Shown here: piece by piece, positions 1 to 64,000 of the stretch
How positions within the stretch are numbered: position 1 is the stretch's first letter
Layout: each line of letters starts with the position of its first letter
Assembly (NCBI GenBank): GCA_948469315.1
Contig: CAOKLQ010000004.1
Location: 3,517 to 67,516 of the forward strand
Origin: an uncultured Clostridium sp.
GTDB taxonomy: Bacteria > Bacillota > Clostridia > TANB77 > CAG-508
DNA: 64,000 bases
Reading direction: 5' to 3'
Position numbers and translations under genes: made by a program
The notes under the pieces: generated by a model
The model's database searches: none
What the model was told of the DNA's origin: nothing
Seen by the model: only the letters and a program-made list of their open reading frames with translations

Positions 1-813
1 ACACATATATAAAGTTGATAAGAAATTCTCTATAAAAGGAATATAACTATGTTCATTTTCTAACCAATTAATCGAAGATAATCTTAATGCCTCATAATAA
101 TTTCCTTTACTATTATTTATTTGTTCTTCAAACGAAACATATTTACCAACATCAAATCCATTTTTATATAATAATAACAATGTTAATAATCTTGACATTC
201 TTCCGTTACCATCTCTAAATGGATGTATGCAAAGAAAATCAAGAATAAAACATGGAATTAGTAATAATTGATTAATATTAGAATTATTACTTGCATCATG
301 ATATGCAAGTATAAGTTGTTCCATTGCCTCTGGTGTTTCTTTTGAAGATAATGGCTTAAATCTTATTTTTCTGTTTCCGTCTTTATCTTCTTCTACAATA
401 TAGTTTTCGTTTATTTTATATTTTCCTGCATCTTCAGTTCCTGTATATGACATCATTATTTCATGTAATCTTAAAATTGTATTTTCACTTAATTCAATAT
501 CTTCATAATGTAAATGTATTTCATTTAAGCTATCACGATAACCTGCAATTTCATTTTCATTATGATTTAATGGCTTACTATTTTGATTTACTATTTCTTC
601 TATACGTTCATCACTAGTCACAATTCCTTCTATAGCATTTGAACTTTTAACTGATTGTACTACTGCTATTTTTTCTAATTCTGTAAATATTCTTTCATAT
701 TCATCTTTTCTTATCTTTGCTCCTGTTTTTAATGAATATATAGTTCCTGTTATATTTATCAAATTGGCTGGTAGTAAGCCATTATCAAGAAAAGAATAAT
801 CAAATTTTTTCAT
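1..813 (-). CDS. Fic/DOC family protein, first 271 codons; C-terminus lies beyond the window start
   Basis: Not in the ORF track because it runs off the window. Reverse translation from ATG 813-811 gives MKKFDYSFLDNG... and the canonical Fic motif HPFRDGNGRMSRLL, encoded near 190-235. Confidence 0.85.
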   Translation of the reverse strand, partial: MKKFDYSFLDNGLLPANLINITGTIYSLKTGAKIRKDEYERIFTELEKIAVVQSVKSSNAIEGIVTSDERIEEIVNQNSKPLNHNENEIAGYRDSLNEIHLHYEDIELSENTILRLHEIMMSYTGTEDAGKYKINENYIVEEDKDGNRKIRFKPLSSKETPEAMEQLILAYHDASNNSNINQLLLIPCFILDFLCIHPFRDGNGRMSRLLTLLLLYKNGFDVGKYVSFEEQINNSKGNYYEALRLSSINWLENEHSYIPFIENFLSTLYMC

Positions 814-848
814 TTTATTTCCTTCTTTCTGCATATACTCTATGTCTT

Positions 849-903
849 TATATGCATATTTCTTATATTATATGCATATATTTTATCATTTTATATGCAT
901 AAA
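849..903. promoter_or_regulatory. Array of 12-bp palindromes TATATGCATATA upstream of the fic gene (candidate operator array)
   Basis: Copies start at 849, 869 and 892 (20-23 bp spacing). Half-site copies CTGCATATA/TATATGCAG lie at 829-837, 916-924 and 936-944. Confidence 0.45.
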
Positions 904-967
904 GTCAATGATATTCTGCATATAATTTTAAATTTTATATGCAGTAAACTATAATTATTTTTTCATA

Positions 968-1033
968 ATTTTGTTTACTATACTAAACAAAATTGTTATT
1001 TTTATTACTTTTGTTTATTTTACTAAACAAAAT
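968..1033. promoter_or_regulatory. Two copies of inverted repeat TTTTGTTTA-n6/7-TAAACAAAA
   Basis: Copies at 968-994 and 1009-1033, between the fic start and the cgs 3' end. Seen directly in sequence; function unknown. Confidence 0.3.
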
Positions 1034-1150
1034 ATGTTATTTTATGTATTTAAGAGTATCAATATTTTTAAGGTTTACAACCTCACTTTGTTCGGTTGCA
1101 TAAGTTATCCGTAACTCATTTCATTCGAACGGCTAACTTAAAAACTGGTT

Positions 1151-3802
1151 CTAACAACAACACTCATGTGTGTATTGTCCTCCATTTTCTCTTACTCCTG
1201 GCAAATATGCTTTTATATATCCTGGCTCTAGTTTGCTTTTATCAAATGGTGGGTCTAGTAACTTGATTATCATATTTTCCCTATCTACTAAGTGATTTTC
1301 CATACTTTCCATTGATATATATTTTTTATCATTATCTCCTGCATTTGATATTACAGACCAACTTTGTGCAATATTATCTATTCTACATTCCCCATTTTCT
1401 ATACTTCCTAAAACATTTCCATCATCCATAAAGGCACGTTTATACCATCTTCCATCCCAGGCATTTGTGTTTAGTGCTTTTTTTAAGTTTTGCATTACTT
1501 TTTCGTATTTTTCTATTTTTTCTGGCTTTTCATCTTTTGTTTTCATTATTTCCACAAATCTATCTAAAATATTATACAAGAAAAATCCTAGCCATACACT
1601 TTCTCCTATTCCTTTTGGTCCTACTTCACTCATTCCATCATTCCAGTCTCCTGATCCCATTTTTGGAAGTCCGTTTTGTCCAAAGTTTAGGCTTTTTTCT
1701 ATTGCTTTTATACAGTGCTGATAAATACTTTCTTTTGTATCTGTATATTCATATTTATCATATCTTTCGTCTATTCCATCTTCTAGTAAATCTCCTTTTA
1801 CATATGGCTCTTCTATGTCTAATATGCTATAATCTCCTGTTGCTTCAATATATTCTATACATATATACACTAGCCATAATAAATCATCTGAAAACCTTGT
1901 ACGTATTCCTTTACCTGTTTCCTCATGCCACCAGTGTTCTACGTCTCCTTCTATAAATTGATGCCTGCTATGTTTTAGTATTTGATTTTTCATAATTTCT
2001 GGCTGGATATATTTTGCGCTTAATGTGTCTTGCAGTTGATCTCTAAATCCAAATGCTCCCCCTGATTGATAATATCCGCTTCTTGCATATATTCTAGAGG
2101 CTATTGATTGATATAAACACCAACCATTAAGAATTATATTCATAGATTCAACTGGTGTTTCAACTTGAAGTGCATTTACTAAACTTTCCCACTTTTGTTT
2201 TACTTTTTCTAATTCCCCAATACAATTATTCAAATTAGTGTATTTATAACTTATATCTTTTATATCTAAAATATCTTGCCCTTCACCTAATAATATTGAA
2301 ATCTTTTTTTCTTCAAAAGCTTTAAGTTCAATATCTAACTGGATTGCAACACAAGAGTCTTCTCCAAATCCTGATTCATCGTCTAAACTTATTTTATCAA
2401 TTGCTTGCGGTTTTGCTATATTTCCATTTCCTATAAAACTTTTCTTACTTCCTGTAAATGATTTTATCGGCTCACTTGTAGCTATATAACCTTTTTGTCC
2501 TTTAAAATCTGATGAATACATATTTTCAAAATATACTATATTTGTGTCTTTTGACACATTTATATAACCATTAGATTTTATTTCATCTTCTCCTAAAACT
2601 GGTTTTATATAATATATTAATTTTAATTTTTTTGATGTTGGAAGCGTATTTTTTAACTCTAGTATATTTATTTTTACACTTTCGCTTCTTGGAACAAATA
2701 CTTGCATCTTTTGCGATATTCCTAAACTATAATGTTCATATTTTGCCCATCCAAAGCCATATGTTATATAATAATCATTATTATCTGGAAGTGGCCTTGC
2801 ACCTAATGACCAACTTTTTCCAGTTTCTTTATCTTTTAAATATATAACCTCAGATGGTATGTCTTGCGTAAGGTTATTATTCCAAGCAGTTAATCTATTT
2901 AACCTACTATTTTTATTCCAGGTATAGCCTCCCATACCTTCAGTCACAACTGTTCCAAAGTTTTCATTTGCTATAACATGGCTCCAAGTTGTAGGTAAGT
3001 TTTCATCTTTATTTATTTTAATAAAATATTCTTTTCCATCTTTTGAAAAAGCGCCAAATTCATTATAATATTTAAAATTATCTAGTACTTCACTATTTTC
3101 AAACATATTTGTTCTTATATTTTCTTCTTCAAGTACTATCTTTTCTGGTAATTCTTCTCCAATATTTTTAATACTATTTATATAATCTTCTTCAAGCTCT
3201 TGCATTTGAGCTTCTAAATTTCCTAAATGACTATCAATTATTATATTTGCTCTAAACTCTAAAAGTTCTAAATCTTGCTTAGCTATTTCCTTTGAATTTA
3301 TTACAAATATTCCACCTTTTACATTTTTTAAATATGCAAGTTGATTATTTAAAATGCAATTTTCAATTCCTTCATTTGCATAAGAATTATAAGAATAATC
3401 CTCCTCATTTAATATTACAAGTTCTAAATAAATATTTTTTATTCTTAAATATTCATATGCTTTTAAAATTTCATCTATAACGAAACTATCATTTAAATCA
3501 CTTATTTTAGCTATAATTATTGGCATGTCTCCTGAAATTCCAAACTTCCATAAATCTTCTTGTGCAAAGTTTTTGTTTTTAAATTTATTCATATATAATT
3601 TTTTTGTATTATTTTGAACAATTATTAAAGACATTATTTTTTTATAAACTTCTACATCTTTTGCTTTTACACCTAAATATCTTAGTTCTTCTGCTGATTT
3701 TACTTCTTCTAGTTCAAAATTCTTATCAATAATACTTTGATTTTTATATTCATTTAAATTTTCCATAGCATCATCTTTAGTATTTGAAATAGACAAAATC
3801 AA
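1151..3802 (-). CDS. C-terminal GH94 (glycoside phosphorylase-like) part of a giant cyclic beta-1,2-glucan synthase-like protein; continues ORF 3804..8990 after a +1 shift at CGG 3822-3824
   Basis: 883-aa ORF with GH94-type blocks (ARSGYYQSGGAFGFRDQLQD, GSGDWNDGMS). Skipping one C in CCC-CGG-T joins ...KIKP to GQTVKLNLILSISN in frame. Confidence 0.8.
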   Translation of the reverse strand: MILSISNTKDDAMENLNEYKNQSIIDKNFELEEVKSAEELRYLGVKAKDVEVYKKIMSLIIVQNNTKKLYMNKFKNKNFAQEDLWKFGISGDMPIIIAKISDLNDSFVIDEILKAYEYLRIKNIYLELVILNEEDYSYNSYANEGIENCILNNQLAYLKNVKGGIFVINSKEIAKQDLELLEFRANIIIDSHLGNLEAQMQELEEDYINSIKNIGEELPEKIVLEEENIRTNMFENSEVLDNFKYYNEFGAFSKDGKEYFIKINKDENLPTTWSHVIANENFGTVVTEGMGGYTWNKNSRLNRLTAWNNNLTQDIPSEVIYLKDKETGKSWSLGARPLPDNNDYYITYGFGWAKYEHYSLGISQKMQVFVPRSESVKINILELKNTLPTSKKLKLIYYIKPVLGEDEIKSNGYINVSKDTNIVYFENMYSSDFKGQKGYIATSEPIKSFTGSKKSFIGNGNIAKPQAIDKISLDDESGFGEDSCVAIQLDIELKAFEEKKISILLGEGQDILDIKDISYKYTNLNNCIGELEKVKQKWESLVNALQVETPVESMNIILNGWCLYQSIASRIYARSGYYQSGGAFGFRDQLQDTLSAKYIQPEIMKNQILKHSRHQFIEGDVEHWWHEETGKGIRTRFSDDLLWLVYICIEYIEATGDYSILDIEEPYVKGDLLEDGIDERYDKYEYTDTKESIYQHCIKAIEKSLNFGQNGLPKMGSGDWNDGMSEVGPKGIGESVWLGFFLYNILDRFVEIMKTKDEKPEKIEKYEKVMQNLKKALNTNAWDGRWYKRAFMDDGNVLGSIENGECRIDNIAQSWSVISNAGDNDKKYISMESMENHLVDRENMIIKLLDPPFDKSKLEPGYIKAYLPGVRENGGQYTHECCC

Positions 3803-3803
3803 A

Positions 3804-6800
3804 TTAAGCTTTACAGTTTGACCGGGGTTTTATTTTTATAGTCTTTTTCATTGCAACTATAGGCTCTGTAACTAGCCCTAATTGTTTAGAAAAAGGCTTT
3901 GATTCTTTAATCATTTGAGGCAAGCAGATATTCCCTCTTCCAAAAAACTTTTCTTTATCTATTTCATATTCAAGTTCACCTATTGTTTCATCTTCTGTGT
4001 ATAAACTTACACCTAAAAATATTTTTTCCACATTTTTGTTTCTATTTCTTCGCTCTAAAATTATATTATCATCTTCCATATCATATCTTAAAAACAAATT
4101 ATTAAATGCTTGGTGCGAAATATCTTGATTAAATTCAGATATAATTGGCTCAAAACTAGATGTAACCTCTAAAATCTCTTCTTGATTACCATTATTTTTT
4201 AAAGTTATTTGTCTTATTTCTATATTTTTTTCTATTCCAACTGTTATTTTAGTAGTTGTTTCAATATCTCCATCAAACCTATTAATTACTGTACTATCTG
4301 CTGAAAAAATACTTGTATATTTATCTGGCTTATCTAAATAATTCATATAATTTGCTGTCCAAATTCTTTTTGTATTTACATTTTTTATATAGAAAAATAT
4401 ACCTTGATTATTATCAGATGTTTGTTTATACCTATTTATTAAAATATCTTTATATTTACTATAACCTTCACCTTTTTGATTTATTATTATACTATAATTT
4501 TCATTAGAAATTACATTATATTTATCCAATTCATAATCCCCTTTATTAAATGTTATTTGTGAGTAATTTTCATAATCTTGATATTTTATTTTATTAGGTT
4601 TTTCTTTCTTTTCTTTTGTAATAATTACACTCTCAGGCATTCTTTCTTGAAGCAAAATATCTATTGCTTGTACCTCGGGATTTTTAGAAAAACGCTTTTG
4701 CAAAATATTATTATTTATTAAATTATTAATAGAAAGTAAAATTAATCCTTGATGATGTGCCATAAATGTTTTTACAACCTCAGAATTTTTTCCAGAAGAT
4801 AATCTACTTCTAGTATAATCAATTGCTTCATATAATCCATATTTTCCCTTTATCCCTTGGTTTTCCATTTGCTTTATATTTTCTATTACCTGATTTGGAT
4901 TTTGTGCAAGCCATAACATACTACCATAACTTGATACAACCATTTCATCTTCTAGCCCTCTTTTTAATCCAAGCCAAGGTATTCCAAAGGCTTTATATTG
5001 ATAATTTGAGTGCAAGTCTTTTAAATTAAATGCAGATTCTGAAATTCCCCAAGGTATACCTACTTTTTTACTATACTCAATTTGGCTCATTATCATAAAC
5101 TTACAAGATTCATCAAGCAAGCTTCCTTCATAACTTGGTATATTTATATTTGGCATTAAATATTCAAAAGCAGTTCCAGACCAGGAAATTAATCCTTTAT
5201 AACCTTTTAGGCTTGTTAAAGTTCTACTTAGATTTCTCCAATGTTTTGGTTTAATATCACCTTTACTTATTGCAACTAAACTTGCTTGTCTTGCCTCAGA
5301 TGCAAGTAAATCATAATAAGAATCTGTTAATTTATTATCTTCTACATTAAATCCAATTGAAAATAATCCTGTTTTATAATCATATACTTTTGTAAAATCT
5401 GTTTTTTCTATTAAATCATTTAATATCTGAATTAGATAACTTAGTCTTTCTTCATTTTCATCATTTTTAGAATTTTCTAAAAACTGTTTTACTACATATA
5501 AATAACCTACAAAATTCCCACTATCAACAGTTGATACATATCTTGGAATTAAAGGCTCTAATGTACAAATATTGTACCAGTTATATAAATGACCATTCCA
5601 TTTTTGCAAAGAATTTATAACATTTATCATTTTTTCTAATAAATTTATTGTATTTTCAAAATTTTCATATTTTAAATCATAACTTGATATTACTGTTAAA
5701 AGCCCAAGTCCTATATTTGTAGAAGATGTTCTATCTACAAATTTTTTCTTCCTTTGTTCTTGATAATTATCTGGTGGCAAATAGTTATTTTTCTCATTTA
5801 AAGTATCTTTAAAATATTGCCAGGTATTTTTTCCAATATCTTGTATATATTCAATATCTTCTTTTTTAACTTCATAAACTTTAACTTTTTCTTTATTTTC
5901 TTTACTTATATAACAGCTAATTGCTGGTGCTAAAACCCAAAGAATAGCAAATACTAAATATAATATTTTTTCATATAACAAGATTGAATAAATAGCAAGT
6001 AGACATGAAACAGCTCCAAATACTACATTTATAAACATACTTTTGTAATATGATACAAAATCTGTTTTTGAATTTTTATCAGCTTCTTCAGAAGTTGTCC
6101 ATTCTAATAAATGCTTTTTACTAATGTATTTTCTATAAATCGTCTTTACAATAGCATTTAAACAAACATAAGCTTTATGTGGTGCAAAACTAACTGTAAG
6201 AATTGCTCTTAAAAATACCCCATTTATTCCAGTTATAGTAGGTGTAAATGTTCTTTGATGTTCTTCATCTTCTTTCTTAAAAATAATAATATTTATAAAT
6301 TCCATAATCATTGGTGTAATTATTGATATAAAAGATGTAAAAATTATAAGTCCTACTTTTATATTAAATTTTAGTTTTAAAAGTATTGCAAGTGTAATTG
6401 TAGCTAAAGCAGTTATTTCAAATAAGCTTCTTCTTAAATTGTCTAATATTTTAAACTTAGATAAAAAATTTAGTGGATTTTTTATTTTTTCACCATTTTG
6501 AACTCGTATTTCTCCAAACATCCATCTAGTTATTTGCCAATCTCCACGAGTCCACCTAGACAGTCTACTCATAAAACTATTGTATTTATAAGGGTATCCA
6601 TCCATTAATAATATATCTGTTGCAAGCCCACATCTTAAATAACTTCCTTCTAGCAAATCATGGCTTAAAACGGTATTTTCTGGAATTTGGGATTTTAGTA
6701 TCTTAGAAAACACTTCTAAATCATATATTCCTTTTCCAGTAAAAATTCCCTCATCAAAATTATCTTGATAAACATCAAAAATAGCATTTGTATATAAATC

Positions 6801-8990
6801 TGTTCCACCTGCTCCTGCAAAAATTTGCGTAAATAAAGATTTTCTACTTGCATTAATATTTATTCCAACTTTTGGTTGTATAAGTGCGTGACCTTTTACA
6901 ACTCTTTTATTTTCTATAATAGGTGTATTTAATATATGTGCCATTGCACCTACTAACTCATATGCTGAATTTAAACTTAAATCTGTATCTGCATCTAAAG
7001 TTATTATATATTTTATTTGTGGAATAGATTTTTTATCTATTGTATTTACAATAAAATCTGAATCTTGTTTATTTAAAACATATTCATTAAATTGAGTAAG
7101 CAGTCCTCTTTTTCTTTCCCAGCCTAAATAAGACTCTTCTGCTTGGTTCCATACTCTTTTCCTATACAAAAAATGAAATTTTGGAAATTCATCTAAACTA
7201 TATTTTTTATTTAGTTCTTCTACTAATTTTTGCCCTTCTTCTATTACCTCATTGTCTATTGCTTCTTTTTCATATTTAGAACTTGTACAATCTCCAAGTA
7301 GTGCAAAATATAGATTTTGGCTTTTATTTGCTAGATAATATACTTCTAATTTATGCATTAATTCTTTAACTTTTTGCTTATTTCCTACTATTGTAGGTAT
7401 TACAACAAAAGTTGCCTCAGTCTTTGGTATTCCTTCTGAAAAATCCATTTTAGGAAGTCGTTTTGGTTTTACTGTTTTTCCTAGAATATATTGCATAATT
7501 TGAATTACTATTTCAGTAATTGGAATATATAAAAATAGGCTTAAAATTAGAGAGCATATTAAGTTTGTTTTTTGATATATTGGATAATTTAATAAAAATG
7601 TGATAATTATTGAAATTATTGCTGCTATTGCTACATATATTTTAGATTTTGTATGTGTGCTTAAATGCAATATTTTGTTTTTTCTACCTATATTTAGTGC
7701 TTTTATTAATTCTGATTCTCCATCTGATATTAGGTAGTAACCTACGTGGCATTTGATGTCCTGTTCGTTAATATTAATTCGTTCATCGTTTGTATGTGGA
7801 GTATCGATTTTGATTTCGTTTTTTGAGTCGCCCAAAGTAGCGACCCCTACGTTATGTCTGTCCTTAATATTATTGTCATTTTCTATGTTGTTTGTATTTG
7901 ATTTTGGTTTTATTGTTTGGTTGTTATATGCATTTGTTGCAAGTTCTATTGCAGTTTGTGCAATGTATATTTCTGATATTTTGGTTTTTTTAGATATTTG
8001 TTGTATTTTGTTTCTGTACATTTCTTTTGTTTCGTAATCCATATTTTCATATATTTTTAATGGATCTTCTTTTAAAATTTCTTCTACTCCATTTAGGTTT
8101 TCAAATATTTCTAAAAAATTCATTCTATTTAAACGTTTTATTGATAAAATACTATTTGCCATTGATATTTTCTTTATAGCTATGTCAAAATGTTCTTTTT
8201 GTATTACATCTGATATAGTATTTCCCATTTTATTTACTTGTGTTTCAACTATATCTAAAAATACTTTTGCTTTTTTTCCTATCTTTTTTAATTTATAAGA
8301 TATATGCTCTATAAAAGGGTATTTTAGCTCTCCATATCCTAATTTACTTGTTTTTTTTGTTACATCATTTTTATATATTTGCTCATCTTTTTTTCTTGTT
8401 TCAACTAATCTTTCTACAATTGATTCTGCTCTATATTTTTGTATTTGACTTGAATATATTTTTTCACATATATTTGCAATATTTTGTATTAAAACTATTT
8501 TTAAAAATGTTCCTATATTCCAAATTTCGTTCATACTAAGAGATTTCTTTTTTTGATACGCTTTTAATGCTAAACTTAAATTTGTACTATTAATATTATT
8601 TTCAGTATATGCCAAAATTTCAGCAGCCAAAACATAAATACGAGCATATCCTTTATAATTTCCATTTGAAATAGATATTAAATTTTTATATTTACTTTTA
8701 GTAAGTTCTTTTTCAATTATTTTAACATTTTCTTCTATAATATAATAATTATCTAAAAGCCATTCACCTGCTGGATGTATATTTATTTTAAGTTTTATAT
8801 GTTCATTTAATAAATTATAAACTTTAGTAATAAAATCAAAATTTTCCATCATCTCTGGAATTGGGTATGTTTCCATACTAGAGTTATTTTCCAAAATATT
8901 ATCTGATGCAAATTTTTCTATATATTCTTCTAATTGATTTTTATCTAATAATGCTCCCTTTATATTTAAAATACCAAACATAAAAAACAT
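3804..8990 (-). CDS. N-terminal part of the cyclic beta-1,2-glucan synthase-like protein (membrane-embedded glycosyltransferase region plus linker domains)
   Basis: 1728-aa ORF with several hydrophobic segments and glycosyltransferase motifs ITLDADTDL and SRWTRGDWQ (QxxRW-like). It ends 15 nt after the CGG shift site. Confidence 0.75.
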   Translation of the reverse strand: MFFMFGILNIKGALLDKNQLEEYIEKFASDNILENNSSMETYPIPEMMENFDFITKVYNLLNEHIKLKINIHPAGEWLLDNYYIIEENVKIIEKELTKSKYKNLISISNGNYKGYARIYVLAAEILAYTENNINSTNLSLALKAYQKKKSLSMNEIWNIGTFLKIVLIQNIANICEKIYSSQIQKYRAESIVERLVETRKKDEQIYKNDVTKKTSKLGYGELKYPFIEHISYKLKKIGKKAKVFLDIVETQVNKMGNTISDVIQKEHFDIAIKKISMANSILSIKRLNRMNFLEIFENLNGVEEILKEDPLKIYENMDYETKEMYRNKIQQISKKTKISEIYIAQTAIELATNAYNNQTIKPKSNTNNIENDNNIKDRHNVGVATLGDSKNEIKIDTPHTNDERININEQDIKCHVGYYLISDGESELIKALNIGRKNKILHLSTHTKSKIYVAIAAIISIIITFLLNYPIYQKTNLICSLILSLFLYIPITEIVIQIMQYILGKTVKPKRLPKMDFSEGIPKTEATFVVIPTIVGNKQKVKELMHKLEVYYLANKSQNLYFALLGDCTSSKYEKEAIDNEVIEEGQKLVEELNKKYSLDEFPKFHFLYRKRVWNQAEESYLGWERKRGLLTQFNEYVLNKQDSDFIVNTIDKKSIPQIKYIITLDADTDLSLNSAYELVGAMAHILNTPIIENKRVVKGHALIQPKVGININASRKSLFTQIFAGAGGTDLYTNAIFDVYQDNFDEGIFTGKGIYDLEVFSKILKSQIPENTVLSHDLLEGSYLRCGLATDILLMDGYPYKYNSFMSRLSRWTRGDWQITRWMFGEIRVQNGEKIKNPLNFLSKFKILDNLRRSLFEITALATITLAILLKLKFNIKVGLIIFTSFISIITPMIMEFINIIIFKKEDEEHQRTFTPTITGINGVFLRAILTVSFAPHKAYVCLNAIVKTIYRKYISKKHLLEWTTSEEADKNSKTDFVSYYKSMFINVVFGAVSCLLAIYSILLYEKILYLVFAILWVLAPAISCYISKENKEKVKVYEVKKEDIEYIQDIGKNTWQYFKDTLNEKNNYLPPDNYQEQRKKKFVDRTSSTNIGLGLLTVISSYDLKYENFENTINLLEKMINVINSLQKWNGHLYNWYNICTLEPLIPRYVSTVDSGNFVGYLYVVKQFLENSKNDENEERLSYLIQILNDLIEKTDFTKVYDYKTGLFSIGFNVEDNKLTDSYYDLLASEARQASLVAISKGDIKPKHWRNLSRTLTSLKGYKGLISWSGTAFEYLMPNINIPSYEGSLLDESCKFMIMSQIEYSKKVGIPWGISESAFNLKDLHSNYQYKAFGIPWLGLKRGLEDEMVVSSYGSMLWLAQNPNQVIENIKQMENQGIKGKYGLYEAIDYTRSRLSSGKNSEVVKTFMAHHQGLILLSINNLINNNILQKRFSKNPEVQAIDILLQERMPESVIITKEKKEKPNKIKYQDYENYSQITFNKGDYELDKYNVISNENYSIIINQKGEGYSKYKDILINRYKQTSDNNQGIFFYIKNVNTKRIWTANYMNYLDKPDKYTSIFSADSTVINRFDGDIETTTKITVGIEKNIEIRQITLKNNGNQEEILEVTSSFEPIISEFNQDISHQAFNNLFLRYDMEDDNIILERRNRNKNVEKIFLGVSLYTEDETIGELEYEIDKEKFFGRGNICLPQMIKESKPFSKQLGLVTEPIVAMKKTIKIKPRSNCKA
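7825..7851 (-). repeat. REP-like GC-rich palindromic element with GTAGG head, in frame inside cgs
   Basis: Minus-strand reading is CGTAGGGGTCGCTACTTTGGGCGACTC, with stem GTCGC/GCGAC. It encodes HNVGVATLGDS within a low-complexity linker. Confidence 0.5.
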
Positions 8991-9268
8991 CTACTCCTTA
9001 AAATATGTATTTTAAGGTTAGTTTTTCCATGTTTGGTATTTTTTATTCAGTATGCAATTTTTATAATTTTTCTATTTCTTCTTTTTTTTATACTTTTTAT
9101 ATACAATATTTTATAAAAAAACATGCAATATTTTTCAAAAAAATGTTGCATATTTCTTTTTTTATTGTATAATTAAATTAATAATCACATATTATAGTTA
9201 ATAATTCCCCTGTCAATTCGAAGCTTTACGTTTAGTACGTAAAAGGTATATGTAGATGAGATGGGGGA

Positions 9269-10114
9269 TTATTGATTTTCTCGTTTTTTAGTAAGCTTTC
9301 TATAATATGTAGAATTACTTGGTATAAATTTCCAATGTCTATAAGGTATAGTCCAGGTATTCATATCATGTAAACCTGTCGATACTCCTATATTAAAATT
9401 AGGATGAATCTCTCTAATTCTTTCTAATATATGTTTATAGAGTTTTTCTTTAGCAATAGTCTTTTTTCCTCTTTTATTACTGCTAGATAGTTTTTCTTTA
9501 TGAAAGTTATTTAATCTAAAATTAATTGAACCCAATATTATATCCATACACTGTAAAATAACATGGTTATGTGAAACTACTTCTGCTATGTTTTCTTTCT
9601 TTATATGAATATTGTTATCTTTAAATATATTTACATGATTTAATCCATATACAAAATCTATAAAAGTATTATTTCTATTTGGCGTATTAGGCAATTTATC
9701 AAAATAAAATCTAATATCAATTTCTTTATTTTTTAATGGATTACTATTTTCAAAACCAAACGCCCATTTTACAAATTGGTAATAAAGTAAATAGTATTCA
9801 TTATCTATTTGATTATCTGTTAAGTCATTTGCAATATAACAAACAGGTTTAAACATAATTCTAATTTTTATTTTACTTTCTTTTATATAATCAAAAAATA
9901 AATTTATTATTTCTTTATATTTTTCTAAATAACTCTCAGTTACTTTAGACCATTTTATTTCTCCAAATAAATTTAATTCTTCTTTCTTTTTATTTAAAAT
10001 TGTATTTAACTTGTTAATTTGTTTTGCATTAACAATAGCACCACCATAGAAATTTCCAAAATATTTCCCTTTTTTAGCTGATTCATCACAATATACAATA
10101 TATTCTTCTTTCAA
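9269..10114 (-). CDS. DUF3800-like protein
   Basis: 281-aa ORF. The N-terminal IVYCDESAKKG and C-terminal ILQCMDIILG blocks resemble the DUF3800 pattern as I recall it. Confidence 0.5.
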   Translation of the reverse strand: MKEEYIVYCDESAKKGKYFGNFYGGAIVNAKQINKLNTILNKKKEELNLFGEIKWSKVTESYLEKYKEIINLFFDYIKESKIKIRIMFKPVCYIANDLTDNQIDNEYYLLYYQFVKWAFGFENSNPLKNKEIDIRFYFDKLPNTPNRNNTFIDFVYGLNHVNIFKDNNIHIKKENIAEVVSHNHVILQCMDIILGSINFRLNNFHKEKLSSSNKRGKKTIAKEKLYKHILERIREIHPNFNIGVSTGLHDMNTWTIPYRHWKFIPSNSTYYRKLTKKRENQ

Positions 10115-10208
10115 TCATTCACCTCTTCTATTTGTAATTGTTTATATGTATTTGATATTAATATTTTTATTTTCTTGAAGTATAAATTTCTAATTATTAA
10201 CTTACAAA

Positions 10209-10769
10209 TTATGTAATATCATTTTCCTTTACATTTAAAGCATTTGATATAACTTCAATTTTTTTCCCAGAATTGTATGTAATTAAAACATGTACAAAAT
10301 ATATTTTATTACTTTCTATATTTGTTGTAATTGTTCCTAAAATAGTGTCTTCATCTCCAAAAATTATCTCATTTACATTTGCTTGCTCCCATTTATCTGA
10401 ATTAGTACCTATATTCTTTTTAGTATTATTAATTATATATTTGCAGTTACTAATATCTTGATTTTTTATTTCTACACTGGCTTTTGCTTCAAAATTATCC
10501 TCTGCACTTTTTACTATATCTTTATTTTGCCATTTTATATTTGCAATATCTGTATAATTACTTTTGCTATATTGTTCTTGCTTTTCATTATATATTTCAT
10601 TTACTAAATTTACATCTTTTTGATAATGCTCTATCAAACTTAAATCTGCTGTTTTTTGAGCTTTTCTTGCATTACTGCTAGATACAAATATTCCCATTAA
10701 TATTATTACAAAAAACAGCATAACTGTAAGAGTAAATACAGTTATAGAACCCTTCTCACTTTTTAACAT
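10209..10769 (-). CDS. Hypothetical membrane-anchored protein
   Basis: 186-aa ORF. The N-terminal KGSITVFTLTVMLFFVIILMGIF resembles a Tad/pseudopilin-type signal anchor; the rest has no recognisable motif. Confidence 0.5.
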   Translation of the reverse strand: MLKSEKGSITVFTLTVMLFFVIILMGIFVSSSNARKAQKTADLSLIEHYQKDVNLVNEIYNEKQEQYSKSNYTDIANIKWQNKDIVKSAEDNFEAKASVEIKNQDISNCKYIINNTKKNIGTNSDKWEQANVNEIIFGDEDTILGTITTNIESNKIYFVHVLITYNSGKKIEVISNALNVKENDIT

Positions 10770-10835
10770 ATATTTTCCTCCATTTGCTTTAAATTATTAT
10801 ACTATATTTATAAATTATTTCAAGATTTTTTAAGG

Positions 10836-10979
10836 AAAAAGCGAATTTTAAAATTTCTAAGTGGTAGTAACCACAAAGAAATTTTAGCAATTCTCATAAT
10901 TATCTTCTACCAAAATTTCTCATTTCTTATGAAAAATTTTCTAGAATATAAAAAAGGTGTAGCAAATGCCACACCTTTT
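10836..10979. repeat. Structured intergenic element, family B copy 1 (candidate small RNA)
   Basis: Shares blocks CTAAGYGRTAGTAA, CATAATTNTCTTCTAC, AAATTTCTCAT...ATGARAAATTT and CTAGAATATAAAAAAG with 32446-32600. It ends in the hairpin GGTGTAGC...GCCACACC. Confidence 0.55.
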
Positions 10980-10992
10980 AGAATCGGATTTT

Positions 10993-11268
10993 TTACTTCT
11001 TATTTTTTAAAACTTTCTTACATGCATCTATTATTAACATAATTACTGCACGTACTCCCATAACTGCCATTGCAAATATAATTGCAACTGCTATAAGACC
11101 AATTCCTATTGCTACTCCTCCTCCAATTGCAAGAAATATATTGTATTTTGTTACTATAGCATAAACTATAGCCCATAATACACATATACCTATTACTGCA
11201 AATAGCTGTTTCATAGGAGTTTCATCAATTCCAGTTAACCAAATAAAGTTTTTTATCCGTTTCATCAT
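10993..11268 (-). CDS. Small hydrophobic membrane protein
   Basis: 91-aa ORF with two long hydrophobic stretches. It contains an in-frame CGG at codon 4. Confidence 0.45.
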   Translation of the reverse strand: MMKRIKNFIWLTGIDETPMKQLFAVIGICVLWAIVYAIVTKYNIFLAIGGGVAIGIGLIAVAIIFAMAVMGVRAVIMLIIDACKKVLKNKK

Positions 11269-11510
11269 TTTCTTTTCCTCCCTTTTAATGTTAATTTTTT
11301 TATTGTTACTAAAGAAATTTTCCTTTGCACTATTTAAGTGTTTAAGAATAATTCTAATTTCCTTATGTTTCTATTATAACATATAATTTACATAATTTTC
11401 AAGTTAATTGCTAAAAATTATTGTAATATTATGTAAAACATGTTATACTAATATCATTATTAATTACATATTAAAAACATACAATAATATTATTACAAGG
11501 AGGAATTTAT

Positions 11511-12449
11511 ATGGGAATCACAATTCGGGAATTTGAAGTAGCAATGGAAACTTATGGAGCTGAAAGGTTAAATGACTTCTCGGGCTCTAGATATCCTGTT
11601 TCAGTACCATGTTTTTATGTTGCAGGTATTACTTTTTATCACTCTGGTTCATATTATATTGTTCAAATGGGAAAAAAAGTATCAAAAGAAATTATGGATA
11701 AAGCTATGGCTGAATTTGGAGAAAAGCACCCAGGAGGAGATAACTTCTGGTGGGGTGAAACACATTCAATCAGAGGAATACTTACGCTAGCAGCAATGCT
11801 TGATGGTAAGTACAGCAAAGAATTTATTGGCGATATGACAAATAAAACTTATAAAAAATTGCTTGATTGTCCATCAATTAAAACTAATGCTGAATTTCCT
11901 TTTCACAGTGTACATTCTCCGAAAATGGAAAAACTTTACAAGTTGCTTGCTGAATATAGCAACATTGTAAATTCTTTTGGTAATAGTGAGCTTAAATTCA
12001 AAGAACCAACAGAGTATTTAGATACTGTAGATGTTAGCTTAGCCTTTAAGAAAGACCTTTATACACGGCTAAATTTATCTACTAATTCATGTCAAACAAA
12101 CTTTAATAATGATAAAGATGGTTGGCACTATAATACTGCAGTATCAATTCAAAAGAATCATAAAAATGGCTCTATCCATATGGGACATTATTATACTAAT
12201 GGAAATGATAATCGTCCTATTGATGAAGTTGTTCACCTTTCTTATTACGTTAAAACCAACAGCTATAATTCTCATCCTGATGATATTGACTTACGAATCA
12301 GCTTAAAAACTGGGCTTGCTTGGCAAACTTCCAAAGAAGAGGAGGCAAAACTTGCAAGTGATGAGCAAATAGAAATTATGATTACTCATTTACAAATTTC
12401 TATTAAGAAAATAAAAAATAGAATTATTCGCAATATGATTACAAAATAA
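11511..12449 (+). CDS. Hypothetical protein
   Basis: 312-aa ORF with SD AAGGAGGA upstream and a terminator at 12486-12520. No motif recognised. Two in-frame CGG codons (11526, 12066). Confidence 0.6.
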   Translation: MGITIREFEVAMETYGAERLNDFSGSRYPVSVPCFYVAGITFYHSGSYYIVQMGKKVSKEIMDKAMAEFGEKHPGGDNFWWGETHSIRGILTLAAMLDGKYSKEFIGDMTNKTYKKLLDCPSIKTNAEFPFHSVHSPKMEKLYKLLAEYSNIVNSFGNSELKFKEPTEYLDTVDVSLAFKKDLYTRLNLSTNSCQTNFNNDKDGWHYNTAVSIQKNHKNGSIHMGHYYTNGNDNRPIDEVVHLSYYVKTNSYNSHPDDIDLRISLKTGLAWQTSKEEEAKLASDEQIEIMITHLQISIKKIKNRIIRNMITK

Positions 12450-12485
12450 TAAAATTAACTTTATTTTCTAAAAGTATGTATTTTT

Positions 12486-12520
12486 CACACAGTTTCAAAT
12501 TAGAAACTGTGTGATTTTTT
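12486..12520 (+). terminator. Rho-independent terminator
   Basis: Hairpin CACACAGTTTC-aaatta-GAAACTGTGTG followed by ATTTTTTG. Confidence 0.7.
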
Positions 12521-12668
12521 GTAGTAAAATTTATTAAATTATAAATATACTTTTTTAAGTTAATTCCTTATATTTATTCTTGACATTAATATTTTAAGAG
12601 CATATAATTTAAACAAATTTTATATACTAAATTAAATAGTTTTTTACCTAAGGAGGTATATATTTTAA

Positions 12669-13247
12669 ATGAAAGATTTAATTGAAATTAGGTGGCATGG
12701 TAGAGGTGGCCAAGGTGCTAAAACAGCTTCGCTTTTACTTGCAGATGCTGCTTTTAATACAGGCAAATATATTCAAGGATTTCCTGAATATGGACCTGAA
12801 AGAATGGGAGCGCCAATTACTGCTTATAATAGAATTTCAAACAATCCAATTACTATACATAGTAATATTTACGAACCAGATTATGTAGCTGTTGTAGACG
12901 ATAGCTTACTTGAAGCTATTAATGTAACCGAAGGCTTAAACTCTAAAGGTGCTATTATTATAAATACTACAAAAGATTCAAGTAAATTAAAAGAACTTTT
13001 AAAAGGTTATAGTGGAAATATTTATACTATAGATGCAAGGAAAATTTCAATAGAAGCTTTAGGAAATTATTTTCCAAATACTCCAATGCTTGCAGCAATA
13101 GTAAAAGTAGCAAGTATTATGTCTGATGAAAATTTTATTTCTGATATGGAAAATTCTTTTAAACATAAATTTGCTAAAAAACCTGAAGTTATTGAAGGAA
13201 ACATTAAAGCAATAAAAATTGCCTTAAAAGAAGTTCATAAAATTTAA
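12669..13247 (+). CDS. porC: 2-oxoacid (pyruvate):ferredoxin oxidoreductase gamma subunit
   Basis: 192-aa ORF with the typical IRWHGRGGQGAKTASLLLA start, first gene of a gamma-delta-alpha-beta cluster. Confidence 0.9.
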   Translation: MKDLIEIRWHGRGGQGAKTASLLLADAAFNTGKYIQGFPEYGPERMGAPITAYNRISNNPITIHSNIYEPDYVAVVDDSLLEAINVTEGLNSKGAIIINTTKDSSKLKELLKGYSGNIYTIDARKISIEALGNYFPNTPMLAAIVKVASIMSDENFISDMENSFKHKFAKKPEVIEGNIKAIKIALKEVHKI

Positions 13248-13333
13248 AATTCTTTTAACATACTTTATTAAAAATATAATTTAAATCAAAAAGCATAAAC
13301 AAATATTAACTCATTTAAAGGAAGTGAAATTTA

Positions 13334-13619
13334 ATGACTAATATAAATAAAAGTTCTTCAATGGAAGAACTTACAATCCGGTGGAAATATATATGATGCA
13401 GGAAATGCAAAAGAATTTAAAACAGGAGATTGGAGAAGTATTTATCCTAAATTTATATCCGAAAAATGCAAACAATGTGGACTATGTTTTCCAGTCTGCC
13501 CTGAAAATGCAATACCAGTAAACAAAGATTGCAAAAGAGAAGATTTTAATTACGATTATTGCAAAGGATGCGGAGTATGTGCAAAAGTATGCCCATTTGG
13601 TGCAATTGAAATGCATTAA
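13334..13619 (+). CDS. porD: 2-oxoacid:ferredoxin oxidoreductase delta subunit (2x[4Fe-4S] ferredoxin); needs a +1 shift at CGG 13379-13381
   Basis: The 0 frame stops after MTNINKSSSMEELTIRWKYI. Skipping one C in ATC-CGG-T gives ...TIGGNIYDAGNAKEFKTGDWRS...CKQCGLCFPVCPENAI...CKGCGVCAKVCPFGAIEMH. Confidence 0.8.
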
Positions 13620-13642
13620 ACTTATTAGAAATAGAATATTAT

Positions 13643-13830
13643 AACTTGCGAGCTGTTTGTGGGTGACCAATGAGCATTGTTAAAGCGAAGCTTGTTACAA
13701 TGCCATAGGGGAGGAGCGAGCAAGAACAAAAATAAAATTTATAAATAAACCCTTTGAAAGATTCTTAAGAAACCGTAGGTGTCTTAAGCAGGATGGGATT
13801 AAAAGGTAAGGGCAGAGCCCTTGGCCTTTT
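13643..13830 (-). repeat. ~186-bp structured repeat, family A copy 1 (inverted relative to copies 2-4)
   Basis: Reverse complement aligns end to end with 17231-17417. It lies between porD and porA. Confidence 0.9.
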
Positions 13831-13869
13831 AAAATAATAAAATTATATAAATAAGAAAGGATAAAAATA

Positions 13870-15051
13870 ATGCAAATTAGAGAACGTTTAAGTGGAAACG
13901 AAGCAGTAGCTATAGCTATGAAACAAATAAATCCAGATGTTGTTGCAGCATTTCCTATTACCCCTTCAACAGAAATACCACAATATTTTTCAACATTTGT
14001 TGCAAATGGAGATGTAGATACTGAATTTGTAGCAGTTGAAAGTGAGCACAGTGCCATGAGTGCTTGTATAGGAGCTCAAAGTGCTGGTGCAAGAGCTATG
14101 ACAGCGACATCTGCAAATGGTCTATCTTATATGTGGGAGATGATTTATATAGCATCTTCTTTAAGACTTCCTATTGTTATGTCTTTAGTAAATAGAGCTG
14201 TATCAGGTCCTTTAAATATACACAATGACCATTCAGATGCAATGGGAGTTCGTGATAGTGGTTGGATTATGCTATTTTCTGAAAACAATCAAGAAGCATA
14301 TGATAATACAATCATGGCTCATAGAATTGCTGAACATGAAAGTGTGTTATTGCCATTAATGGTATGTCAAGATGGTTTTATAACATCACATTCTATTGAA
14401 AATATTGAACTTTTAGATGATGAAACTGTAAAAAATTTCGTAGGAGAATATAAACCTACTCATTATCTATTAAATAAAAATGAGCCTATGGCAATAGGTC
14501 CACTTGACTTACAAGGATTTTTATTTGAACATAAAGCACAACAAGCTAAGGCTATGGAAAATGCAAAACAAGTAATTTTGGATGTTGCAAAAGATTTTGA
14601 AAAAATTACTGGAAGAAAATATTCTTTTTTTGAAGAATACAAGTTAGAAGACGCAGATATTGCAATAGTATGTATGAATTCAACTGCTGGAACAACAAAA
14701 TTTGTTGTAGATAATCTTAGGCAAAAAGGAATAAAAGCAGGTGTACTCAAAGTACGTATGTTTAGGCCATTTCCTGCAAAAGAAATTGCAAAAAGCCTAT
14801 CTCATTTAAAAGCAGTTGCTGTTTTAGATAAATCAGATTCTTTAAATGCTACAGGAGGCGCATTATTCGAAGATGTAACATCTGCTATGTATGTAAATAA
14901 TGCCCAAGTTCCAGTTGTAAATTACATTTATGGAATTGGTGGTAGAGATGTATCTACCAAAGATATTGAATCTGTTTATTTAAGTTTAGAAAAAATTGTA
15001 AAAGACAAAAACGCCGATAATCCATATAGATATTTAGGATTAAGAAAATAA
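13870..15051 (+). CDS. porA: 2-oxoacid:ferredoxin oxidoreductase alpha subunit
   Basis: 393-aa ORF with a typical POR/VOR alpha N-terminus (LSGNEAVAIAMKQINPDVVAAFPITPSTE). Confidence 0.9.
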   Translation: MQIRERLSGNEAVAIAMKQINPDVVAAFPITPSTEIPQYFSTFVANGDVDTEFVAVESEHSAMSACIGAQSAGARAMTATSANGLSYMWEMIYIASSLRLPIVMSLVNRAVSGPLNIHNDHSDAMGVRDSGWIMLFSENNQEAYDNTIMAHRIAEHESVLLPLMVCQDGFITSHSIENIELLDDETVKNFVGEYKPTHYLLNKNEPMAIGPLDLQGFLFEHKAQQAKAMENAKQVILDVAKDFEKITGRKYSFFEEYKLEDADIAIVCMNSTAGTTKFVVDNLRQKGIKAGVLKVRMFRPFPAKEIAKSLSHLKAVAVLDKSDSLNATGGALFEDVTSAMYVNNAQVPVVNYIYGIGGRDVSTKDIESVYLSLEKIVKDKNADNPYRYLGLRK

Positions 15052-15296
15052 ATTAAATATTACATAAAATAATAAATTAATCTAAAATTTAATCTTAATT
15101 ATCATACTATCTACATTATGTTTGAAAATACCTAAATATATATTTTTTTAGATATTCAAATCAAAAGCAAGTAATACAAAGCAATCAAGAAAAAAATTTT
15201 GAAATAATACATTTTGTATATTGAGAAATTTTTTTCGAAGATTAACGCAGTAATACGAAGCTTTTCATTTGAATTTAATGAAAGGAGAAAAAAACA

Positions 15297-16247
15297 ATGC
15301 CATATAATGTAAAAGAAATAGTTGCAAATAAACCTTCTAGGTTTACCGAAGGTCATAGAATGTGTGCTGGCTGTGGTGCTCCACCAATTGCTAGAATGGT
15401 ATTAAGAGCATTAAAAGAAGATGACCATGCAGTTATATCATGTGCAACAGGTTGTATGGAAGTTTCAACATTTATTTATCCATACACAGCATGGACAGAT
15501 TCTTTTATACATACAGCATTTGAAAGTACAGCGTCCGCCTTATCTGGCGCTGAAGCTGCATATAAATCATTAAAAAAGCAAGGAAAACTACCTAAGCAAA
15601 ATACTACAAAATTTATTGCCTTTGGTGGAGATGGAGGAACTTATGATATAGGACTTCAAAGCCTATCTGGTGCAATGGAAAGAAGGCATGATTTAACATA
15701 TGTATGTTATGACAATGGAGCATATATGAATACAGGAATTCAACGTTCATCTGCAACACCAAAATTTGCAGACACAACAACCTCGCCAGCAGGAAAAGTT
15801 ATACCTGGAAAAATGCAAACAAGAAAAGATTTAACCCAAATAATGTGTTCACATCATCTTCCATATATAGCCCAAACACTTGCAATGATGAATTTTAAAG
15901 ACTTATATGAAAAATCCGAAAAAGCAATTTATACAAAAGGTCCAACATTTTTAAATGTAATGAGCCCATGTCCACGTGGTTGGGGATATCCTACAGATGA
16001 GCTAATGGTTATCAACAAATTAGCAGCAGACACATGCTATTGGCCTTTATATGAAGTAGAAAATGGTATTTATAAAATAACATACAAACCAGCAAAAAAA
16101 CTTCCAATAGAAGAGTTTTTAAGACCACAAAAAAGATTTAAGCATATGTTTAAACAAGGTAATGAATGGATGATAGAGGAATTTCAAAAAGAGGTTGATA
16201 AAAGATGGGAAGAATTGCTTAAGTTAGAAGAAATGACAAATTTTTAA
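15297..16247 (+). CDS. porB: 2-oxoacid:ferredoxin oxidoreductase beta subunit (TPP-binding)
   Basis: 316-aa ORF with CAGCG near the N-terminus and a GGDGGTYDIG thiamine-diphosphate motif. Confidence 0.9.
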   Translation: MPYNVKEIVANKPSRFTEGHRMCAGCGAPPIARMVLRALKEDDHAVISCATGCMEVSTFIYPYTAWTDSFIHTAFESTASALSGAEAAYKSLKKQGKLPKQNTTKFIAFGGDGGTYDIGLQSLSGAMERRHDLTYVCYDNGAYMNTGIQRSSATPKFADTTTSPAGKVIPGKMQTRKDLTQIMCSHHLPYIAQTLAMMNFKDLYEKSEKAIYTKGPTFLNVMSPCPRGWGYPTDELMVINKLAADTCYWPLYEVENGIYKITYKPAKKLPIEEFLRPQKRFKHMFKQGNEWMIEEFQKEVDKRWEELLKLEEMTNF

Positions 16248-16432
16248 AAGGCCAAGGGCTCTGCCCTTACCTTTTAATCCCATCCCGCTTAAGACACCTT
16301 TGGTTTCTTAAGAATCTTTCAAAGGGATTATATATAAATTTTATTATCGTTCTTGCTCGCTCCTCCCCTATGGCATTGTAACAAGCTTCGCTTTAACAAT
16401 GCTCATTGGTCCCCACAAACAGCTCGCAAGTT
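16247..16432 (+). repeat. Family A repeat copy 2
   Basis: Starts at the porB stop codon with hairpin AAAAGGCCAAGGGC-TCT-GCCCTTACCTTTT and ends ...CAGCTCGCAAGTT. Confidence 0.9.
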
Positions 16433-16467
16433 ATGATTTTTATAAATATATATATAATATCTGTTTT

Positions 16468-17211
16468 TTATTTTTTCCTTTCTTGCATTTTATAAACAAA
16501 TTTTGTTGTTATATTATTCGGGCTTATTTTACTAATTACTCTTAAAAATTTTATTGTTATTCCAGGTGTTATTATAAATTTATTTTTTAGCATTTTTCTT
16601 ACTGCATATTTTGCAACATACTGGCTAGAAAGTGAGTGTAGATTAAATTTTACATCTGCTACATTATTAAAATTAGTATTTACTGGACCTGGGCATAGTA
16701 CACTTATTTTTACTTTAGATTTATCTTTTCTTAATTCTTCTCTTACCGCTTCTGATAGTCTTAACACATATGCTTTTGAAGAATAATATGTAGCCATTAG
16801 TGGCCCTGGCATAAATGCTGCAATTGATGATACATTTAATATATGTCCTGCATTTTTCTCTTTCATATCTCTCAAATATAATTTTGTCAATATATGAACT
16901 GCTGTAATATTTGTGTTTATCAAATTAATTTCTTTATCTAAATCAGTTTTTGTAAATTTACCAAATGTACCAAAACCTGCATTATTAATTAATATATCAA
17001 CATCTCTAACTTGATTATATAAACTTCTGCAATTTTCTGGATTACTTAAATCCATTGCAATTACTTCTACATTTGTTTTAATTTCTTCTTTTAATTTTAA
17101 TAATTTTTGCTCATTTCTTGCAACTATTACTAAATCATATCCCTTTTTAGCAAGCACTCTTGCCATATCTCTTCCTATTCCAGAAGATGCACCTGTAATT
17201 AATGCTTTCAT
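16468..17211 (-). CDS. SDR family short-chain dehydrogenase/reductase
   Basis: 247-aa ORF with TGASSGIG cofactor motif and YSSSKAY (YxxxK) catalytic motif. Confidence 0.9.
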   Translation of the reverse strand: MKALITGASSGIGRDMARVLAKKGYDLVIVARNEQKLLKLKEEIKTNVEVIAMDLSNPENCRSLYNQVRDVDILINNAGFGTFGKFTKTDLDKEINLINTNITAVHILTKLYLRDMKEKNAGHILNVSSIAAFMPGPLMATYYSSKAYVLRLSEAVREELRKDKSKVKISVLCPGPVNTNFNNVADVKFNLHSLSSQYVAKYAVRKMLKNKFIITPGITIKFLRVISKISPNNITTKFVYKMQERKK

Positions 17212-17230
17212 AAATTCTCCTTTTATTTCT

Positions 17231-17417
17231 AAAGGCCAAGGGCTCTGCCCTTACCTTTTAATCCCATCCCGCTTAAGACACCTTTGGTTTCTTAAGAATC
17301 TTTCAAAGGGATTATATATAAATTTTATTATCGTTCTTGCTCGCTCCTCCCCTATGGCATTGTAACAAGCTTCGCTTTAACAATGCTCATTGGTCACCCA
17401 CAAACAGCTCGCAAGTT
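17231..17417 (+). repeat. Family A repeat copy 3
   Basis: Near-identical to copy 2. It sits between the SDR start and the cadA 3' end. Confidence 0.9.
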
Positions 17418-17509
17418 TTAATTTTTATAATATATAATATCTTTTTTATTTTTTTTGAAATTATTTTATTTGTATAAAATTAAGTAATGGTTTCTTTTTG
17501 GGCAAGCAT

Positions 17510-17722
17510 TTATTTTAAGATTCTCAATGTATTAAATATAGTAATCAATGTAACACCCACATCTGCAAAAACAGCTTCCCACATATCTGATATACCTAAA
17601 ACTGCAAGTAACAATACTAATATTTTTACTCCTATTGAAAATATTAGATTTTGCTTTATTATCCTATTTGTTTTTTTAGAAATCTTAATTGCTGTATAAA
17701 TTTTGCTTATTTCATCTGTCAT
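17510..17722 (-). CDS. cadA: C-terminal fragment of heavy-metal P1B-type ATPase; joined to 17712..19289 by a +1 shift at CGG 17760-17762
   Basis: 70-aa ORF (MTDEISKIYTAIKISKKTNRIIKQNL...). Skipping a C in CTT-CGG-T restores GISMGGLGSSSAIEASDVVIMTDEISK. Confidence 0.75.
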   Translation of the reverse strand: MTDEISKIYTAIKISKKTNRIIKQNLIFSIGVKILVLLLAVLGISDMWEAVFADVGVTLITIFNTLRILK

Positions 17723-19289
17723 TATTACAACATCTGAGGCTTCTATTGCTGAGCTTGAACCGAAGTCCTCCCATAGAAATTCCTATATCTGCTCTTGCAA
17801 TTGATGGGCTATCATTTATTCCATCTCCTATAAATGCAATTTTATAATTTTCATTATTTTTATTTTGTTTTAAATCTTCTTCTAACTGGCTAAATTTATC
17901 CTGTGGAAGCATCCCAGCTTTAAATTCATCTATTTCAACTTTATTTGCTACTTCTTTTGCAACTTCATATCTATCTCCTGTAAACATTTTTGTTTTTATT
18001 CCTAAACTCTTAAGTTTTTGCAAGCTCTGTTTTGTATTTTTCTTTATTTCATCTTTTAAAACAATTTCTCCTTCTATTTTTTCATCTATAGACAAATATA
18101 ATACTGTTCCAACTTCACTCACATCATCTTGTGCTTTTGTATAGTCTTTATTTCCTATTTTTATATTTTTTCCTTCAAAATTATATTTTATCCCTTTGCC
18201 AGAAATCTCTTCTAAATTTTCTACTTTACTGCTATCTATGTTAGTATTTTTATATTCTAATATAGATTTTGCAATTGGGTGATTTGAAAAACTTTCTCCC
18301 ATTACAAAATATTTATATACTTCATCTTGGCTTAAATCACCATATGAAATTATTTTCTCTACTTTAAAATTTCCTGTTGTTATTGTTCCTGTTTTATCAA
18401 AAATAATTTGCCTTATTTGTCTTATTCCATCTAAATAGTCGCTACCTTTTATTAAAATTCCTTCTTTAGATGCCTTTCCAATTCCAGAAAAAAAGCTAAG
18501 TGGAACTGAAATTGCAATTGAACATGGACACGAAATTACTAAAAATATTAATGCTTTATAAATACTTTGGCTAAAACTTACATTTTTTATTACAAGTGGC
18601 ATAAATATTGCAACAATTGCTGCAAGCGCTATTACTATTGGAGTATATATTTTGGCTGCTTTTGAGACAAAGTTTTCTGTTTTTGCTTTCCTATTAGTTG
18701 CAGTTTCTACTAATTCTAAAATTTTATTTACAGTTGAATTACTATATATTTGTGTTACTTCTAATTCTATTAAACCATCTACATTTATGCTTCCAGATAA
18801 AACATTATCTCCTATTTTTACTTCTTCTAATTTAGACTCTCCTGTTAAAGCAGATGTATTTAAAAGCCCTTCTCCTTTTACAATAGTTCCATCTAAAGGA
18901 ATTTTCTCACCTGCTTTTACAATAATTATATCTCCTATCTTCACATCTTCTGGATTTACCTTTTTGTATTCATTTGCTTGTTTTAAATTTGCATATTCTG
19001 GTTTTATATCCATTAATTTTTTAATAGATTTCCTACTTTTTCCAACTGCTTTTGCTTCTAAAAACTCTCCAATCTCATATAAAATAATTACCATTAGGCC
19101 TTCTGACTCTTTTCCAACTAAATATGCACCTATACAAGATATTGTAATTAACATACTTTCATCTAAAACTCTATTTTTAATTAATTGTTTTATAGCTTTT
19201 TTGACTGTTTTAAATAATAAAACTACATAACTTACTATTATAAAAAATTTAGAAACTAATTCATTTTGAAAAACTCCCAAAAATCCCAT
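17712..19289 (-). CDS. cadA: Heavy-metal translocating P1B-type ATPase, core part
   Basis: 525-aa ORF with the CPC motif (VISCPCSIAIS), DKTGTIT and GDGINDSP. Confidence 0.85.
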   Translation of the reverse strand: MGFLGVFQNELVSKFFIIVSYVVLLFKTVKKAIKQLIKNRVLDESMLITISCIGAYLVGKESEGLMVIILYEIGEFLEAKAVGKSRKSIKKLMDIKPEYANLKQANEYKKVNPEDVKIGDIIIVKAGEKIPLDGTIVKGEGLLNTSALTGESKLEEVKIGDNVLSGSINVDGLIELEVTQIYSNSTVNKILELVETATNRKAKTENFVSKAAKIYTPIVIALAAIVAIFMPLVIKNVSFSQSIYKALIFLVISCPCSIAISVPLSFFSGIGKASKEGILIKGSDYLDGIRQIRQIIFDKTGTITTGNFKVEKIISYGDLSQDEVYKYFVMGESFSNHPIAKSILEYKNTNIDSSKVENLEEISGKGIKYNFEGKNIKIGNKDYTKAQDDVSEVGTVLYLSIDEKIEGEIVLKDEIKKNTKQSLQKLKSLGIKTKMFTGDRYEVAKEVANKVEIDEFKAGMLPQDKFSQLEEDLKQNKNNENYKIAFIGDGINDSPSIARADIGISMGGLRFKLSNRSLRCCNNDR

Positions 19290-19329
19290 TATAGCTATAA
19301 AAATACCTAAAACTAATCTAATAAATTCT

Positions 19330-19599
19330 CTATTTTGCTTTTTTGTATCTTCCCTGCCGATCTTGATTTGCAGTTTGTTCTTCTAAAATCTCAGTCTCTG
19401 GCTCTATTTTAGATACAATTTTCTTAATTTGCTTTAATGGCTCTTTTTCTTCAGTTTCAAATGTTAATTTTAATGTTGAGTAATTTAATACTACATTATT
19501 ATAACCTTGTGTACTTGCAATTTTATCTTCTATTTTTTTAGCACAATTTGCACAATCTAAATTTTTTACATCATATCTATACTTCTTCAATATGTTCAC
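19330..19599 (-). CDS. cadA: N-terminal heavy-metal-associated (HMA) domain of the same ATPase; joined by a +1 shift at CGG 19357-19359
   Basis: 89-aa ORF with the CxxC motif (LDCANCAKKIEDKI). Skipping a C in GAT-CGG-C reads ...QDGREDTKKQNREFIRLVLGIFIAIMGFLG into the core ORF. Confidence 0.75.
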   Translation of the reverse strand: MNILKKYRYDVKNLDCANCAKKIEDKIASTQGYNNVVLNYSTLKLTFETEEKEPLKQIKKIVSKIEPETEILEEQTANQDRQGRYKKAK

Positions 19600-19936
19600 G
19601 ACCTTTCATTACAATTTCGTTTACATGTTCATCATCTAAACTGTAATATACCACTTTTCCTTCTTTTCTATATTTTACAAGTTTTGCTTGTTTTAGTACT
19701 CTTAATTGATGAGAAATAGCACTTTGTGTTGTATTTGTTATAAATGCAATTTCTCCAACACATAACTCTTTTTCTTTAAGTGCACATATTATTTTCATTC
19801 TAGTTGAATCTGCAAATACTTTAAATAGCTCTGCTAAATCAAATATTTCTTCATCATTTATTATATTTTCTCTTACTTTATTTACTATATCTATTCTAAT
19901 AATATTTTGTTCCTGATTTTCATTTATTTCTTCCAT
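19577..19936 (-). CDS. ArsR/SmtB family metalloregulator (CadC-like)
   Basis: Contains ELCVGEIAFITNTTQSAISHQLRVLKQAKLVKYRKEGKVVYYSL. Start moved to ATG 19936, which follows the SD AAGGAG. The 3' end overlaps the cadA start. Confidence 0.85.
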   Translation of the reverse strand: MEEINENQEQNIIRIDIVNKVRENIINDEEIFDLAELFKVFADSTRMKIICALKEKELCVGEIAFITNTTQSAISHQLRVLKQAKLVKYRKEGKVVYYSLDDEHVNEIVMKGREHIEEV

Positions 19937-20156
19937 TTTGTTCTCCTTATTTTTATATTTGAACAATTATTCATATGTTCATTTATATTATATGTTTTAA
20001 ATTTTATTTTGTCAATATGTTTTTAGAATTAGTAAAATTTTTACAATTTAGTAGACATATTTGTAAAATTATGTTAATATAGAAGATAGTTTAGGTTGAT
20101 AGCCTATTGTAATAGTTGTTTAATATCTTAATTTTAATTAAAAGGAGGTTTTTATT

Positions 20157-20738
20157 ATGAGCGATTTAGAAAAAGTTTTAAAAATTGCGGAAGAGATTGA
20201 GGCAGATCGGATTAAAAAATATGAAAATATTTTGATGAAGTTTATGAGACAACAATCTAAATTTTCCCTTGAAAATTTAGATCCTTGGATTTTAAATGCT
20301 GGTGGAGTTCAATACACACTAGATGATCTTAAGTGTTCATATCTTGCTAAAGAAGACTTAAAACAAGCAGCAAAAAATTTAGGATTTGATTTTTGCTTTT
20401 CTGATGCAATTACATTTCTTATTAGTCTTTCTGATACTGAAATTTCAACTCCTGCAAAACAGTTTTTTGATAACTATAAAATAGCATTTACTAATGAAAG
20501 AGCAAGAATTGAAGGTCTAACACAAGAATATTACAATACTTTAATGTCTAATATTGCTAGTAAAAAGGATATTAAGGTGATAAAAAAATCAAAATCTTTT
20601 CACATAAAAGTAAAATTGCCTAGACCTAGCAAAAACAGTAGCTTTTATATGTGTATTGACAATCACATGGAAACTAAAGGATTTAAAGATGTTCATTTGT
20701 CAAATACATCTTGCTCCTTTGAAGTTCCTATTAAGTAA
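20157..20738 (+). CDS. Hypothetical protein
   Basis: 193-aa ORF with strong SD AAAGGAGG and a terminator hairpin at 20756-20802. One in-frame CGG (20208). Confidence 0.55.
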   Translation: MSDLEKVLKIAEEIEADRIKKYENILMKFMRQQSKFSLENLDPWILNAGGVQYTLDDLKCSYLAKEDLKQAAKNLGFDFCFSDAITFLISLSDTEISTPAKQFFDNYKIAFTNERARIEGLTQEYYNTLMSNIASKKDIKVIKKSKSFHIKVKLPRPSKNSSFYMCIDNHMETKGFKDVHLSNTSCSFEVPIK

Positions 20739-21073
20739 AAAAATTATATGTTCACAAAAAGACCTAAGAGTTTTGAAACTCTTAGGCCTTTTTTATATAT
20801 CTAGTTACAATTCACAGTTGTTAAAATACAATATTATTAAATATGTATTGTAGGGTCCATTATCAATCCCCGTTCTTCTAAAGATTTGCCAAAAAATATA
20901 ATATTAATATTTCTTCAATATAATTTTTTATATATTGCTTTTTGGGCTGTAAATTGTAACTATATGTAATGAAAAATGTCGAATATTGTTTATTTTTAAT
21001 TGACATAGATAATAAAATAATTTATACTTATATAGTAAATTGCAAATTGTAAAATATTAGGAGGTAATTAATA

Positions 21074-21370
21074 ATGCAAAAAAGTAAAGAACTTTCTTTT
21101 TTACTAACCTTTGAGTTTAATGATAGTTACCGTGTAAATCGGCATGGTACATGTAAAGCAAAAGTAGAAGTTAAACTTGCTTATGAATCACTAATATTAT
21201 GGCAAGGCACAGCTATGTGCAAGATTACTAAAAATGGAGAAATATCTTGGGATTTTCCAGATGAATGCCCTTTTCTTCTAGTTATTAAAACAAATGTTAA
21301 AACTTTATATACTGATGAAAGTATAAAGGAAATTTTTAACAAAATGAAGAAAAGAAAAGGTATAAATTAA
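21074..21370 (+). CDS. Hypothetical protein
   Basis: 98-aa ORF with SD TTAGGAGG and a bidirectional terminator at 21389-21426. One in-frame CGG (21140). Confidence 0.5.
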   Translation: MQKSKELSFLLTFEFNDSYRVNRHGTCKAKVEVKLAYESLILWQGTAMCKITKNGEISWDFPDECPFLLVIKTNVKTLYTDESIKEIFNKMKKRKGIN

Positions 21371-21423
21371 AATATTATTATATTACCAAAAAAAGAGGCA
21401 ACTTTTTAAAGTTTGCCTCCTTT

Positions 21424-22098
21424 TTATATTACATATAATAACACACATAAAAAATGCAACAAATTTGCAAAAAATATGCAAAGATGGAATATTGAGTGGG
21501 TATACTTATATTTTTTCCCTAAACCATAAAATATAGCACCTATTGTATATATTATTCCTCCTGCAACTAATAAGATAACTCCATTAATTCCAAGTAGTTT
21601 TGGTAGTATATTTATCTTTATTATAATACACCAACCCATTACTAAATAACATATCATTGAAAATATTTTATATCTTTTTAAATCTATTGCATTTAATGTA
21701 ATTCCAAGTGCTGCAAATCCCCATATTACCCCAAATATAGTCCATCCAAGTGCTGGATTATATTGCCTTAGAGTGCATAGTGCAAATGGTGTGTATGATC
21801 CTGCAATTAATATAAATATTGCACAATGATCTAATATCTGAAATACTTTTTTTGCTGTTGTATTGGATCTTAATCCATGATATATACTTGATGCTAAGTA
21901 TAATAAAATCATTGAAATGCCAAATATTATTCCGCAAATTACGCCATATGGATTATGCCTAATTCCTCCAAATACACTGCATAATACTATTACAACAATC
22001 CCAAGTACTCCTCCTACTATATGTGATACCATGTTAAATATTTCTTCTCCTTTTGTGTATGTAGGAAGCTCTCTTTGCGATAATTTTGTTCTTGTCAT
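21424..22098 (-). CDS. Hemolysin III / PAQR family membrane protein
   Basis: 224-aa ORF with seven hydrophobic segments and family blocks HIVGGVLG and DHCAIFILIAGSYTPF. Confidence 0.85.
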   Translation of the reverse strand: MTRTKLSQRELPTYTKGEEIFNMVSHIVGGVLGIVVIVLCSVFGGIRHNPYGVICGIIFGISMILLYLASSIYHGLRSNTTAKKVFQILDHCAIFILIAGSYTPFALCTLRQYNPALGWTIFGVIWGFAALGITLNAIDLKRYKIFSMICYLVMGWCIIIKINILPKLLGINGVILLVAGGIIYTIGAIFYGLGKKYKYTHSIFHLCIFFANLLHFLCVLLYVI

Positions 22099-22183
22099 TT
22101 TTCCTCCTTTTTTTATACAAGGTCTCTATCTTTACCTTTTTATAACATATAAAAATTATTCTTTATCCAATTTCTATTATTTT

Positions 22184-22369
22184 AAAAGGCCAAGGGCTCT
22201 GCCCTTACCTTTTTATCCCATCCCGCTTAAGAACCTAAAGGTTCTTAAAAATTTTCAAAAGGGTTATTTATAAATTTTAGATTTTCTCTTGCTCGCTCCT
22301 CCCCTATGGCATTGTAACAAGCTTCGCTTTAACAATGCTCATTGGTCACCCACAAACAGCTCGCAAGTT
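22184..22369 (+). repeat. Family A repeat copy 4 (diverged centre)
   Basis: Same ends as copies 2 and 3. The central hairpin changes to CTTAAGAACC-TAAA-GGTTCTTAA, so pairing is preserved. Confidence 0.85.
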
Positions 22370-22429
22370 TTAGTTAATATGTGTAAATTAATTTATATAA
22401 AATTTTGTGTTTTTATTATATAATAATCT

Positions 22430-22870
22430 TTAATTAAGAATTTCTTTTACTACTTCATTTATTGTTTTTCCGTCTGCTGCTGTTCCTATTTGAGCTTTTG
22501 CTTCTTTCATTACTGGTCCCATATCTTTTATTGATGTTGCACCTATTTTTTGTATTATTTCTTTTATTTTACTTGTTAATTCTTCTTTAGTTAGTTGTTT
22601 TGGTAAGTATTCTTCTAATATTGCAATTTCTTCTTGTGCTTGTTTTATTAAGTCTTCCCTATCAGCTTTTTTAAATTCTTCTAAAGAGTCTTTTCTTGTT
22701 TTTACTTCTTTTGCTATTATTTCTAATATTTTACCATCTTCTACTTGCAAACCTTTATCTTTTTCAAATTGTAAAATTGCAGCCCTTACCATTTGTATTA
22801 CATTTTTTCTTATTGTGTTTTTTTCTTTCATTGAATTTTTTAAATCTTCTAGTAATTTTTCTTTTAGCAT
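22430..22870 (-). CDS. yqeY: GatB/YqeY domain protein
   Basis: 146-aa ORF with the typical MLKEKLLEDLKNSMKEKN...IRMVRAAI start. Confidence 0.8.
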   Translation of the reverse strand: MLKEKLLEDLKNSMKEKNTIRKNVIQMVRAAILQFEKDKGLQVEDGKILEIIAKEVKTRKDSLEEFKKADREDLIKQAQEEIAILEEYLPKQLTKEELTSKIKEIIQKIGATSIKDMGPVMKEAKAQIGTAADGKTINEVVKEILN

Positions 22871-22906
22871 TTTATCATCTCCTATTTTGTTTTTTATATT
22901 ATACTC

Positions 22907-23941
22907 TTATTGTTTTATTTTTTCCATCTTTCTTTCAAAAAATTTCACAATTTCTATTATTGGTACTATTAAAAATGCTAAGCTAAATGCTATTGCAAGT
23001 TCTTTTATACTTATACTTGTAAATCCAAATATTTTTACAAAAAATGGTATATATATTACTCCTAGTGTTGTTATTGTTGTTCCTATGAATGCCCATAACA
23101 TCCACCAGTTTATGTTTTTTAGTTTAAATACTGAACCTCTTTGTGACCTCATACATACTGCATGGAACATTTCTATAAAGTTCATTGTTAAAAATGCCAT
23201 GCTCATTCCATCTGCTGATTCAAATATTCCAAAATGTCCAAGCTCTACATGTTGACCTATAAAGAAAGATATTACTACTAATATTGCCATAACTATACCT
23301 TGCCACATCATATCAAATCCAGCTCCATTTGAAAATACACTTTCATTTGATGCTCTTGGTCTTCTTTTCATTATATCCCCTTCTGCTTTTTCTACTCCTA
23401 AAGATAAACCTGGGGCACTGTCTGTTATCATGTTTATCCAAAGTAGATGTGCAGGTGCAAGCATTGTTACTCCAAATAAAGATGCTGTAAATATTGTAAT
23501 TACTTCTGCCATATTTGTAGATAGTTGAAATTGCAATAACTTTCTTACATTATCATATATTTTTCTTCCTTCCTCTATTGCTGTTACTATTGTTGCAAAA
23601 TTATCATCTGCAAGTACTATATCTGATACACCTTTTGTTACATCTGTACCAGTTATTCCCATACTTATTCCAACATCTGCAGCCTTTATTGATGGACTAT
23701 CATTTACTCCATCTCCAGTCATTGCTGTTATAAATCCAAGCTTTTTTAATATTTTTACTATTTTTGTTTTATGCTCTGGTTGCACTCTTGCATATACAGA
23801 GCATTTTTTTACTGTCTCTATTAGTTCATCATCACTTAAATTCTCTATCTCTTTTCCTGTAATTGCCTCATCTGAATTAGTTATTATTTTTAAATTTTTT
23901 GCTATTGCAACTGCTGTATCTTTATGGTCTCCTGTTATCAT
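22907..23941 (-). CDS. C-terminal part of a P2-type (Ca2+/Mg2+-type) cation ATPase; joined to 23922..25553 by a +1 shift at CGG 23982-23984
   Basis: Contains MITGDHKDTAVAIA and TGDGVNDSPSIKAADVGISMG. Skipping a C in TAT-CGG-G gives DPCREEVYGAIEKCKQASIRPIMITGDHKD. Confidence 0.85.
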   Translation of the reverse strand: MITGDHKDTAVAIAKNLKIITNSDEAITGKEIENLSDDELIETVKKCSVYARVQPEHKTKIVKILKKLGFITAMTGDGVNDSPSIKAADVGISMGITGTDVTKGVSDIVLADDNFATIVTAIEEGRKIYDNVRKLLQFQLSTNMAEVITIFTASLFGVTMLAPAHLLWINMITDSAPGLSLGVEKAEGDIMKRRPRASNESVFSNGAGFDMMWQGIVMAILVVISFFIGQHVELGHFGIFESADGMSMAFLTMNFIEMFHAVCMRSQRGSVFKLKNINWWMLWAFIGTTITTLGVIYIPFFVKIFGFTSISIKELAIAFSLAFLIVPIIEIVKFFERKMEKIKQ

Positions 23942-25553
23942 TATTGGTCTTATGCTTGCTTGTTTGCATTTTTCTATTGCCCCGATATACTTCTTCTCTA
24001 CACGGATCTATCATTCCTACAAATCCTATAAATATCAAATTATTTTCTAATTCATCTGCTTCATATTTTGTAGGTTTTTGCTCATATTCTTTATAACTAC
24101 AAGCTAAAACTCTTAAAGCTTTATTTGCATATTCTTTGTTATTTTTAATAATTTCATCTTTTATTTTCTGTGTCATTGGTACAACTTTTCCATCTTGCAA
24201 GTATGATGTACATTTATTTACTAAAATTTCACATGCACCTTTTGTATATTGGATTATTTTTCCATCTTCTTCATGAATTGTAGACATTAATTTTCTTTGC
24301 GAATCAAAAGGTATTTCTCCTATACGTGGAAATTTTTTATCTAATTCATATTTTGGCAGTCCTTGTTTTTTTGCATATTCAACTAAAGCATTTTCTGTTG
24401 GCTCACCTTTTGCTGCTTCTTCATTTGGTTCTATTTTAGAATCTGAACACAAAGCCATCGCTTTTGCTAAAAGTTCTTTGTTTGTAGTATACTCTTCTAC
24501 TACAGTCATTTTATTTTGAGTAAGAGTACCTGTTTTATCTGAACATATAATTTGTACTGAACCTAATGTTTCTACTGCATTTAATTTTCTTATTAATGCA
24601 TTTTTCTTTGCCATGGCAGTTACACCAATTGAAAGTATTATTGTAACTACTGCTGGCAGTCCTTCTGGTATTGCAGCTACCGCTAGTGCAACTGCTGCAA
24701 GAGTTGTATCTATTATTAGTCCTCCTGTTATATTTCCATGTCTTAATAAACTCACCACAAAAACTAATATACTTATTCCAATCACTATTTTAGTAAGAGT
24801 TTTTGAAAGCTCAGCCATTTTTCTTTGCAAAGGTGTTATTTCCTTTTGTGCTTCTTCTAAACTTTTAGCTATTTTTCCTATTTGTGTATTCATTCCAATC
24901 TGGGTTACAACTGCTCGTCCTCTGCCATAACTTATGGTACTTCCACTATATACCATATTTTTTCTATCTGCTAGTGGAATTTCTTTTTCATCTTGTTTAA
25001 GATTTAATATATTTATAATTTTGCTTACTGAAGTAGATTCTCCCGTAAGTGCTGCTTCTTCTACTTTTAAGCTATTACTTTCAATAACTCTTGCATCTGC
25101 TGGAACTAAATCTCCTGCTTCTAAAATAATTATATCTCCTACAACTACATCTTCACTTTTTATAATTTCTAATTTTCCATCTCTTAATACCTTTGACATA
25201 GATGCTGTCATTTCTTTTAGTGAATCTATTGCTTTTTCGGCTTTTGCTTCTTGTATTAATCCCATTATTGTATTAATTATTACTACAACTAATATTATAA
25301 AAACATCTGTATAAGGTTCATTTTGCATTTTAGCTGCAAATGCAGAAATTCCTGCTGTTACAAGTAACATTATTATCATAGGATCTAAAATTGATTTAAT
25401 TATTTTACTAAAAATACTTTCCTTTTTTGCTTCACTTAATTTATTTTTTCCTTCTTCTTGTTGCCTTTTAATTGCCTGTTTATTACTTAATCCTTCATAA
25501 TTTGAATTCACCTTTTTTAAAACACTATCTATTTCTTCTAAATAATATTTCAT
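23922..25553 (-). CDS. N-terminal part of the P2-type cation-transporting ATPase
   Basis: Contains TGES, CSDKTGTLTQN and the A/P/N domain order. Start taken at ATG 25553 (MKYYLEE), which follows GGAGGG. Confidence 0.85.
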   Translation of the reverse strand: MKYYLEEIDSVLKKVNSNYEGLSNKQAIKRQQEEGKNKLSEAKKESIFSKIIKSILDPMIIMLLVTAGISAFAAKMQNEPYTDVFIILVVVIINTIMGLIQEAKAEKAIDSLKEMTASMSKVLRDGKLEIIKSEDVVVGDIIILEAGDLVPADARVIESNSLKVEEAALTGESTSVSKIINILNLKQDEKEIPLADRKNMVYSGSTISYGRGRAVVTQIGMNTQIGKIAKSLEEAQKEITPLQRKMAELSKTLTKIVIGISILVFVVSLLRHGNITGGLIIDTTLAAVALAVAAIPEGLPAVVTIILSIGVTAMAKKNALIRKLNAVETLGSVQIICSDKTGTLTQNKMTVVEEYTTNKELLAKAMALCSDSKIEPNEEAAKGEPTENALVEYAKKQGLPKYELDKKFPRIGEIPFDSQRKLMSTIHEEDGKIIQYTKGACEILVNKCTSYLQDGKVVPMTQKIKDEIIKNNKEYANKALRVLACSYKEYEQKPTKYEADELENNLIFIGFVGMIDPCREEVYRGNRKMQTSKHKTNNDNRRP

Positions 25554-25668
25554 AATCCCTCCTAATATTTTCTTTAGTATTTCCAAAATTTAGATAAATA
25601 TAATGTTAAAAAATACATTAAATATATTATTTTAATATATATTTACTAGTTCTTCTAACTTCTAATAT

Positions 25669-26292
25669 CTAACTAATAAAATTAGTCTTTATTTTTGGTT
25701 CATACTTTGGTTTTTCTATCCCATTTTGTTTTGCATTTTCTATACATTTTAACATATATTCCATATTTTTTGCAAGATTTCTCATTGTCTGCAATCCCTC
25801 TTCATCTTGAAGAGCCTCTTTCGGGCAAGTACCATGGATCTGATTCCAATATGAACTTCCAACTATGTACATATTACTCATTAATGCATACTTATTTATC
25901 TGATCAAATGCTGCTGTTGCTCCTCCTCTTCTACAACTTACAACACTGCTACATACTTTTCCTGCAAAAAGATTTCCTCTTCCATAAAAAACTCTATCTA
26001 AAAAAGATGTTAAAGCTCCACTTGCTGCTGCAAAATGAACTGGGCTTCCAAATATAAATCCATCTGCATATTCTACTTTATCTAAAAATTCATTTACTTT
26101 ATCATTTATAAAACATCTATTATTTGTTTTTAGGCATTTGTTACAACCTATACATCCAGATATAGGTTGTATCCCAAGCCAAAAAAACTCAGTTTCTATA
26201 TTACTATTTTTAAGCTGACTCTCAATTTCTTTTAAAGCTATATTCGTGCACCCCTCTTTATGTGGTGATCCATTTACTAATAAAACTTTCAT
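25669..26292 (-). CDS. Flavodoxin-like fold NAD(P)H-dependent FMN reductase / iron-sulfur flavoprotein
   Basis: 207-aa ORF with MKVLLVNGSPHKEGCT and a Cys cluster CIGCNKC. Confidence 0.7.
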   Translation of the reverse strand: MKVLLVNGSPHKEGCTNIALKEIESQLKNSNIETEFFWLGIQPISGCIGCNKCLKTNNRCFINDKVNEFLDKVEYADGFIFGSPVHFAAASGALTSFLDRVFYGRGNLFAGKVCSSVVSCRRGGATAAFDQINKYALMSNMYIVGSSYWNQIHGTCPKEALQDEEGLQTMRNLAKNMEYMLKCIENAKQNGIEKPKYEPKIKTNFIS

Positions 26293-26444
26293 TATACTTC
26301 CTCCTCAAATAAAAAATTCATATCTATTAATCTGTATTAATTCATATCTTATTTTATGCTATTTAACTTTTTAATTATTTTTATAGCTTTTTTTAATATA
26401 ATGTATTATAATATTGAATTATATTTTTATTAGGAGGTAATTTA

Positions 26445-27116
26445 ATGCATTTTTTTTCTAATATGTCATATATATTTTGGCTTGAAGCTATTTTACGTTT
26501 ATTATTAGGATTTATTCTAAGCGGAGTAATTGGTTTAGAAAGAAACTCTTGGAATAAACCTGCTGGTTTTAGAACTCATGCATTAGTTGGAATTAGTGCT
26601 GTTTTAATTATGCTGTGTGGCGAATATATGTCTAACAAATATGATATGGATCCTTCTAGAATACCTGCACAATTATTATCTGGTATAGGATTTATAGGAG
26701 CTGGAACAATTTTAAGAGATGGTTTTAATGTAAAAGGTCTAACAACTGCTGCAAGCCTTCTTGTTGTTACATGTATAGGATTAAGTATCGGTTCTGGATT
26801 TTACTTTGGCGGAATTGCTACAACAGTTATTTCTTATTTAGTTCTTTCTTATTCTTATTTATTAACAGATAATTTAGACCATTTTAATACAATGGATATA
26901 GAAGTTACAATCAAAGAAAATAAAACTCAAGCAATTAAAGAAATTGAAAATATATTAAATGATAATAATATTTCCATAAAAAAAATACATACTAAAGAAT
27001 CTGATGAAAATAAAATAATTAAAATTATTGGAAAATATAATAATAAAACAAAATTAAATACTATTATTACAGCAATAAGTACTTTAGAATTAGTATTAGA
27101 TATAGAGGAAGTATAA
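26445..27116 (+). CDS. MgtC/SapB family membrane protein
   Basis: 223-aa ORF with GLERNSWNKPAGFRTHALVG and several hydrophobic helices. Confidence 0.85.
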   Translation: MHFFSNMSYIFWLEAILRLLLGFILSGVIGLERNSWNKPAGFRTHALVGISAVLIMLCGEYMSNKYDMDPSRIPAQLLSGIGFIGAGTILRDGFNVKGLTTAASLLVVTCIGLSIGSGFYFGGIATTVISYLVLSYSYLLTDNLDHFNTMDIEVTIKENKTQAIKEIENILNDNNISIKKIHTKESDENKIIKIIGKYNNKTKLNTIITAISTLELVLDIEEV

Positions 27117-27184
27117 AATCCCTCTTTATTTTATTAGATTATTAAATTCATTGTTCATATAAAGATTGGCATTATTTTATAAAA

Positions 27185-27226
27185 AGTTAAGCAGAGCAAC
27201 ACTTCAACTGTTGCTCTGCTTAACTT
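27185..27226. terminator. Bidirectional rho-independent terminator
   Basis: Hairpin AGTTAAGCAGAGCAAC-loop-GTTGCTCTGCTTAACT with an A run on one side and a T run on the other. It lies between convergent genes. Confidence 0.75.
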
Positions 27227-27238
27227 TTTATCCTTCTT

Positions 27239-27877
27239 TTATTTTAAATATTGCGTTACAAGGGATTTCATACGATCTTCTTTTTGCTCAGAATTGTATT
27301 GCATACAATTCCAAATACTATTTGCTGTGTCTTGTCCATATCTTATTATTAATAATTCCTTTAAGTATTTTCTTGATTTATTATTAAGAAATGTTTGTAA
27401 GTTAAGACGACTATTAAGAGTACCCTTAGAATAAGTCATTATAGCTATAAGATATACATATTCATTTAAATATTCTGCCTTAATTTCTTCTGGTAACAAA
27501 AATGGCTGATAACCGTCGTAGCAAATTGTTTCACATGAATAAGTAAAAAATTCCATATCAAAATAAAATGTCTTATCTAAATATTCTCTTTCTTTATTAG
27601 CTTTTTTAAACTTTTTAGATAAATAATCTTCTTTTTCATAAAGTTTTCTAGAGATATCTTGTAATGCTACTTTAATATCTTCAGATAAACTAATTGTTAG
27701 TACTCCTTCAACATTTCTTTTATTCTCTTTTGTAGTTTTTAATTCTTCTCGAACATCTTCTGCCTCTTTACTAATCTGGTAAAATCTCTTTCTTCTTTGC
27801 AATGTCTGTTGAATCATCGGTAGAATTTTATTTAATTCATCCATCCGTGCCTTTCTTACATACTCATTAAAGTTCAT
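27239..27877 (-). CDS. Hypothetical protein
   Basis: 212-aa ORF with SD AAAGGAGG. No motif recognised. In-frame CGG at 27845-27847. Confidence 0.55.
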   Translation of the reverse strand: MNFNEYVRKARMDELNKILPMIQQTLQRRKRFYQISKEAEDVREELKTTKENKRNVEGVLTISLSEDIKVALQDISRKLYEKEDYLSKKFKKANKEREYLDKTFYFDMEFFTYSCETICYDGYQPFLLPEEIKAEYLNEYVYLIAIMTYSKGTLNSRLNLQTFLNNKSRKYLKELLIIRYGQDTANSIWNCMQYNSEQKEDRMKSLVTQYLK

Positions 27878-28029
27878 AATATACCTCCTTTTGATTTAAT
27901 TAAATCTCTTGTTTATGTTACAAACCTTCTTGGGTTTATGTTGACTATTATATAACTATTTATAATTATTGTCAACCATTTATATCTTAATCTTATATCT
28001 AAATAACTTTTATTATTATCTTTAATTTT

Positions 28030-28164
28030 CTACTTTTTCTTTGTTATTTTAGATAATTCCTCTGCTTTTTGTTTTTGCTTTTCTGGGGAAATCCATGCAA
28101 AATATGTAGATACAAACTCTCCATATTTGCTTACATCTTCTATTTGCTCTTTTTTCTTTTTCAT
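28030..28164 (-). CDS. Possible small basic protein (44 aa)
   Basis: Below the track cutoff. SD AGGAGGC precedes ATG 28164. Translation is MKKKKEQIEDVSKYGEFVSTYFAWISPEKQKQKAEELSKITKKK. Confidence 0.3.
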   Translation of the reverse strand: MKKKKEQIEDVSKYGEFVSTYFAWISPEKQKQKAEELSKITKKK

Positions 28165-28256
28165 AAAAAAATGCCTCCTAACATTATTGTTATGTGCATT
28201 TTTTACTTTTTTATTCTATTTATTTCGTAAAAAGCATTGGTTTGTAATATCAATTT

Positions 28257-28283
28257 CAGGACGTAGCACGCTACGCCCCTACA
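28257..28283 (-). repeat. REP-like GC-rich palindrome with GTAGG head
   Basis: Minus-strand reading is TGTAGGGGCGTAGCGTGCTACGTCCTG. Same stem family as 42167-42194, with paired base changes. Confidence 0.55.
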
Positions 28284-28293
28284 TATATATTTT

Positions 28294-28944
28294 CTACATT
28301 TTTCTAAATACTCCGCCTACTTTTCCTAGTATTTTACAGTCTGGTACTATTATTGGATCCATTGTGTGATTTTCTGGCTGCAAACGTATATGATCTTTTT
28401 CTTTATAAAATGTTTTTACTGTTGCTTCATCATCTATTAATGCTACTACTATTTCTCCATTTCTTGCATCATTTTGTTTTTTTACAAGTATTAAATCTCC
28501 ATCTAATATTCCTGCTTCTATCATACTTTCTCCACGTACTTTTAACATAAATGCTTCACTATTTCCAACAAAATCTAGTGGAATTGGGAATGTGTCTGTT
28601 ACATTTTCTACTGCAAGAATTGGTGCTCCTGCTGTTATTTTTCCTATTACTGGAACTTCTGCAAGTTCTTTATTTGAATAAAAATCTTTAACTGATTTCT
28701 CCTTTTTAGTTCCATCTGCTCCTTTTATTAGTCTTAATGTTCTACCTTTTTGTGATTCTTTTTTTATAAACCCTTTTTTTTCTAATTGTGCTAAATATCC
28801 ATGTACTGTAGCTGTTGAACTTAATCCAACAGATTTTCCTATTTCTCTAACTGATGGTGGATATCCTACTTCTTGTATTTGCTTTTCAATAAATTTAAGT
28901 ATCGCTCTTTCTCTCTTATTTAGCCCATTTGAATCTTTTTTCAT
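28294..28944 (-). CDS. lexA: LexA repressor
   Basis: Winged-helix N-terminus (PSVREIGKSVGLSSTATVHGYL) and S24 peptidase C-terminus (VRGESMIEAGILDGD, VALIDDEATVKTF). Start at ATG 28944. Confidence 0.9.
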   Translation of the reverse strand: MKKDSNGLNKRERAILKFIEKQIQEVGYPPSVREIGKSVGLSSTATVHGYLAQLEKKGFIKKESQKGRTLRLIKGADGTKKEKSVKDFYSNKELAEVPVIGKITAGAPILAVENVTDTFPIPLDFVGNSEAFMLKVRGESMIEAGILDGDLILVKKQNDARNGEIVVALIDDEATVKTFYKEKDHIRLQPENHTMDPIIVPDCKILGKVGGVFRKM

Positions 28945-28970
28945 AAACAAAACCTCCGTTTTTTTTCGAA

Positions 28971-29009
28971 ATTATATCATACAAACATTTTCTTGTCAAA
29001 CATAAGTTT
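28971..29009 (-). promoter_or_regulatory. lexA promoter with overlapping SOS-box-like palindrome
   Basis: Minus strand reads TTGACA-17 nt-TATAAT. AAAC-ATAA-GTTT at 28998-29009 overlaps the -35 and looks like an AT-shifted version of the Firmicute GAAC-N4-GTTC box. Confidence 0.4.
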
Positions 29010-29054
29010 ATATGTTTTATTGTAAAAAGAAAATGGGGCATTTGCCCCATATCT

Positions 29055-29354
29055 TTATTTAAATCTCTTTGTAAAATCATATAACCTTGTTTCAAGATTT
29101 CGTTTTGCTCTTATATTATCTTTTGTCATTTTTAATTCATCACTCATAGAGTAAATAAAGCATAAATTTTGGAAATCATATTCATCTAATATTTCTACTC
29201 TATGGCTTCTTTGCAAAGCATACTCTAAATATTCTATGAGTTTTTTGACCTTTTGTTCATCACTTGTATAAAATCCTACTTTAATTTCTTTTACTATGCT
29301 TTCTAATACTACACCATTCATTTTGTCATCACTCATTTGTTTCATAATGTCCAC
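29055..29354 (-). CDS. Hypothetical protein
   Basis: 99-aa ORF followed by terminator hairpin ATGGGGCA-ttt-GCCCCAT (29033-29050). Confidence 0.5.
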   Translation of the reverse strand: MDIMKQMSDDKMNGVVLESIVKEIKVGFYTSDEQKVKKLIEYLEYALQRSHRVEILDEYDFQNLCFIYSMSDELKMTKDNIRAKRNLETRLYDFTKRFK

Positions 29355-29525
29355 AAAGATACCTCCTTGTTGCTTTTCCTCAAGTTAGAGAAATTTTTAT
29401 TTAAATTCTATAGTTACCTTATTTATATAATAAATCATTTTACATAAAATTTCAAGCATTTTTATTGCTTTTTTTTAACTTTTGTATTAAAATACCTATA
29501 TTATATTTAATTTTGGAGGCATAGT

Positions 29526-30812
29526 ATGATTGATATTAAACTATTAAGAGAAAATCCTGATTTAGTTAAGGAAAATATTAAGAAAAAATTTCAAGATAAT
29601 AAATTATCTTTAGTTGATGAAGTATTAGATTTAGATATAAAAAATAGACAAGCAAAATTAAATGGAGATGAACTTAGAGCTAAAAGAAAAAATCTAAGTA
29701 ATGAAATTGGAAGCTTAATGCGTGAGGGAAAAAAAGATGAAGCTCAAAATATAAAACTTGAAGTTCAAAAAATAAATCAGCAGCTTGAAGAAAATGAAGC
29801 TTTAGAAAATAAATATTCGGAAGAAATTAATACTAAAATGATGAAAATCCCTAACATTATGCATAAATCTGTTCCAATAGGTGAAGATGATAGTAAAAAT
29901 GTCGAAATAAAAAAATATGGAGAGCAGGTTGTCCCTGATTATGAAATACCTTTTCATGGTGAGATTTTAGAAAATCTAGGTGGTTTAGACTTAGATAGTG
30001 CAAGACGTGTTGCAGGAAATGGATTTTACTATTTAATTGGGGATATAGCAAGACTTCATTCTGCAGTTTTGACTTATGCAAGAGATTTTATGATTAATAA
30101 AGGATTTACATATTGTATTCCACCATATATGATTCGTTCAGATGTTGTAACAGGTGTTATGAGCTTTGAGGAAATGGATGCTATGATGTATAAAATTGAA
30201 GGAGAAGATTTATATTTAATTGGTACATCAGAACATTCTATGATTGGTAAATTTAAAGATCAAATCTTAAAAAAAGAAAATTTACCTTATACTATGACAT
30301 CTTATTCACCTTGTTTTAGGAAAGAAAAAGGTGCACATGGAATAGAAGAACGTGGTATTTATAGAATTCATCAATTTGAAAAACAAGAAATGATTGTTGT
30401 ATGTGAGCCAGAAGACAGTTGGAATTGGTATGATAAAATGTGGTCTTATACAGTTGAATTATTTAAAAGTATGGATGTTCCTGTTCGTACATTAGAATGT
30501 TGTAGTGGAGATTTAGCAGACCTAAAAGCAAAAAGCTGTGATATTGAAGCATGGAGCCCAAGACAACAAAAATACTTCGAAGTTGGAAGTTGTTCTAACT
30601 TAACAGATGCCCAGAGTAGACGTTTAAGTATTAGGGTTAAAGGAGAAAAACAAAATTATCTACCACATACATTAAATAATACAGTAGTTGCCCCTCCTCG
30701 TATGCTAATTGCAATTATAGAAAATAATTACCAGGCAGATGGTAGCATTAAAATCCCTGAAGTTTTAAGACCTTATATGGGTGGCTTAGAAAAAATAACA
30801 AAACAAAAATAG
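29526..30812 (+). CDS. serS: Seryl-tRNA synthetase
   Basis: 428-aa ORF with an N-terminal coiled-coil arm (MIDIKLLRENPD) and class II core blocks (FRKEKGAHG, YRIHQFEKQE, NNTVVAPPR). Confidence 0.95.
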   Translation: MIDIKLLRENPDLVKENIKKKFQDNKLSLVDEVLDLDIKNRQAKLNGDELRAKRKNLSNEIGSLMREGKKDEAQNIKLEVQKINQQLEENEALENKYSEEINTKMMKIPNIMHKSVPIGEDDSKNVEIKKYGEQVVPDYEIPFHGEILENLGGLDLDSARRVAGNGFYYLIGDIARLHSAVLTYARDFMINKGFTYCIPPYMIRSDVVTGVMSFEEMDAMMYKIEGEDLYLIGTSEHSMIGKFKDQILKKENLPYTMTSYSPCFRKEKGAHGIEERGIYRIHQFEKQEMIVVCEPEDSWNWYDKMWSYTVELFKSMDVPVRTLECCSGDLADLKAKSCDIEAWSPRQQKYFEVGSCSNLTDAQSRRLSIRVKGEKQNYLPHTLNNTVVAPPRMLIAIIENNYQADGSIKIPEVLRPYMGGLEKITKQK

Positions 30813-30837
30813 ATTTTATTAAAAAGGATGTTGAATT

Positions 30838-31680
30838 ATGAAAAAAAGTAATATGGATAATCCATATAGTTTTTGTACATTTAATCAGTCTGACTTATTT
30901 TATAGTGATAATAATATTGAAAATGAAAATTCTATAATTACCGATATTCCTAATGAAGATGAACAAACATATTTATATGAACATTACGGAATTTTACAAG
31001 AATATTGCTATACAAATGGAAATACTAATTTATATAATAAATTTGGTAATGATAAATTAGCTTTGCTATATGAAAGAAGTCAAGATAAAAATAAGACTAC
31101 TAATGTATTAATATATAATTGTAATATGTGTTATATTAGTACATTAAAATCTGATTATTTTGATATTATAAGCTATACTGATGCTAAAGACTTTATGTTT
31201 ATAGAAAACGTCTTAAGCATTACATCAAAACTTCCTATTGTAAGACGTGTTGGTAATAGTTTATGTAATAAATATTCCAGTAATCATTTAAATTCTATAT
31301 TAGTAAATGGACAATTTATTAGTACTAGCAAAAATAAATTGCTTGCCGATGATTTTAGGAAAACATATATGAGATATAATATGGCTACAAATCTTATTCC
31401 TGCGCAGTGTACAATAAAAGAAATATTAAAAATTATTCACAAATATATTGTAACTGGCAAATTAGATGAAACTAATCTATTAACTAACTATATACATTTG
31501 CAAAATTTTGCACAAATGTGTTCTGGAACAATAACTCAATTAGCTGATTTTATTTCTAATCCTTCTTGTATAGATTTAAGAAATCTATGTGACTTTTTAA
31601 ATAAAAAAATTCATAATATAGAAAATCTAATTAATATGTATTTAAGCAACGAATTAGAAAAAGATAGTAGGAGTAAATAA
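30838..31680 (+). CDS. Hypothetical protein
   Basis: 280-aa N/Y-rich ORF wedged between serS and engB. No motif recognised. Confidence 0.5.
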   Translation: MKKSNMDNPYSFCTFNQSDLFYSDNNIENENSIITDIPNEDEQTYLYEHYGILQEYCYTNGNTNLYNKFGNDKLALLYERSQDKNKTTNVLIYNCNMCYISTLKSDYFDIISYTDAKDFMFIENVLSITSKLPIVRRVGNSLCNKYSSNHLNSILVNGQFISTSKNKLLADDFRKTYMRYNMATNLIPAQCTIKEILKIIHKYIVTGKLDETNLLTNYIHLQNFAQMCSGTITQLADFISNPSCIDLRNLCDFLNKKIHNIENLINMYLSNELEKDSRSK

Positions 31681-31682
31681 TT

Positions 31683-32267
31683 ATGATAGTAAAAAATCCA
31701 AAATTTGAAATTTCAGCAGTAAGTCAAAAGCAATATCCAAAAAATAACTTACCAGAAGTTGTTTTAGTTGGAAAATCTAATGTTGGAAAATCAAGTTTTA
31801 TAAATACAATGATTAACAGAAAAAAACTTGCAAGAACAAGTAGCGAGCCTGGTAAAACAAGACAATTAAACTTTTACAATATTGACGATAAATTTTACTT
31901 TGTAGATCTTCCAGGATATGGGTATAGTAAAATGAGTAAAAAAGAGCAATTACAAGTTGGAAAATTTACAGAAGAATATTTATTTAGTAGAAAACAAATT
32001 GTCTTAATTATCTTCTTAGTAGATATTAGGCATAAACCAACTGAGAATGACAAACTTATGTACAATTATGTTATAAGTTCAAAATTACCATTTATAATAC
32101 TTACAAATAAAGCAGATAAAATAGCTATAACTAAAGTAGATGATACTTGCAAAAAAATTCAAAAGGACTTAAATCCTATTGGAGATGCAATTTGTCTTCC
32201 ATTTTCTGCTGAAAGAAAAATTTATATCCAAGATGTCTGGAAAGAAATTTACAAAATTTTTGATTAA
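31683..32267 (+). CDS. engB: Ribosome biogenesis GTPase YsxC/EngB
   Basis: 194-aa ORF with G1 GKSNVGKSS, DLPGYG and NKADK motifs. Confidence 0.9.
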   Translation: MIVKNPKFEISAVSQKQYPKNNLPEVVLVGKSNVGKSSFINTMINRKKLARTSSEPGKTRQLNFYNIDDKFYFVDLPGYGYSKMSKKEQLQVGKFTEEYLFSRKQIVLIIFLVDIRHKPTENDKLMYNYVISSKLPFIILTNKADKIAITKVDDTCKKIQKDLNPIGDAICLPFSAERKIYIQDVWKEIYKIFD

Positions 32268-32327
32268 TTTAATAAAAAAAGATTAATATATTTTTACGTA
32301 GCAACAATTCGGGGGGACCGACAAGTT

Positions 32328-32385
32328 ACAATCTGCTAAAAATAATAAAATTTAAACTTCAATTTTATTATTTTTAGCAGATTGT
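32328..32385. repeat. Perfect 24-bp inverted repeat with a 10-nt loop
   Basis: ACAATCTGCTAAAAATAATAAAAT / ATTTTATTATTTTTAGCAGATTGT, enclosed by an outer GCAAC/GTTGC pairing and G-rich flanks. No T run follows it. Confidence 0.6.
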
Positions 32386-32445
32386 TCGTGGTTGGGAGTT
32401 GCAGTAAATATATTAATTCTTTTTAGCAATCAAATAAAATAAAAC

Positions 32446-32600
32446 AAAAAAGCAGATTTCAAGAATTGCTAAGCGATAGTAATTGTAAAGCAATTCTTGA
32501 AATCTGCATAATTCTCTTCTACAGAAATTTCTCATTCTTTATGAGAAATTTCCTAGAATATAAAAAAGATAGAAGAAAACTAATTTTCCTCTATCTTTTT
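32446..32600. repeat. Structured intergenic element, family B copy 2
   Basis: 18-bp stem GCAGATTTCAAGAATTGC/GCAATTCTTGAAATCTGC, 12-bp stem GAAATTTCTCAT/ATGAGAAATTTC, and terminal hairpin GATAGAAGAAAA/TTTTCCTCTATC. Confidence 0.55.
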
Positions 32601-32763
32601 TGTTATCATCTTAAGTGCCTTTGGTCTATCTATTAAAATTATATGTCCACACCCTGTACATTTTAATTTAAATTTTACACCTATTCCTAGTATCTCCCAA
32701 GTTTCACTTCCGACAAGGATGTTTCTTTTTTGTTTTAACAATATTTCCTATATTATATTCCAT
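32580..32763 (-). CDS. DUF951 family small protein; needs a +1 shift at CGG 32710-32712
   Basis: Not in the track. ATG 32763 overlaps the sortase stop. The 0 frame stops after MEYNIGNIVKTKKKHPCRK. Skipping a C in TGT-CGG-A gives ...KKHPCGSETWEILGIGVKFKLKCTGCGHIILIDRPKALKMITKKIEEN. Confidence 0.7.
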
Positions 32764-33482
32764 TATAACACCTCTGTAGCCTTTACAATAACTCTTTGTT
32801 TACTATCATTTGTACATGTAATTAAAGTCACTTCTCTTTTTCCCCCTGTTAGTTGACTTGTACATGCTACATCTTCTGGATCTACAGTATATTTATCATA
32901 TACAGAATATTTTAGTGTTCTTCCTGTTAAATCTGTTAATTCAATAATATCTCCATTTACAAGTGTAGGAACTTTACTAAAAAATTTTGTATTTCTGTAG
33001 TTATGACCTACTATACAAAAATTACCTACCTCATTTGGATTTGGTCCCCAGAATTTATTTGGGGAAATCTTAAGAAGTTCATCTGTCGCTTCTGATAACA
33101 CTGGATAATTTACTCCTATTTTTGGTATATTAACTATTGCAACTGTTGAATATTTAGTTCCAGATTTTGTAGTTTGTACTTCTGTACTAAATGCTGCTGT
33201 TTGTATAGATGTATCTTCTTCAGAATCATTTAACATTACTACTAATAGATCTCCTTCATTCCTTAAAACAGTATCATCTTCTACAACACCTATATCAACA
33301 TTTGCAAGTATTTCTTGTGATAACCTTTCACTTTTATATTTATCATATTCCTGATATATGTAATAACCAGCAAGTATAGTTACTAAAATAATAGAAATAC
33401 AAAATTGAACTTTATAAGCTTTTTTCTTTTTCTTTAATTCTGGTGTTACATATAATCTCTCAGTTATTAAAATTTGATTCAT
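32763..33482 (-). CDS. Sortase family transpeptidase
   Basis: 239-aa ORF with an N-terminal membrane anchor, a conserved His region (IVGHNY) and the catalytic TLITC motif. Confidence 0.85.
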   Translation of the reverse strand: MNQILITERLYVTPELKKKKKAYKVQFCISIILVTILAGYYIYQEYDKYKSERLSQEILANVDIGVVEDDTVLRNEGDLLVVMLNDSEEDTSIQTAAFSTEVQTTKSGTKYSTVAIVNIPKIGVNYPVLSEATDELLKISPNKFWGPNPNEVGNFCIVGHNYRNTKFFSKVPTLVNGDIIELTDLTGRTLKYSVYDKYTVDPEDVACTSQLTGGKREVTLITCTNDSKQRVIVKATEVL

Positions 33483-33586
33483 ATATATCTCCTATTCTTT
33501 TAATTTATAAAACTTCACATTTTTATTATAACATATAAAGTAGTACTTTTGAAATAGTTTTCTAAAATTTTTATTCAAAAATTTGT

Positions 33587-33630
33587 TTGACTTTTAATTT
33601 TTAATATGTTATACTACGTACAAATGTTTA
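33587..33630 (+). promoter_or_regulatory. Promoter of the radical SAM/DUF4130 pair with an SOS-box-like site
   Basis: TTGACT-17 nt-TATACT (33587-33615), immediately followed by CGTACAAATGTTTA (33617-33630), close to the CGAAC-N4-GTTCG consensus. Confidence 0.4.
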
Positions 33631-33644
33631 ATTAAGGTGAAAAA

Positions 33645-34943
33645 ATGGATATTTTAGATAAATTACAAATCTTAGCAGATTCTGCTAAATACGATGCTTC
33701 CTGCAGTTCTAGTGGAGGCACAAGAAAAAATAAAAATAATGGAATTGGAAATAGTAGTTTTGCTGGTATTTGTCATAGCTGGGCTGCAGATGGCAGATGT
33801 ATTTCTCTACTTAAAATATTATTTAGCAATTGTTGTATATATGATTGTAAATATTGTATTAATAGATGTACTAATAATGTAAAAAGAGCTACTTTTACAC
33901 CAAAAGAAGTGGCAGATATAACAGTTAATTTTTACAAAAGAAATTATATTGAAGGACTTTTTCTAAGTTCTGCTGTTATAAAATCTCCTGACTTTACAAT
34001 GGAATTATTAATTCAAACTGTTTCTATTTTACGAAATGAATATAATTTTAATGGATATATTCATTGTAAAACAATACCTGGTTGTAGCAAAGAGCTAACT
34101 CATAAATTAGGACTTCTAGCAGATAGACTTAGTATTAATATCGAACTTCCATCTAATGATAGTTTAAGGCTGCTTGCTCCTCAAAAAGAAAAAAATGGTA
34201 TTTTAGAGCCTATGAGTTATGTCTCTAATGGAATTAAACAAAATCGACTTGAAAAAAGTAGGTTTAAACAAAGTTTTGTTCCAGCTGGTCAAACCACTCA
34301 ATTAATTGTTGGAGCAACTCCAGAAAGTGATCTAAAAATATTAAAACTTTCAGAAGGATTATATGAAAAACTAAATTTAAAAAGAGTTTACTACTCTGCT
34401 TATGTAAGTATTAATAATGATAAAAATTTGCCTACTTTAGAAGCGCCTCCTTTGCTTCGCGAAAATAGGCTATATCAAGCAGATTGGCTACTTAGATATT
34501 ATGGATTTAAAGCAGATGAATTACTAAATAGCACAAATCCTAATTTTAATAACATCTTAGATCCTAAATGTGATTGGGCTTTAAGAAATATAGATAAATT
34601 CCCAGTTGAAATAAATACTGCTGATTACTTCACTTTACTTCGTACTCCTGGAATTGGCGTTATATCTGCAAAAAAAATAATTAGGGCAAGACATGAATTT
34701 TTACTTAATTTCAAAGATTTAAAAAAGCTAGGAATTGTATTAAAAAGAGCAAAATATTTTATTACTTGCAAAGGAAAATATTTTGATAAAATTTATAAAT
34801 TTAATCAAGATTTTATTGAAACAAATTTAATTTATCAAGAAAGAAACGCTCTTCCAAATCCTGAATTTAAACAACTATCTATTTTTGATAAATTAGAACC
34901 TACAAAGGAGGATAAAATAAAATGTCTAACTGGAAGTTTATAG
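33645..34943 (+). CDS. Putative DNA modification/repair radical SAM protein (TIGR03916-like)
   Basis: 432-aa ORF with N-terminal LADSAKYDASCSSSG and radical SAM cluster motif CIYDCKYC (CX3CX2C). It is paired with the next gene, as the family description states. Confidence 0.75.
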   Translation: MDILDKLQILADSAKYDASCSSSGGTRKNKNNGIGNSSFAGICHSWAADGRCISLLKILFSNCCIYDCKYCINRCTNNVKRATFTPKEVADITVNFYKRNYIEGLFLSSAVIKSPDFTMELLIQTVSILRNEYNFNGYIHCKTIPGCSKELTHKLGLLADRLSINIELPSNDSLRLLAPQKEKNGILEPMSYVSNGIKQNRLEKSRFKQSFVPAGQTTQLIVGATPESDLKILKLSEGLYEKLNLKRVYYSAYVSINNDKNLPTLEAPPLLRENRLYQADWLLRYYGFKADELLNSTNPNFNNILDPKCDWALRNIDKFPVEINTADYFTLLRTPGIGVISAKKIIRARHEFLLNFKDLKKLGIVLKRAKYFITCKGKYFDKIYKFNQDFIETNLIYQERNALPNPEFKQLSIFDKLEPTKEDKIKCLTGSL

Positions 34944-35680
34944 ATAAAACTTATTTATATGATGGTACATTATATGGATTTTTAAGTATTGTGTTTGAAT
35001 GCTTTACAAATAAGACTATTCCACAAAAAATTTTTTCGCAAACTAATTATTGTTCTAATTTTTTAGATGATACAGTTTATATACAAACAGATAACAAAAA
35101 AGCTAAACGAGTTTTTATAGGCATTGAAAAAAATATTAGTTTTACAACTCTTTACAATACCTACTATGCTTTTTCCTCTAATGAAGAAAATAAAGAAATA
35201 TATTTACTTAAATATCTTTGTGATGGTTTTGAAATTGGTCCTAATATTAATAACAGACTTACTTTTTTACATGTTTATAAAGTACTTAGTATGAAAAAAA
35301 GATCCTTTGGAGAATGTCATAGACTAAAAGGGTTACTTCGTTTCAAAGAAGTTGGTAAAAATCTATACTATGCTTCAATTCATCCAGACAATAATATTAT
35401 AGAGCCTCTAGGACATCATTTTATAAATCGCCTTCCTACACAAAATTTTATAATACATGATAAAATAAGAAATATTTGCCTTTTATACAATGGCACAGAA
35501 TATAAAATTGTAGATGCTGTAAATTTAAAAGTTCCTAATATATCTGAAAATGAACAAAAATATCAAGAATTGTGGAAAATATTTTTCAAAACTATTGCTA
35601 TTTCTGAGCGCAAAAATTTAAGGTGCCAAATGCAGTATATGCCTAAAAAATATTGGAAAGATTTAGTTGAAGAGCCTTAA
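34922..35680 (+). CDS. DUF4130 / TIGR03915-like putative DNA metabolism protein
   Basis: 252-aa ORF that overlaps the radical SAM gene by 22 nt. This is the expected partner position. Confidence 0.65.
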   Translation: MSNWKFIDKTYLYDGTLYGFLSIVFECFTNKTIPQKIFSQTNYCSNFLDDTVYIQTDNKKAKRVFIGIEKNISFTTLYNTYYAFSSNEENKEIYLLKYLCDGFEIGPNINNRLTFLHVYKVLSMKKRSFGECHRLKGLLRFKEVGKNLYYASIHPDNNIIEPLGHHFINRLPTQNFIIHDKIRNICLLYNGTEYKIVDAVNLKVPNISENEQKYQELWKIFFKTIAISERKNLRCQMQYMPKKYWKDLVEEP

Positions 35681-35682
35681 AA

Positions 35683-35814
35683 TTAGGCTCTATCTTCTTT
35701 TTTATCTCTTTCTTGATTTATAACAATATTATTAAATAATTCTTCTATATTATATTTTGAGTTAAATTCTTCTAATTTCTTATTTTTCTCAGTATCATCT
35801 TCTCTTTTTAACAT
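35683..35814 (-). CDS. Possible small acidic protein (43 aa)
   Basis: Below the track cutoff. SD AAAGGAGAA precedes ATG 35814. Translation is MLKREDDTEKNKKLEEFNSKYNIEELFNNIVINQERDKKEDRA. Confidence 0.25.
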   Translation of the reverse strand: MLKREDDTEKNKKLEEFNSKYNIEELFNNIVINQERDKKEDRA

Positions 35815-35841
35815 TTGGTTCTCCTTTCTTTTTTCTAATGA

Positions 35842-35899
35842 CAGGGGACACACCTTTTTCTAGGGATATTCTTTGTAGTTCAAGGTATGTCCCACTACG
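35842..35899 (-). repeat. REP-like element, long-loop variant
   Basis: Arms GGGGACACACC and GGTATGTCCC, followed by ACTACG. Same arm family as 42167-42194. Confidence 0.45.
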
Positions 35900-35946
35900 C
35901 ATATGTTTTACCTATGTCATAACATTAGCGAGTTATATATTTACAA

Positions 35947-35981
35947 CGCTTTGTGGGTCGCCGAAGGCGTCGACTCCTACA
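35947..35981 (-). repeat. REP-like element overlapping the rsmA stop codon
   Basis: Minus-strand reading is TGTAGGAGTCGACGCCTTCGGCGACCCACAAAGCG, which aligns with the cgs copy CGTAGGGGTCGCTACTTTGGGCGACTCAAAAAACG. Its TGTAG supplies the final ATG and the TAG stop of rsmA. Confidence 0.5.
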
Positions 35982-36831
35982 TTTGGTTTGCTATGTTTGC
36001 AAAATCCCTAATTGTTAATTTTTCTGCTCTGATATTTGAGTCTATGTTTAGGTCTTGTAATATTTTTGTTAATTTGTCTTTTTGTATTAGTCCACTATTT
36101 GATATTGAATTTACTAGTGTTTTTCTTCTTTGCATAAATGCTTGTTTTATTAGTTTAAATAGTAAGTCTTTATCTTGTACTTGGACTATGGGGCTTTTTC
36201 TTATTTTTAGATTTATAACTTCTGACCTAACTGACGGTTCTGGTATAAACGAAGTTTTTTCTACTATTCTAACATTTTGGGCTTCTGCATAAAAATATAC
36301 TGTGTATGTAATTGCTCCTGTATCTTTATCACCTGGAATTGCAATTAGCCTATTAGCAACTTCCTTTTGAACCATAACTGTTATACTTTGTATATCTAGC
36401 ATATCTTCTAATAATTTCATTATAATTGGAGTTGTTATGTAATATGGCAAGTTTGCAACTATTTTTATATTTTTTATATTATCTTTTTTATTATTTTGTA
36501 TTAGTGTTTTTAAATCAACTTTCAAAACATCTTCATTAATAATTTCAAAGTTTTCATATAAGAAAAATCTATCCTTTAATATAGAAATCATCCTATGATC
36601 TAATTCAATACAAATAACTTTTCCTGCTCTTTCTAATAAATACTTAGTTAGGGTCCCAAGCCCTGGACCAATTTCTAGTACAGCATCTTCTTTTCCTATA
36701 TTTGCAGCATTTATACTATCTAAAATTACATCTTCATCTATTAAAAAATTTTGTCCTAAATTTTTATTTGCTGAAATATTATATTTTTTCATTAAAAATT
36801 TAGTTTCATCATATAAATTCATACTTTTCAC
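35977..36831 (-). CDS. rsmA: 16S rRNA (adenine1518/1519-N6)-dimethyltransferase
   Basis: 284-aa ORF with LGQNFLID and the SAM motif VLEIGPGLGTLT. Confidence 0.92.
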   Translation of the reverse strand: MKSMNLYDETKFLMKKYNISANKNLGQNFLIDEDVILDSINAANIGKEDAVLEIGPGLGTLTKYLLERAGKVICIELDHRMISILKDRFFLYENFEIINEDVLKVDLKTLIQNNKKDNIKNIKIVANLPYYITTPIIMKLLEDMLDIQSITVMVQKEVANRLIAIPGDKDTGAITYTVYFYAEAQNVRIVEKTSFIPEPSVRSEVINLKIRKSPIVQVQDKDLLFKLIKQAFMQRRKTLVNSISNSGLIQKDKLTKILQDLNIDSNIRAEKLTIRDFANIANQM

Positions 36832-36978
36832 CCTTTTTCCTTAAGCTTGATTATATAATACAAAAATATTTTTGTAAAACAAATATATGTTTGAAAAATA
36901 CTAGACAAAACAAAGCATATACATTATAATAATTTTATCCTTTTTTTAGAGGAAATCTAGGAAAGGAGGGCAAAACTT

Positions 36979-37065
36979 ATGACATCTTACGATTTAATCT
37001 GGCAATTAATTGTTTTATTATTACTTAAAGATAAAAACAATAATAACAATGAAAACCAGAAGTAA
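36979..37065 (+). CDS. 28-codon hydrophobic peptide, type I toxin-like
   Basis: Preceded by promoter TAGACA-17-TATAAT (36902-36930) and SD GGAAAGGAGGG. Translation is MTSYDLIWQLIVLLLLKDKNNNNNENQK. A terminator lies at 37078-37108. Confidence 0.35.
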   Translation: MTSYDLIWQLIVLLLLKDKNNNNNENQK

Positions 37066-37109
37066 AGAGCAATCTTTCAGGCGGGACGACAACCCGTCTT
37101 TTCTTTTTA

Positions 37110-37179
37110 TAAAAAAGAGATGTGTTGACGAAACACACCCCAAGCAAACTTATTTTGACATCTTACGAGTTTGCTAGCT
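37110..37179 (-). ncRNA. Candidate ~70-nt small RNA, convergent with the small ORF
   Basis: Minus-strand promoter TTGCAT-17-TATAAT (37186-37214), internal stem GCAAACT/AGTTTGC, and a terminator stem plus T run at 37109-37140. It contains the complement of the small-ORF start region. Confidence 0.3.
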
Positions 37180-37299
37180 ATAATTATTATAGCATATACA
37201 CTTATTTTATGCAAGCATTTTTTTATTATACTTTCGTTTCCTCTATTTTTTAATTTAACCTTTTTCCATAATTATAACTTTGCTCTTGAATTTTTGTAT

Positions 37300-37662
37300 T
37301 TACATTATTTGCTTTATATGATTTATTCTATAAGTATTATTTGTTATAAAAACCTCTAATACATCAATCCTTACAAAAGTAGTATCTAACATATTATATT
37401 TATATAAATAATATCTTGCTGTTTTATATATATGCTTTTTTTTAGTTTCATCTACTGCATCTGCTGGGTTTCCGTATTTTACATTTGTTCTTGTTTTTAC
37501 TTCTATAAATACTAATTCTTCTTTTTTATTATCAAACGCTATAATATCTATTTCTCCTGTTTTACATTCAAAATTTCTTTCAATTATAGTATAACCTTCA
37601 TCTTCTAAAAATTTTACGCTATAGTCTTCTCCTTTTTTTCCAATTATATGTCTTTCATACAT
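37300..37662 (-). CDS. YraN family (UPF0102) putative endonuclease
   Basis: 120-aa ORF with GKKGEDYSVKFLEDEGYTIIERNF...GEIDIIA...VFIEVKTR. Confidence 0.85.
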   Translation of the reverse strand: MYERHIIGKKGEDYSVKFLEDEGYTIIERNFECKTGEIDIIAFDNKKEELVFIEVKTRTNVKYGNPADAVDETKKKHIYKTARYYLYKYNMLDTTFVRIDVLEVFITNNTYRINHIKQIM

Positions 37663-37699
37663 CTTTATCTTCCTTATAATATATATTTTTTATGTTTTA

Positions 37700-38576
37700 T
37701 TATTTTCTTTTTATAAAATTTCCTGGCAAAACCTCTATTAGTCCTTCTATTTCCATCATTGTAATTAAGTAATTTAAATCGCTTATATTACAATTTAATT
37801 TTTTACTAACAACATTAATTGAAATTTCTTTATTACCAAGTATTTCATACAAAACTTTGTATTCATCTTTTACTTGCTTTTTTAGTATTACATTTTCTTT
37901 TTTTATTTCTTTTGTAGTTAAAAATTCATATTCATCTATAATGTCATCTGCACAAGTTACTAATTTTGCGCCTTCCTGAATTAATCTGTTATTTCCAACT
38001 CCTGTTATAGTTTCTAATGGGTGTGGCACACAAAATACTTTTTTCCCTTGTTCTACTGCAAGTTTTGCAGTTATACTTGTTCCGCTTCTATAGGCTGATT
38101 CTATTACTAATGTTCCTATACTTATAGCACTTACTATTCTATTTCTTTGTGGAAAATACTTTGTATTAGCTTCTACATTTGGCTCATATTCTGAAATTAT
38201 TAATCCATTATTTTCTAAAATATTATAGTATAGATTTGTATTTTCTTTTGGGTATATTACATTTACTCCACAGCCAAGTACAGCAATTGTTTTTCCACCT
38301 ACTTCAAGACATGATATGTGAGATGCTGAATCTATTCCTTTTGCCATTCCGCTTGTTATTACAATTCCTCTTTTGCTAAGCTCTCCGTGAAAACTTACTT
38401 GCCATTTGTATCCCATATTCACTTGCACATCTCGAACCTATTATTGCAATTGATGTTTCATTTAGTAAATTAATATTTCCTTTATAATATAACTGCTTTG
38501 GCGGTTTTCTTATATTTCTTAATTTTTCTGGAAATATTGGATCATTTGCTAATATACTCTTACATTTTATTTTAAT
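37700..38576 (-). CDS. dprA: DNA processing protein DprA (short form); needs a +1 shift at CGG 38385-38387
   Basis: Upstream frame reads ...IAIIGSRCASEYGIQMASKFS then CGG. Skipping the C continues GELSKRGIVITSGMAKGIDSASH... as in ORF 37700..38428. The start codon is uncertain (ATT/ATA after AGGAGG). Confidence 0.75.
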
Positions 38577-38608
38577 TACCTCCTAATTTTATTTAGTATT
38601 ATTTATAT

Positions 38609-38653
38609 AAACGAATCGATGAGGTTGAAGGCCCCTACATTGTTTGATTCGTT
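38609..38653 (-). repeat. REP-like element inside a 9-bp inverted repeat
   Basis: AAACGAATC...GATTCGTTT encloses GAGGTTGAAGGCCCCTACA (minus-strand head ATGTAGGGGCC). It lies downstream of comM. Confidence 0.45.
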
Positions 38654-38667
38654 TTTCTTTTTATATT

Positions 38668-39141
38668 CTAATTAAAATATTTCCTATCTAAACTTCTATA
38701 TTGTATTGCTTCTGCTATATGTTTTGCTTCTATATTTTCTTTTTCATCTAAATCTGCTATTGTTCTTGCAACTTTTAAAATTCTATCATGTGCTCTGGCG
38801 CTTAGGTTTAGCTTTTCAAATGCACTTTTTAGTATTTTCTTTCCTGCTTCATCTAATTTGCAGTATTTTTGCGTAAGTTTTGGAGTTAGTTCTGAATTAG
38901 AAAATATTTTATGTTTTTTGTATCTATCTAATTGTATTTTTCTTGCTTTGTTTACTCTTTGTCTAATTTTACTTGAGCTTTCACTTTTAGTATCTGATTC
39001 TAATTTATTATATTTAACCCCTGATACTTCAACTTGAATATCTATTCTATCTAATAATGGGCCACTTATTTTTCCCATATATCTTGAAATGGTAGTTTCT
39101 GAACATGTGCACTCTTTACTATCAGATCCGATAATATCCAC
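38668..39141 (-). CDS. comM: ComM/YifB (Mg-chelatase-like AAA+) C-terminal part; joined by a +1 shift at CGG 39128-39130
   Basis: Skipping a C in TAT-CGG-A joins ...NPCPCGYY to [31 protein letters not shown]. Confidence 0.8.
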
Positions 39142-39517
39142 AAGGACAAGGATTTAGTGATACAACTAGCATACAATTACATGGATATGTTAGGCTTGCA
39201 TTTACTCTTGAAATTGATATTTGCTTATCTTCTAAAGGTGTTCTCATTACTTCTAATGTATTTTTATTAAACTCTGTAAGTTCATCTAAAAATAATACTC
39301 CATAATGTGATAGACTTATTTCTCCTGGTTTTGGTATCCTACCTCCTCCTACTAATGATACAGAAGAAATTGTGTGATGCGGAGATCTAAATGGTCTTGA
39401 TACTATAAGTGGTGTATCATTTTTTAATAAACCTGCTATGCTATGTATTTTAGTTATTTCTAGTGCTTCTTCAAAACTTAAATTTGGAAGTATTGTTGGA
39501 ATTCTTCTTGCCATCAT
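39122..39517 (-). CDS. comM: ComM/YifB middle part; joined upstream by a +1 shift at CGG 39525-39527
   Basis: Skipping a C in TCA-CGG-A restores the Walker A motif [19 protein letters not shown]. Confidence 0.8.
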
Positions 39518-40202
39518 TGTTTTTCCGTGATCCTGGTGAGCCTACAAGCATTACATTATGTGCTCCACTTGCTGCAACTTCTATTGCTCTTTTTACATTT
39601 TCTTGTCCTTTTACCTCCGAAAAATCTAATAGGTACTTACTCTCTATCTCAAATAAACTTTCTACATCTACATTTTCTGACTCAATTTTTATTTCTCCAT
39701 TTAATAGTTTTACAACTTGAGATAAATCGTTTGCTGGCAAGACTTCAATATCTCTTACTATTGCTGCTTCTTTTGCATTTTCTTTTGGGATTATAACTTT
39801 TTTTATTCCAAGTTTTGAAGCTTCTATACACATTGGTAAAACTCCATTTACTTTATTTAACTTACCATCTAAAGACAATTCTCCTATAAATATATAATTT
39901 GATAAATCTTTATCTATTATATTTTCCATAGCTTTTAAAATCCCTATTGCTATTGGCAAATCGAATAAAGAGCCTTCTTTTTTGGTATTTGCAGGTGATA
40001 AATTAACAATTATTTTTCTACTTTCAAAATTTAATCCTGAATTTTTTATTGCAGTTCTTACTCTATCTTTTGATTCTTTTACACTTATATCTGGCAAGCC
40101 TACTACATCAAAACTTGGCATTCCTGCTGAAACATCTACTTCTACATTTATTAAATATCCATCTAATCCATGTAGACCCATACTTTGCACTATTGATAAC
40201 AT
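39471..40202 (-). CDS. comM: ComM/YifB N-terminal part (Lon-protease-like domain)
   Basis: Translation is [25 protein letters not shown]...[10 protein letters not shown]. Start taken at ATG 40202, which follows AGGAGGG. Confidence 0.8.
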
Positions 40203-40212
40203 TTTCCCTCCT

Positions 40213-40295
40213 AAAAAACAAAGGAGCAACACATATTGCATGTAGTAGACAAAAGCCTATTACTACAATATGTTTTGCTCCCTATATAATTTTTT
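40213..40295. repeat. ~85-bp hairpin repeat, family C copy 1
   Basis: AAAAAACAAAGGAGCAACACATATTG...CAATATGTTTTGCTCCCTATA. On the minus strand it reads as a terminator (stem followed by CTTTGTTTTTT). Confidence 0.75.
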
Positions 40296-40360
40296 ATTAT
40301 ATTTTTTGCTTTTAAAATTACATAGCTAAATTCTATTTCAGACATCTGACTTATGACATC

Positions 40361-40651
40361 CTATTCCAGCTCTTTTATTTCCCCTTTAAATTCGCCTATT
40401 GGTACACTATCATAATATAAATTTTCTGGTGCTATATCTTCTCCGCTGCTCCACTCTAATGTATCTCCTCTTATTTTTAACTTCTTAAAATATTGTTTAT
40501 CTTTTAAATTATTATAAAACTTATTAGATTCTATTAAAGTCTTCATGTTATATATTTTTTCTTCATTATTTCCAAATTTTATATAAATACAATAATTTTC
40601 TAATATATTTATTTCTATAATATCTGGTGTTATATATTTTCTATCTTCCAC
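40361..40651 (-). CDS. DUF2442 domain protein
   Basis: 96-aa ORF. Size, position after a DUF4160 gene and general sequence pattern fit the known DUF4160/DUF2442 pairs. Confidence 0.65.
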   Translation of the reverse strand: MEDRKYITPDIIEINILENYCIYIKFGNNEEKIYNMKTLIESNKFYNNLKDKQYFKKLKIRGDTLEWSSGEDIAPENLYYDSVPIGEFKGEIKELE

Positions 40652-40671
40652 TAAAATTCCCCCTTTTTTAT

Positions 40672-40947
40672 TTATTTTAATGGTTCTATTTTAAAATATT
40701 TATTATCTTCTTGCATTACTTTCCATAATGTTTCTAACTCTTCTTTGTGTATTAATATCCAAGCTTCAATCATCTTTTCTTGCTTTACTGTCATAGTTCC
40801 TTCTAATTTATTTGCATTAAAATCATAAACTGCTTTATATTCATTATATCTAATATGTATATGCGGTACATGATGTTTTCCTATATTTTCTTCAAAGTAC
40901 ATAGTTACTACTATTCCATAAAACTGTGATATAATTGGCAAATCCAA
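40672..40947 (-). CDS. DUF4160 domain protein
   Basis: 91-aa ORF with ISQFYGIVVTMYFEENIGKHHVPHIHIRYNEYKAVYD, the typical DUF4160 N-terminal pattern. Confidence 0.7.
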   Translation of the reverse strand: MDLPIISQFYGIVVTMYFEENIGKHHVPHIHIRYNEYKAVYDFNANKLEGTMTVKQEKMIEAWILIHKEELETLWKVMQEDNKYFKIEPLK

Positions 40948-41008
40948 TCCTCCTTTATTATAACAAATTTAACTTATTAGTTGCAATAGATTTTTTTGTA
41001 TTTTTTAT

Positions 41009-41095
41009 AAAAAACAAAAGAGCAAGACATATTGTAGTAATAGAAAAAAACCTATTACTGCAATATGTTTTGCTCCCTATATTTATTTTTTATAT
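41009..41095. repeat. Family C copy 2 (direct repeat of 40213-40295)
   Basis: AAAAAACAAAAGAGCAAGACATATTG...CAATATGTTTTGCTCCCTATA. Together with copy 1 it brackets the two-gene cassette. Confidence 0.75.
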
Positions 41096-41204
41096 TTTTA
41101 TCATACTTTTTCTTAACTTTCAAGTATAATCGTTCGACATTTTTTGGCATTTTTTTCAATTGACAATTTAAATTTATATTTATATAATTTTAAAAGAATG
41201 TTTT

Positions 41205-42158
41205 ATGGAGGTTATAATAATGTCTTCTTACGAATTTGATTTTTATGATAAAACAAGCTTAAAATCTTATAATTTAACATCTAGTATGAGATATCAGCTT
41301 TCTATGTTAGATAAATTAGATGTTTTTACTAAAAAACACTGTGAAAATGTTGCAAGTATAGTTTGTAGAATATGTGAATATTTACATTTAAATAAAAACT
41401 TCACTTCTTATTGCACTATTTGTGCATATTTACATGATATTGGAAAATTATTTATTCCTCCAAAAATTTTACAAAAACCAGGTAAGCTTACAGATGAAGA
41501 ATATGAAATTATAAAAACACATACTTTAATTGGTTATAAAATGTGTATGGATGATTTGCAATTAAGACCTTATGCACTAGGTGCTAAATACCATCATGAA
41601 TGTTTAGATGGAAGTGGATATCCTGAAGGGTTACAAGGAAAACAAATTCCTTTAGAAGATCAAATTATAAAAGTTGCAGATGAATATGATGCAATTGTTT
41701 CTAAACGTCAATACAAAACACATGTTAATATATCTGATACTTTGAAAATATTAATAAAAGAAGCTCAGCCTTCAAATAAAGAAATTGCATTAGATAATGC
41801 AGCAAGTCGTGCAAAAGTTGGAAAGCTTAATAAAAAGGTTGTAAAAACTTTATTTAAAGTTGTTATTGAAGACACTGAGTATGAAATTAGTTGTTTAACT
41901 GGATATTTAGATTTTTTAAAAGAACAAATTAAAAGATTAAATACTATTTTGGATTATGAAATAAAAATGAATAATGCTACTAATGAAAAAAAGAAAAATT
42001 ACTTTAAAGAAGGTATGAAACTTCTATTTTCTGAAGGTGAAAATTACGATAATTATCAGACAGTTCTTGAAGAATATAAAACTGCATTAAAAGAAAGACA
42101 AAAGATTATAGATGATTTATATAATGAAATCAAAATTATTAAAAAATTAAAGGTATAA
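41205..42158 (+). CDS. HD-GYP domain phosphohydrolase (putative c-di-GMP phosphodiesterase)
   Basis: 317-aa ORF with YLHDIGK (HD) and KYHHECLDGSGYPEGL (HHExxDGxGYP). Confidence 0.8.
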   Translation: MEVIIMSSYEFDFYDKTSLKSYNLTSSMRYQLSMLDKLDVFTKKHCENVASIVCRICEYLHLNKNFTSYCTICAYLHDIGKLFIPPKILQKPGKLTDEEYEIIKTHTLIGYKMCMDDLQLRPYALGAKYHHECLDGSGYPEGLQGKQIPLEDQIIKVADEYDAIVSKRQYKTHVNISDTLKILIKEAQPSNKEIALDNAASRAKVGKLNKKVVKTLFKVVIEDTEYEISCLTGYLDFLKEQIKRLNTILDYEIKMNNATNEKKKNYFKEGMKLLFSEGENYDNYQTVLEEYKTALKERQKIIDDLYNEIKIIKKLKV

Positions 42159-42166
42159 ATATTTTA

Positions 42167-42194
42167 TAGGGACATAGCACGCTATGTCCCTACA
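42167..42194 (-). repeat. REP-like GC-rich palindrome with GTAGG head
   Basis: TAGGGACATAGC-AC-GCTATGTCCCTA is a perfect 12-bp stem. No flanking T run on either strand. Confidence 0.6.
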
Positions 42195-42215
42195 AAAATA
42201 TTTATTTAATTTAAA

Positions 42216-42576
42216 TTATTCCTCTAACCCAAAGCTTACTCCTAAAGCATTATTTATTTTATCTATAACACTATTATCTTCTATATGACCTATTTTTTCT
42301 TTTAATCTACTTTTATCTATTGTTCTAATTTGCTCTGTTAGTATTATTGAATCTGATTTTAGCCCGACTGCTTACTGAATCTATTTCTATATGTGTTGGG
42401 AGTTTATTTTTTGTTTTTTGGGATGTTATAGCAGCTGCAATTACTGTTGGACTATATTTATTTCCCATATCATTTTGAATTATTAATACTGGTCTTACTC
42501 CACCTTGTTCTGAACCTACTACAGGGCTTAAATCTGCATAGAACATATCTCCTCTTTTTATTATCATTTTCTTCAC
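42216..42576 (-). CDS. mazF: MazF/PemK (EndoA-like) endoribonuclease toxin; needs a +1 shift at CGG 42364-42366
   Basis: [31 protein letters not shown]...[10 protein letters not shown] then CGG. Skipping the C continues [49 protein letters not shown]. Confidence 0.8.
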
Positions 42577-42656
42577 TCCCGCAATTAAAATATTTAAAAC
42601 AAATTTTTAAAATATTTTAAATATTAGTTCGAGATAAAGAATTGTTATATTTTAGT

Positions 42657-43277
42657 TTATATTTTTAATTCTATCTCATTATATACTATGTAAACTTTTA
42701 ATTTTTGGTTAATATCTTCTATCTTCATTTTTGTAGGTTTTCCTGTTTTTTTATCTATATATAGTATTTTATTTACTAAGTATTTATTATTTTTCTTTAT
42801 TTTTGTTTTCATTATTATTTGACTATCTTTTTCTTCTATTTTTGATTCTTCTGATTCTTTATAATTTTTAACAAATGTATTTAAAAATAAATGATTCTCT
42901 GTAATATAATTATAATTTTCGTATATTTTTGTAAGGTTTAATTTTGTATTGTTTATACTTAAATTACTTCCATCATTTGTTATTGTTAATCCTTCAATAT
43001 TACTTGGCTCTAGTACTACTTGTTTTGCTATGTTAGGACTTGTATATTGTTGATCTAAAATATATTTATTTTCATTTTTATTACTATTTATTGTAACTTC
43101 TATTTTAGCATTATATGAATTAATATTTAAAATATTTTGGGAAATTTCATCTTTTGAATTTCCAATATTAGTATTTCCAAAACTTGATTTTTTATAATTA
43201 TTTTTTGTAAAAATTATAGCTACAATTATAATTATTATGATAATTGCAAATATAAAATATTTTTTGCTCTTTTTCAT
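42657..43277 (-). CDS. Hypothetical membrane-anchored protein (possibly YdcC/LolA-like)
   Basis: 206-aa ORF with an N-terminal hydrophobic anchor. A position upstream of mazF is reminiscent of the B. subtilis ydcC neighbourhood. The call is weak. Confidence 0.45.
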   Translation of the reverse strand: MKKSKKYFIFAIIIIIIIVAIIFTKNNYKKSSFGNTNIGNSKDEISQNILNINSYNAKIEVTINSNKNENKYILDQQYTSPNIAKQVVLEPSNIEGLTITNDGSNLSINNTKLNLTKIYENYNYITENHLFLNTFVKNYKESEESKIEEKDSQIIMKTKIKKNNKYLVNKILYIDKKTGKPTKMKIEDINQKLKVYIVYNEIELKI

Positions 43278-43296
43278 TTTTACCTCCTATTATTTT

Positions 43297-43375
43297 AAAC
43301 GGACAAACGCAAGGCTTGCCCCTACAGGTATAAATTTTATTTTATATATGTAGAGGTAAACCCTTGCGTCTACTC
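43297..43375. repeat. Inverted doublet of REP-like elements (REPIN-like)
   Basis: ACGCAAGGCTTGCCCCTACA (43307-43326) and TGTAGAGGTAAACCCTTGCGT (43349-43369) face each other across an AT-rich 22-nt spacer. Confidence 0.6.
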
Positions 43376-43392
43376 TTTTTATTCATTTATAT

Positions 43393-43851
43393 TCACAATT
43401 TTTTAAAATATTCTGTTAATTCATTTATTATCTCTTGCTTTGTTTCTAATGTATTTATCTTTTGCCTCATTTGACTTGAATCTTTTAGATTTTTTATATA
43501 CCAACTTAGCTGTTTTCTCATTTCTCTTATACCTATGTATTCTCCTTTTTGCTCTATTTCCATTTTTAAATGCCTTTTTATCATATTTAGTTTTTCTTCT
43601 AATGTAGGCTCATTTAGCTTTTCTCCTGTTTTTAGATAATGTGTTATTTGTTTAAAAATCCAGGGATTTCCAAAAGATGCTCTTCCTATCATTATTCCAT
43701 CTACCCCAGTATACTCAAACATTTCTTTTGCTGATATCTCATCTACAATATCTCCATTTCCTATAACAGGAATATTTACTGCTTGTTTTACCTTTTTTAT
43801 TATATCTAAATCTACTTTTCCGTGAGTAAAAATCTGCTCTTGTTCTTCCAT
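43393..43851 (-). CDS. dusB: tRNA-dihydrouridine synthase, C-terminal part; joined by a +1 shift at CGG 43820-43822
   Basis: Skipping a C in TCA-CGG-A joins ...HGRTRADFYS to GKVDLDIIKKVKQAVNIPVIGNGDI. Confidence 0.85.
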   Translation of the reverse strand: MEEQEQIFTHGKVDLDIIKKVKQAVNIPVIGNGDIVDEISAKEMFEYTGVDGIMIGRASFGNPWIFKQITHYLKTGEKLNEPTLEEKLNMIKRHLKMEIEQKGEYIGIREMRKQLSWYIKNLKDSSQMRQKINTLETKQEIINELTEYFKKL

Positions 43852-44368
43852 GTATAACTAAGCTTGACGCTCCTGCACCTTCAAATATTTTAGCAGCTTC
43901 TACTGCAATAACATTTTGGTTATTCCAACCTTTCCTAAATTTAACTGTTACTGGCCTTTTAGATGCTTTAACAACAGTTTCTACTATTTTTCCTGCCAAA
44001 TCTAAATTTAATAATAATTTGCTTCCATCTCCATTTTTTACAACCTTAGGTGCTGGACACCCCATATTTATATCTATTATATTAGTATATTTGCTTACAT
44101 ATTTGCTAGCATATTCTATAGCTTCTAAATCACTTCCAAATAATTGTATAGATATTGGCTTTTGCTCATTTTCTGTATCTAATAATTTTTTTGTTTTTTC
44201 ATCATTATAAAATATTGCTTTACTACTTACCATTTCTGTTGTGGCAAGCCCTGCACCTTGCTCTTTACACAAAATTCTAAATGGCAGGTCTGTAATACCT
44301 GCCATTGGTGCTAATATTATATTATTTTCTAATTCTACGTTTCCTATTTTTAATTTTTTTAAATACAT
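43739..44368 (-). CDS. dusB: tRNA-dihydrouridine synthase, N-terminal part
   Basis: Contains LAPMAGITDLPFRILC and IDINMGCPAPKV, the TIM-barrel Dus motifs. Confidence 0.85.
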   Translation of the reverse strand: MYLKKLKIGNVELENNIILAPMAGITDLPFRILCKEQGAGLATTEMVSSKAIFYNDEKTKKLLDTENEQKPISIQLFGSDLEAIEYASKYVSKYTNIIDINMGCPAPKVVKNGDGSKLLLNLDLAGKIVETVVKASKRPVTVKFRKGWNNQNVIAVEAAKIFEGAGASSLVIHGRTRADFYSRKSRFRYNKKGKTSSKYSCYRKWRYCR

Positions 44369-44616
44369 TTTGTTTTTCCTTATTAATTATTATATTTACA
44401 AACAAAATAATAATAATTTTTGAAAAATTTTGATTGAAGGTAATTGAATTAAAAATTGTTGAAGGTATTTTAGGGAAAATGTTCAATTTTACATTGAAAG
44501 GGTGCCCTAAAATTCAATTACAATTTCTTATGAGATTAGCCTGAACGATGAATTTTGAAAAAATTCATTATTATTTTGTATTTTATATTATAAAATAAAT
44601 TATAGCCTTTAGTATT

Positions 44617-45724
44617 CTATTCAATAAATATAGATTTTTGTCTTCTTCCACTAATATTCATTAAAATTGCAAGCAAAATAAAATTAGTTAAAAGCGAGCT
44701 TCCGCCGTAGCTTACAAATGGAAGTGGTACTCCTGTAATTGGTAATAATCCCATTGTCATTCCTATGTTTTCTATCATATGAAATAAGAATATTCCTGCT
44801 ATTCCCATTGCAATATATGTTCCCAAATCATCTTTTGCAGTTTTTGCTATATATACTGCTTTTGTAATTAAAACTACATATGTTATAATAACTGCTCCTG
44901 CTATTATAAATCCCATTTCTTCGCTTATTACAGAAAATATAAAGTCTGTAGTTTTTGGATATAAAAATCCTAATTGTGTTTGATTTCCTTTTAATATTCC
45001 CATTCCAAATAACTTTCCTGCTCCAATTGCAAGTTTTGATTGAATTATATTATAACCTGATCCTCTTGCATCTGATTCTGGATTCAAAAATACCTGTATT
45101 CTAGATTTAGCATGTGTTGGTAGTACAAAATTATATAAAATTGGCAATGCAACTAAAATTACTATCATTGTTCCAATTATATATTTCTTATCTAAACCTG
45201 CTATTAATAATATTAATGCTGTTGCAACTAAAAATGCCATTTCTGTTCCATAGTCTGGCTGTTTTATTATTAATAATACTGGAACTACAACTATTGATAA
45301 ACATGATATTAATTTTACTGGTGCATTTATTTCGTTTTGGTCTTTTTCTTGAATTCTACATATTACAGTTGCCATTAATAATATAACACATATTTTTGCA
45401 AATTCTGCTGGTTGAAATGTAAATACTTTTAAATCAAACCAACTACTAGCTCCATTTATAGGTTTTGTAAATAAAACCGCTATTAGCAAAATTATACTTA
45501 TTCCGATAAAAAATAGGAGAAAATTTCGATATTACCTCATAATCTATAAAAATTATTGCAAATACCATTGGTATACAAATTATAAACCAAATTAATTGTT
45601 TTTGCAGACTATCAAAACCACTATCATGTGTTGCTGAAAATAATGCTATTGTTCCTACCACACATAGTATTATAGCACATATAAAAATTCCCCAATCTAT
45701 ATTTTTTAGAATTCTTCTTTTCAT
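44617..45724 (-). CDS. rodA: FtsW/RodA/SpoVE family peptidoglycan polymerase; needs a +1 shift at CGG 45503-45505
   Basis: Two track ORFs. Skipping a C in TAT-CGG-A joins ...SKFSPIFY to GISIILLIAVLFTKPINGASSWFD. The order minD-minE-rodA is typical of Clostridia. Confidence 0.8.
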
Positions 45725-45752
45725 TGTATACCTCTATTCTTTTGAACCTACA

Positions 45753-46415
45753 TTAATTTTGCATATTTTGATTTGGATTATTATTTGATGTATTTCCATT
45801 TGATGATTGTATTTGATTTAGCTCATCGTTAGAATTTGTTTGTATATCATTTAATATATTTTCTTCTGATTGCTTTGTGCTTTGTTCACTATTAGACGAA
45901 TCTATATTATTTGAATTATTTTCATTTTGTGTTTGTATTATATTTTGGTTATTATTTTCTATATTGTTTGACGTATTTTCGTTTGATGATTTTAATTCGC
46001 TCGTATTGTCTAGAACATCGACATCTACTTTGCTTGACATATCCTCATTTGATGGTTGTGTTTGGTTCTGACCTATGGAATCGCCCACCCCTACATTATT
46101 TAATGTTTTTTGATTTTCTTCCTTTATATTTACTATTGGTATATTTGCATATAATGCAGGTGCGCCTTTGCTTCCATCATCATTTTCTTGATTAGTTAAA
46201 CGTACATCTATCTGATTTTCATCAACATCTATATATTTTTTAATTACTTCTATTATTTCTTGTTTCATCATTTCTAAAAAGTCTGCTGAAACATTTGCTC
46301 TGTCTTGCATTAACACTAGATGTAATCTTTCTTTTGCTTCTTTTCCTGAATTATCTTCTTTAGGACTTTCTATCTTAAATAATTTTTTAAAAAAATTGTT
46401 TATATTTTCAAACAT
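45753..46415 (-). CDS. minE: Cell division topological specificity factor MinE with a long N/S/Q-rich C-terminal extension
   Basis: The N-terminal ~95 aa are MinE-like (KERLHLVLMQDRANVS...IDVDENQIDVRL). The remaining ~125 aa are low complexity. Confidence 0.8.
   Translation of the reverse strand: MFENINNFFKKLFKIESPKEDNSGKEAKERLHLVLMQDRANVSADFLEMMKQEIIEVIKKYIDVDENQIDVRLTNQENDDGSKGAPALYANIPIVNIKEENQKTLNNVGVGDSIGQNQTQPSNEDMSSKVDVDVLDNTSELKSSNENTSNNIENNNQNIIQTQNENNSNNIDSSNSEQSTKQSEENILNDIQTNSNDELNQIQSSNGNTSNNNPNQNMQN
46077..46095 (-). repeat. Short REP-like head sequence, in frame inside the minE tail
   Basis: Minus-strand reading is TGTAGGGGTGGGCGATTCC, encoding NVGVGDS. It shares GTAGGGGT and GGGCGAYTC with the cgs copy. 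Confidence 0.4.
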
Positions 46416-46437
46416 TTTTAACCTCCGATATTTGCTA

Positions 46438-47232
46438 TTATTTTATTTTAAATACTCTTTTTATTGATTCTAGAAAGCCTTTTTCTCTTCCAGGTACACT
46501 TACTTCTATTCTTTCTCCTTTTATTCTTTTTGCTGTTTCAACATATGCTTTTGCTGATGGTGCCTTTTTATTTGAAATTACTGGTTCTCCTTTATTTGTT
46601 TGTGTAATTATGTATTCATCATCTGGCACAACACCAACAAGTTCAATTGATAATAAATCTACTATATCATCAACATCCATCATTTTTCCATGTCTTACCA
46701 TTTCAGGTCTTAATCTATTTATTATAAGTTGAGGATTTTTTATCTCTGATGATTCCAATAGTCCTATTATTCTATCAGCATCTCTTATTGCAGATATTTC
46801 GGCCATTGTAACAACAATTGCTCTATCTGCTCCTACTGTTGCATTTTTAAATCCTTGCTCAATTCCTGCTGGGCAATCTATAAGTACATAATCAAACTCT
46901 TCTTTTAAATTTGATACAAGTGCTTTCATTTGATCCTCATTTATTGCACTTTTATCTCTTGTTTGAGCAGCTGGAAGTAAAAATAATTCTTTAAATCTTT
47001 TATCTTTAATTAAGGCTTGTCTTAATTTACATTTGCCTTCAACAACGTCTACTATGTCGTATACAATTCTATTTTCAAGCCCCATAACAACATCCAAATT
47101 ACGAAGCCCTATATCTGTATCTACAAGTACTACTTTTTTTCCTTCTAATGCTAATGCTGAACCTAAATTTGCTGTTGTTGTCGTTTTTCCTACTCCACCT
47201 TTACCAGATGTAATTACTATAACTTCTCCCAT
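46438..47232 (-). CDS. minD: Septum site-determining ATPase MinD
   Basis: Deviant Walker A motif SGKGGVGKTT. Start moved to ATG 47232, which follows GAGGAGG. Confidence 0.92.
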   Translation of the reverse strand: MGEVIVITSGKGGVGKTTTTANLGSALALEGKKVVLVDTDIGLRNLDVVMGLENRIVYDIVDVVEGKCKLRQALIKDKRFKELFLLPAAQTRDKSAINEDQMKALVSNLKEEFDYVLIDCPAGIEQGFKNATVGADRAIVVTMAEISAIRDADRIIGLLESSEIKNPQLIINRLRPEMVRHGKMMDVDDIVDLLSIELVGVVPDDEYIITQTNKGEPVISNKKAPSAKAYVETAKRIKGERIEVSVPGREKGFLESIKRVFKIK

Positions 47233-47326
47233 ATATTTTCCTCCTCTTATGGCTTTTCCATAATTTTCTTTAATATAATATATGAATTTGGGCAAAAAGT
47301 CAATGTTTTGTTGTGTGTTTTTATGT

Positions 47327-47360
47327 AAAATCCCTAAGCCAAAAATTGCTTAGGGATTTT
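47327..47360. terminator. Bidirectional terminator at the left edge of the island
   Basis: AAAATCCCTAAGC-caaaaatt-GCTTAGGGATTTT. A second hairpin TAATAAGG...CCTTATTA follows at 47363-47391. Confidence 0.7.
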
Positions 47361-47400
47361 ATTAATAAGGTTTAAAACTTTCGCCTTATTAAGTGTCATT

Positions 47401-49176
47401 TTAATTTCCAAATCTGTATATCTTATCTGAATTTGTAATTGTAAATCCTCCATTTATAAATTCTAAATGGCTATCTTCTGTTACTACCTTACACGGAAAA
47501 GATTTAGAGACATTAGTTCCTACATTTAATCCAATAATTTGTGCATTTCCTGGCTCATAAATCGTATTCCCTGCAAAGCAGATACCAGAAAGTGGCATTG
47601 CTGAATATTTCCATGTGGTGTTATCTTCTACAATTCTTTTTTCTCCAAATACTAAGGTTCTAAAGCTACCATCTAGCTTTTCATAAATGAACAACCATCT
47701 TTTAGTCTGCTCATCATATTTTAAAGCATATTCTGTAATTGGTTCATTACAGTCAATCTCATATGTGTGACCATTAGCAACTACTATTGCCCTTTGCGGA
47801 TAGAAAGATGCAATAAATCTTGTTTTATCATCAATGATTTTAAAAATAGGCTTATTTACAAAGTCTTCGCTTTGCTTAAATGTTCCTCTTCTTGTTAATT
47901 TCATTGATTTAAGTCTTCCATTTCTATCAACATAATAGAGCGTATCATCTACCATATCATAATTTGACTTGTGAGCTTTTTCAACCTCATAAGTTCTTTG
48001 TGTATTATTGTCCTGAATAGTAATTACATCATCTTTAATTTCAAGGATGTATTTTCCATCATTAGTAAATTCAATAATTGATTTACCATTAACATTTACT
48101 CTTTTCCCAGTTTTCCTATGCACAATCTTATGATCTCTAGACAAATATACTTTGTCTGATAATATACACTCAACATCATCAGATTCAAATATAATTGTAA
48201 GCATAATATTTGAGGTATTAGCTGCTAATTGTTTCTTTGGAGCTGACTGCATCTGTGCATTTTTATTGCATACTGGGCACTCTCCAAATTTTGAATAATA
48301 ATAGCCATTATGTTTTTTACAATATGACATATTATTATATAATTCTTCAAGATATGGAAGAATGTTTTGTCTTAAATTTCCTTCAAAGATTTCCTTAAAT
48401 TTCTCTAATAATTCTGGCGAGATCCAATTCCAAGACGGAGTTGTTGACCTTATACCTACATTATGAGGTCCAAGTACAGAAATTTTATTAGCTATTCTTT
48501 CCTTGAAGTTCCATTTAGGCTCTTTAGCATATTGTCCTCCAAATGGATGTACTTGAGCTAAAATATAAAAACATAAAACTGCTAGTGCAAAATTATCTGT
48601 TTTTTCTGTTAACTCAATTACTCCATTTGACTTATATGCTTCTGGTGCAGTGTAATTTTCAGTATATGTTACCGCATACACTTTCCCTTTTATACCATAA
48701 CTATCTGTATCAACAGCATATACCTTTTTTCCCATTATTGAAAAATTTTGATCATTAATATCTCCTACAATGTATCCCATTTTATGCAATTCTTCCACCA
48801 TTTTTGCAACTGCAATAGCATACCTTAATACGTCTTTATTTGATAATCTATTTTTCTTTAAATGGTTGCGTTTTGTAAGCTGCCGTATTGGATCATCTTC
48901 TTTTAATCTTTCCATAATATAGGCTTCAAAAGATTGACCTACATATACAGAATCAATTGGCCCAATAACATTTTCAGGAAATTTTTGAGTAATAAAACAT
49001 TTTACTACTACTTCTTTCCTTTTTTTATCAATTGGTATTCCTGTTTGAGGATTTTTATCTTTGAAAATTTTAATTACGGTGTTTTCATCATACCCAGCAA
49101 TGTCGGCTTCTCCTCCTTCTGCAATGTAATTACTTTTTTTAAGAGAATCTAATTGGCTTTTTGTCATTGTTATCAT
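47401..49176 (-). CDS. Ser/Thr protein kinase-like protein, third gene of a TerY-P triad
   Basis: VIKIFK lysine, catalytic-loop-like VGDINDQN, DFG-like VDTDSYG, and a Cys-pair region CKKH...CPVC. Start taken at ATG 49176, which follows GGAGG. Confidence 0.75.
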   Translation of the reverse strand: MITMTKSQLDSLKKSNYIAEGGEADIAGYDENTVIKIFKDKNPQTGIPIDKKRKEVVVKCFITQKFPENVIGPIDSVYVGQSFEAYIMERLKEDDPIRQLTKRNHLKKNRLSNKDVLRYAIAVAKMVEELHKMGYIVGDINDQNFSIMGKKVYAVDTDSYGIKGKVYAVTYTENYTAPEAYKSNGVIELTEKTDNFALAVLCFYILAQVHPFGGQYAKEPKWNFKERIANKISVLGPHNVGIRSTTPSWNWISPELLEKFKEIFEGNLRQNILPYLEELYNNMSYCKKHNGYYYSKFGECPVCNKNAQMQSAPKKQLAANTSNIMLTIIFESDDVECILSDKVYLSRDHKIVHRKTGKRVNVNGKSIIEFTNDGKYILEIKDDVITIQDNNTQRTYEVEKAHKSNYDMVDDTLYYVDRNGRLKSMKLTRRGTFKQSEDFVNKPIFKIIDDKTRFIASFYPQRAIVVANGHTYEIDCNEPITEYALKYDEQTKRWLFIYEKLDGSFRTLVFGEKRIVEDNTTWKYSAMPLSGICFAGNTIYEPGNAQIIGLNVGTNVSKSFPCKVVTEDSHLEFINGGFTITNSDKIYRFGN

Positions 49177-49189
49177 ATTGTCATCCTCC

Positions 49190-49930
49190 TTAAAATACAA
49201 TGCTTATATCATCTTGGAATATAGGTACTTGTTTTTTTGCTTGACCATTTTCCTCTGAATATTTTTCATTACATTTACCAATATATCGTGACATTGGACC
49301 TTTCTTTCCTTTTTTTAATAATTCAATAAATCGCTCTCCATCAGAATGATTCAATTTTCTCCAAAATCTTAAGCCGTCTGTTGCAACTCCTACATTTACG
49401 TATTTGTCTTTTGAATAAATATGCTCTGTAAAACTTACATCTTCTTTATAAAGTTTTAGCTTTTCTTTATCTACATAATTATAAATAAAATATTTTGGAT
49501 ACTCTTCTCCATCATCTTCGATTACTTCTTTGGTTTCATTAAACAAGACTAATCCATCTTTATCTTGTGTAATAATATAACCATCCCCACATGTCAAAAC
49601 GATATATTCGTCATCTTCTTCAAAAACAGCAAGAATTGTAAATGTACTTATATTGTATAATACATTATTTACATCTTTGTAAATAATTTCCATAGCTTCT
49701 TTAAGCTTAGAAAAAAATTCTTTTACTGTTTCTTCAAAATTTTCTACATTAATATGTTCTTTTTCCCGTAGTGCTAAATTAAACATTCTTGGTCCAATTT
49801 CAGAAAAATCTCCTGAACCACAACCATCCATTATAACTTTTACCTTATGGTCATCAGAAATATAAAAGTAATCCTGATTATTTCTGTTTGCACCAACATG
49901 GTCACTTCCAATTTTGTTTACAGATATCAT
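49190..49930 (-). CDS. PP2C-family Ser/Thr phosphatase, second gene of the TerY-P triad
   Basis: 246-aa ORF with RNNQDYF, MDGCGSG, TCGDGYII and VATDGL motifs. Confidence 0.75.
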   Translation of the reverse strand: MISVNKIGSDHVGANRNNQDYFYISDDHKVKVIMDGCGSGDFSEIGPRMFNLALREKEHINVENFEETVKEFFSKLKEAMEIIYKDVNNVLYNISTFTILAVFEEDDEYIVLTCGDGYIITQDKDGLVLFNETKEVIEDDGEEYPKYFIYNYVDKEKLKLYKEDVSFTEHIYSKDKYVNVGVATDGLRFWRKLNHSDGERFIELLKKGKKGPMSRYIGKCNEKYSEENGQAKKQVPIFQDDISIVF

Positions 49931-50007
49931 ATATTTTTCCTCCTATATGGATAGGAAGGAGGCTATTTTGCCTCCTCCCTCCTTTTAAAAGTTAATTTGT
50001 TACCTCT

Positions 50008-50730
50008 TTAAACAGCAAACATACCCTCATTTACTGTTGGAGCCTTTGCTCCCTGTGATACAGACAGTGCAGATTTAGAAACAAATTTAAATGCTGCTCT
50101 TAACTGCTTTCTTCTCTCTTCCGGCGATTCCGTCTGATCTCCTGCTTTTAAGATGTACTCTCTTGGAATTCCCAGTTCAGTTGCTACACCTCTTGCTTCT
50201 GGTCCAAACTCAATGAAATATACAACAATCCCGCTGTCCACAAGCCCCTATAATGCTTCTTTCGCCTTAGTCTTTGCTCCATGTGCAGAATCATTATCAT
50301 GCCCATCTGAAAGAAATACCAATATTCCCTTTGCTGTAAAATTCTTGTCTTCAAACTCTTTTATCGCTTCTTTTATATTGTCTACTGACTGAATAACTGC
50401 ATCAAAAAGCTTTGTTGACCAGCCTGGTGCTGAATAAGTAGTATCCCAATCCTCTACCAAGCAATATGGACTTTCTTCAATCCGCTCTCCAAACAAAGTC
50501 TTACCAAGAATCATTTCATCAACCTGTTTTGAACCTAAAAACATATTCTGCATATCTTCAAGTTCATCTCCAACTTCTGATTCATATGGCTCCATAGAAG
50601 CTGAATCGTCAATAACTACTCTGACTAAGGTCTGCTGATCAGAGTCCAGATCATCAAAATCAAAGTTCATTGGTGCGGTATCTTCATCAAAACCTACCTG
50701 TGGTGCTACATCATCATATTTTTCCATCAT
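50008..50730 (-). pseudogene. TerY-like vWA domain protein interrupted by one in-frame TAG (50248-50250)
   Basis: MIDAS motif VVIDDSASM. ORFs 50248..50730 and 50008..50241 are in the same frame: ...KTKAKEAL-TAG-GLVDSGIVVYFIEFGPEARG... Confidence 0.7.
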
Positions 50731-50766
50731 AATTTGATCCTCCTAATTGATTATTTTGATTTTAGT

Positions 50767-51729
50767 TTAGGCTGCATATATATCTGTTACATCTGTTGAC
50801 TTAACAAATTTTACACCCATCTTCTTGATTTCTTCCATCTTCTCAGCTGTTACCTGTTCGAATCCGCCGATACAAGACATGCAATCTTCCAAAACAACGA
50901 TTTTGCTTAAGATATCTGGTCTGTTTGCAAAGTGTTTTACAATCTGCTGCAATGTTCTTAAAAAGCAATGTGACTTTGCCTGCCCTGCAAGATAAATCTT
51001 AACAAGTTTTGGATTTTCAAAAACATTTAATATGTCAGATCGTATCTCATTTTCTGGAGAATATTCTGCCTCAATTGCACCATACTGCTCGCTGTACTGA
51101 TCCTGACCTTTGTAATACGCCATCGGATTACAGTCACGTACATCAGAATGGAACTTAATAATCTTTTCAAGTTCCCCCTCAAGTGCTGCTCCTCTAGTAT
51201 TTTCCAAACAGTGATATGGCCAAATTCTTAATTCCTCTCCGCCAGCTTCAACGTTTTTTACATATGTTAATTCTTTTGTTTGGTTTGGCAGATCTGCTTT
51301 GAATTTGCCTTCTTTAATACCCTCGTTTGTAATTACAGTCACACCTGGAAGTACATGTTCTCCTTTTTTGTGTTCTCCGTTTTCATCGGTAAAATCTTTG
51401 CCATAAACCCAACCACTTGAGAAAAAAATGTGGCTATACTTATGCCAATCTAAAGTATACCGGATACGATAAATCTTATCCATAAACTTATAGATAAATC
51501 TACAAAGTCTTTCGGTATCTGCTACCGCTCCTTCTACTGGAAGAGCTCCTTGTGGTGAAATGAAATCAAACTGATTATCAATCATCATAAGCTCTACCCG
51601 ATCAACATCACGACTTGAGGGCACCTTTACCTCATTGTCTGCCATCATCATTACCTGTGGTAAATCAATTCCAGCCTCTGTTGTACCAATTTTGCTTACA
51701 TTTACAATTTCTTCAAATCTCGTTTTCAT
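50767..51729 (-). CDS. pncA: Nicotinamidase (PncA-like isochorismatase-fold cysteine hydrolase) with a ~70-aa insertion
   Basis: Blocks IDNQFDF, TLDWHKYSHIFF, WPYHCLENTRGAAL, YYKG and LAGQAKSHCFL match the PncA Asp/His-His/Lys/Cys blocks. Only 36 nt separate it from the vWA gene. Confidence 0.75.
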   Translation of the reverse strand: MKTRFEEIVNVSKIGTTEAGIDLPQVMMMADNEVKVPSSRDVDRVELMMIDNQFDFISPQGALPVEGAVADTERLCRFIYKFMDKIYRIRYTLDWHKYSHIFFSSGWVYGKDFTDENGEHKKGEHVLPGVTVITNEGIKEGKFKADLPNQTKELTYVKNVEAGGEELRIWPYHCLENTRGAALEGELEKIIKFHSDVRDCNPMAYYKGQDQYSEQYGAIEAEYSPENEIRSDILNVFENPKLVKIYLAGQAKSHCFLRTLQQIVKHFANRPDILSKIVVLEDCMSCIGGFEQVTAEKMEEIKKMGVKFVKSTDVTDIYAA

Positions 51730-51843
51730 ATTGTAATCCTCCTTTAAAGTTATTTGAATTGATAAGTAACAATATTAAATTTTAAAATGACACCTCCTTG
51801 ATATAAATTTCTATATCATGTTTCTTCAATATTTAGCATACAC

Positions 51844-51872
51844 ATATTATCATATTTACATAAAACTGTCAA
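51844..51872 (-). promoter_or_regulatory. Promoter of the pncA-like/TerY-P operon with the shared TTATGTAAAT core
   Basis: Minus strand reads TTGACA-gttTTATGTAAATatga-TAATAT. An inverted second core lies at 51887-51896. Confidence 0.5.
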
Positions 51873-52026
51873 TAGCGTTTTAAATTTTATGTAAATATTT
51901 TACATATTATTTTCTTTTATATACTTTAACTACAAATTTTTTTGTATATTAAACAAATAAATAACAAAACTAGCCTACTTTATTTAAAAGTAGACTAGTT
52001 ACAAAAATTAATTTAGAAAATATCTT

Positions 52027-53631
52027 TTAGAATTTGCCATTGTAAACTCTAATTGATTCACTTGCAACTCTTTGTCTGATTTCATCAAAGGTATGAGTTC
52101 TTACGAAGTCTCCATCAACAAACATATCTTCAAGCAGATTGCCTTTAATATCTTTAATTGTATCAGGAGTAAGATTATCAATTAATTTGTAATCCCCATC
52201 TTCAAAAACAACAGCTACTAAGCCTTTCTGAGACTTTTTGAAATTGTCAGAATCTGTTGCTGGATCTTTGTAAATTGCTTTAAATTCTCCATTTACAACT
52301 TCTGCCGTTCCTTTAAGTGCAAAGCCTAATGTATCTCGTGTTACATACTGGTATGTGTATGAGCCAATACCTAAGCCAACACTTACAGAAACAAAGCCGT
52401 TTTTCATTAAGTCTTCACATATTGAAATTGCTCTTTCAGGTGTAATTGAGTCCCCATAAACACATCCAATATGAGGATCAAGTTCAATAAAACCTGCTTC
52501 ATTTACAGTTCCTCCAAAGATTTCATAAAGACGCTTAACTAAACCTTTTTTAATTGTTTCTTCGAAACCTATTAGCCTTTGGCTTAATTCTTTCTCATAT
52601 ACATATGGATCTCCACAAATAATGTCTACAGGATCTCCTGAATCTGGTCTAATATTAAGCTTTCCATTTCTGCTCATAATGGCTGCTTTAACTTCTGCAT
52701 CTGTTAATACATTATCAACAAAATTCCATAAGTTGTATGTATCAGATACCATTGTTAAAGTACCACTTGGATACACTTCGGTAATAAGTCTCAAAAGTGC
52801 ATTTTTTTCTTTTTTACCATAAGATTCCATTACACTATGCTCTGTTGAAGGAGCATAAGCAATAACATCTGGCTTAGCATCATAATATGCCATAAGATAA
52901 TTTCTTGCCGGAATTGTTGCAGAACTTCCAAAACTAAGCAAATGTCCAGGAGTTGTTCTGTATGCTGCCTCTGGACTTCCCATACCACGCATTGAAAAAT
53001 CTCCACCCTGATTAAATACTCTTCCAGGCTGATTGCAACCAGTAATCTTTGCATAATGTGTAAGTATTCTTTTATACTTATCTGCAATTGTTGCAGCTGT
53101 CATTGGTTGCCATACTAAGCAGGATAAAGGTGTTTCCAAATATCCTGGTAGCCAGAAAAATTCAGGAAGTGTATTTTCAATAGTAAACATTGGAACTCCC
53201 ACTTTTCTAATCTTTTTTTCATCAATGGTAAATTCGCCACCTATCTGCACAAAACTTCCCTCTTTTATTGCTTTTACTCTAATTGGCAAATATCCTAACT
53301 TATGAAGTTTCTCAAAGTGAGAATAGTCATAGTTTTGTACCATTTCAGGATTTGTTACTCCAAATGTTCCAGAAAGACTTTCTATAGTCTCCTTTGTTAC
53401 TGCTACTTCAATAGGTCTTTCAAAAAAGCCTCTTTTCCATTTCCAATACAATGTTGCAAGAGCTCCCTGGAGTCCAAAAAATACTGCATGAGTTATGCCA
53501 TCAATCCGGGATTTCCTTGGAGTCCATGTTTCATAAGTCCATTCCATACCTTCTGGATATTGATCTTTGTGACAAAACTTGTAACCATCTGTAAGTAACG
53601 CTGGATTTTCAATCATTTCATTAAACATCAT
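52027..53631 (-). CDS. Nicotinamide phosphoribosyltransferase family protein (NadV/Nampt-like; possibly a Namat-type enzyme)
   Basis: 534-aa ORF with N-terminal LLTDGYKFCHKDQYP, typical of Nampt. It starts 2 nt after the Prs-like stop. A terminator lies at 51968-52000. Confidence 0.8.
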   Translation of the reverse strand: MMFNEMIENPALLTDGYKFCHKDQYPEGMEWTYETWTPRKSRIDGITHAVFFGLQGALATLYWKWKRGFFERPIEVAVTKETIESLSGTFGVTNPEMVQNYDYSHFEKLHKLGYLPIRVKAIKEGSFVQIGGEFTIDEKKIRKVGVPMFTIENTLPEFFWLPGYLETPLSCLVWQPMTAATIADKYKRILTHYAKITGCNQPGRVFNQGGDFSMRGMGSPEAAYRTTPGHLLSFGSSATIPARNYLMAYYDAKPDVIAYAPSTEHSVMESYGKKEKNALLRLITEVYPSGTLTMVSDTYNLWNFVDNVLTDAEVKAAIMSRNGKLNIRPDSGDPVDIICGDPYVYEKELSQRLIGFEETIKKGLVKRLYEIFGGTVNEAGFIELDPHIGCVYGDSITPERAISICEDLMKNGFVSVSVGLGIGSYTYQYVTRDTLGFALKGTAEVVNGEFKAIYKDPATDSDNFKKSQKGLVAVVFEDGDYKLIDNLTPDTIKDIKGNLLEDMFVDGDFVRTHTFDEIRQRVASESIRVYNGKF

Positions 53632-53633
53632 AA

Positions 53634-54476
53634 TTATCTTCCTCCTTTTTTTATTAATGTTTTGCCTACATATACCATTGCAGCAACATCCATATATACG
53701 ATGTTTGGATGTTCTTTACACATAATAGATTTACTTGTGTAAACTTTACTGATAGGTGAATCTTTAGTCAAAAGCGTTCCTTCAAAAATTGTTTCTTCAC
53801 AATGAGAAACAACTAAATAAACTTCACTTGCCCCTAAAGATTTGAGAATACTTCCTGCCCAAGCAAAAGTTCCTCCTTTTGAGCAAAGATCATCAATAAT
53901 TATGCACTTCGAACCAGGATTAACTTTTCCTTCTTTAAGGTGCATATCCTCAATCTTTCCTGTTATAGGATCACGCTTTTTCTCCATAATACAAATATTA
54001 GCATAATCACTATCAGCGTATCTTGCTGCTGCTCCCTTATCTGGAAATACAATATGATCATTTTGTGTAAACCCAACTTCTTCTTGAACTGTTGGTAACC
54101 AATCTGTTACAGGATAAACTGGAATTGATCTAACCAATCTCATCATTGTCTCGTCTGAATGTGGTTCCATTACAATTACTTTTTCAAACTTCATCCAATT
54201 AATGAAATTGCAAACATATTGAAGGGTAAATAAATCTCCCTCAATTTTGCGATCCATACGACTATATGGCATATACCATACAAAAAGTACACATGGAACC
54301 TTAAACTCATCAATACGTAGCTTCACAAACATAAGCTTTAGTAACTCCTCATCTGTTACATATTTGAACTCGAGAATATTCCGACCTTTTATAATCACAT
54401 CCTCAAAGTCCTTTACCTTAGTTTCTCCGTTTGGAAACCGCTCAGTTTCAATCTCATGCCCATTGAGTTTAATCAT
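53634..54476 (-). CDS. Ribose-phosphate pyrophosphokinase family protein (short Prs-like; possibly Adps-type)
   Basis: 280-aa ORF with FPNGE, MPYSRMDR and PRTase loop CIIIDDLCSKGGTF. Confidence 0.8.
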   Translation of the reverse strand: MIKLNGHEIETERFPNGETKVKDFEDVIIKGRNILEFKYVTDEELLKLMFVKLRIDEFKVPCVLFVWYMPYSRMDRKIEGDLFTLQYVCNFINWMKFEKVIVMEPHSDETMMRLVRSIPVYPVTDWLPTVQEEVGFTQNDHIVFPDKGAAARYADSDYANICIMEKKRDPITGKIEDMHLKEGKVNPGSKCIIIDDLCSKGGTFAWAGSILKSLGASEVYLVVSHCEETIFEGTLLTKDSPISKVYTSKSIMCKEHPNIVYMDVAAMVYVGKTLIKKGGR

Positions 54477-54559
54477 AAGCTGATACCTCCTAAAAAATTA
54501 TTTGTTTTTGTTTAGTAAAAAAATTATTTTTTTACATAATAACTTAAAACTTGTTTAAT

Positions 54560-54588
54560 ATTGTATTATAATTTACATAATTTGTCAA
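54560..54588 (-). promoter_or_regulatory. Promoter of the Prs-like/Nampt-like operon with the shared core
   Basis: Minus strand reads TTGACA-aaTTATGTAAATtataa-TACAAT. Confidence 0.5.
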
Positions 54589-54601
54589 CAGTTTTTAAAG
54601 A

Positions 54602-54631
54602 TTGACATAATATGCGTTTTTATGTTATACT
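54602..54631 (+). promoter_or_regulatory. Divergent nadE promoter
   Basis: TTGACA-17/18 nt-TATACT. It lacks the shared core. Hairpins at 54641-54655 and 54654-54674 lie in the leader. Confidence 0.45.
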
Positions 54632-54726
54632 ATAACTCAACTGTTTTTATACAGCTATCATAAATTACTGATAGCAAAAGACAAATATATTACTATTAAA
54701 TTTTTAATTTTAAAGGAGGTAACTTT

Positions 54727-56655
54727 ATGGTAAATTATGGTTTTGTGAAATGTGCTATTGCTACATGTAATAGTAAGCTTTCAAATCCTAATTCAGCAAC
54801 AGAAAAAATTAAAGGTTTAGTAAAAGAAGCTGATCTGCGGGATGTTAAGGTATTAGTATTTCCTGAGCTTAGCCTTACTGGTTATACTTGTCAAGATCTT
54901 TTTGGGTATTCACAACTATTGGAGTCTACTATGGATTGCTTAAAAGAACTTGTTGTCTTTTCTAAATCCTTTAATACTCTGTTTATTGTTGGAGCACCTA
55001 TAAATGTTCTTGATACCTTGTATAACTGTGCTGTTGTGATTCAAGGTGGAAAAATTCATGGAATTGTTCCAAAGCAGTATATTCCAAACTATGGAGAATT
55101 CTATGAAAAGCGGTGGTTTACAGCTTATACAGATACTTCTATAACATCTGTTAATCTATTTGGTGAAGATATACCTTTTGGTAATTTAATATTTTCATCT
55201 TCTATAGGTTATAGATTAGGAATAGAAATCTGTGAGGATCTTTGGTCTGTTATTCCGCCTAGCTCTTCTTTAGCATTAGCTGGTGCCAACATTATTGCAA
55301 ATTTATCTGCAAGTAATGAATTGGTTGGCAAAGATGAGTATCGCAAGGAACTTATTAAAACTCAAAGTTCTCGAACAATTTCAGCATATCTTTATACTTC
55401 TTCTGGATGTTTTACTGAAGCTGAATCAACAAGTGATTTGGTTTTTGGGGGAAGTGGTTATGCTTATGAAAATGGCAAACAATTAACTTGCCTTGAACGT
55501 TATGAGCTTGAAGATCAAATGGAAATCTTTGATGTTGATATTGAAGATTTAACTAATGAGAGAATCTATAATAAGACATTTAGTGATAGCAAGCGCAATT
55601 TAAATGTATCTTATAGAGAAATCTATATTATACAATATGCAATTGAAGATAATATCTTCTATCTGTCTAGAAATGTAAATGCTCATCCATTTGTACCAAC
55701 TTTAGACGGGAACAAAAGAAACACAGTATGTAAAGAAATTCTTTCTATTCAGTCTACTGGTTTGGCAAGAAGATTATCTGCAATCAAAAATACTAAAGTT
55801 ACAATTGGTATTTCTGGCGGTTTAGACTCAACCTTAGCTTTGCTTGTATGCTATGAAGCTTTTAAAAAGCTTCATCTTGATGTTTCAGGAATAATTGGAA
55901 TTACTATGCCTGGATTTGGTACAACAGACAGGACATATAATAATGCTGTTAAATTGTGTCAAGAATTAGGTATAACATTAAAAGAAATTTCAATTAAAGA
56001 TGCTTGCATTCAACATTTCAAGGATATTGAACATGATCCTAGTATACATGACATTACTTATGAAAATGTCCAAGCAAGAGAAAGAACCAAGATTCTTATG
56101 AATATGGCAAATAAGCATCATGCAATTTTGGTCGGAACTGGCGATTTATCTGAGTTAGTATTAGGCTGGTGTACCTATAATGGTGACCACATGAGTATGT
56201 ATGGAGTTAATTGCTCTATTCCAAAAACTCTTGTAAGATATCTCATTGAATGGTATGCTACCGAATCTGGCAAGGAAAATCAAACACTTAAGGACATCTT
56301 ATTGGATATTATAAATACTCCAATTAGTCCTGAGCTACTTCCAACTGATGGTAAACAAGTTGTTCAGAAAACTGAAAGCACAATAGGTCCTTATGAAGTT
56401 ATTGATTTCTTTATCTACTATCTCTTAAGAAAAAAATTTTCTCGTAGGAAAATTATGTATTTGGCAAATATTGCTTTTAATGAAGTATATTCTGCAGATG
56501 AACTTAACGACTACTTTAATAACTTCACTAAAAGATTCTTTAACAATCAATTTAAAAGAAACGCTATTCCAGACGGACCAAAAGTTGGAACTGTCAGTGT
56601 TTCTCCAAGAGGAGATTTGAGAATGCCATCAGATGCAGACTATACAGCTTGGTAA
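54727..56655 (+). CDS. nadE: Glutamine-dependent NAD+ synthetase (N-terminal nitrilase/CN-hydrolase domain plus synthetase domain)
   Basis: 642-aa ORF with the CN-hydrolase Glu/Lys/Cys pattern (FPELSLTGY, EICEDLW) and PP-loop GISGGLDST. A terminator lies at 56683-56714. Confidence 0.9.
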   Translation: MVNYGFVKCAIATCNSKLSNPNSATEKIKGLVKEADLRDVKVLVFPELSLTGYTCQDLFGYSQLLESTMDCLKELVVFSKSFNTLFIVGAPINVLDTLYNCAVVIQGGKIHGIVPKQYIPNYGEFYEKRWFTAYTDTSITSVNLFGEDIPFGNLIFSSSIGYRLGIEICEDLWSVIPPSSSLALAGANIIANLSASNELVGKDEYRKELIKTQSSRTISAYLYTSSGCFTEAESTSDLVFGGSGYAYENGKQLTCLERYELEDQMEIFDVDIEDLTNERIYNKTFSDSKRNLNVSYREIYIIQYAIEDNIFYLSRNVNAHPFVPTLDGNKRNTVCKEILSIQSTGLARRLSAIKNTKVTIGISGGLDSTLALLVCYEAFKKLHLDVSGIIGITMPGFGTTDRTYNNAVKLCQELGITLKEISIKDACIQHFKDIEHDPSIHDITYENVQARERTKILMNMANKHHAILVGTGDLSELVLGWCTYNGDHMSMYGVNCSIPKTLVRYLIEWYATESGKENQTLKDILLDIINTPISPELLPTDGKQVVQKTESTIGPYEVIDFFIYYLLRKKFSRRKIMYLANIAFNEVYSADELNDYFNNFTKRFFNNQFKRNAIPDGPKVGTVSVSPRGDLRMPSDADYTAW

Positions 56656-56886
56656 CATATAATCTTTAAAATAACAATACAAAAATAGCAGGTATAATAT
56701 ATCTGCTATTTTTGTGCTTTTTACTTATTCTTATTATATTCCTCAACGTCCTTTATTGCAACTGCTACTGCTTCTTCAGAACCTACAAATTAAATAATAA
56801 GTGATTGTGTCTTTTGTTCGTTTTCATCAAAGGTAATTGATTTTTTAAATCTGGATAAGCATCAAACATAGTAATTGCCTTTTTTA

Positions 56887-57576
56887 TCATTTTTCCATGT
56901 TAATATTAACTACCCCACTGCCAAAGATGCTATATGTATCAATAAGCAAAGATACTTTCTCTGGGTATACATCTGCAAATGCCTTAAAAGCTTCCCATTC
57001 AGTTGGAAACATCTCAATCCATGCATGAGCAACTGTTCCTACTGCATTTACTGGTGATCCAAAGACAATCTCTGATAAGCAATTTGCTGTACCTGAGCAT
57101 CCTCCTAAAATAGCAGATCTTGCACCATACAAACTTGCAGACTGTCCTTGTGCTCTTCTTCCACCAAATTCCATAACATTACCATCATTATCAGCAGCAC
57201 GAACAATCTTTGTTGCCTTTGTGGTAATAAGACTGTTAAAGTTCATCGTACCTTTCCACTTGTATCTGGACAAGTACTTAACAAATTCTTCATCCATACC
57301 TTTTGTAAGTAAATACTGGCATGCAATTTCATCAAAATGGTATGAAAGCAAAAACTCTGTAAGCTGCTCCTGACCTGCACTGATTGAATATCCAGATTCC
57401 TTTCCTTTTGCTCCAGGATTTTTCCTAAAAAAGCAATCAAACACCAATTGCGTATCCTTAAAACCGAGCTTAAATAGTCCATTTACCATGATAAACTCAT
57501 AAAAGTCTGTGTTTAATGCATCATTCCGGTAATCCTTCCTTGGTACAAAAGGTACTACTTTAATTGTTTCTTTCAT
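56887..57576 (-). pseudogene. pncB: Nicotinate phosphoribosyltransferase, N-terminal fragment only
   Basis: 229 aa (ALNTDFYEFIMVNG...LLIDTYS) of a family that is normally about 480 aa. Downstream 56700-56886 holds only short stop-interrupted fragments. Confidence 0.7.
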
Positions 57577-57652
57577 TTTGTTATCCTCCTTATAATTAAG
57601 TTTTAGTTTTAAAGCAATTATCTTGCTTTAATTTAAATTATTTGCAATAAAA

Positions 57653-57681
57653 ATTATATATCAATTTACATAATTTATCAA
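57653..57681 (-). promoter_or_regulatory. pncB promoter with the shared core
   Basis: Minus strand reads TTGATA-aaTTATGTAAATtgata-TATAAT. Confidence 0.5.
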
Positions 57682-57727
57682 GTTCTTCCATACTTCCTTA
57701 TACTTATATCAAAATTATAGTTAAAAA

Positions 57728-64000: not shown

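Follow-up and report, generated by a model that had tools for sequence, protein, structure and literature searches.

The 64-kb window (64,000 nucleotides, the whole stretch of DNA analysed) carries several short GC-rich hairpins headed by a (T)GTAG tag, located next to or within genes such as lexA, ksgA/rsmA, dus and minE. The same combination recurs about 80 times in the 1.86-Mb gut Clostridia genome (26% GC) to which the window belongs. All sequences quoted in a preliminary description of this DNA were found at their positions when the minus strand was read. Most of the copies listed there are indeed REPs, of which three subtypes (A, B and C) can be told apart; 35842-35899 and 9236-9258 were rejected, the former being part of a separate, TIRtron-derived repeat family of ~110 nt (family D) and the latter of a known RNA motif. 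The features of the window are as follows.

7825..7850, minus strand: intragenic REP GTAGGGGTCGCTACTTTGGGCGACTC, read in frame as VGVATLGDS in a 1728-aa ORF (3804..8990)
9204..9270, plus strand: DUF3800-VIII RNA motif, not a REP, adjoining a DUF3800 gene (9269..10114, minus strand)
20849..20886, plus strand: decayed type C REP TGTAGGGTCCATTATCAATCCCCGTTCTTCTAAAGATT, tail CGTTCTTC..A.GATT kept, stem broken
28259..28283, minus strand: type B REP TGTAGGGGCGTAGCGTGCTACGTCC, beginning 10 nt past the lexA stop codon
35822..35936, minus strand: family D element, a MITE-like repeat of ~110 nt with the hairpin GGGACATACC...(30 nt)...GGTGTGTCCCC
35956..35981, minus strand: type A REP TGTAGGAGTCGACGCCTTCGGCGACCC, whose tag supplies the ksgA/rsmA stop codon (TAG, 35977-35979)
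38609..38653, minus strand: degenerate type A REP in the comM-dprA spacer, leader ATCAAACAATGTAGGGG kept, inner hairpin lost
42168..42194, minus strand: type B REP TGTAGGGACATAGCGTGCTATGTCCCT, near 'double foot', between a convergent HD-domain gene (plus strand) and small gene (minus strand)
about 43297..43375: facing (tags-inside) REP pair downstream of dus, 43300-43326 on the minus and 43349-43373 on the plus strand
46077..46095, minus strand: decayed REP head TGTAGGGGTGGGCGATTC, translated in frame as VGVGDS where the minE low-complexity tail begins

Relatives comprised 60 genomes (61 with the window genome, G000). In the closest congeners the orthologous sites were empty, held an ordinary AT-rich terminator or held a different REP, and the REPs are therefore lineage-specific insertions rather than terminators conserved in place. 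After lexA, G011 has an empty site and G025 and G019 have another hairpin, and a GTAG REP followed lexA at none of 80 metagenome lexA loci. The second type B copy is predicted to fold as DNA at -9.6 kcal/mol (z = -8.2). Its site is occupied by another GTAG REP in G021, by a hairpin headed TTAGG in G011 and by an AT-rich terminator with a T run in G019; the paired change said to distinguish this copy from the one after lexA is real. About 155 nt including the type A REP are missing after ksgA in G021, G025, G019 and G011, and in the same four genomes comM and dprA abut, the insert of ~75 nt being missing. Downstream of dus, where the facing pair (folded as 43296-43378) forms one long REPIN-like hairpin (-17.5 kcal/mol, z = -5.5), AT-rich intrinsic terminators are found in G021 and G011. 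The intragenic REP lies within an insert of ~57 residues (about 7752-7922); the matches on either side are adjacent in seven congeners, and the insert is therefore absent there. A search for same-species contigs returned none.

The two weak head-only matches of the preliminary description parted ways: 20849..20886 is a REP, albeit decayed and without a predicted fold (z = 0.2; intact type C copies for comparison lie at C1:6788 and C6:51070), while 9236-9258 lies inside a DUF3800-VIII RNA (RF03075 at 50.3 bits, gathering score 40.2) beside an ORF with PF12686. The head at 46077..46095 gives no fold.

Anatomy, abundance and orientation of the REPs

The word TGTAGGGG occurs 85 times genome-wide against 7.5 expected from base composition, and the reversed control word 13 times. 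Intergenic DNA (304 kb) contains it 60 times (0.85 expected), and there it is, Shine-Dalgarno words aside, the most over-represented frequent 8-mer. Within the window, enrichment of TGTAGGG is marginal (six against 2.6 expected; at least six in 2 of 100 shuffles). GTAG stands at the stem foot in 44 of the genome's 157 perfect GC-rich hairpins, with about four expected by our estimate, and is preceded by T in 70 of 78 copies. These counts bear out genome-wide the recurrence of GC-rich hairpins with a common GTAG head that had first been noticed in the window.

About 80 elements consisting of GTAGG(G) and a hairpin were listed, and the REP anatomy proposed for them in the preliminary description holds. 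The rule used in REP searches (Di Nocera 2013; Quentin 2018) asks for a GT[AG]G tetranucleotide 0-2 nt 5' of the foot of a short (20-40 nt), GC-rich palindrome whose stem base is fully paired and whose loop is small. The elements have the tag at the hairpin foot, stems of 7-11 bp, loops of 3-8 nt and basal pairs GGG..CCC, and intact copies have significant predicted folds. Covariation is seen across the 14 type B copies, four of which are identical: 99% of cells pair, compensatory changes occur at three of eight pairs, and on the tagged strand nine copies have G.T at the wobble position, five have A-T and none has A.C. Many type A copies have an extra conserved 12-nt leader, AATGTCAAACAA. The copies are dispersed over 25 or more contigs and are mainly extragenic and downstream of genes, as is typical of REPs (55 intergenic, 7 overlapping gene ends, 18 inside ORF calls). 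Inverted doublets, taken earlier as a hallmark, proved to be the exception: 62 of the 80 copies are singletons, and there are four inverted and five tandem pairs, an arrangement other than that of REPINs, in which inverted doublets predominate (Bertels and Rainey 2011). The earlier view that most of the hairpins are not simple terminators agrees with the presence of a T run in only 10 of the 80 copies, which as a class are not Rho-independent terminators, and with their lineage-specific insertion.

The median distance from the upstream stop codon is 39 nt, and 42 copies lie between same-direction genes. Among the 62 non-genic copies, 53 share the orientation of the upstream gene and 56 have the tag on the G-rich strand, i.e. 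the lagging-strand template; about 90% of copies run in the direction of both the upstream gene and the leading strand. Gene direction and skew can be separated in five copies alone, of which four follow the skew and one follows the gene. The TAG of the tag doubles as the stop codon in four genes. Single-strand Y1 transposition would be expected to produce this orientation bias, and RNA-level selection explains it equally.

RAYT genes in relatives and a relic in the window genome

Enrichment of TGTAGGGG is found in 12 of the 61 genomes. The type A arm GTAGGGGTCGRCGYC is present in nine of the 61 (100 copies in G025, 8 in the window genome; none for the control word), and types A and C are common to the window genome and the genomes with canonical RAYTs. 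Type B is private to the window genome; its search pattern yielded 12 copies there, one in G011 and none in the 59 other relatives. Short canonical RAYT genes or fragments were detected in G025, G031, G041, G019, G033 and G048 only, i.e. in 6 of the 12 tag-enriched and 0 of the 49 non-enriched genomes (Fisher p ~2e-5, our calculation). At G031:C7, G048:C5, G041:C32, G041:C22 and G031:C4 REPs of types A and C, the types seen in the window genome, flank the RAYT, which is the REPtron arrangement.

The RAYTs of the relatives carry the HuH (NHVH) and Y..NP (YIQNNP) motifs and the tag-contact motif IWQRNYYEHIIR, which matches the residues W94-Q95-x4-E100-H101-x2-R104 listed as GTAG contacts of E. 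coli TnpA-REP (PMC6006769); they align with that enzyme (PDB 4ER8) from HuH to Y at E = 1.4e-6. The genes of G025, G019, G033 and G041 encode 160-206 aa without a C-terminal extension, as in subclass 2.4, and contain REPs in frame (VGVGVPDDP / GSSRTPTPT); in-frame REPs in the RAYT gene and a stem foot of three G-C pairs have both been described for subclass 2.4. We regard these RAYTs as 2.4-like, an assignment made from such features rather than from the authors' subclass profiles. On the NCBIfam equivalog model NF047646 the short RAYTs score 50-65 bits, and none of the 61 genomes reaches the 80-bit cut-off.

No canonical RAYT, and no cognate REPtron, was found in the window genome, an assembly that is 95.5% complete in 51 contigs, so that a RAYT copy could be missed. 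Between rplI and dnaB (C4:111008-111061) there is a putative RAYT relic, the last 18 codons (VQYIQYNPLKWKEDKLYK with its stop), recognised by one 18-residue tblastn match (E = 0.002) with one of 12 queries. In most congeners the rplI-dnaB spacer is 15-35 nt long, and in G021 and G019 a REP lies in it; none of the relatives examined has a RAYT there. Among the other enriched genomes, G021, G026 and G049 have a long TIRYT-type Y1 gene only (G049 also an IS200-type gene), and G011 and G034 gave no Y1 match. In the literature, genomes with REPs but no tnpAREP are taken to have lost the gene. The link to RAYTs made in the preliminary description is thus sound for the relatives, where the same REP types flank canonical RAYTs, and is reduced in the window genome to the 18-codon relic.

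The intact TIRYT gene and family D

The sole intact Y1 gene of the window genome (C1:149820-150626, 268 aa) is a TIRYT (subclass 2.1) and not the REP-flanked transposase that the preliminary description proposed to look for. Its flanks are ~50-nt inverted repeats, 87% identical, with GGGGACAG/GGGGACATACC (consensus GGGGWSAS) and unrelated to the GTAG REPs, as in TIRtrons, where a RAYT-like Y1 gene has long GGGGWSAS inverted repeats instead of REPs. The gene is single-copy and syntenic in congeners, beside radA. It matches RAYT models weakly (58-60 bits against the NF047646 cut-off of 80 bits), the W-Q...E-H...R tag-contact motif is absent from its sequence, and neither a comparison with 4ER8 nor a Pfam search of its C-terminal extension gave a match. 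About 20 relatives without GTAG enrichment have TIRYT genes of the same type, and the literature records no REPs with subclass 2.1.

The family D element of the window, which immediately precedes the RBS of a conserved small ORF, is one of about 15-18 copies in the genome and is absent from the same site in four congeners; the strict family D pattern is met with at six loci in the window genome and at none in the 60 relatives. Its arm GGGACATACCTTAAA is identical over 15 nt to the inner inverted-repeat module flanking the TIRYT gene. Judged by this sequence identity, family D is derived from that module. The stem foot GGGAC...GTCC(C) is common to type B, family D and the TIRYT inverted repeats.

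Origin of the tagged hairpins

Taken together, the hairpins are very probably GTAG-tagged REPs of a subclass 2.4 / group 4 RAYT, orphaned in the window genome after loss of the RAYT. Their anatomy, enrichment and lineage-specific insertion, and in relatives the co-occurrence and REPtron arrangement of REPs and RAYT, are seen directly in the sequences; how the hairpins are cut and moved, when the RAYT was lost and what the hairpins may do as RNA are inferred. The (T)GTAG tag and the GGG/CCC stem foot would be the recognition signal of an HUH-Y1 RAYT, which would bind the folded single-stranded hairpin, cut beside it and rejoin it elsewhere, most likely on the lagging-strand template during replication. 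New copies would be seeded mainly just downstream of genes, where they may be tolerated and transcribed into mRNA 3' ends; those at the terminator sites of relatives probably have a role as 3' hairpins, either in stabilising mRNA ends or in transcriptional pausing or attenuation. REPs and RAYT probably arrived together in the clade of the window genome, as related genomes keep REP-flanked RAYT genes, and the window genome probably then lost the RAYT but for its last 18 codons between rplI and dnaB. With the RAYT lost and a relic left, the ~80 REPs would be an orphaned, partly decaying population. The intact TIRYT/TIRtron is a separate system, and the family at 35822-35936 arose from its inverted-repeat module.

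A primary role at the RNA level is unlikely in our judgement; the hairpins would then be terminators, attenuators or stabilisers of 3' ends which evolved in place or spread by recombination while a 3' hairpin was selected for, with the tag acting as an RNA-level signal, e.g. a stop-codon-containing or RNase site. Co-orientation with the upstream gene shortly past its stop codon, G.U wobbles on the sense strand, replacement of the relatives' AT-rich intrinsic terminators at the dus and HD-gene sites and the use of the tag's TAG as a stop codon would fit such elements, but T runs are scarce, many copies lie inside operons (comM-dprA, ksgA-small ORF) where the genes of relatives abut hairpin-free, and others lie in frame inside genes. 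Moreover, the same sequences flank or lie within the RAYT genes of relatives and their distribution tracks RAYT; an RNA role would account for retention, not origin.

That the intact TIRYT, rather than a lost RAYT, made or still makes these copies appears highly improbable. In its favour, it is the sole intact Y1 gene, the two families confined to the window genome (type B and family D) share their foot with the TIR modules, and the family D arm is identical over 15 nt to the inner TIR module. Against it, its counterparts in about 20 relatives are not accompanied by GTAG enrichment, it sits in synteny beside radA between its own TIRs, it lacks the tag-contact motif and any 4ER8 match, its subclass has no REPs in the literature, and types A and C occur also in genomes with canonical RAYTs. 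On the other hand, the privacy of type B and its four identical copies fit poorly with a RAYT that was lost long ago. A more limited role of the TIRYT, namely that it amplified both type B and family D once the canonical RAYT had gone, is conceivable but doubtful. If true, subclass 2.1, currently held to be non-REP-associated, would gain a substrate family, and one Y1 enzyme would have taken over the niche of another.

Returning to the reading as orphaned REPs, their closest counterparts are the GTAG REPs with subclass 2.4 TnpA-REP (RAYT group 4; Quentin et al. 2018, PMC6006769; Bertels et al. 2017, PMC5581495; Di Nocera et al. 2013, PMC3733652). Both have the same tag, a GC-rich hairpin with three basal G-C pairs, occasional 'double foot' copies and copies downstream of genes and in frame inside them; the REP-flanked RAYT with in-frame REPs is matched in the relatives of the window genome, and the patchy distribution with apparent gene loss leaving REPs is common to both. 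In the literature, subclass 2.4 is mainly recorded from Cyanobacteria, Bacteroidetes, Chlorobia and Caldilineae, and GTAG REPs mainly from Proteobacteria, Cyanobacteria, Chloroflexi and PVC; neither list names Firmicutes. No Firmicutes or Clostridia were found among the GTAG-REP hosts of Di Nocera 2013 (PMC3733652), in line with the earlier statement that no equivalent family was known from AT-rich Clostridia. Since ~80 copies are kept with only a relic of the enzyme, this is a known system (REPs with a subclass-2.4-like RAYT) in a host group new to the published surveys that were searched, and not a new system. The window genome differs from the published systems in its very low GC content, in the reduction of the enzyme to a relic, in the predominance of single copies with ~90% in one orientation and in the 12-nt type A leader.

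The E. coli REP/BIME system with TnpA-REP (RayT, 4ER8; Messing et al. 2012, PMC3479197) follows the same tag-plus-hairpin recognition logic, its tag-contact residues are conserved in the relatives' RAYT and REPs lie 3' of genes in both, whereas in E. coli the REP stems are longer and bulged and the elements form alternating BIME clusters or REPINs, in contrast to the short-stemmed, small-looped singletons or head-to-tail arrays of the window genome. The TIRYT/TIRtron (Di Nocera 2013; subclass 2.1, RAYT group 1) matches the Y1 gene of the window genome and not its GTAG REPs. Rho-independent terminators resemble the REPs as GC-rich hairpins soon after a stop codon, and at two sites a REP takes the place of a relative's terminator; the REPs differ in the lack of a T run (70 of 80), the conserved tag, their sequence families and their additional intra-operon and intragenic positions. 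At ~80, the copy number is towards the lower end of the range of REP families.

Tagged hairpins in the genome

The window is C4:3517-67516 of genome G000 (1.86 Mb in 51 contigs, 26.4% GC), which has very strong GC skew and gene strand bias (local skew ~0.2, one-strand genes 60-100%). All sequences quoted in the preliminary description were found, on the minus strand. The enrichment of the TGTAGGG head proposed there is unambiguous genome-wide but marginal within the window (6 occurrences vs 2.6 expected). Genome-wide, TGTAGGGG was observed 85 times, whereas base composition predicts 7.5 and the reversed word occurs 13 times; in DNA not covered by long ORFs (304 kb), its count is 60 and the expectation 0.85. 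Ranking of k-mers was confined to intergenic DNA because coding bias dominates a whole-genome ranking. A GC-rich inverted repeat directly follows TGTAGGG at ~100 out of 158 genome sites, and GTAG stands at the stem foot of 44 out of 157 perfect GC-rich hairpins, where we estimate that ~4 would be expected. In 70 of 78 copies, a T immediately precedes the tag. In total, ~80 convincing REPs (GTAG-tagged GC-rich hairpins) were identified, which fall into three subtypes; the copies at window positions 20849, 38609 and 46077 are decayed.

REP subtypes in G000
Type A: GTAGGGGTCGRCG..loop..CGYCGACCC
Type B: GTAGGGACRYRGCGTGCYRYGTCC; 14 copies, four identical
Type C: GTAGGGGCGATnnnnATCGCCCGTTCTTC

Type A hairpins often carry a conserved leader, AATGTCAAACAA, on their 5' side and an A-rich 3' tail (51% A, 24% T), and sometimes form head-to-tail arrays with a period of ~62 nt. 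The TTGACA on the reverse strand of the leader was considered as a promoter -35 box; such a promoter would fire antisense, the elements being co-oriented with the flanking genes. The paired changes noted between copies were borne out for type B: they are compensatory at three of eight pairs, and 99% of cells pair. One position is G.T in nine copies, A-T in five and A.C in none, indicating that the structure is kept on the tagged strand.

By place, 55 REPs are intergenic, 7 lie across a gene end and 18 are inside ORF calls. The non-genic copies are co-oriented with the gene on their 5' side in 53 of 62 cases, at a median of 39 nt past the stop codon, and their tagged strand is the G-rich strand in 56 of 62. 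Only five copies are informative on whether replication or transcription is the source of this orientation bias; four go with the skew and one with the gene. As initially described, most REPs are not followed by a T run, which was found after only 10 of 80. The REPIN-like facing pair at 43297-43375 exists and folds as one long hairpin, but such inverted doublets are not the typical arrangement: 62 of the 80 elements are singletons, which makes this pair atypical, and the pairs in the genome comprise four inverted and five tandem ones. Four genes end at a tag, their stop codon being the TAG within GTAG:

window 35977-35979: stop of ksgA/rsmA
C8:45155-45157: stop of upstream ORF
C17:25401-25403: stop of upstream ORF
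C30:2543-2545: stop of upstream ORF

The C-terminus of ksgA/rsmA in G000 is unlike that of the relatives.

Orthologous sites and distribution among relatives

The nearest congeners by KsgA identity are G021, G025 and G019 (~75%) and G011 (73%), and the synteny of the window is conserved in congeners. The hairpins are not conserved terminators, in agreement with the preliminary description, since the orthologous sites in relatives are empty, hold ordinary terminators or hold different hairpins. Past ksgA, G000 has ~155 extra nt that contain a type A REP and an element of family D, a ~110-nt repeat, where in these four relatives a small conserved ORF, with its RBS, follows directly. This ORF (MLKREDDTEKNKKLEEFNSKYNIEELFNNIV..., window ~35700-35815, minus strand) lies directly 3' of ksgA and is conserved in G021, G025, G019 and G011. 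Between comM and dprA, an insert of ~75 nt with a degenerate type A REP is present in G000; the two genes abut in all four relatives. The comM-like Mg-chelatase gene itself (window 38668-40241, minus strand) is in three overlapping ORFs (38668..39141, 39122..39517 and 39471..40241). Past lexA, the site is empty in G011 and occupied by an unrelated hairpin in G025 and G019, and no GTAG hairpin stands at this place in any of 80 metagenome lexA loci (76-92% identity). The metagenome scan with LexA gave no contigs of the same species, the best match being 92% identical, and an exact-protein look-up of DprA found no other strains' contigs on record. At the site past dus, the REP pair of G000 has AT-rich T-run terminators as its counterparts in G021 and G011. 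At the convergent HD-gene site, a different GTAG REP is found in G021 in identical place and orientation, a TTAGG-headed hairpin in G011 and an ordinary terminator in G019. The REP at 7825-7850 is within an in-frame insert of ~57 residues in a 1728-aa ORF; the flanking matches are adjacent in seven congeners, and the insert is therefore missing there.

Across 61 genomes, TGTAGGGG is enriched in 12, which span several families and genera; elsewhere its frequency is that of the background. Nine genomes have the type A arm GTAGGGGTCGRCGYC, which is absent from the 52 others; a control word gives zero. G000 has 12 matches to the type B pattern, G011 one and the 59 other relatives none.

Counts of the type A arm GTAGGGGTCGRCGYC by genome
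G025: 100
G026: 40
G019: 36
G021: 27
G048: 17
G033: 13
G000: 8
G031: 6
G041: 1

Y1 transposases and the origin of the REPs

The preliminary description linked the hairpins to a Y1 transposase flanked by such elements. A Y1 gene is present, but its flanks are its own inverted repeats and not these GTAG REPs. The sole Pfam Y1_Tnp gene of G000 (C1:149820-150626, 268 aa) scores 58 bits with the NCBIfam RAYT model, under the 80-bit cut-off, has no match among solved structures and is flanked by ~50-nt inverted repeats, GGGGACAGTCCCT..GGGGACATACCTTAAA. This is the arrangement that Di Nocera et al., 2013 (PMC3733652) describe as TIRYT/TIRtron, a Y1 gene with terminal inverted repeats (TIRs) instead of REPs, including their GGGGWSAS motif. 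Its counterpart in the scheme of Quentin et al., 2018 (PMC6006769) is subclass 2.1 (RAYT group 1, reported from Clostridia), for which those authors found no association with REPs. The TIRYT gene adjoins radA also in G025, G021 and G019. Because TIRYT-type genes occur in ~20 relatives without tag enrichment, the TIRYT is not the partner of the GTAG REPs. As the presence of the long Y1 gene showed no useful correlation with tag enrichment, we searched for short RAYTs, the cognate Y1 transposases of REPs.

In a search with the RAYT model, short Y1 genes (160-206 aa) or fragments of them were found only in G025, G031, G041, G019, G033 and G048. All six genomes are tag-enriched, and no short RAYT was found in the 49 non-enriched genomes (6/12 vs 0/49, Fisher p ~2e-5, the lineages not being fully independent). 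Other short Y1 matches in non-enriched genomes were rejected as RAYTs, being IS200 transposases with strong Pfam scores. The short RAYTs have the motifs NHVH, YIQNNP and IWQRNYYEHIIR, in the last of which W-Q-x4-E-H-x2-R are spaced exactly as the GTAG contacts of E. coli, and the G031 protein matches E. coli TnpA-REP (4ER8) with E = 1.4e-6. Several of the genes have inverted REPs of type A or type C at their flanks: the one on G031:C7 has three TGTAGGGGCGATTTTAATCGCCCG upstream and one inverted at its 3' end, and the one on G048:C5 has GTAGGGGTCGGCGTCCTCGACGACCCG, also found in G000, on both sides. Several also contain in-frame REPs, encoding VGVGVPDDP or GSSRTPTPT. Published hallmarks of subclass 2.4 include in-frame REPs within tnpAREP, 'double foot' copies and a stem with three G-C pairs at its foot; all three were found here too and are thus already known biology.

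In G025 and G019, a short RAYT-like gene is multi-copy (loci L082, L083, L088 and L092; G025:C11, C3 and C1, G019:C5), and two of these copies are frame-broken. The copies have in common a conserved upstream region of ~260 nt and an identical downstream gene (MAENEELKEAKEKLDKITEDE...), so that the gene seems to belong to a larger repeated unit rather than to be a single domesticated gene.

Apart from REP-coded peptides, a tblastn search of G000 with the short RAYTs gave one match, VQYIQYNPLKWKEDKLYK*, sharing 14 of 18 residues with the G031 RAYT C-terminus (E = 0.002):

C4:111008-111061, minus strand: RAYT relic of 18 codons, filling the rplI-dnaB spacer, outside the window

We read this sequence, a short match in an assembly that is 95.5% complete, as what probably remains of a RAYT gene that this lineage has lost. 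Such a loss would fit the small and partly decayed type A population (eight exact arms vs 100 in G025). The spacer is 15-35 nt long in most congeners and holds a REP in G021 and G019; an intact RAYT at this site was not found in 18 relatives. In G033, the spacer (locus L212, G033:C61) has an inserted near-perfect palindrome of ~150 nt, GACCAATTGGGGACGTTTCTCAATTGGACA...TGTCCAATTGAGAAACGTCCCCAATTGGTC.

The best-supported account is that the REPs were made by a RAYT resembling subclass 2.4, which would act on single-stranded hairpins to give REP copies, and that they were orphaned when the enzyme was later lost in G000. The alternative of a purely RNA-level origin of the hairpins does not explain the copies within operons and genes, and leaves the RAYT link unaccounted for. 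Retention just past genes and the replacement of ordinary terminators at two sites nevertheless suggest that the REPs may have a secondary role as 3' hairpins. That the TIRYT amplified types A and C is unlikely; it may have amplified type B and family D, the two families private to G000. Family D (~15-18 copies, usually directly upstream of an RBS) has a strict hairpin pattern matched at six loci in G000 and at none in the 60 relatives, and its arm GGGACATACCTTAAA is identical to the inner module of the TIRtron inverted repeats; two such modules joined would give a hairpin like that of family D. GTAG precedes the arm in only some copies, and the hairpin at 35842-35899, listed initially among the GTAG elements, is a family D core. 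A further long palindrome (GGGACAGTCCCCAATCCGACA..TGTCGGATTGGGGACTGTCCC; GGGACAGTCCCCAATCCGACAnnnTGTCGGATTGGGGACTGTCCC) has ~5 copies in G000 and is similar to the TIRs that flank the TIRYT genes of G021 and G019:

C8:8367-8411: copy of GGGACAGTCCCCAATCCGACAnnnTGTCGGATTGGGGACTGTCCC
C5:66518-66550: copy of GGGACAGTCCCCAATCCGACAnnnTGTCGGATTGGGGACTGTCCC
C2:93400: copy of GGGACAGTCCCCAATCCGACAnnnTGTCGGATTGGGGACTGTCCC
C2:93916: copy of GGGACAGTCCCCAATCCGACAnnnTGTCGGATTGGGGACTGTCCC
C5:91951: copy of GGGACAGTCCCCAATCCGACAnnnTGTCGGATTGGGGACTGTCCC

Host range and other elements of the window

Published surveys report GTAG-REP hosts from Proteobacteria, Cyanobacteria, Chloroflexi and PVC, and the Clostridia RAYTs mentioned in the literature are of group 1 (TIRYT-type) only. 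The earlier remark that no equivalent family was known from AT-rich Clostridia stood up to a full-text literature search, which gave no REP/RAYT description for Clostridia. Given these hosts and the known RAYT biology, this is a known kind of system in a new host group and in an instructive orphan state, not a new mechanism. Discussion of REPs and RAYTs has so far concerned almost entirely Proteobacteria and a few other phyla; the full system, which comprises REPtrons and tagged hairpins as well as an enzyme gene carrying in-frame REPs, is now seen in uncultured, very AT-rich gut Clostridia. Close relatives form a natural series from an active-looking end (G025, where RAYT is multi-copy and type A has 100 copies) through degraded RAYTs (G019, G033, G048) to orphaned REPs (G000), which is a useful setting for studying the decay of REP populations once the enzyme is lost and bears on whether REPs take over a terminator role. 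For annotators, REPs account for many GC-rich islands, odd gene ends where the tag supplies the stop codon, and short in-frame inserts.

The supposed weak REP match at 9236-9258 turned out to lie inside a DUF3800-VIII RNA (RF03075) beside a DUF3800 gene. Two further repeated elements, neither of which matches Rfam at gathering score, were observed: a conserved 19-copy element, AGAAACCGAAGGTGTCTTAAGTGGGATGGGATTAAAAGGTAAGGGCnnnGCCCTTGGCCTTTT, with a terminal nested hairpin and T run, and a structured-looking intergenic element of ~17 copies, TTATTATATTTTTTACGTAGTAACAATTCGGGGGGACCGACAAGTTACAAT...(hairpin)...TTGGGAGTTAC. A second conserved block, AACTTGCGAGCTCTTCGGGGGGACCGATGAGC..GGGGAGGAGCGAGCAAG, stands ~150 nt before some AGAAACCGAAGGTGTCTTAAGTGGGATGGGATTAAAAGGTAAGGGCnnnGCCCTTGGCCTTTT copies.

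window 9204-9270, plus strand: DUF3800-VIII RNA, at the 3' end of the DUF3800 gene (ORF 9269..10114, minus strand), on the opposite strand
window ~13808, 16254, 17238 and 22192 (C4:17324, 19770, 20754 and 25708): AGAAACCGAAGGTGTCTTAAGTGGGATGGGATTAAAAGGTAAGGGCnnnGCCCTTGGCCTTTT element, 15 more genome-wide
window ~32200-32420 (C4:35828): TTATTATATTTTTTACGTAGTAACAATTCGGGGGGACCGACAAGTTACAAT...TTGGGAGTTAC element, ~16 more genome-wide

Follow-up and report, generated by a model that had tools for sequence, protein, structure and literature searches.

Analysis of a 64-kb stretch of DNA (hereafter the window) from an uncultured AT-rich gut Clostridia-like bacterium revealed a hairpin-rich DNA repeat of ~200 bp, here named family A, which we consider, with a probability of roughly 0.6, to be a non-autonomous mosaic small interspersed repeat that has multiplied by insertion into intergenic spacers. 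It is a new family, although repeats of its kind, small bacterial repeats, are already known. A search of the whole genome (1.86 Mb, 26% G+C) found 28 copies on nine contigs with 70-99.5% identity, 26 of which are full-length. All 28 are intergenic, including some in spacers inside essential operons, and the flanking genes (identified with Pfam among the evidence) are functionally unrelated housekeeping genes. An initial annotation had described four copies of a dispersed structured repeat unlike a classical MITE; the sequence confirmed these copies at the coordinates and in the orientations described, a covariance model placed them at the positions given in Table 1, and two diagnostic words of 22-28 nt each occurred four times, versus zero in 100 shuffles. 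The dispersed character was confirmed by the copy number, as the four copies are not the only ones in the genome.

Copy 1 lies in the porD-porA spacer of the pyruvate:ferredoxin oxidoreductase operon, antisense to the operon, and contigs of two other samples break within this copy at the same site. Copy 2 occupies a spacer at which porB (+) converges with a gene for a short-chain dehydrogenase (−), with the porB stop codon forming the start of hairpin 1 (hp1), which is terminator-like on the + strand. Copies 3 and 4 are both antisense between two minus-strand genes: copy 3 has the dehydrogenase start codon 19 nt downstream in gene direction, and copy 4 is flanked by hemolysin-III-like and YqeY genes; contigs from two other samples stop within copy 4, both at the same site. 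Neighbouring copies are the most alike (87% identity for copies within 12 kb versus 81%, p = 5e-5), demonstrating local spread of the family. Within family A, the four window copies form the most similar set, and each has its closest relative among the other three; copies 2 and 3 are 99.5% identical, and their resemblance continues for ~45 nt into the right flank. These similarities are what a purely local segmental duplication would produce, but that explanation is refuted by 24 more copies on eight other contigs and by the occurrence of the family in three other species and on metagenome contigs; the left flanks of the window copies also differ.

Table 1. Family A copies, parts of copy 3 and a related repeat in the window
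Feature	Position	Strand	Basis or description
Family A copy 1	13633..13833	-	Covariance model, 243.6 bits
Family A copy 2	16243..16442	+	Covariance model, 244.8 bits; gene context, Pfam
Family A copy 3	17227..17427	+	Covariance model
Family A copy 4	22181..22379	+	Covariance model
Hairpin 1 (hp1), copy 3	17231..17258	+	AAAGG-CC-AAGGGC-TCT-GCCCTT-A-CCTTT; columns 5-33 of alignment A2
Hairpin 2 (hp2), copy 3	17272..17296	+	CTTAAGA-CACC-TTT-GGT-T-TCTTAAG; helix 2
TATAAAT, copy 3	17317..17323	+	A+T-rich linker, 11 nt 5' of core domain; conserved columns
Core domain, copy 3	17335..17416	+	Helices 3-5
Family X copy (not family A; same superfamily)	32272..32424	-	G000:C4:35788-35940; long hairpin of ~150 nt

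The fold of family A is conserved, with 97.8% of cells paired and double changes in 11 pairs and 48 cells, a compensatory level that none of 500 shuffles reached and for which slid controls gave at most five pairs. The composition-corrected folding z-score was approximately −4.3 on both strands. The initial annotation had noted that pairing is kept despite sequence change, and had held that a lack of significant covariation would count against it; the covariation is significant and the compensatory changes more extensive than was first seen. In hp2, CTTAAGA/TCTTAAG changes to CCAAAGAACC/GGTTCTTTGG, and in three copies CCAAAG.../...CTTTGG replaces the usual stem. Hairpin 3 shows a change from GGCATTGT/ACAATGCTC to ATATTGTTGT/ACAACAATT, plus similar changes, the apical stem a change from AAGC/GCTT to AATC/GATT, and hp1 in relatives a change from AAGGGC/GCCCTT to AGGGGC/GCCCCT. 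Eight of the 11 compensatory pairs lie in core helices 3-5.

Family A is a modular mosaic of two hairpins, a TATAAAT linker and a core of ~85 nt, and partial copies consist of hp1 alone, of the left module plus a core with an internal deletion, or of a fusion of hp1 to the core. All three previously recognized hairpins exist, but the third is merely the upper part of the larger ~85-nt core domain. Hp1 is a G+C-rich stem with A and T runs on its flanks. The core is closed by the stems CTTGC/GCAAG (P1) and GCT/AGC and contains two C-rich internal loops, the segments of which are unpaired in the consensus fold; in copy 3 these are UCGCUCCUCCCC on the 5' side and GGUCACCCACAAAC on the 3' side, followed inward by a long bulged stem that contains an internal loop, AAC/UA, and ends in the apical AAGC-UUC-GCUU. 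The right end had been placed too early, with conservation extending ~8-14 nt further (consensus GCAAG-YTNTARTTT). The first six letters of TATAAAT are invariant in all 26 full copies, the last letter being A in one, and the motif is present in five of six copies from other species. Private substitutions are least frequent in TATAAAT (0.14 per column, compared with 0.7-0.9 in the linkers) and are 3-4 times rarer in TATAAAT and the core than in the linkers. As first reported, the two ends are not inverted repeats of each other; likewise, no target duplication was seen, although the AT-rich flanks preclude a firm statement.

At least four other repeat families also contain the core, which is recognizable by its CUCCC ... 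GGUCCCC loops. Families X (15 copies), Y (6 copies), Z (in the genome G019) and W (from another genus, at least 11 copies) all have the same core architecture and loop motifs but other flanks. The family X copy in the window bears the core motifs CTCCCAAC ... GGTCCCCCCGAAT. In a strain of sample SRR11792749, a family Y end occupies the site of a family A copy found here, indicative of turnover. Conservation of the core across families and genera with different shells is also what would be expected if each copy were a putative sRNA gene cassette, a reading that we regard as unlikely but deserving of some weight. A promoter consisting of TATAAAT or of TTCAAA-18-TATTAT close by would drive the top-strand core to give a sRNA of ~95 nt, whose C-rich loops (CCUCCCC, a possible anti-Shine-Dalgarno mimic; GGUCCCCAC) would bind ribosome-binding sites, and hp1 would insulate the cassette against upstream read-through; such a cassette would be compatible with mobility. 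Consistent with a sRNA, the top-strand promoter-like match ends 7-8 nt 5' of P1, TATAAAT and the core are the best kept parts, the T-rich tail YTNTARTTT lies 3' of P1, the C-rich segments are unpaired, and antisense placement would spare the unit from operon read-through. However, the −35 region is poor, TATAAAT lacks a T at the final position of the −10 hexamer, the TANNNT hexamer is not conserved, and such hexamers are common at 26% G+C (54 promoter-like sites were found versus 56.8 expected). Further, families X and W have no T-tail 3' of P1, families X and Y occur in both orientations, wobble pairs and folding are symmetric between the strands, and a single sRNA encoded by 28 genes would be without precedent. 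A repeated structured RNA, an alternative offered by the initial annotation, may or may not be present: the two strands fold equally well once composition is corrected for, wobble pairs show strand symmetry and no family in Rfam matches.

The UCCC-motif sRNAs of Firmicutes, including RsaE/RoxS and the multicopy LhrC family, bind ribosome-binding sites and are proven transcripts of one to seven chromosomal genes that are not mobile. Family A resembles them in that a structured RNA of ~100 nt is conceivable in which two or three C-rich motifs are unpaired and could bind Shine-Dalgarno sequences, but it differs in having 28 copies and in being known here from DNA sequence.

Comparison with related genomes pointed to insertion. 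Only four of the 26 species genomes of the genus contained family A (28, 4, 2 and at least 3 copies), and none of 16 other genomes from the same order did; further copies were found in metagenome contigs. The porD-porA spacer is empty in one relative (G041; 38 nt) and short in ~10 other genus genomes. Similarly, fab operon spacers measure 0-97 nt in G021, G022 and G003 versus 224-433 nt here, where a complete or partial copy occupies five of the six. Of the paralogous response-regulator/kinase spacers, that on C35 is empty and that on C11 filled. Filled spacers also carry 26-155 nt of extra A+T-rich sequence outside the conserved 200 bp. Because family A occurs in only 4 of 26 genomes and the relatives' spacers are short, the copies are lineage-specific insertions and neither a riboswitch nor a core RNA gene. 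An insertion event separating near-identical strains was not observed; all three sites inspected in other samples were filled. One orthologous copy is shared with G021, its core being 84% identical, about equal to the neighbouring gene. This level of identity, together with the rarity of private substitutions in the core and TATAAAT, hints that individual copies may have a function beyond that of a selfish repeat.

The same comparison bears on whether family A could be a riboswitch-like or attenuator-like leader controlling the genes downstream, as in gene direction most copies place a terminator-like hairpin at the element end, 17-110 nt before the next start codon. This reading is close to refuted, since orthologous spacers of relatives lack family A; moreover, the genes downstream are unrelated in function, seven copies have convergent genes on either side, the start codon lies at varying distances, and Rfam, a search suggested by the initial annotation, contained no matching family.

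The orientation of the copies is nearly uniform. In 26 of the 28 copies a gene on the opposite strand has its stop at the GCAAGT end, so that at least 26 copies are antisense to the adjacent gene, and 27 of 28 have the same orientation relative to replication. The por copy, the only one that separates transcription from replication, is 96% identical to neighbouring copies and is flipped along with the lagging-strand por operon; because this recent copy flipped with the operon genes, orientation appears to follow transcription. Hp1 was detected in a terminator scan on the top strand of the element only, although the asymmetry is small (five versus four T in the scan window), and in three convergent spacers it lies −1 to 11 nt past a stop codon.

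As an interspersed repeat, family A has also inserted into spacers between co-transcribed genes, such as those of the por, fab and suf operons. Its left module comprises the terminator-like G+C hp1 and hp2, the A+T-rich linker with TATAAAT follows, and its right module is the irregular ~85-nt hairpin with two C-rich loops. Transcription may then act as a survival filter that sets the near-absolute antisense orientation: hp1 on the top strand, with its better 3' U-tract, would stop operon transcription, whereas bottom-strand hp1 would be read through, such that only antisense copies would persist inside operons. In convergent spacers, hp1 directly past a stop codon could serve as the terminator of that gene. 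An inserted copy would be co-transcribed with the operon mRNA as a stable stem-loop array, probably modulating mRNA processing and stability by analogy with REP, ERIC, BOX and Correia repeats. The mobilising enzyme presumably acts in trans and would not be a classical IS200/IS605 TnpA.

The initial annotation had put forward an origin from IS200/IS605 (PATE-like); on this reading, a Y1 HUH transposase acting in trans would mobilise a miniature derivative in single-stranded form. Strong hairpins, the lack of terminal inverted repeats and of a visible target duplication, the orientation shared by 27 of 28 copies relative to replication, a short conserved motif immediately outside the GCAAG end and the presence of one Y1_Tnp gene in the genome all fit this proposal, which we nevertheless judge quite improbable. 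Searches of the genome, its relatives, phages, plasmids and viral contigs turned up no full-length parent with family A ends; nor was a mobilising gene identified or a tnpB seen beside any copy. The ends bear unrelated structures, with no matching left-end and right-end hairpin, and targeting of the lagging strand would have put the recent por copy on the other strand. The sole Y1 gene is RAYT-like (268 aa), single-copy and without family A sequence beside it, and RAYT-like genes occur in ~15 of 26 genus genomes with or without family A; classical IS200 TnpA genes (~160 aa) occur only in genomes without family A. The RAYT-like gene, together with the G+C-rich, GTAG-tagged REP hairpins that this genome carries in the same spacers, would allow family A to be a REPIN-like substrate of that protein. 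This possibility is even more doubtful, as family A lacks a short palindrome tagged with GTAG, does not form an inverted doublet and does not flank the RAYT gene, whose presence does not track the family; the obvious substrate for RAYT is the separate REP family.

Several known systems share features with family A. IS200/IS605 elements and PATEs are likewise hairpin-rich and strongly biased in orientation without inverted terminal repeats or evident target duplication, but family A has no TnpA/TnpB parent, its ends are structurally unlike, and its orientation follows transcription in the one informative case. SPRITE is also a dispersed repeat with a terminator-like hairpin close to gene 3' ends, possibly co-opted as a terminator, but consists of a single long duplex and U-tract, whereas family A adds two more structured modules and is mostly oriented such that its hairpin is the less effective terminator. 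The Gram-negative REP/BIME, ERIC and Correia (NEMIS) repeats are structured, intergenic, co-transcribed within operons and affect mRNA stability, processing or termination, and BIMEs are likewise mosaics of motifs (PMC3184786, PMC10969869). They belong to a different phylum and differ in sequence; REPs are 20-40-nt palindromes linked to RAYT, and ERIC and Correia have terminal inverted repeats, with Correia duplicating TA (PMC3184786, PMC10969869); none of this applies to family A.

The closest analogues of family A are the BOX-type modular repeats, such as boxA/B/C of S. pneumoniae and the BOX-type families of S. suis, which form stem-loops and have an orientation that reflects coding bias (Croucher et al. 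2011, PMC3049150). Both are non-coding, around or under 200 bp, built of modules in varying permutations, predicted to form stable stem-loops once transcribed, and present between genes in dozens of copies per Firmicute genome of ~2 Mb (PMC3049150). Both also mirror coding bias in their orientation, have no convincing dedicated transposase and are not tied to one functional gene class (PMC3049150). No sequence similarity was found between them, and BOX has terminal inverted repeats and a target duplication (PMC3049150), whereas family A lacks the former and shows no visible sign of the latter. Finally, pneumococcal repeats are enriched downstream of genes (PMC3049150), whereas family A is mostly antisense between co-transcribed genes and is distinguished by a core with conserved C-rich loops found in more than one genus.

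The four window copies of family A, a structured intergenic repeat of about 200 bp, lie where the initial annotation had placed them: the R1 covariance model recovered all four with scores of 222-245 bits, all four are intergenic, and a 22-nt and a 28-nt diagnostic word are each found exactly four times in the window but never in 100 shuffles. Across the window's own assembly (G000; 1.86 Mb in 51 contigs, 26.4% G+C), BLAST, iterated nhmmer and the covariance model agreed on 28 copies on nine contigs, with 70-100% identity to the query; 26 are full length and two are partial. This genome-wide set supports the earlier view of a dispersed structured repeat, and because further copies exist and their covariation is significant, the two outcomes named at the time as contradicting that view, the four copies being the only ones in the genome and a lack of significant covariation, both fail. 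Carriers make up four of the 26 species genomes of the genus, namely G000 and the relatives G019 (four copies), G021 (two) and G041 (at least three), and none was found among 16 other genomes of the order. Outside its own assembly, an exact specified pattern of 25 nt occurred in a single public genome, an 'uncultured Clostridium sp.' gut MAG.

Positions of family A copies and of other features discussed in the text
Feature	Position	Strand	Remarks
Family A copy	window 13633-13833	-	
Family A copy	window 16243-16442	+	
Family A copy	window 17227-17427	+	
Family A copy	window 22181-22379	+	
Family X copy	window 32272-32424	-	same core motifs as family A
Weak covariance-model match	window 29022-29122		unrelated to family A; rejected
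Weak covariance-model match	window 47275-47392		unrelated to family A; rejected
DUF3800-VIII RNA (Rfam)	window 9204-9270	+	50.3 bits against a gathering score of 40.2; sole Rfam match in the window
porD	window 13335-13619		4Fe-4S delta subunit, pyruvate:ferredoxin oxidoreductase
Orphan gene (locus L077)	G000:C5:43969-44271		100 aa; antisense in a fab operon spacer
Orphan gene (locus L077)	G000:C5:41529-41810		93 aa; antisense in a fab operon spacer
Internally deleted family A copy (locus L040)	G019:C6, around 21043-21170		

The consensus fold, taken from an alignment of the 26 full-length copies (alignment A2), consists of two left-module hairpins, hp1 (AAAGG-CC-AAGGGC / GCCCTT-A-CCTTT) and hp2 (CTTAAGA / TCTTAAG), and a right-hand core domain closed by CTTGC/GCAAG (P1) and GCT/AGC, with a 10-bp bulged stem, an AAC/UA internal loop and the apical hairpin AAGC-UUC-GCUU. 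Two C-rich stretches, CUCCUCCCC and GGUC(A)CCCAC, are left unpaired. Pairing was kept in 97.8% of cells, and 11 pairs and 48 cells showed changes on both sides; none of 500 column shuffles matched these values, and slid controls gave at most five such pairs. The linker between the left module and the core keeps TATAAAT in all 26 full copies, with the first six letters invariant and the last replaced by A in one copy, and, relative to the linkers, private substitutions were 3-4 times rarer in both TATAAAT and the core. A search of Rfam 15 gave no match to the family A copies at the gathering threshold, and the best match at E up to 10 was noise, at 22.5 bits where the gathering score is 60. Several further readings of the conserved sequence were rejected: an AAUCCC/GGGAUU pairing around hp2, whose 3' partner is neither conserved nor covarying; a conserved small ORF in the core, whose 12-codon frame is lost in subfamilies; and a resemblance to integron attC, twister, hammerhead or T-box elements, whose motifs misfit and for which Rfam gave nothing.

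The fold does not single out a strand. The G-rich bottom strand was about 10 kcal/mol more stable in all 26 full copies, but shuffled sequences show the same gap, so that the difference is an effect of composition and folding energy was rejected as a guide to the strand; folding z-scores were -4.4 for the top and -4.2 for the bottom strand. Wobble pairs were likewise uninformative, with seven G.T against six A.C among the singleton changes in stems. The structure is strand-symmetric and therefore fits either a DNA-level element or an RNA made from either strand. As an independent small-RNA gene, family A would have only weak matches to promoter consensus sequences at its disposal: on the top strand the promoter-like TTCAAA-18-TATTAT points into the core, such matches occur at chance frequency in the genome, and the -10 hexamer is not conserved. 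A riboswitch or other cis-regulatory leader was rejected because the neighbouring genes are unrelated and the orthologous spacers are empty in relatives. An archaeal TATA-box promoter, considered in view of the 26% G+C and the porCDAB genes, was dropped since the nearest public genome is an 'uncultured Clostridium sp.' MAG and the gene organisation looks Firmicute-like.

Comparison with relatives revealed that family A entered spacers that are otherwise short. The porD-porA spacer measures 251 nt in G000 and 38 nt in G041, and is similarly short in about ten other relatives; G019 carries a different insert of about 165 nt there, designated family Z. Spacers of the fab operon span 0-97 nt in G021 and in two further relatives, G022 and G003, versus 224-433 nt for all six spacers in G000, five of which hold a full or partial family A copy. 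A paralogous regulator-kinase spacer is empty on contig C35 and filled with family A on contig C11. All empty-site comparisons (G041, G019, G021 and the paralogous locus) show insertion, with junctions that are ambiguous in the A+T-rich sequence. The por region holds a separate peculiarity, a +1 frameshift about 15 codons into porD (ATG ACT ... ACA ATC C GGT GGA), which is not an assembly error because its letters are identical in two independent assemblies of other samples; it marks either a pseudogene, a recoding site or an internal restart.

The copies differ in age and appear to turn over. Copies separated by under 12 kb resemble each other more than distant copies do (87% versus 81%, p = 5e-5), and the nearest relatives of the four window copies are one another, a similarity that points to local spread or gene conversion. 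At least one copy is old: the one flanked by the 'EYQKI' gene and that for uracil-DNA glycosylase is found again at this site in G021 and a metagenome contig, with a shared derived variant of the apical stem; the copies are 79% identical overall and 84% identical in the core, against 85% for the neighbouring gene. Exact-protein look-ups in three other samples of the same species found every examined site occupied, one spacer by another family, and assembled contigs from three samples end inside family A copies. The species is present in the DNA runs SRR11792749 and SRR32020740 and in ENA ERZ14651006. In a same-species strain (L103, a Logan contig from SRR11792749), the fabF-accB spacer that carries family A in G000 instead holds an end of another repeat family, Y, which shows strain-level turnover or recombination in repeat-filled spacers. 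The fabZ gene of this strain is identical to that of G000, while its accB has diverged and its accB-fabZ spacer is different. Further unrelated insertions occur in the same spacers of relatives, in the fab operons of G041 and G019 (L081 and L082) and at another G041 locus (L099, contig C19); among them are a 172-nt element that G000 has as well, an element of about 360 nt starting with AAAAGCCCCCGTGGTGGCAGGC, and GTAG-tagged REP hairpins. The operon spacers of the genus are general landing sites for many repeat families.

Family A copies are strongly oriented with respect to transcription. The top strand reads from hp1 through hp2 and TATAAAT to the core; for 26 of the 28 copies the gene whose stop faces the GCAAGT end lies on the opposite strand, and the order in gene direction is core, ATTTATA, hp2, hp1 and next gene. 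The following gene is co-oriented in most cases, with its start 17-110 nt past hp1; seven copies occupy spacers flanked by convergent genes, three of them with hp1 beginning -1 to 11 nt past the other gene's stop codon. Functionally unrelated housekeeping genes adjoin the copies, including por subunits; accC, fabZ, accB, fabF, fabG and fabD; sufB, sufD, sufS and sufU; eno, glmU, metG, aspS, era and recO; and genes for rRNA-modifying enzymes. Pfam confirmed the identities of the por and fab genes tested. In G000 about 90% of genes are oriented with the G-C skew, so that the directions of transcription and replication can hardly be told apart. Relative to replication, 27 of the 28 copies have the same orientation. 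The por copy differs: the por operon is an island on the other strand, and its copy, although 96% identical to copies 2.5-3.5 kb away, is flipped with the genes. In this one informative case, therefore, orientation follows transcription. A simple terminator scan accepted hp1 on the top strand only (ACCTTTTAAT tail), the bottom-strand tail having one T fewer, and this asymmetry, small as it is, suggests why antisense insertions alone might survive inside operons.

The ends of family A, AAAGGCCAAG... and ...GCTCGCAAGT, are neither complementary nor inverted repeats of each other, which led us to reject a classical MITE. The left end is hp1 (AAGGGC/GCCCTT) and the right end the P1-closed core, with no mutual similarity. 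A T-rich tract precedes hp1, and conservation runs about 8-14 nt past GCAAG (YTNTARTTT), where the YTNTART motif directly after GCAAG may itself belong to the element. No target duplication is visible, at junctions made ambiguous by A+T-rich flanks and divergent empty sites, and filled spacers contain 26-155 nt of A+T-rich sequence beyond what the conserved element explains. Partial copies consist of hp1 alone, of the left module with a truncated core, or of an hp1-core fusion. In one G019 copy (locus L040) the sequence between the hp1 apex (GGCTTTGC) and the core-hairpin apex, which is nearly identical to it, is missing, apparently through a microhomology deletion; the G021 orthologue of this copy is cut by the contig end. 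A candidate 'source gene' of the core, at a syntenic locus, was rejected as a truncated or internally deleted copy.

An origin from IS200/IS605 elements (PATE), which the initial annotation had put forward for this architecture, is not supported. PATEs have similar imperfect subterminal hairpins at the two ends, whereas the structures at the two ends of family A are unrelated, and nhmmer and covariance-model searches returned only copies of about 190 nt and shorter fragments, with no full-length parent bearing family A ends. A PATE would also be expected to insert beside a fixed target of 4-5 nt and to show a strand bias set by the lagging-strand template; the candidate motif YTNTART may belong to the element, and the recent por copy follows gene direction. 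The single Y1_Tnp match in G000 is a RAYT-like protein of 268 aa, and the 3.3-kb locus of its gene contains no family A sequence. A REPIN mobilised by such a protein would be expected to show short, G+C-rich, GTAG-tagged palindromes, often as inverted doublets, flanking the RAYT gene; GTAG-tagged REPs do occur in the same G000 spacers as family A, but family A itself has no tag, no doublet and no copy at the RAYT locus. RAYT-like genes are found in about 15 of the 26 genus genomes irrespective of family A, and the classical IS200 TnpA of about 160 aa only in genus genomes without it. Both readings thus lack their defining features: there is no parent and no copy at the RAYT locus, and the distribution of Y1 and TnpA genes is independent of, or apart from, that of family A. 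Collections of phages, plasmids and viral contigs contained nothing similar. Two orphan ORFs in fab spacers of G000, considered as mobilising genes, showed no link to family A, both being single-copy and without a Pfam match. The longer has a strong ribosome-binding site and its own terminator, and both are absent from the compact fab operons of relatives.

A loop-motif search outside family A revealed that families X, Y, Z and W carry the core between other flanks, on a common plan of P1, CUCCC(A/C), a hairpin, (C/U)GGUC(N)CCC(A/C)C and P1'. Family X (15 copies) is a near-perfect long hairpin of about 150 nt with termini AAAGGTTATTATATG, and its copy in the window explains the 'perfect 24-bp inverted repeat with G-rich shoulders downstream of engB' of the initial annotation. 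Family Y has six copies. At least 11 copies of family W, bounded by 28-nt inverted termini (GTCCTGCAACAGGAAAYTATTTTTAAA), occur in a genome of another genus (G042, loci L085-L091), and several stand in tandem at a spacing of about 220-240 nt; long inverted termini, absent from family A, are thus present in X and W. The AAC/UA internal loop is common to W and A, with covarying stems around it, and in most core families the 3' motif is predicted to be able to form a mini-hairpin with UCCCC in its loop. A pattern search of 151 genomes of the order found genuine relatives, family W among them, only in other genera of the same bacterial family, and shorter X-like elements occur in three genomes (G045, G046 and G075). 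Because family X lies in both orientations and family Y mostly sense, the strict antisense rule is a property of family A, probably of its left module.

Ordinary MITEs have conserved ends and a free middle; the core superfamily shows the reverse, a conserved middle with variable ends. We consider it rather unlikely that the core of about 85 nt, borne by at least five different repeat shells in several genera of this bacterial family, is what selection really acts on, as a functional nucleic-acid cargo. Such a cargo would take the form P1, CUCCC loop, hairpin with AAC/UA or UAAC, GGUCCCC loop on a mini-stem, and P1'. One possible mode of action is as a transcribed RNA, with C-rich loops that mimic anti-Shine-Dalgarno sequence or, on the other strand, GGA loops presented to an RNA-binding protein; alternatively, it could be a recognition or guide element of a mobilising enzyme. 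The conserved middle with variable ends, together with the scarcity of private substitutions in the core, is compatible with a core that has some function.

To our knowledge, few parts of bacterial genomes are as poorly understood as small structured repeats, and next to nothing is known of them in uncultured low-G+C gut Clostridia. Family A is an extreme case: compact essential operons for fatty-acid synthesis, Fe-S assembly and pyruvate oxidoreductase are stretched by insertions into almost every spacer, in one orientation and with genes intact, making the family a natural experiment on the amount of structured RNA that operons tolerate and on the filtering of its orientation. Repeats of this type also break metagenome assemblies, and a core common to several families and genera could lead to a mobile RNA cargo or a new mobilisation system.

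The BOX-type and SPRITE repeats of streptococci are modular, form stem-loops, are oriented with a coding bias, lack a clear transposase and have partly been co-opted as terminators (PMC3049150), and REP/BIME, ERIC and Correia elements are transcribed as part of operons (PMC3184786, PMC10969869). In behaviour, family A is nearest to the BOX-type modular repeats and SPRITE, and also near to REP/BIME, ERIC and Correia elements. Like BOX-type repeats, it has separable modules found in several permutations, stable predicted stem-loops (z of about -4.3, with covariation) and a strong bias in orientation (26 of 28 copies antisense). BOX, however, has terminal inverted repeats and a target duplication, and family A, without inverted ends and without a related match in Rfam or among annotated elements, therefore falls outside the BOX family even though it works like a BOX-type repeat. 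It belongs to none of the BOX, SPRITE, REP/BIME, ERIC and Correia families, showing no sequence similarity, inverted termini, GTAG palindromes or IS-like parent. Family A is a new family within a known class of elements, and its one unexplained feature is the core, which also occurs in other families and genera.

Follow-up and report, generated by a model that had tools for sequence, protein, structure and literature searches.

Gene Content and Organisation of the Locus

The window, a stretch of 64,000 nucleotides of genomic DNA from an uncultured Clostridium species, contains two closely spaced genes on the minus strand: an Adps-like gene (53634..54476; 280 aa) of the ADPR pyrophosphokinase family with a Prs-like fold, and a Namat-like gene (52027..53631; 534 aa), which is designated "type A" (alanine at the position of the nicotinamide-binding aspartate) and predicted to encode a nicotinate ADP-ribose transferase. 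The initial annotation had described a Prs-like and a Nampt-like reading frame of these lengths and positions, separated by two nucleotides. This description holds, with the correction that both genes lie on the minus strand; the TAA stop codon (53636..53634) is followed by two nucleotides and the ATG start codon (53631..53629), and the peptides quoted earlier (FPNGE, MPYSRMDR, IIIDDLCSKGGTF and LLTDGYKFCHKDQYP) are all found in the ORFs. The Namat-like gene has a GGAGG ribosome-binding site on the minus strand (53641..53645), 9 nt before its ATG and inside the final codons of the Adps-like gene; therefore, translational coupling of the two genes is plausible.

A promoter-like site for the adps-namat unit (TTGACA-17-TACAAT; 54560..54588, minus strand) is kept in 10 related Clostridia loci as TTGCAA/TTGACA-17-TGnTATAAT. 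The adps 5' leader contains a hairpin, GTAAAAAAA-TAA-TTTTTTTAC (54515..54535, minus strand), which is also present in relatives, where the stem sequences differ and the pairing is retained; an Rfam search with this hairpin gave no match. Directly past the stop codon of the Namat-like gene, a terminator-like hairpin with a T-run (51968..52000, minus strand) is found.

Divergently from adps, a 642-aa glutamine-dependent NAD+ synthetase, NadE, is encoded on the plus strand (54727..56655). The assignment is based on model NF002730 (822 bits; cut-off 473) and on the Pfam domains NAD_synthase and CN_hydrolase; a promoter-like (54602..54631) and a terminator-like site (56678..56716) accompany the gene on the same strand. 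In the nadE leader, within the shared intergenic region, lies the inverted repeat GCTATC-N10-GATAGC (54654..54675, plus strand), which is kept in the 10 Clostridia loci with co-variation of both arms (GTTATC..GATAAC) and could serve as an operator or an RNA hairpin.

The next gene downstream of the Namat-like gene encodes a divergent nicotinamidase of 320 aa, referred to as the "X304" family (50767..51729, minus strand), preceded by a promoter-like site (TTGACA-17-TAATAT with TG; 51844..51872, minus strand). A profile of 27 homologues retrieved only nicotinamidases as top matches from the PDB (best E-value 6.8e-12), and with the AlphaFold2 model (pLDDT 93.8) the top 12 Foldseek matches were all nicotinamidases (TM-score 0.72–0.80). 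Its fold is isochorismatase-like; the catalytic Asp-Lys-Cys triad of nicotinamidases (Asp51, Lys207 and Cys255) is invariant, as are the ligands of the Asp/His/His metal site (Asp94, His96 and His173; DxH ... WPxHC).

A truncated pncB (nicotinate phosphoribosyltransferase) remnant comprising only the N-terminal half (56887..57576, minus strand) is matched by the NCBIfam NaPRTase models over approximately residues 1–241 of 480 at scores under their cut-offs, and is not found at this position in relatives. The earlier statement that the island lacks an adenylyltransferase was borne out within the reach of the queries, which were E. coli NadD and, for NadM, 95 residues of a phage NMNAT-Nudix protein: E. 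coli NadD in blastp/phmmer gave no match among the ORFs of at least 80 aa in the window, and no NMNAT-like protein was found among the translations of 43–64 kb. No NrtR was found in the window.

Past the nicotinamidase gene, three further minus-strand genes encode a vWA-like protein (50008..50730), a PP2C-type phosphatase (49190..49930; Pfam PP2C_2, E-value 1.8e-11) and a Ser/Thr-kinase-like protein with a long C-terminal extension (47401..49200; Pfam Pkinase, E-value 5.8e-10). The Pfam VWA match is faint and obtained in relatives only; the vWA-like gene carries an in-frame TAG (50248..50250), where a near-identical metagenome copy (L090) has a lysine codon. These genes had been regarded as a defence triad. 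While their presence is confirmed, PADLOC did not confirm a defence role: it returned no match for the vWA-like protein in a release that may or may not hold TerY-P models, and weak ones for the phosphatase (E = 0.0023) and the kinase (models PD-T4-6 and mad6), so that the defence-model matches to all three components that would define TerY-P were not obtained. With TerY-P-type triads, the genes share the three domain types and their order, here downstream of a nicotinamidase; they differ in the interrupted vWA gene and in that the triad in relatives is part of a nicotinamidase module. There, the X304 nicotinamidase and often NrtR accompany it in a module of four to five genes; in Lachnospiraceae, this module is found together with a nicotinamidase and the regulator NrtR but without Adps/Namat.

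Assignment of the Gene Pair to the Adps/Namat Family

The Adps-like protein scores under every NCBIfam Prs cut-off, the best model being TIGR01251 (95.5 bits; cut-off 113), and reaches at most 78 bits with the Prs equivalog models (cut-offs 296–536). It matches phrog_619 (1.4e-62) and shares 40% identity with the validated Adps of phage SPbetaL1 (166 bits, BLASTP); phmmer gave 174.5 bits against SPbetaL1 Adps versus 41.6 against E. coli Prs, and the top Prs in the PDB reached 60 bits. The signature of Adps is a remodelled PP loop (Cys215 ... Phe221) replacing the Prs motif IDTGGTL (PMC13586617). Accordingly, the loop reads DDLCSKGGTF in the Adps-like protein, with the Adps-type Cys215 and Phe221, versus DDMIDTGGTL in E. 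coli Prs, and both residues are present in all 43 Adps partners of type-A Namats (43/43). The regulatory helices at the C-terminus of Prs are likewise lost (280 aa versus 315 aa in E. coli Prs). The catalytic Lys185 and the acceptor-site residues Arg87, His121, Asp161, Asp212 and Asp213 (ICP1 numbering) are kept; they are common to Adps and Prs and, therefore, not discriminating alone. Among the contacts to the adenine of ADPR (Phe18, Arg87, Phe92), Phe18 and Arg87 are retained and position 92 is isoleucine; since the validated Adps proteins of SPbetaL1 and Paenibacillus foliorum have glutamate there, Phe92 is not a family-wide feature.

The best PDB matches of the Namat-like protein are 9W5W and 9W5X, the crystallised SPbetaL1 Namat (446 bits; 47% identity), versus approximately 150 bits for the human and Xanthomonas Nampt. 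The Nampt-like core is conserved, with Phe212, Arg215, His265, Arg328, Asp330 and Gly393-Asp394 corresponding to Phe189, Arg192, the catalytic His245, Arg306, Asp308 and Gly360-Asp361 of SPbetaL1 Namat. The helix of the Namat selectivity clamp follows the consensus GSxPhi1xPhi2xPhi3TRD with aromatics at the x positions (PMC12774641); the Namat-like protein fits it with GSYTYQYVTRD (residues 423–433; codons 52333..52365, minus strand), where NadV-type enzymes have GGGLLQQLDRD. The adenine-stacking residue of the clamp loop (Arg/Lys/Tyr; Arg40 in SPbetaL1) is Arg42.

Taken together, scores against experimentally characterised proteins and published signature motifs support an Adps/Namat (NARP1) type of gene pair, not housekeeping Prs plus classical NadV, as far as can be read from sequence. 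The initial annotation had raised the NARP1-type reading, which is thereby upheld in part. In a neighbour-joining tree, the Nampt-like protein lies inside the clamp-bearing group, with NadV as the outgroup; for the Adps-like protein, the scores favour a place with Adps over one among Prs enzymes. Two accompanying remarks have to be revised. Sequence had been held unable to separate Adps/Namat from Prs/NadV, which the published clamp motif and the Adps PP loop do, both being present here; and a chromosomal bacterial copy had been considered notable in itself, yet such copies were previously reported (Osterman et al. 2024, Discussion; AntiDefenseFinder survey), and the NARP1 of P. foliorum was validated biochemically as making NAD+ directly. 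The lost nicotinamide-binding aspartate, the nicotinamidase downstream and the divergent NadE had been missed.

An Altered Pyridine Pocket Defines a Sister Branch

The residues Asp215 and Ala242, which bind the amide in the nicotinamide pocket of Namat, are absent from the Namat-like protein. Compared with SPbetaL1 Namat, Asp215 is replaced by Ala238 (codon 52918..52920), Ala242 by Ser262 (52846..52848) and Ile220 by Arg243 (52903..52905); together with Tyr259, these discriminating positions lie within 52846..52920 on the minus strand. At position 215, the 120 best database homologues have alanine (106), serine (14) or glutamate (1), and the sole aspartate in this alignment is that of the SPbetaL1 reference. 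Across 167 related loci, 46 are of type A (Ala state) and 121 of Asp type (type D), and in the neighbour-joining tree the type-A members form a single clade, the sister of the Asp-type one. An unbiased scan yielded just 10 columns discriminating the two types, including H187G, D215A, I220R, S239Y, A242S and I358V; at all six of them the NadV outgroup agrees with the Asp type, which makes type A the derived condition. S32E is a further change specific to the clade. The pocket change is fixed throughout its approximately 45–46 members, and the branch appears to be a new, hitherto undescribed sister branch within the NARP1 family.

Concerning the effect of such changes, the D215A exchange in SPbetaL1 Namat lowers NAD+ synthesis 8.1-fold without abolishing it, while substrate specificity in human Nampt is set by the corresponding Asp219, D219S switching substrate affinity and D219A abolishing activity. 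Arg243 is proposed to bind the carboxylate. The adenine-clamp residues Arg42, Tyr425, Tyr427, Tyr429, Thr431 and Asp433 are kept throughout type A and across at least four phyla, and this retention argues for an adenine-bearing substrate.

Linkage to NadE and Nicotinamidase

An adps gene adjoins namat in 44 of the 46 type-A loci. NadE is encoded within 10 kb in 43/46 and a nicotinamidase in 41 to 42 of the 46; the loci without them lie at contig ends, except for one with full flanks (L015), where neither is nearby. Near the 121 Asp-type loci, among them those of phage SPbetaL1 and of P. foliorum, whose system is validated (L054), no NadE or nicotinamidase was found (0/121), and none of the 167 loci contains a PncB or NadD homologue. 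Among type-A loci, the form of NadE varies (640-aa glutamine-dependent or 260-aa), as do the nicotinamidase (X304 type or canonical 176-aa PncA) and the gene order, at least six arrangements being present. The branch is spread over Clostridia, Bacteroidota, Bacillota MAGs, Nomurabacteria and Saccharibacteria, and a viral contig of 116 kb carries the tight operon adps-namat(A)-nadE-pncA (L095). An NrtR-like Nudix regulator, for which the known effector is ADPR, adjoins many type-A loci (Sphingobacterium, Dysgonomonas, candidate phyla radiation).

Proposed Pathway and Alternative Explanations

The lost aspartate, the downstream nicotinamidase and the divergent NadE point to a nicotinate/NaAD variant and not to canonical NARP1. 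While family membership, the residue changes, the identities of nicotinamidase and NadE and the gene linkage were observed here, we infer the substrates and the product of the type-A pair. NAD+ consumers would release ADPR and nicotinamide, the latter being converted to nicotinate and ammonia by the nicotinamidase (50767..51729). The Adps-like enzyme would then pyrophosphorylate ADPR at its free ribose with ATP to yield ADPR-PP, onto which the Namat-like enzyme—with the adenine clamp kept, the amide-binding aspartate lost and arginine, serine and tyrosine gained—would transfer nicotinate to form nicotinate adenine dinucleotide (NaAD). Finally, amidation of NaAD by the divergently transcribed NadE would give NAD+. 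In this scheme, the pair would take the place of PncB and NadD in the middle of the Preiss-Handler pathway, so that no NMN/NaMN adenylyltransferase is needed. That the type-A pair is a sister clade within the NARP1 family making NaAD from nicotinate and ADPR-PP, which NadE converts to NAD+, is the reading we favour with fair confidence; the branch would probably take nicotinic acid as its substrate and depend on nicotinamidase and NAD synthetase to complete the route. Slightly beyond an even chance, in our estimate, the reaction nicotinate + ADPR-PP → NaAD + PPi is an undescribed one within a four-enzyme "deamidated NARP1"—nicotinamidase, Adps, nicotinate ADP-ribose transferase and NadE—that bypasses PncB and NadD, rebuilds NAD+ from the products of NADases, and is carried by gut Clostridia, Sphingobacterium, Dysgonomonas, Saccharibacteria, Nomurabacteria and at least one large phage.

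Several points bear against this reading. The exchange of aspartate for alanine could be tolerated or compensated; type A being a single clade, the link between the alanine and NadE could formally go back to a single event in its ancestor; and the frequent clustering of NAD genes under common regulators (NrtR) could explain part of the adjacency. The locus L015 counts against it as well, as does a crude neighbour-joining tree, with a single canonical Prs as outgroup, in which the Adps partners of type-A Namats do not form one clade. It is possible but unlikely that the locus is a canonical NARP1 in which the Namat-like enzyme joins nicotinamide to ADPR-PP to give NAD+ despite the alanine at 215, NadE and nicotinamidase being nearby by clustering of NAD genes only. 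Such an account would agree with the complete set of clamp and catalytic-core residues, with the activity remaining in SPbetaL1 D215A despite its 8-fold decrease, with the direct NAD+ synthesis by the bacterial P. foliorum system and with the commonness of NrtR-regulated NAD gene clusters. It is at odds with the perfect split in gene linkage (none of the 121 Asp-type versus approximately 43 of the 46 type-A loci), with the occurrence of NadE and nicotinamidase without PncB or NadD, and with the joint, clade-wide fixation of several pocket residues; moreover, in the phage operon the nicotinamidase would destroy the enzyme's substrate, and NadE would be left without one.

Two further explanations involve PRPP. 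A nicotinate salvage route, with PRPP from the Prs-like protein, the Nampt-like protein acting as a nicotinate phosphoribosyltransferase to give NaMN, NadD located elsewhere and NadE as the last enzyme, is regarded as improbable: the clamp residues, which PRPP-using NadV enzymes lack, are kept in at least four phyla, the Prs-like protein has an Adps-type PP loop and scores under the Prs cut-offs, its validated relative SPbetaL1 Adps gives no product from ribose-5-phosphate, and NadD is never found in the clusters. In its favour are the pocket changes suggestive of nicotinate, the linkage of NadE and nicotinamidase to the pair, the truncated state of the window's own pncB and the acceptance of PRPP by Namat in vitro. 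Classical Prs plus NadV, forming NMN from PRPP and nicotinamide for an NMN adenylyltransferase encoded elsewhere that finishes NAD+, is suggested by the Pfam/NCBIfam names (Pribosyltran, NAPRTase/NAMPT_N, PRK09198) and by the historical annotation of bacterial prs-nadV operons; with a Namat score threefold that of any Nampt, a clamp motif in place and the nicotinamide-binding aspartate missing, a Prs-like protein under all Prs cut-offs and no adenylyltransferase found in the window with the queries used, it is very improbable.

More speculatively, and returning to the favoured nicotinate route, the nicotinamidase-vWA-PP2C-kinase module may control or exploit this route; such a module could take away the nicotinamide needed by phage Namat or NadV, the host keeping a private nicotinate route.

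Relation to Known NAD+ Pathways

NARP1, discovered in phages and known from SPbetaL1, Bas63 and ICP1 and from P. foliorum (Osterman et al. 2024; PMC12774641; PMC13586617), has in common with the locus the tightly coupled two-gene adps-namat unit, the Adps-type PP loop and catalytic lysine, the Nampt-like core and the selectivity clamp (SCH motif, SCL-loop arginine). Differences are Ala238/Ser262 for Asp215/Ala242 and the fixed H187G, I220R and S239Y in the pocket; the almost constant linkage of the type-A clade to NadE and nicotinamidase, never seen near validated NARP1 loci; and the predicted product, NaAD as opposed to NAD+. The Preiss-Handler pathway (PncA, PncB, NadD, NadE) likewise starts with nicotinamidase and ends with NadE, with NaAD as the presumed common intermediate; however, its two middle steps would be exchanged for ADPR pyrophosphorylation and a single nicotinate transfer onto ADPR-PP, and the adenylate part would come from recycled ADPR instead of from ATP via NadD. 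The NrtR-regulated prs-nadV operons (Rodionov et al. 2008, PMC2330246) are comparable as chromosomal pairs of a Prs paralogue and a NadV-like protein for NAD recycling, but the window is devoid of NrtR, and the 2008 reading (PRPP + nicotinamide → NMN) misfits an enzyme that bears the clamp and lacks the aspartate. Phage NARP2 (NadV + NMNAT-Nudix) and NARP3 (PnuC + NadR) are also modules rebuilding NAD+ in phage-host conflict; the NadV of NARP2, however, keeps Asp215 and Ala242, has GGGLLQQLDRD in place of the clamp and needs an adenylyltransferase, whereas NARP3 is made of unrelated proteins.

Significance

Should the proposed reading fail, the locus would be a chromosomal NARP1 of the ordinary, already known kind. 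If NaAD is indeed made from nicotinate and ADPR-PP, the reaction would be new to enzymology, and the routes that restore NAD+ from its breakdown products would number four; the specificity switch would reside in two to three residues (Asp215, Ala242, Ile220). It would explain many chromosomal "NARP1" matches within NAD operons that contain NadE, nicotinamidase and the ADPR-sensing NrtR, and tools that call each Adps/Namat pair an anti-defence NARP1 would have to be corrected. Furthermore, the NAD metabolism of the reduced-genome candidate phyla radiation and of abundant gut Clostridia would need re-evaluation, and the bypass of NadD, an essential drug target, would be relevant in these organisms.

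Gene Pair and Family Assignment

Both genes of the pair are encoded on the minus strand, the Prs-like (Adps-like) gene at 53634..54476 (280 aa) and the Nampt-like (Namat-like) gene at 52027..53631 (534 aa). The initial annotation had described a coupled ORF pair; both ORFs are real and all peptides quoted for them were found, the correction being that of the strand. The proposed 2-nt gap is confirmed, with the TAA of the upstream gene ending at 53634, followed by two nucleotides and the ATG at 53631. A GGAGG site (53641..53645, minus strand) is contained within the last codons of the Prs-like gene, 9 nt before the Nampt-like ATG. With a promoter-like site preceding the Prs-like gene (54588..54560, minus strand) and a hairpin plus T-run 3' of the Nampt-like gene (52000..51968, minus strand), the pair looks like a bicistronic unit.

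Among solved structures, the Nampt-like protein matches best 9W5W and 9W5X (446 bits), which are the Namat of phage SPbetaL1 with NAD+ and with nicotinamide bound, respectively; in the same search, the Nampts of human, rodents and Xanthomonas score about 150 bits. SPbetaL1 Namat (47% identity) is also the top match among 50,697 phage records. Namat has been defined by an adenine "selectivity clamp", composed of the helix motif GSxPhi1xPhi2xPhi3TRD and the loop residue Arg40 (Lan et al., PMC12774641). This clamp is present in the window protein as GSYTYQYVTRD (residues 423-433) together with Arg42; NARP2-type NadV enzymes, fetched as comparison, carry GGGLLQQLDRD in place of the motif.

The Prs-like protein reaches none of the NCBIfam Prs cut-offs (at best, 95.5 bits versus 113), matches phrog_619 (1.4e-62), scores at most 60 bits against the Prs entries in the PDB, and shares 40% identity with the validated SPbetaL1 Adps (166 bits, BLASTP). 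By phmmer, it reaches 174.5 bits with SPbetaL1 Adps versus 41.6 with E. coli Prs. The sequence rule for Adps derived from the ICP1 Adps structure (PMC13586617) comprises a remodelled PP loop and a C-terminus that has lost the helices of Prs; the PP loop of the window protein reads DDLCSKGGTF versus DDMIDTGGTL in E. coli Prs, and its 280 aa compare with 315 aa in the latter. As judged from sequence, these scores, the clamp, and the PP-loop and length rule assign the pair to the Adps/Namat type, and not to Prs/NadV. While the two had initially been held inseparable by sequence alone, the clamp motif and the PP-loop rule now distinguish them.

This family assignment is ordinary. [quoted passage not shown] Furthermore, prs-nadV operons under the control of NrtR, with ADPR as the effector, were described by Rodionov et al. 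in 2008 (PMC2330246).

Genomic Setting and Neighbouring Genes

The cluster (~46-58 kb) has a GC content of 0.29-0.38 versus 0.23-0.27 in its flanks, which contain minD, minE, rodA and topA, and its relatives are without minD or topA flanks; therefore, it behaves as a movable island in a chromosome from an AT-rich lineage of uncultured gut Clostridia. Among representative genomes, MAGs of uncultured gut Clostridia/Clostridiaceae come closest (78-83% identity). A prophage origin of the window was rejected on the basis of the minD/minE/rodA/topA flanks and because phage structural genes were not seen.

The next gene downstream of the pair (50767..51729) has no Pfam match. However, a profile built from 27 sequences of its family (termed X304) retrieves only nicotinamidases as top PDB matches, all of the top 12 fold matches to the AlphaFold2 model of its product (pLDDT 93.8) are nicotinamidases, and neither the Asp-Lys-Cys triad nor the DxH...WPxHC metal site varies within the family; the gene encodes a nicotinamidase. 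The divergent upstream gene encodes a glutamine-dependent NadE (822 bits versus a cut-off of 473). The nadE-adps intergenic region contains two conserved elements: the nadE leader carries the inverted repeat GCTATC-N10-GATAGC (54654..54675), and the adps leader a hairpin (54515..54535). Both persist across 10 related loci of Clostridia, in which each of the two arms carries changes. Rfam, searched at the gathering threshold over 44-60 kb of the window including these elements, returned no RNA family; hence, no known NAD+ riboswitch accounts for the leader hairpins, which may serve as operator or attenuator for NAD-related control.

Several genes of the region are split, interrupted or truncated. 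Those for a tRNA-dihydrouridine synthase (43393..44368, minus strand) and a RodA/FtsW-like protein (44617..45724, minus strand) each appear as a pair of overlapping ORFs, indicating frameshifts. The vWA-like gene (50008..50730, minus strand) has an in-frame TAG at 50248..50250, a codon at which a metagenome copy with 238 of 239 residues identical (L090:3003-3722) has Lys; this is either a nonsense mutation of the strain or a sequencing error. Tail to tail with nadE, a pncB remnant (56887..57576, minus strand) covers only the N-terminal half of a ~480-aa nicotinate phosphoribosyltransferase and is not found at this place in related loci. Taken with the split ORFs and the stop in the vWA-like gene, the pncB remnant suggests either that homopolymer-rich, AT-rich DNA was misassembled or that gene decay is under way. 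Decay of pncB would be consistent with the Adps/Namat-like route having taken the place of PncB, with a second pncB copy elsewhere in the genome being possible.

Altered Pyridine Pocket

In the pairwise alignment, the nicotinamide-binding Asp215 of SPbetaL1 Namat corresponds to Ala238 of the window protein. Across an alignment of both proteins with the best 120 database homologues, position 215 is occupied by Ala (106), Ser (14), Glu (1) or Asp (1, SPbetaL1 itself), and Ala242 of SPbetaL1 is replaced by Ser in 113 sequences. An unbiased column scan of Namat-like proteins with Ala/Ser215 and Ser242 ("type A") versus those with Asp215 ("Asp-type") yielded only ten discriminating columns (S32E, F55A, L88F, N141G, H187G, D215A, I220R, S239Y, A242S and I358V); the Asp-type state at 187, 215, 220 (Leu or Ile), 239, 242 and 358 is common to three NadV outgroups.

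Asp215 and Ala242 are named as pocket residues in the crystal structure of SPbetaL1 Namat, the D215A variant of which has an 8.1-fold lower NAD+ output. In human Nampt, the equivalent Asp219 defines substrate specificity, with D219S switching substrate affinity and D219A abolishing activity. The loss of the acidic group together with the gain of Arg, Ser and Tyr would be as expected for binding of a carboxylate, i.e., of nicotinate.

Comparison of Related Loci

Eighty genomic and 80 viral loci were fetched and, together with the window and previously fetched loci, 167 were scored for residue state (Ala/Ser215 plus Ser242 for type A) and for NadE and nicotinamidase genes within 10 kb. NadE is present in 43 of the 46 type-A loci and nicotinamidase in 41 to 42 of 46, counts that overstate independence, because type A is a single clade; the shortfalls are contig ends, save one true exception (L015). 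Both neighbours are absent within 10 kb from all Asp-type loci (0/121 each), a set made up of 78 viral contigs, 42 Paenibacillaceae loci (the validated one of P. foliorum, L054, among them) and phage SPbetaL1. In a neighbour-joining tree, type A is monophyletic and sister of the Asp-type clade. The partners of type-A Namats were not recovered as a single clade in a neighbour-joining tree of Adps, which had E. coli Prs as its sole outgroup and was left out of the evidence.

Within type A, the partner genes differ between loci. NadE is a glutamine-dependent 640-aa protein, divergently transcribed, in gut Clostridia and a 260-aa protein encoded within the operon elsewhere; the nicotinamidase is mostly of the X304 type (300-320 aa), with a canonical short PncA instead in two Bacillota MAGs, Nomurabacteria and a viral contig. 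At least six gene orders occur in Clostridia, Bacteroidota, Bacillota, Nomurabacteria and Saccharibacteria. The related loci were all devoid of PncB and NadD homologues; of the Preiss-Handler enzymes, the clusters thus encode the initial and the final one, but neither of the two in between.

The viral contig just mentioned (L095; IMG/VR UViG 3300009826_000018, 116 kb) alone among the 80 viral loci has Ala at position 215. At 7160..10926, it carries a tight operon of the overlapping genes adps, type-A namat, nadE and pncA, the last of which is canonical (176 aa); genes for Dam methylase, dUTPase, a ThyX-like protein and PhoH flank the operon.

Two further observations concern individual loci. 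On a Bacteroidota-like contig noted with Sphingobacterium loci (L008), a protein of 130 aa, weakly matching HAD phosphatases (BT0820 family), is encoded within the operon between nadE and nicotinamidase (11094..11486). In a common gut Firmicute (L002-L004), a solo Adps-like gene (8001..8819; P0043), 62% identical to the Adps-like protein of the window and with the PP loop DDLCGTGGTM, has an ABC ATPase gene on one side and ileS on the other, and lacks a Namat-like neighbour within 8 kb.

The vWA-PP2C-Kinase Block

In the window, the nicotinamidase is followed by the vWA-like, PP2C (49190..49930) and kinase-like (47401..49200) genes, all on the minus strand. The block of nicotinamidase and these three genes adjoins Adps/Namat in gut Clostridia and, on the opposite strand, in two candidate phyla radiation genomes. 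In Lachnospiraceae (L092-L094, ~7001-12800), the X304 nicotinamidase, vWA-like, PP2C and kinase genes occur together with NrtR (Nudix plus winged helix), but without Adps/Namat; the collection index lists this nicotinamidase (P0337), from a very common lineage, in 551 blocks. The arrangement links the triad to NAD/ADPR sensing rather than specifically to Adps/Namat; through its nicotinamidase, the module is thus connected with NAD metabolism. Its role may be in regulation or in defence; the initial designation as a defence triad is not borne out, given that PADLOC models support no known defence system. Weak PADLOC matches of the Adps-like protein to the ShosT and PsyrT PRTase domains were taken as shared-domain noise.

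Proposed Route to NAD+

The reading we consider probable is a route via NaAD, in which nicotinamide would be converted to nicotinate by the nicotinamidase, ADPR and ATP to ADPR-PP by Adps, nicotinate and ADPR-PP to NaAD by the type-A enzyme, and NaAD to NAD+ by NadE. The canonical NARP1 pathway, leading from ADPR via ADPR-PP directly to NAD+, is a possible, yet rather doubtful alternative; the viral operon would make little sense if its Namat-like enzyme used nicotinamide and made NAD+. Two PRPP-based readings are, even jointly, quite improbable. A simple nicotinate phosphoribosyltransferase using PRPP could explain an altered pyridine pocket, but the adenine clamp is kept throughout type A, which argues for a donor that still carries adenine. 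NARP3 was rejected as a match for a nicotinate route, being composed of PnuC and NadR and, hence, unrelated.

Literature linking ADPR-PP, Namat or NARP1 with NaAD, NadE, nicotinate or deamido-NAD was not found within an incomplete coverage, so that a prior description is possible. On the comparative evidence, the type-A clade with its predicted chemistry appears to be a new variant of the NARP1-type pair. MAGs of Nomurabacteria and Saccharibacteria (L045, L046) contain the complete set of adps, type-A namat, nadE, nicotinamidase, the triad and an NrtR-like gene, hinting that this route may serve candidate phyla radiation bacteria, with their reduced genomes, as a main source of NAD+.
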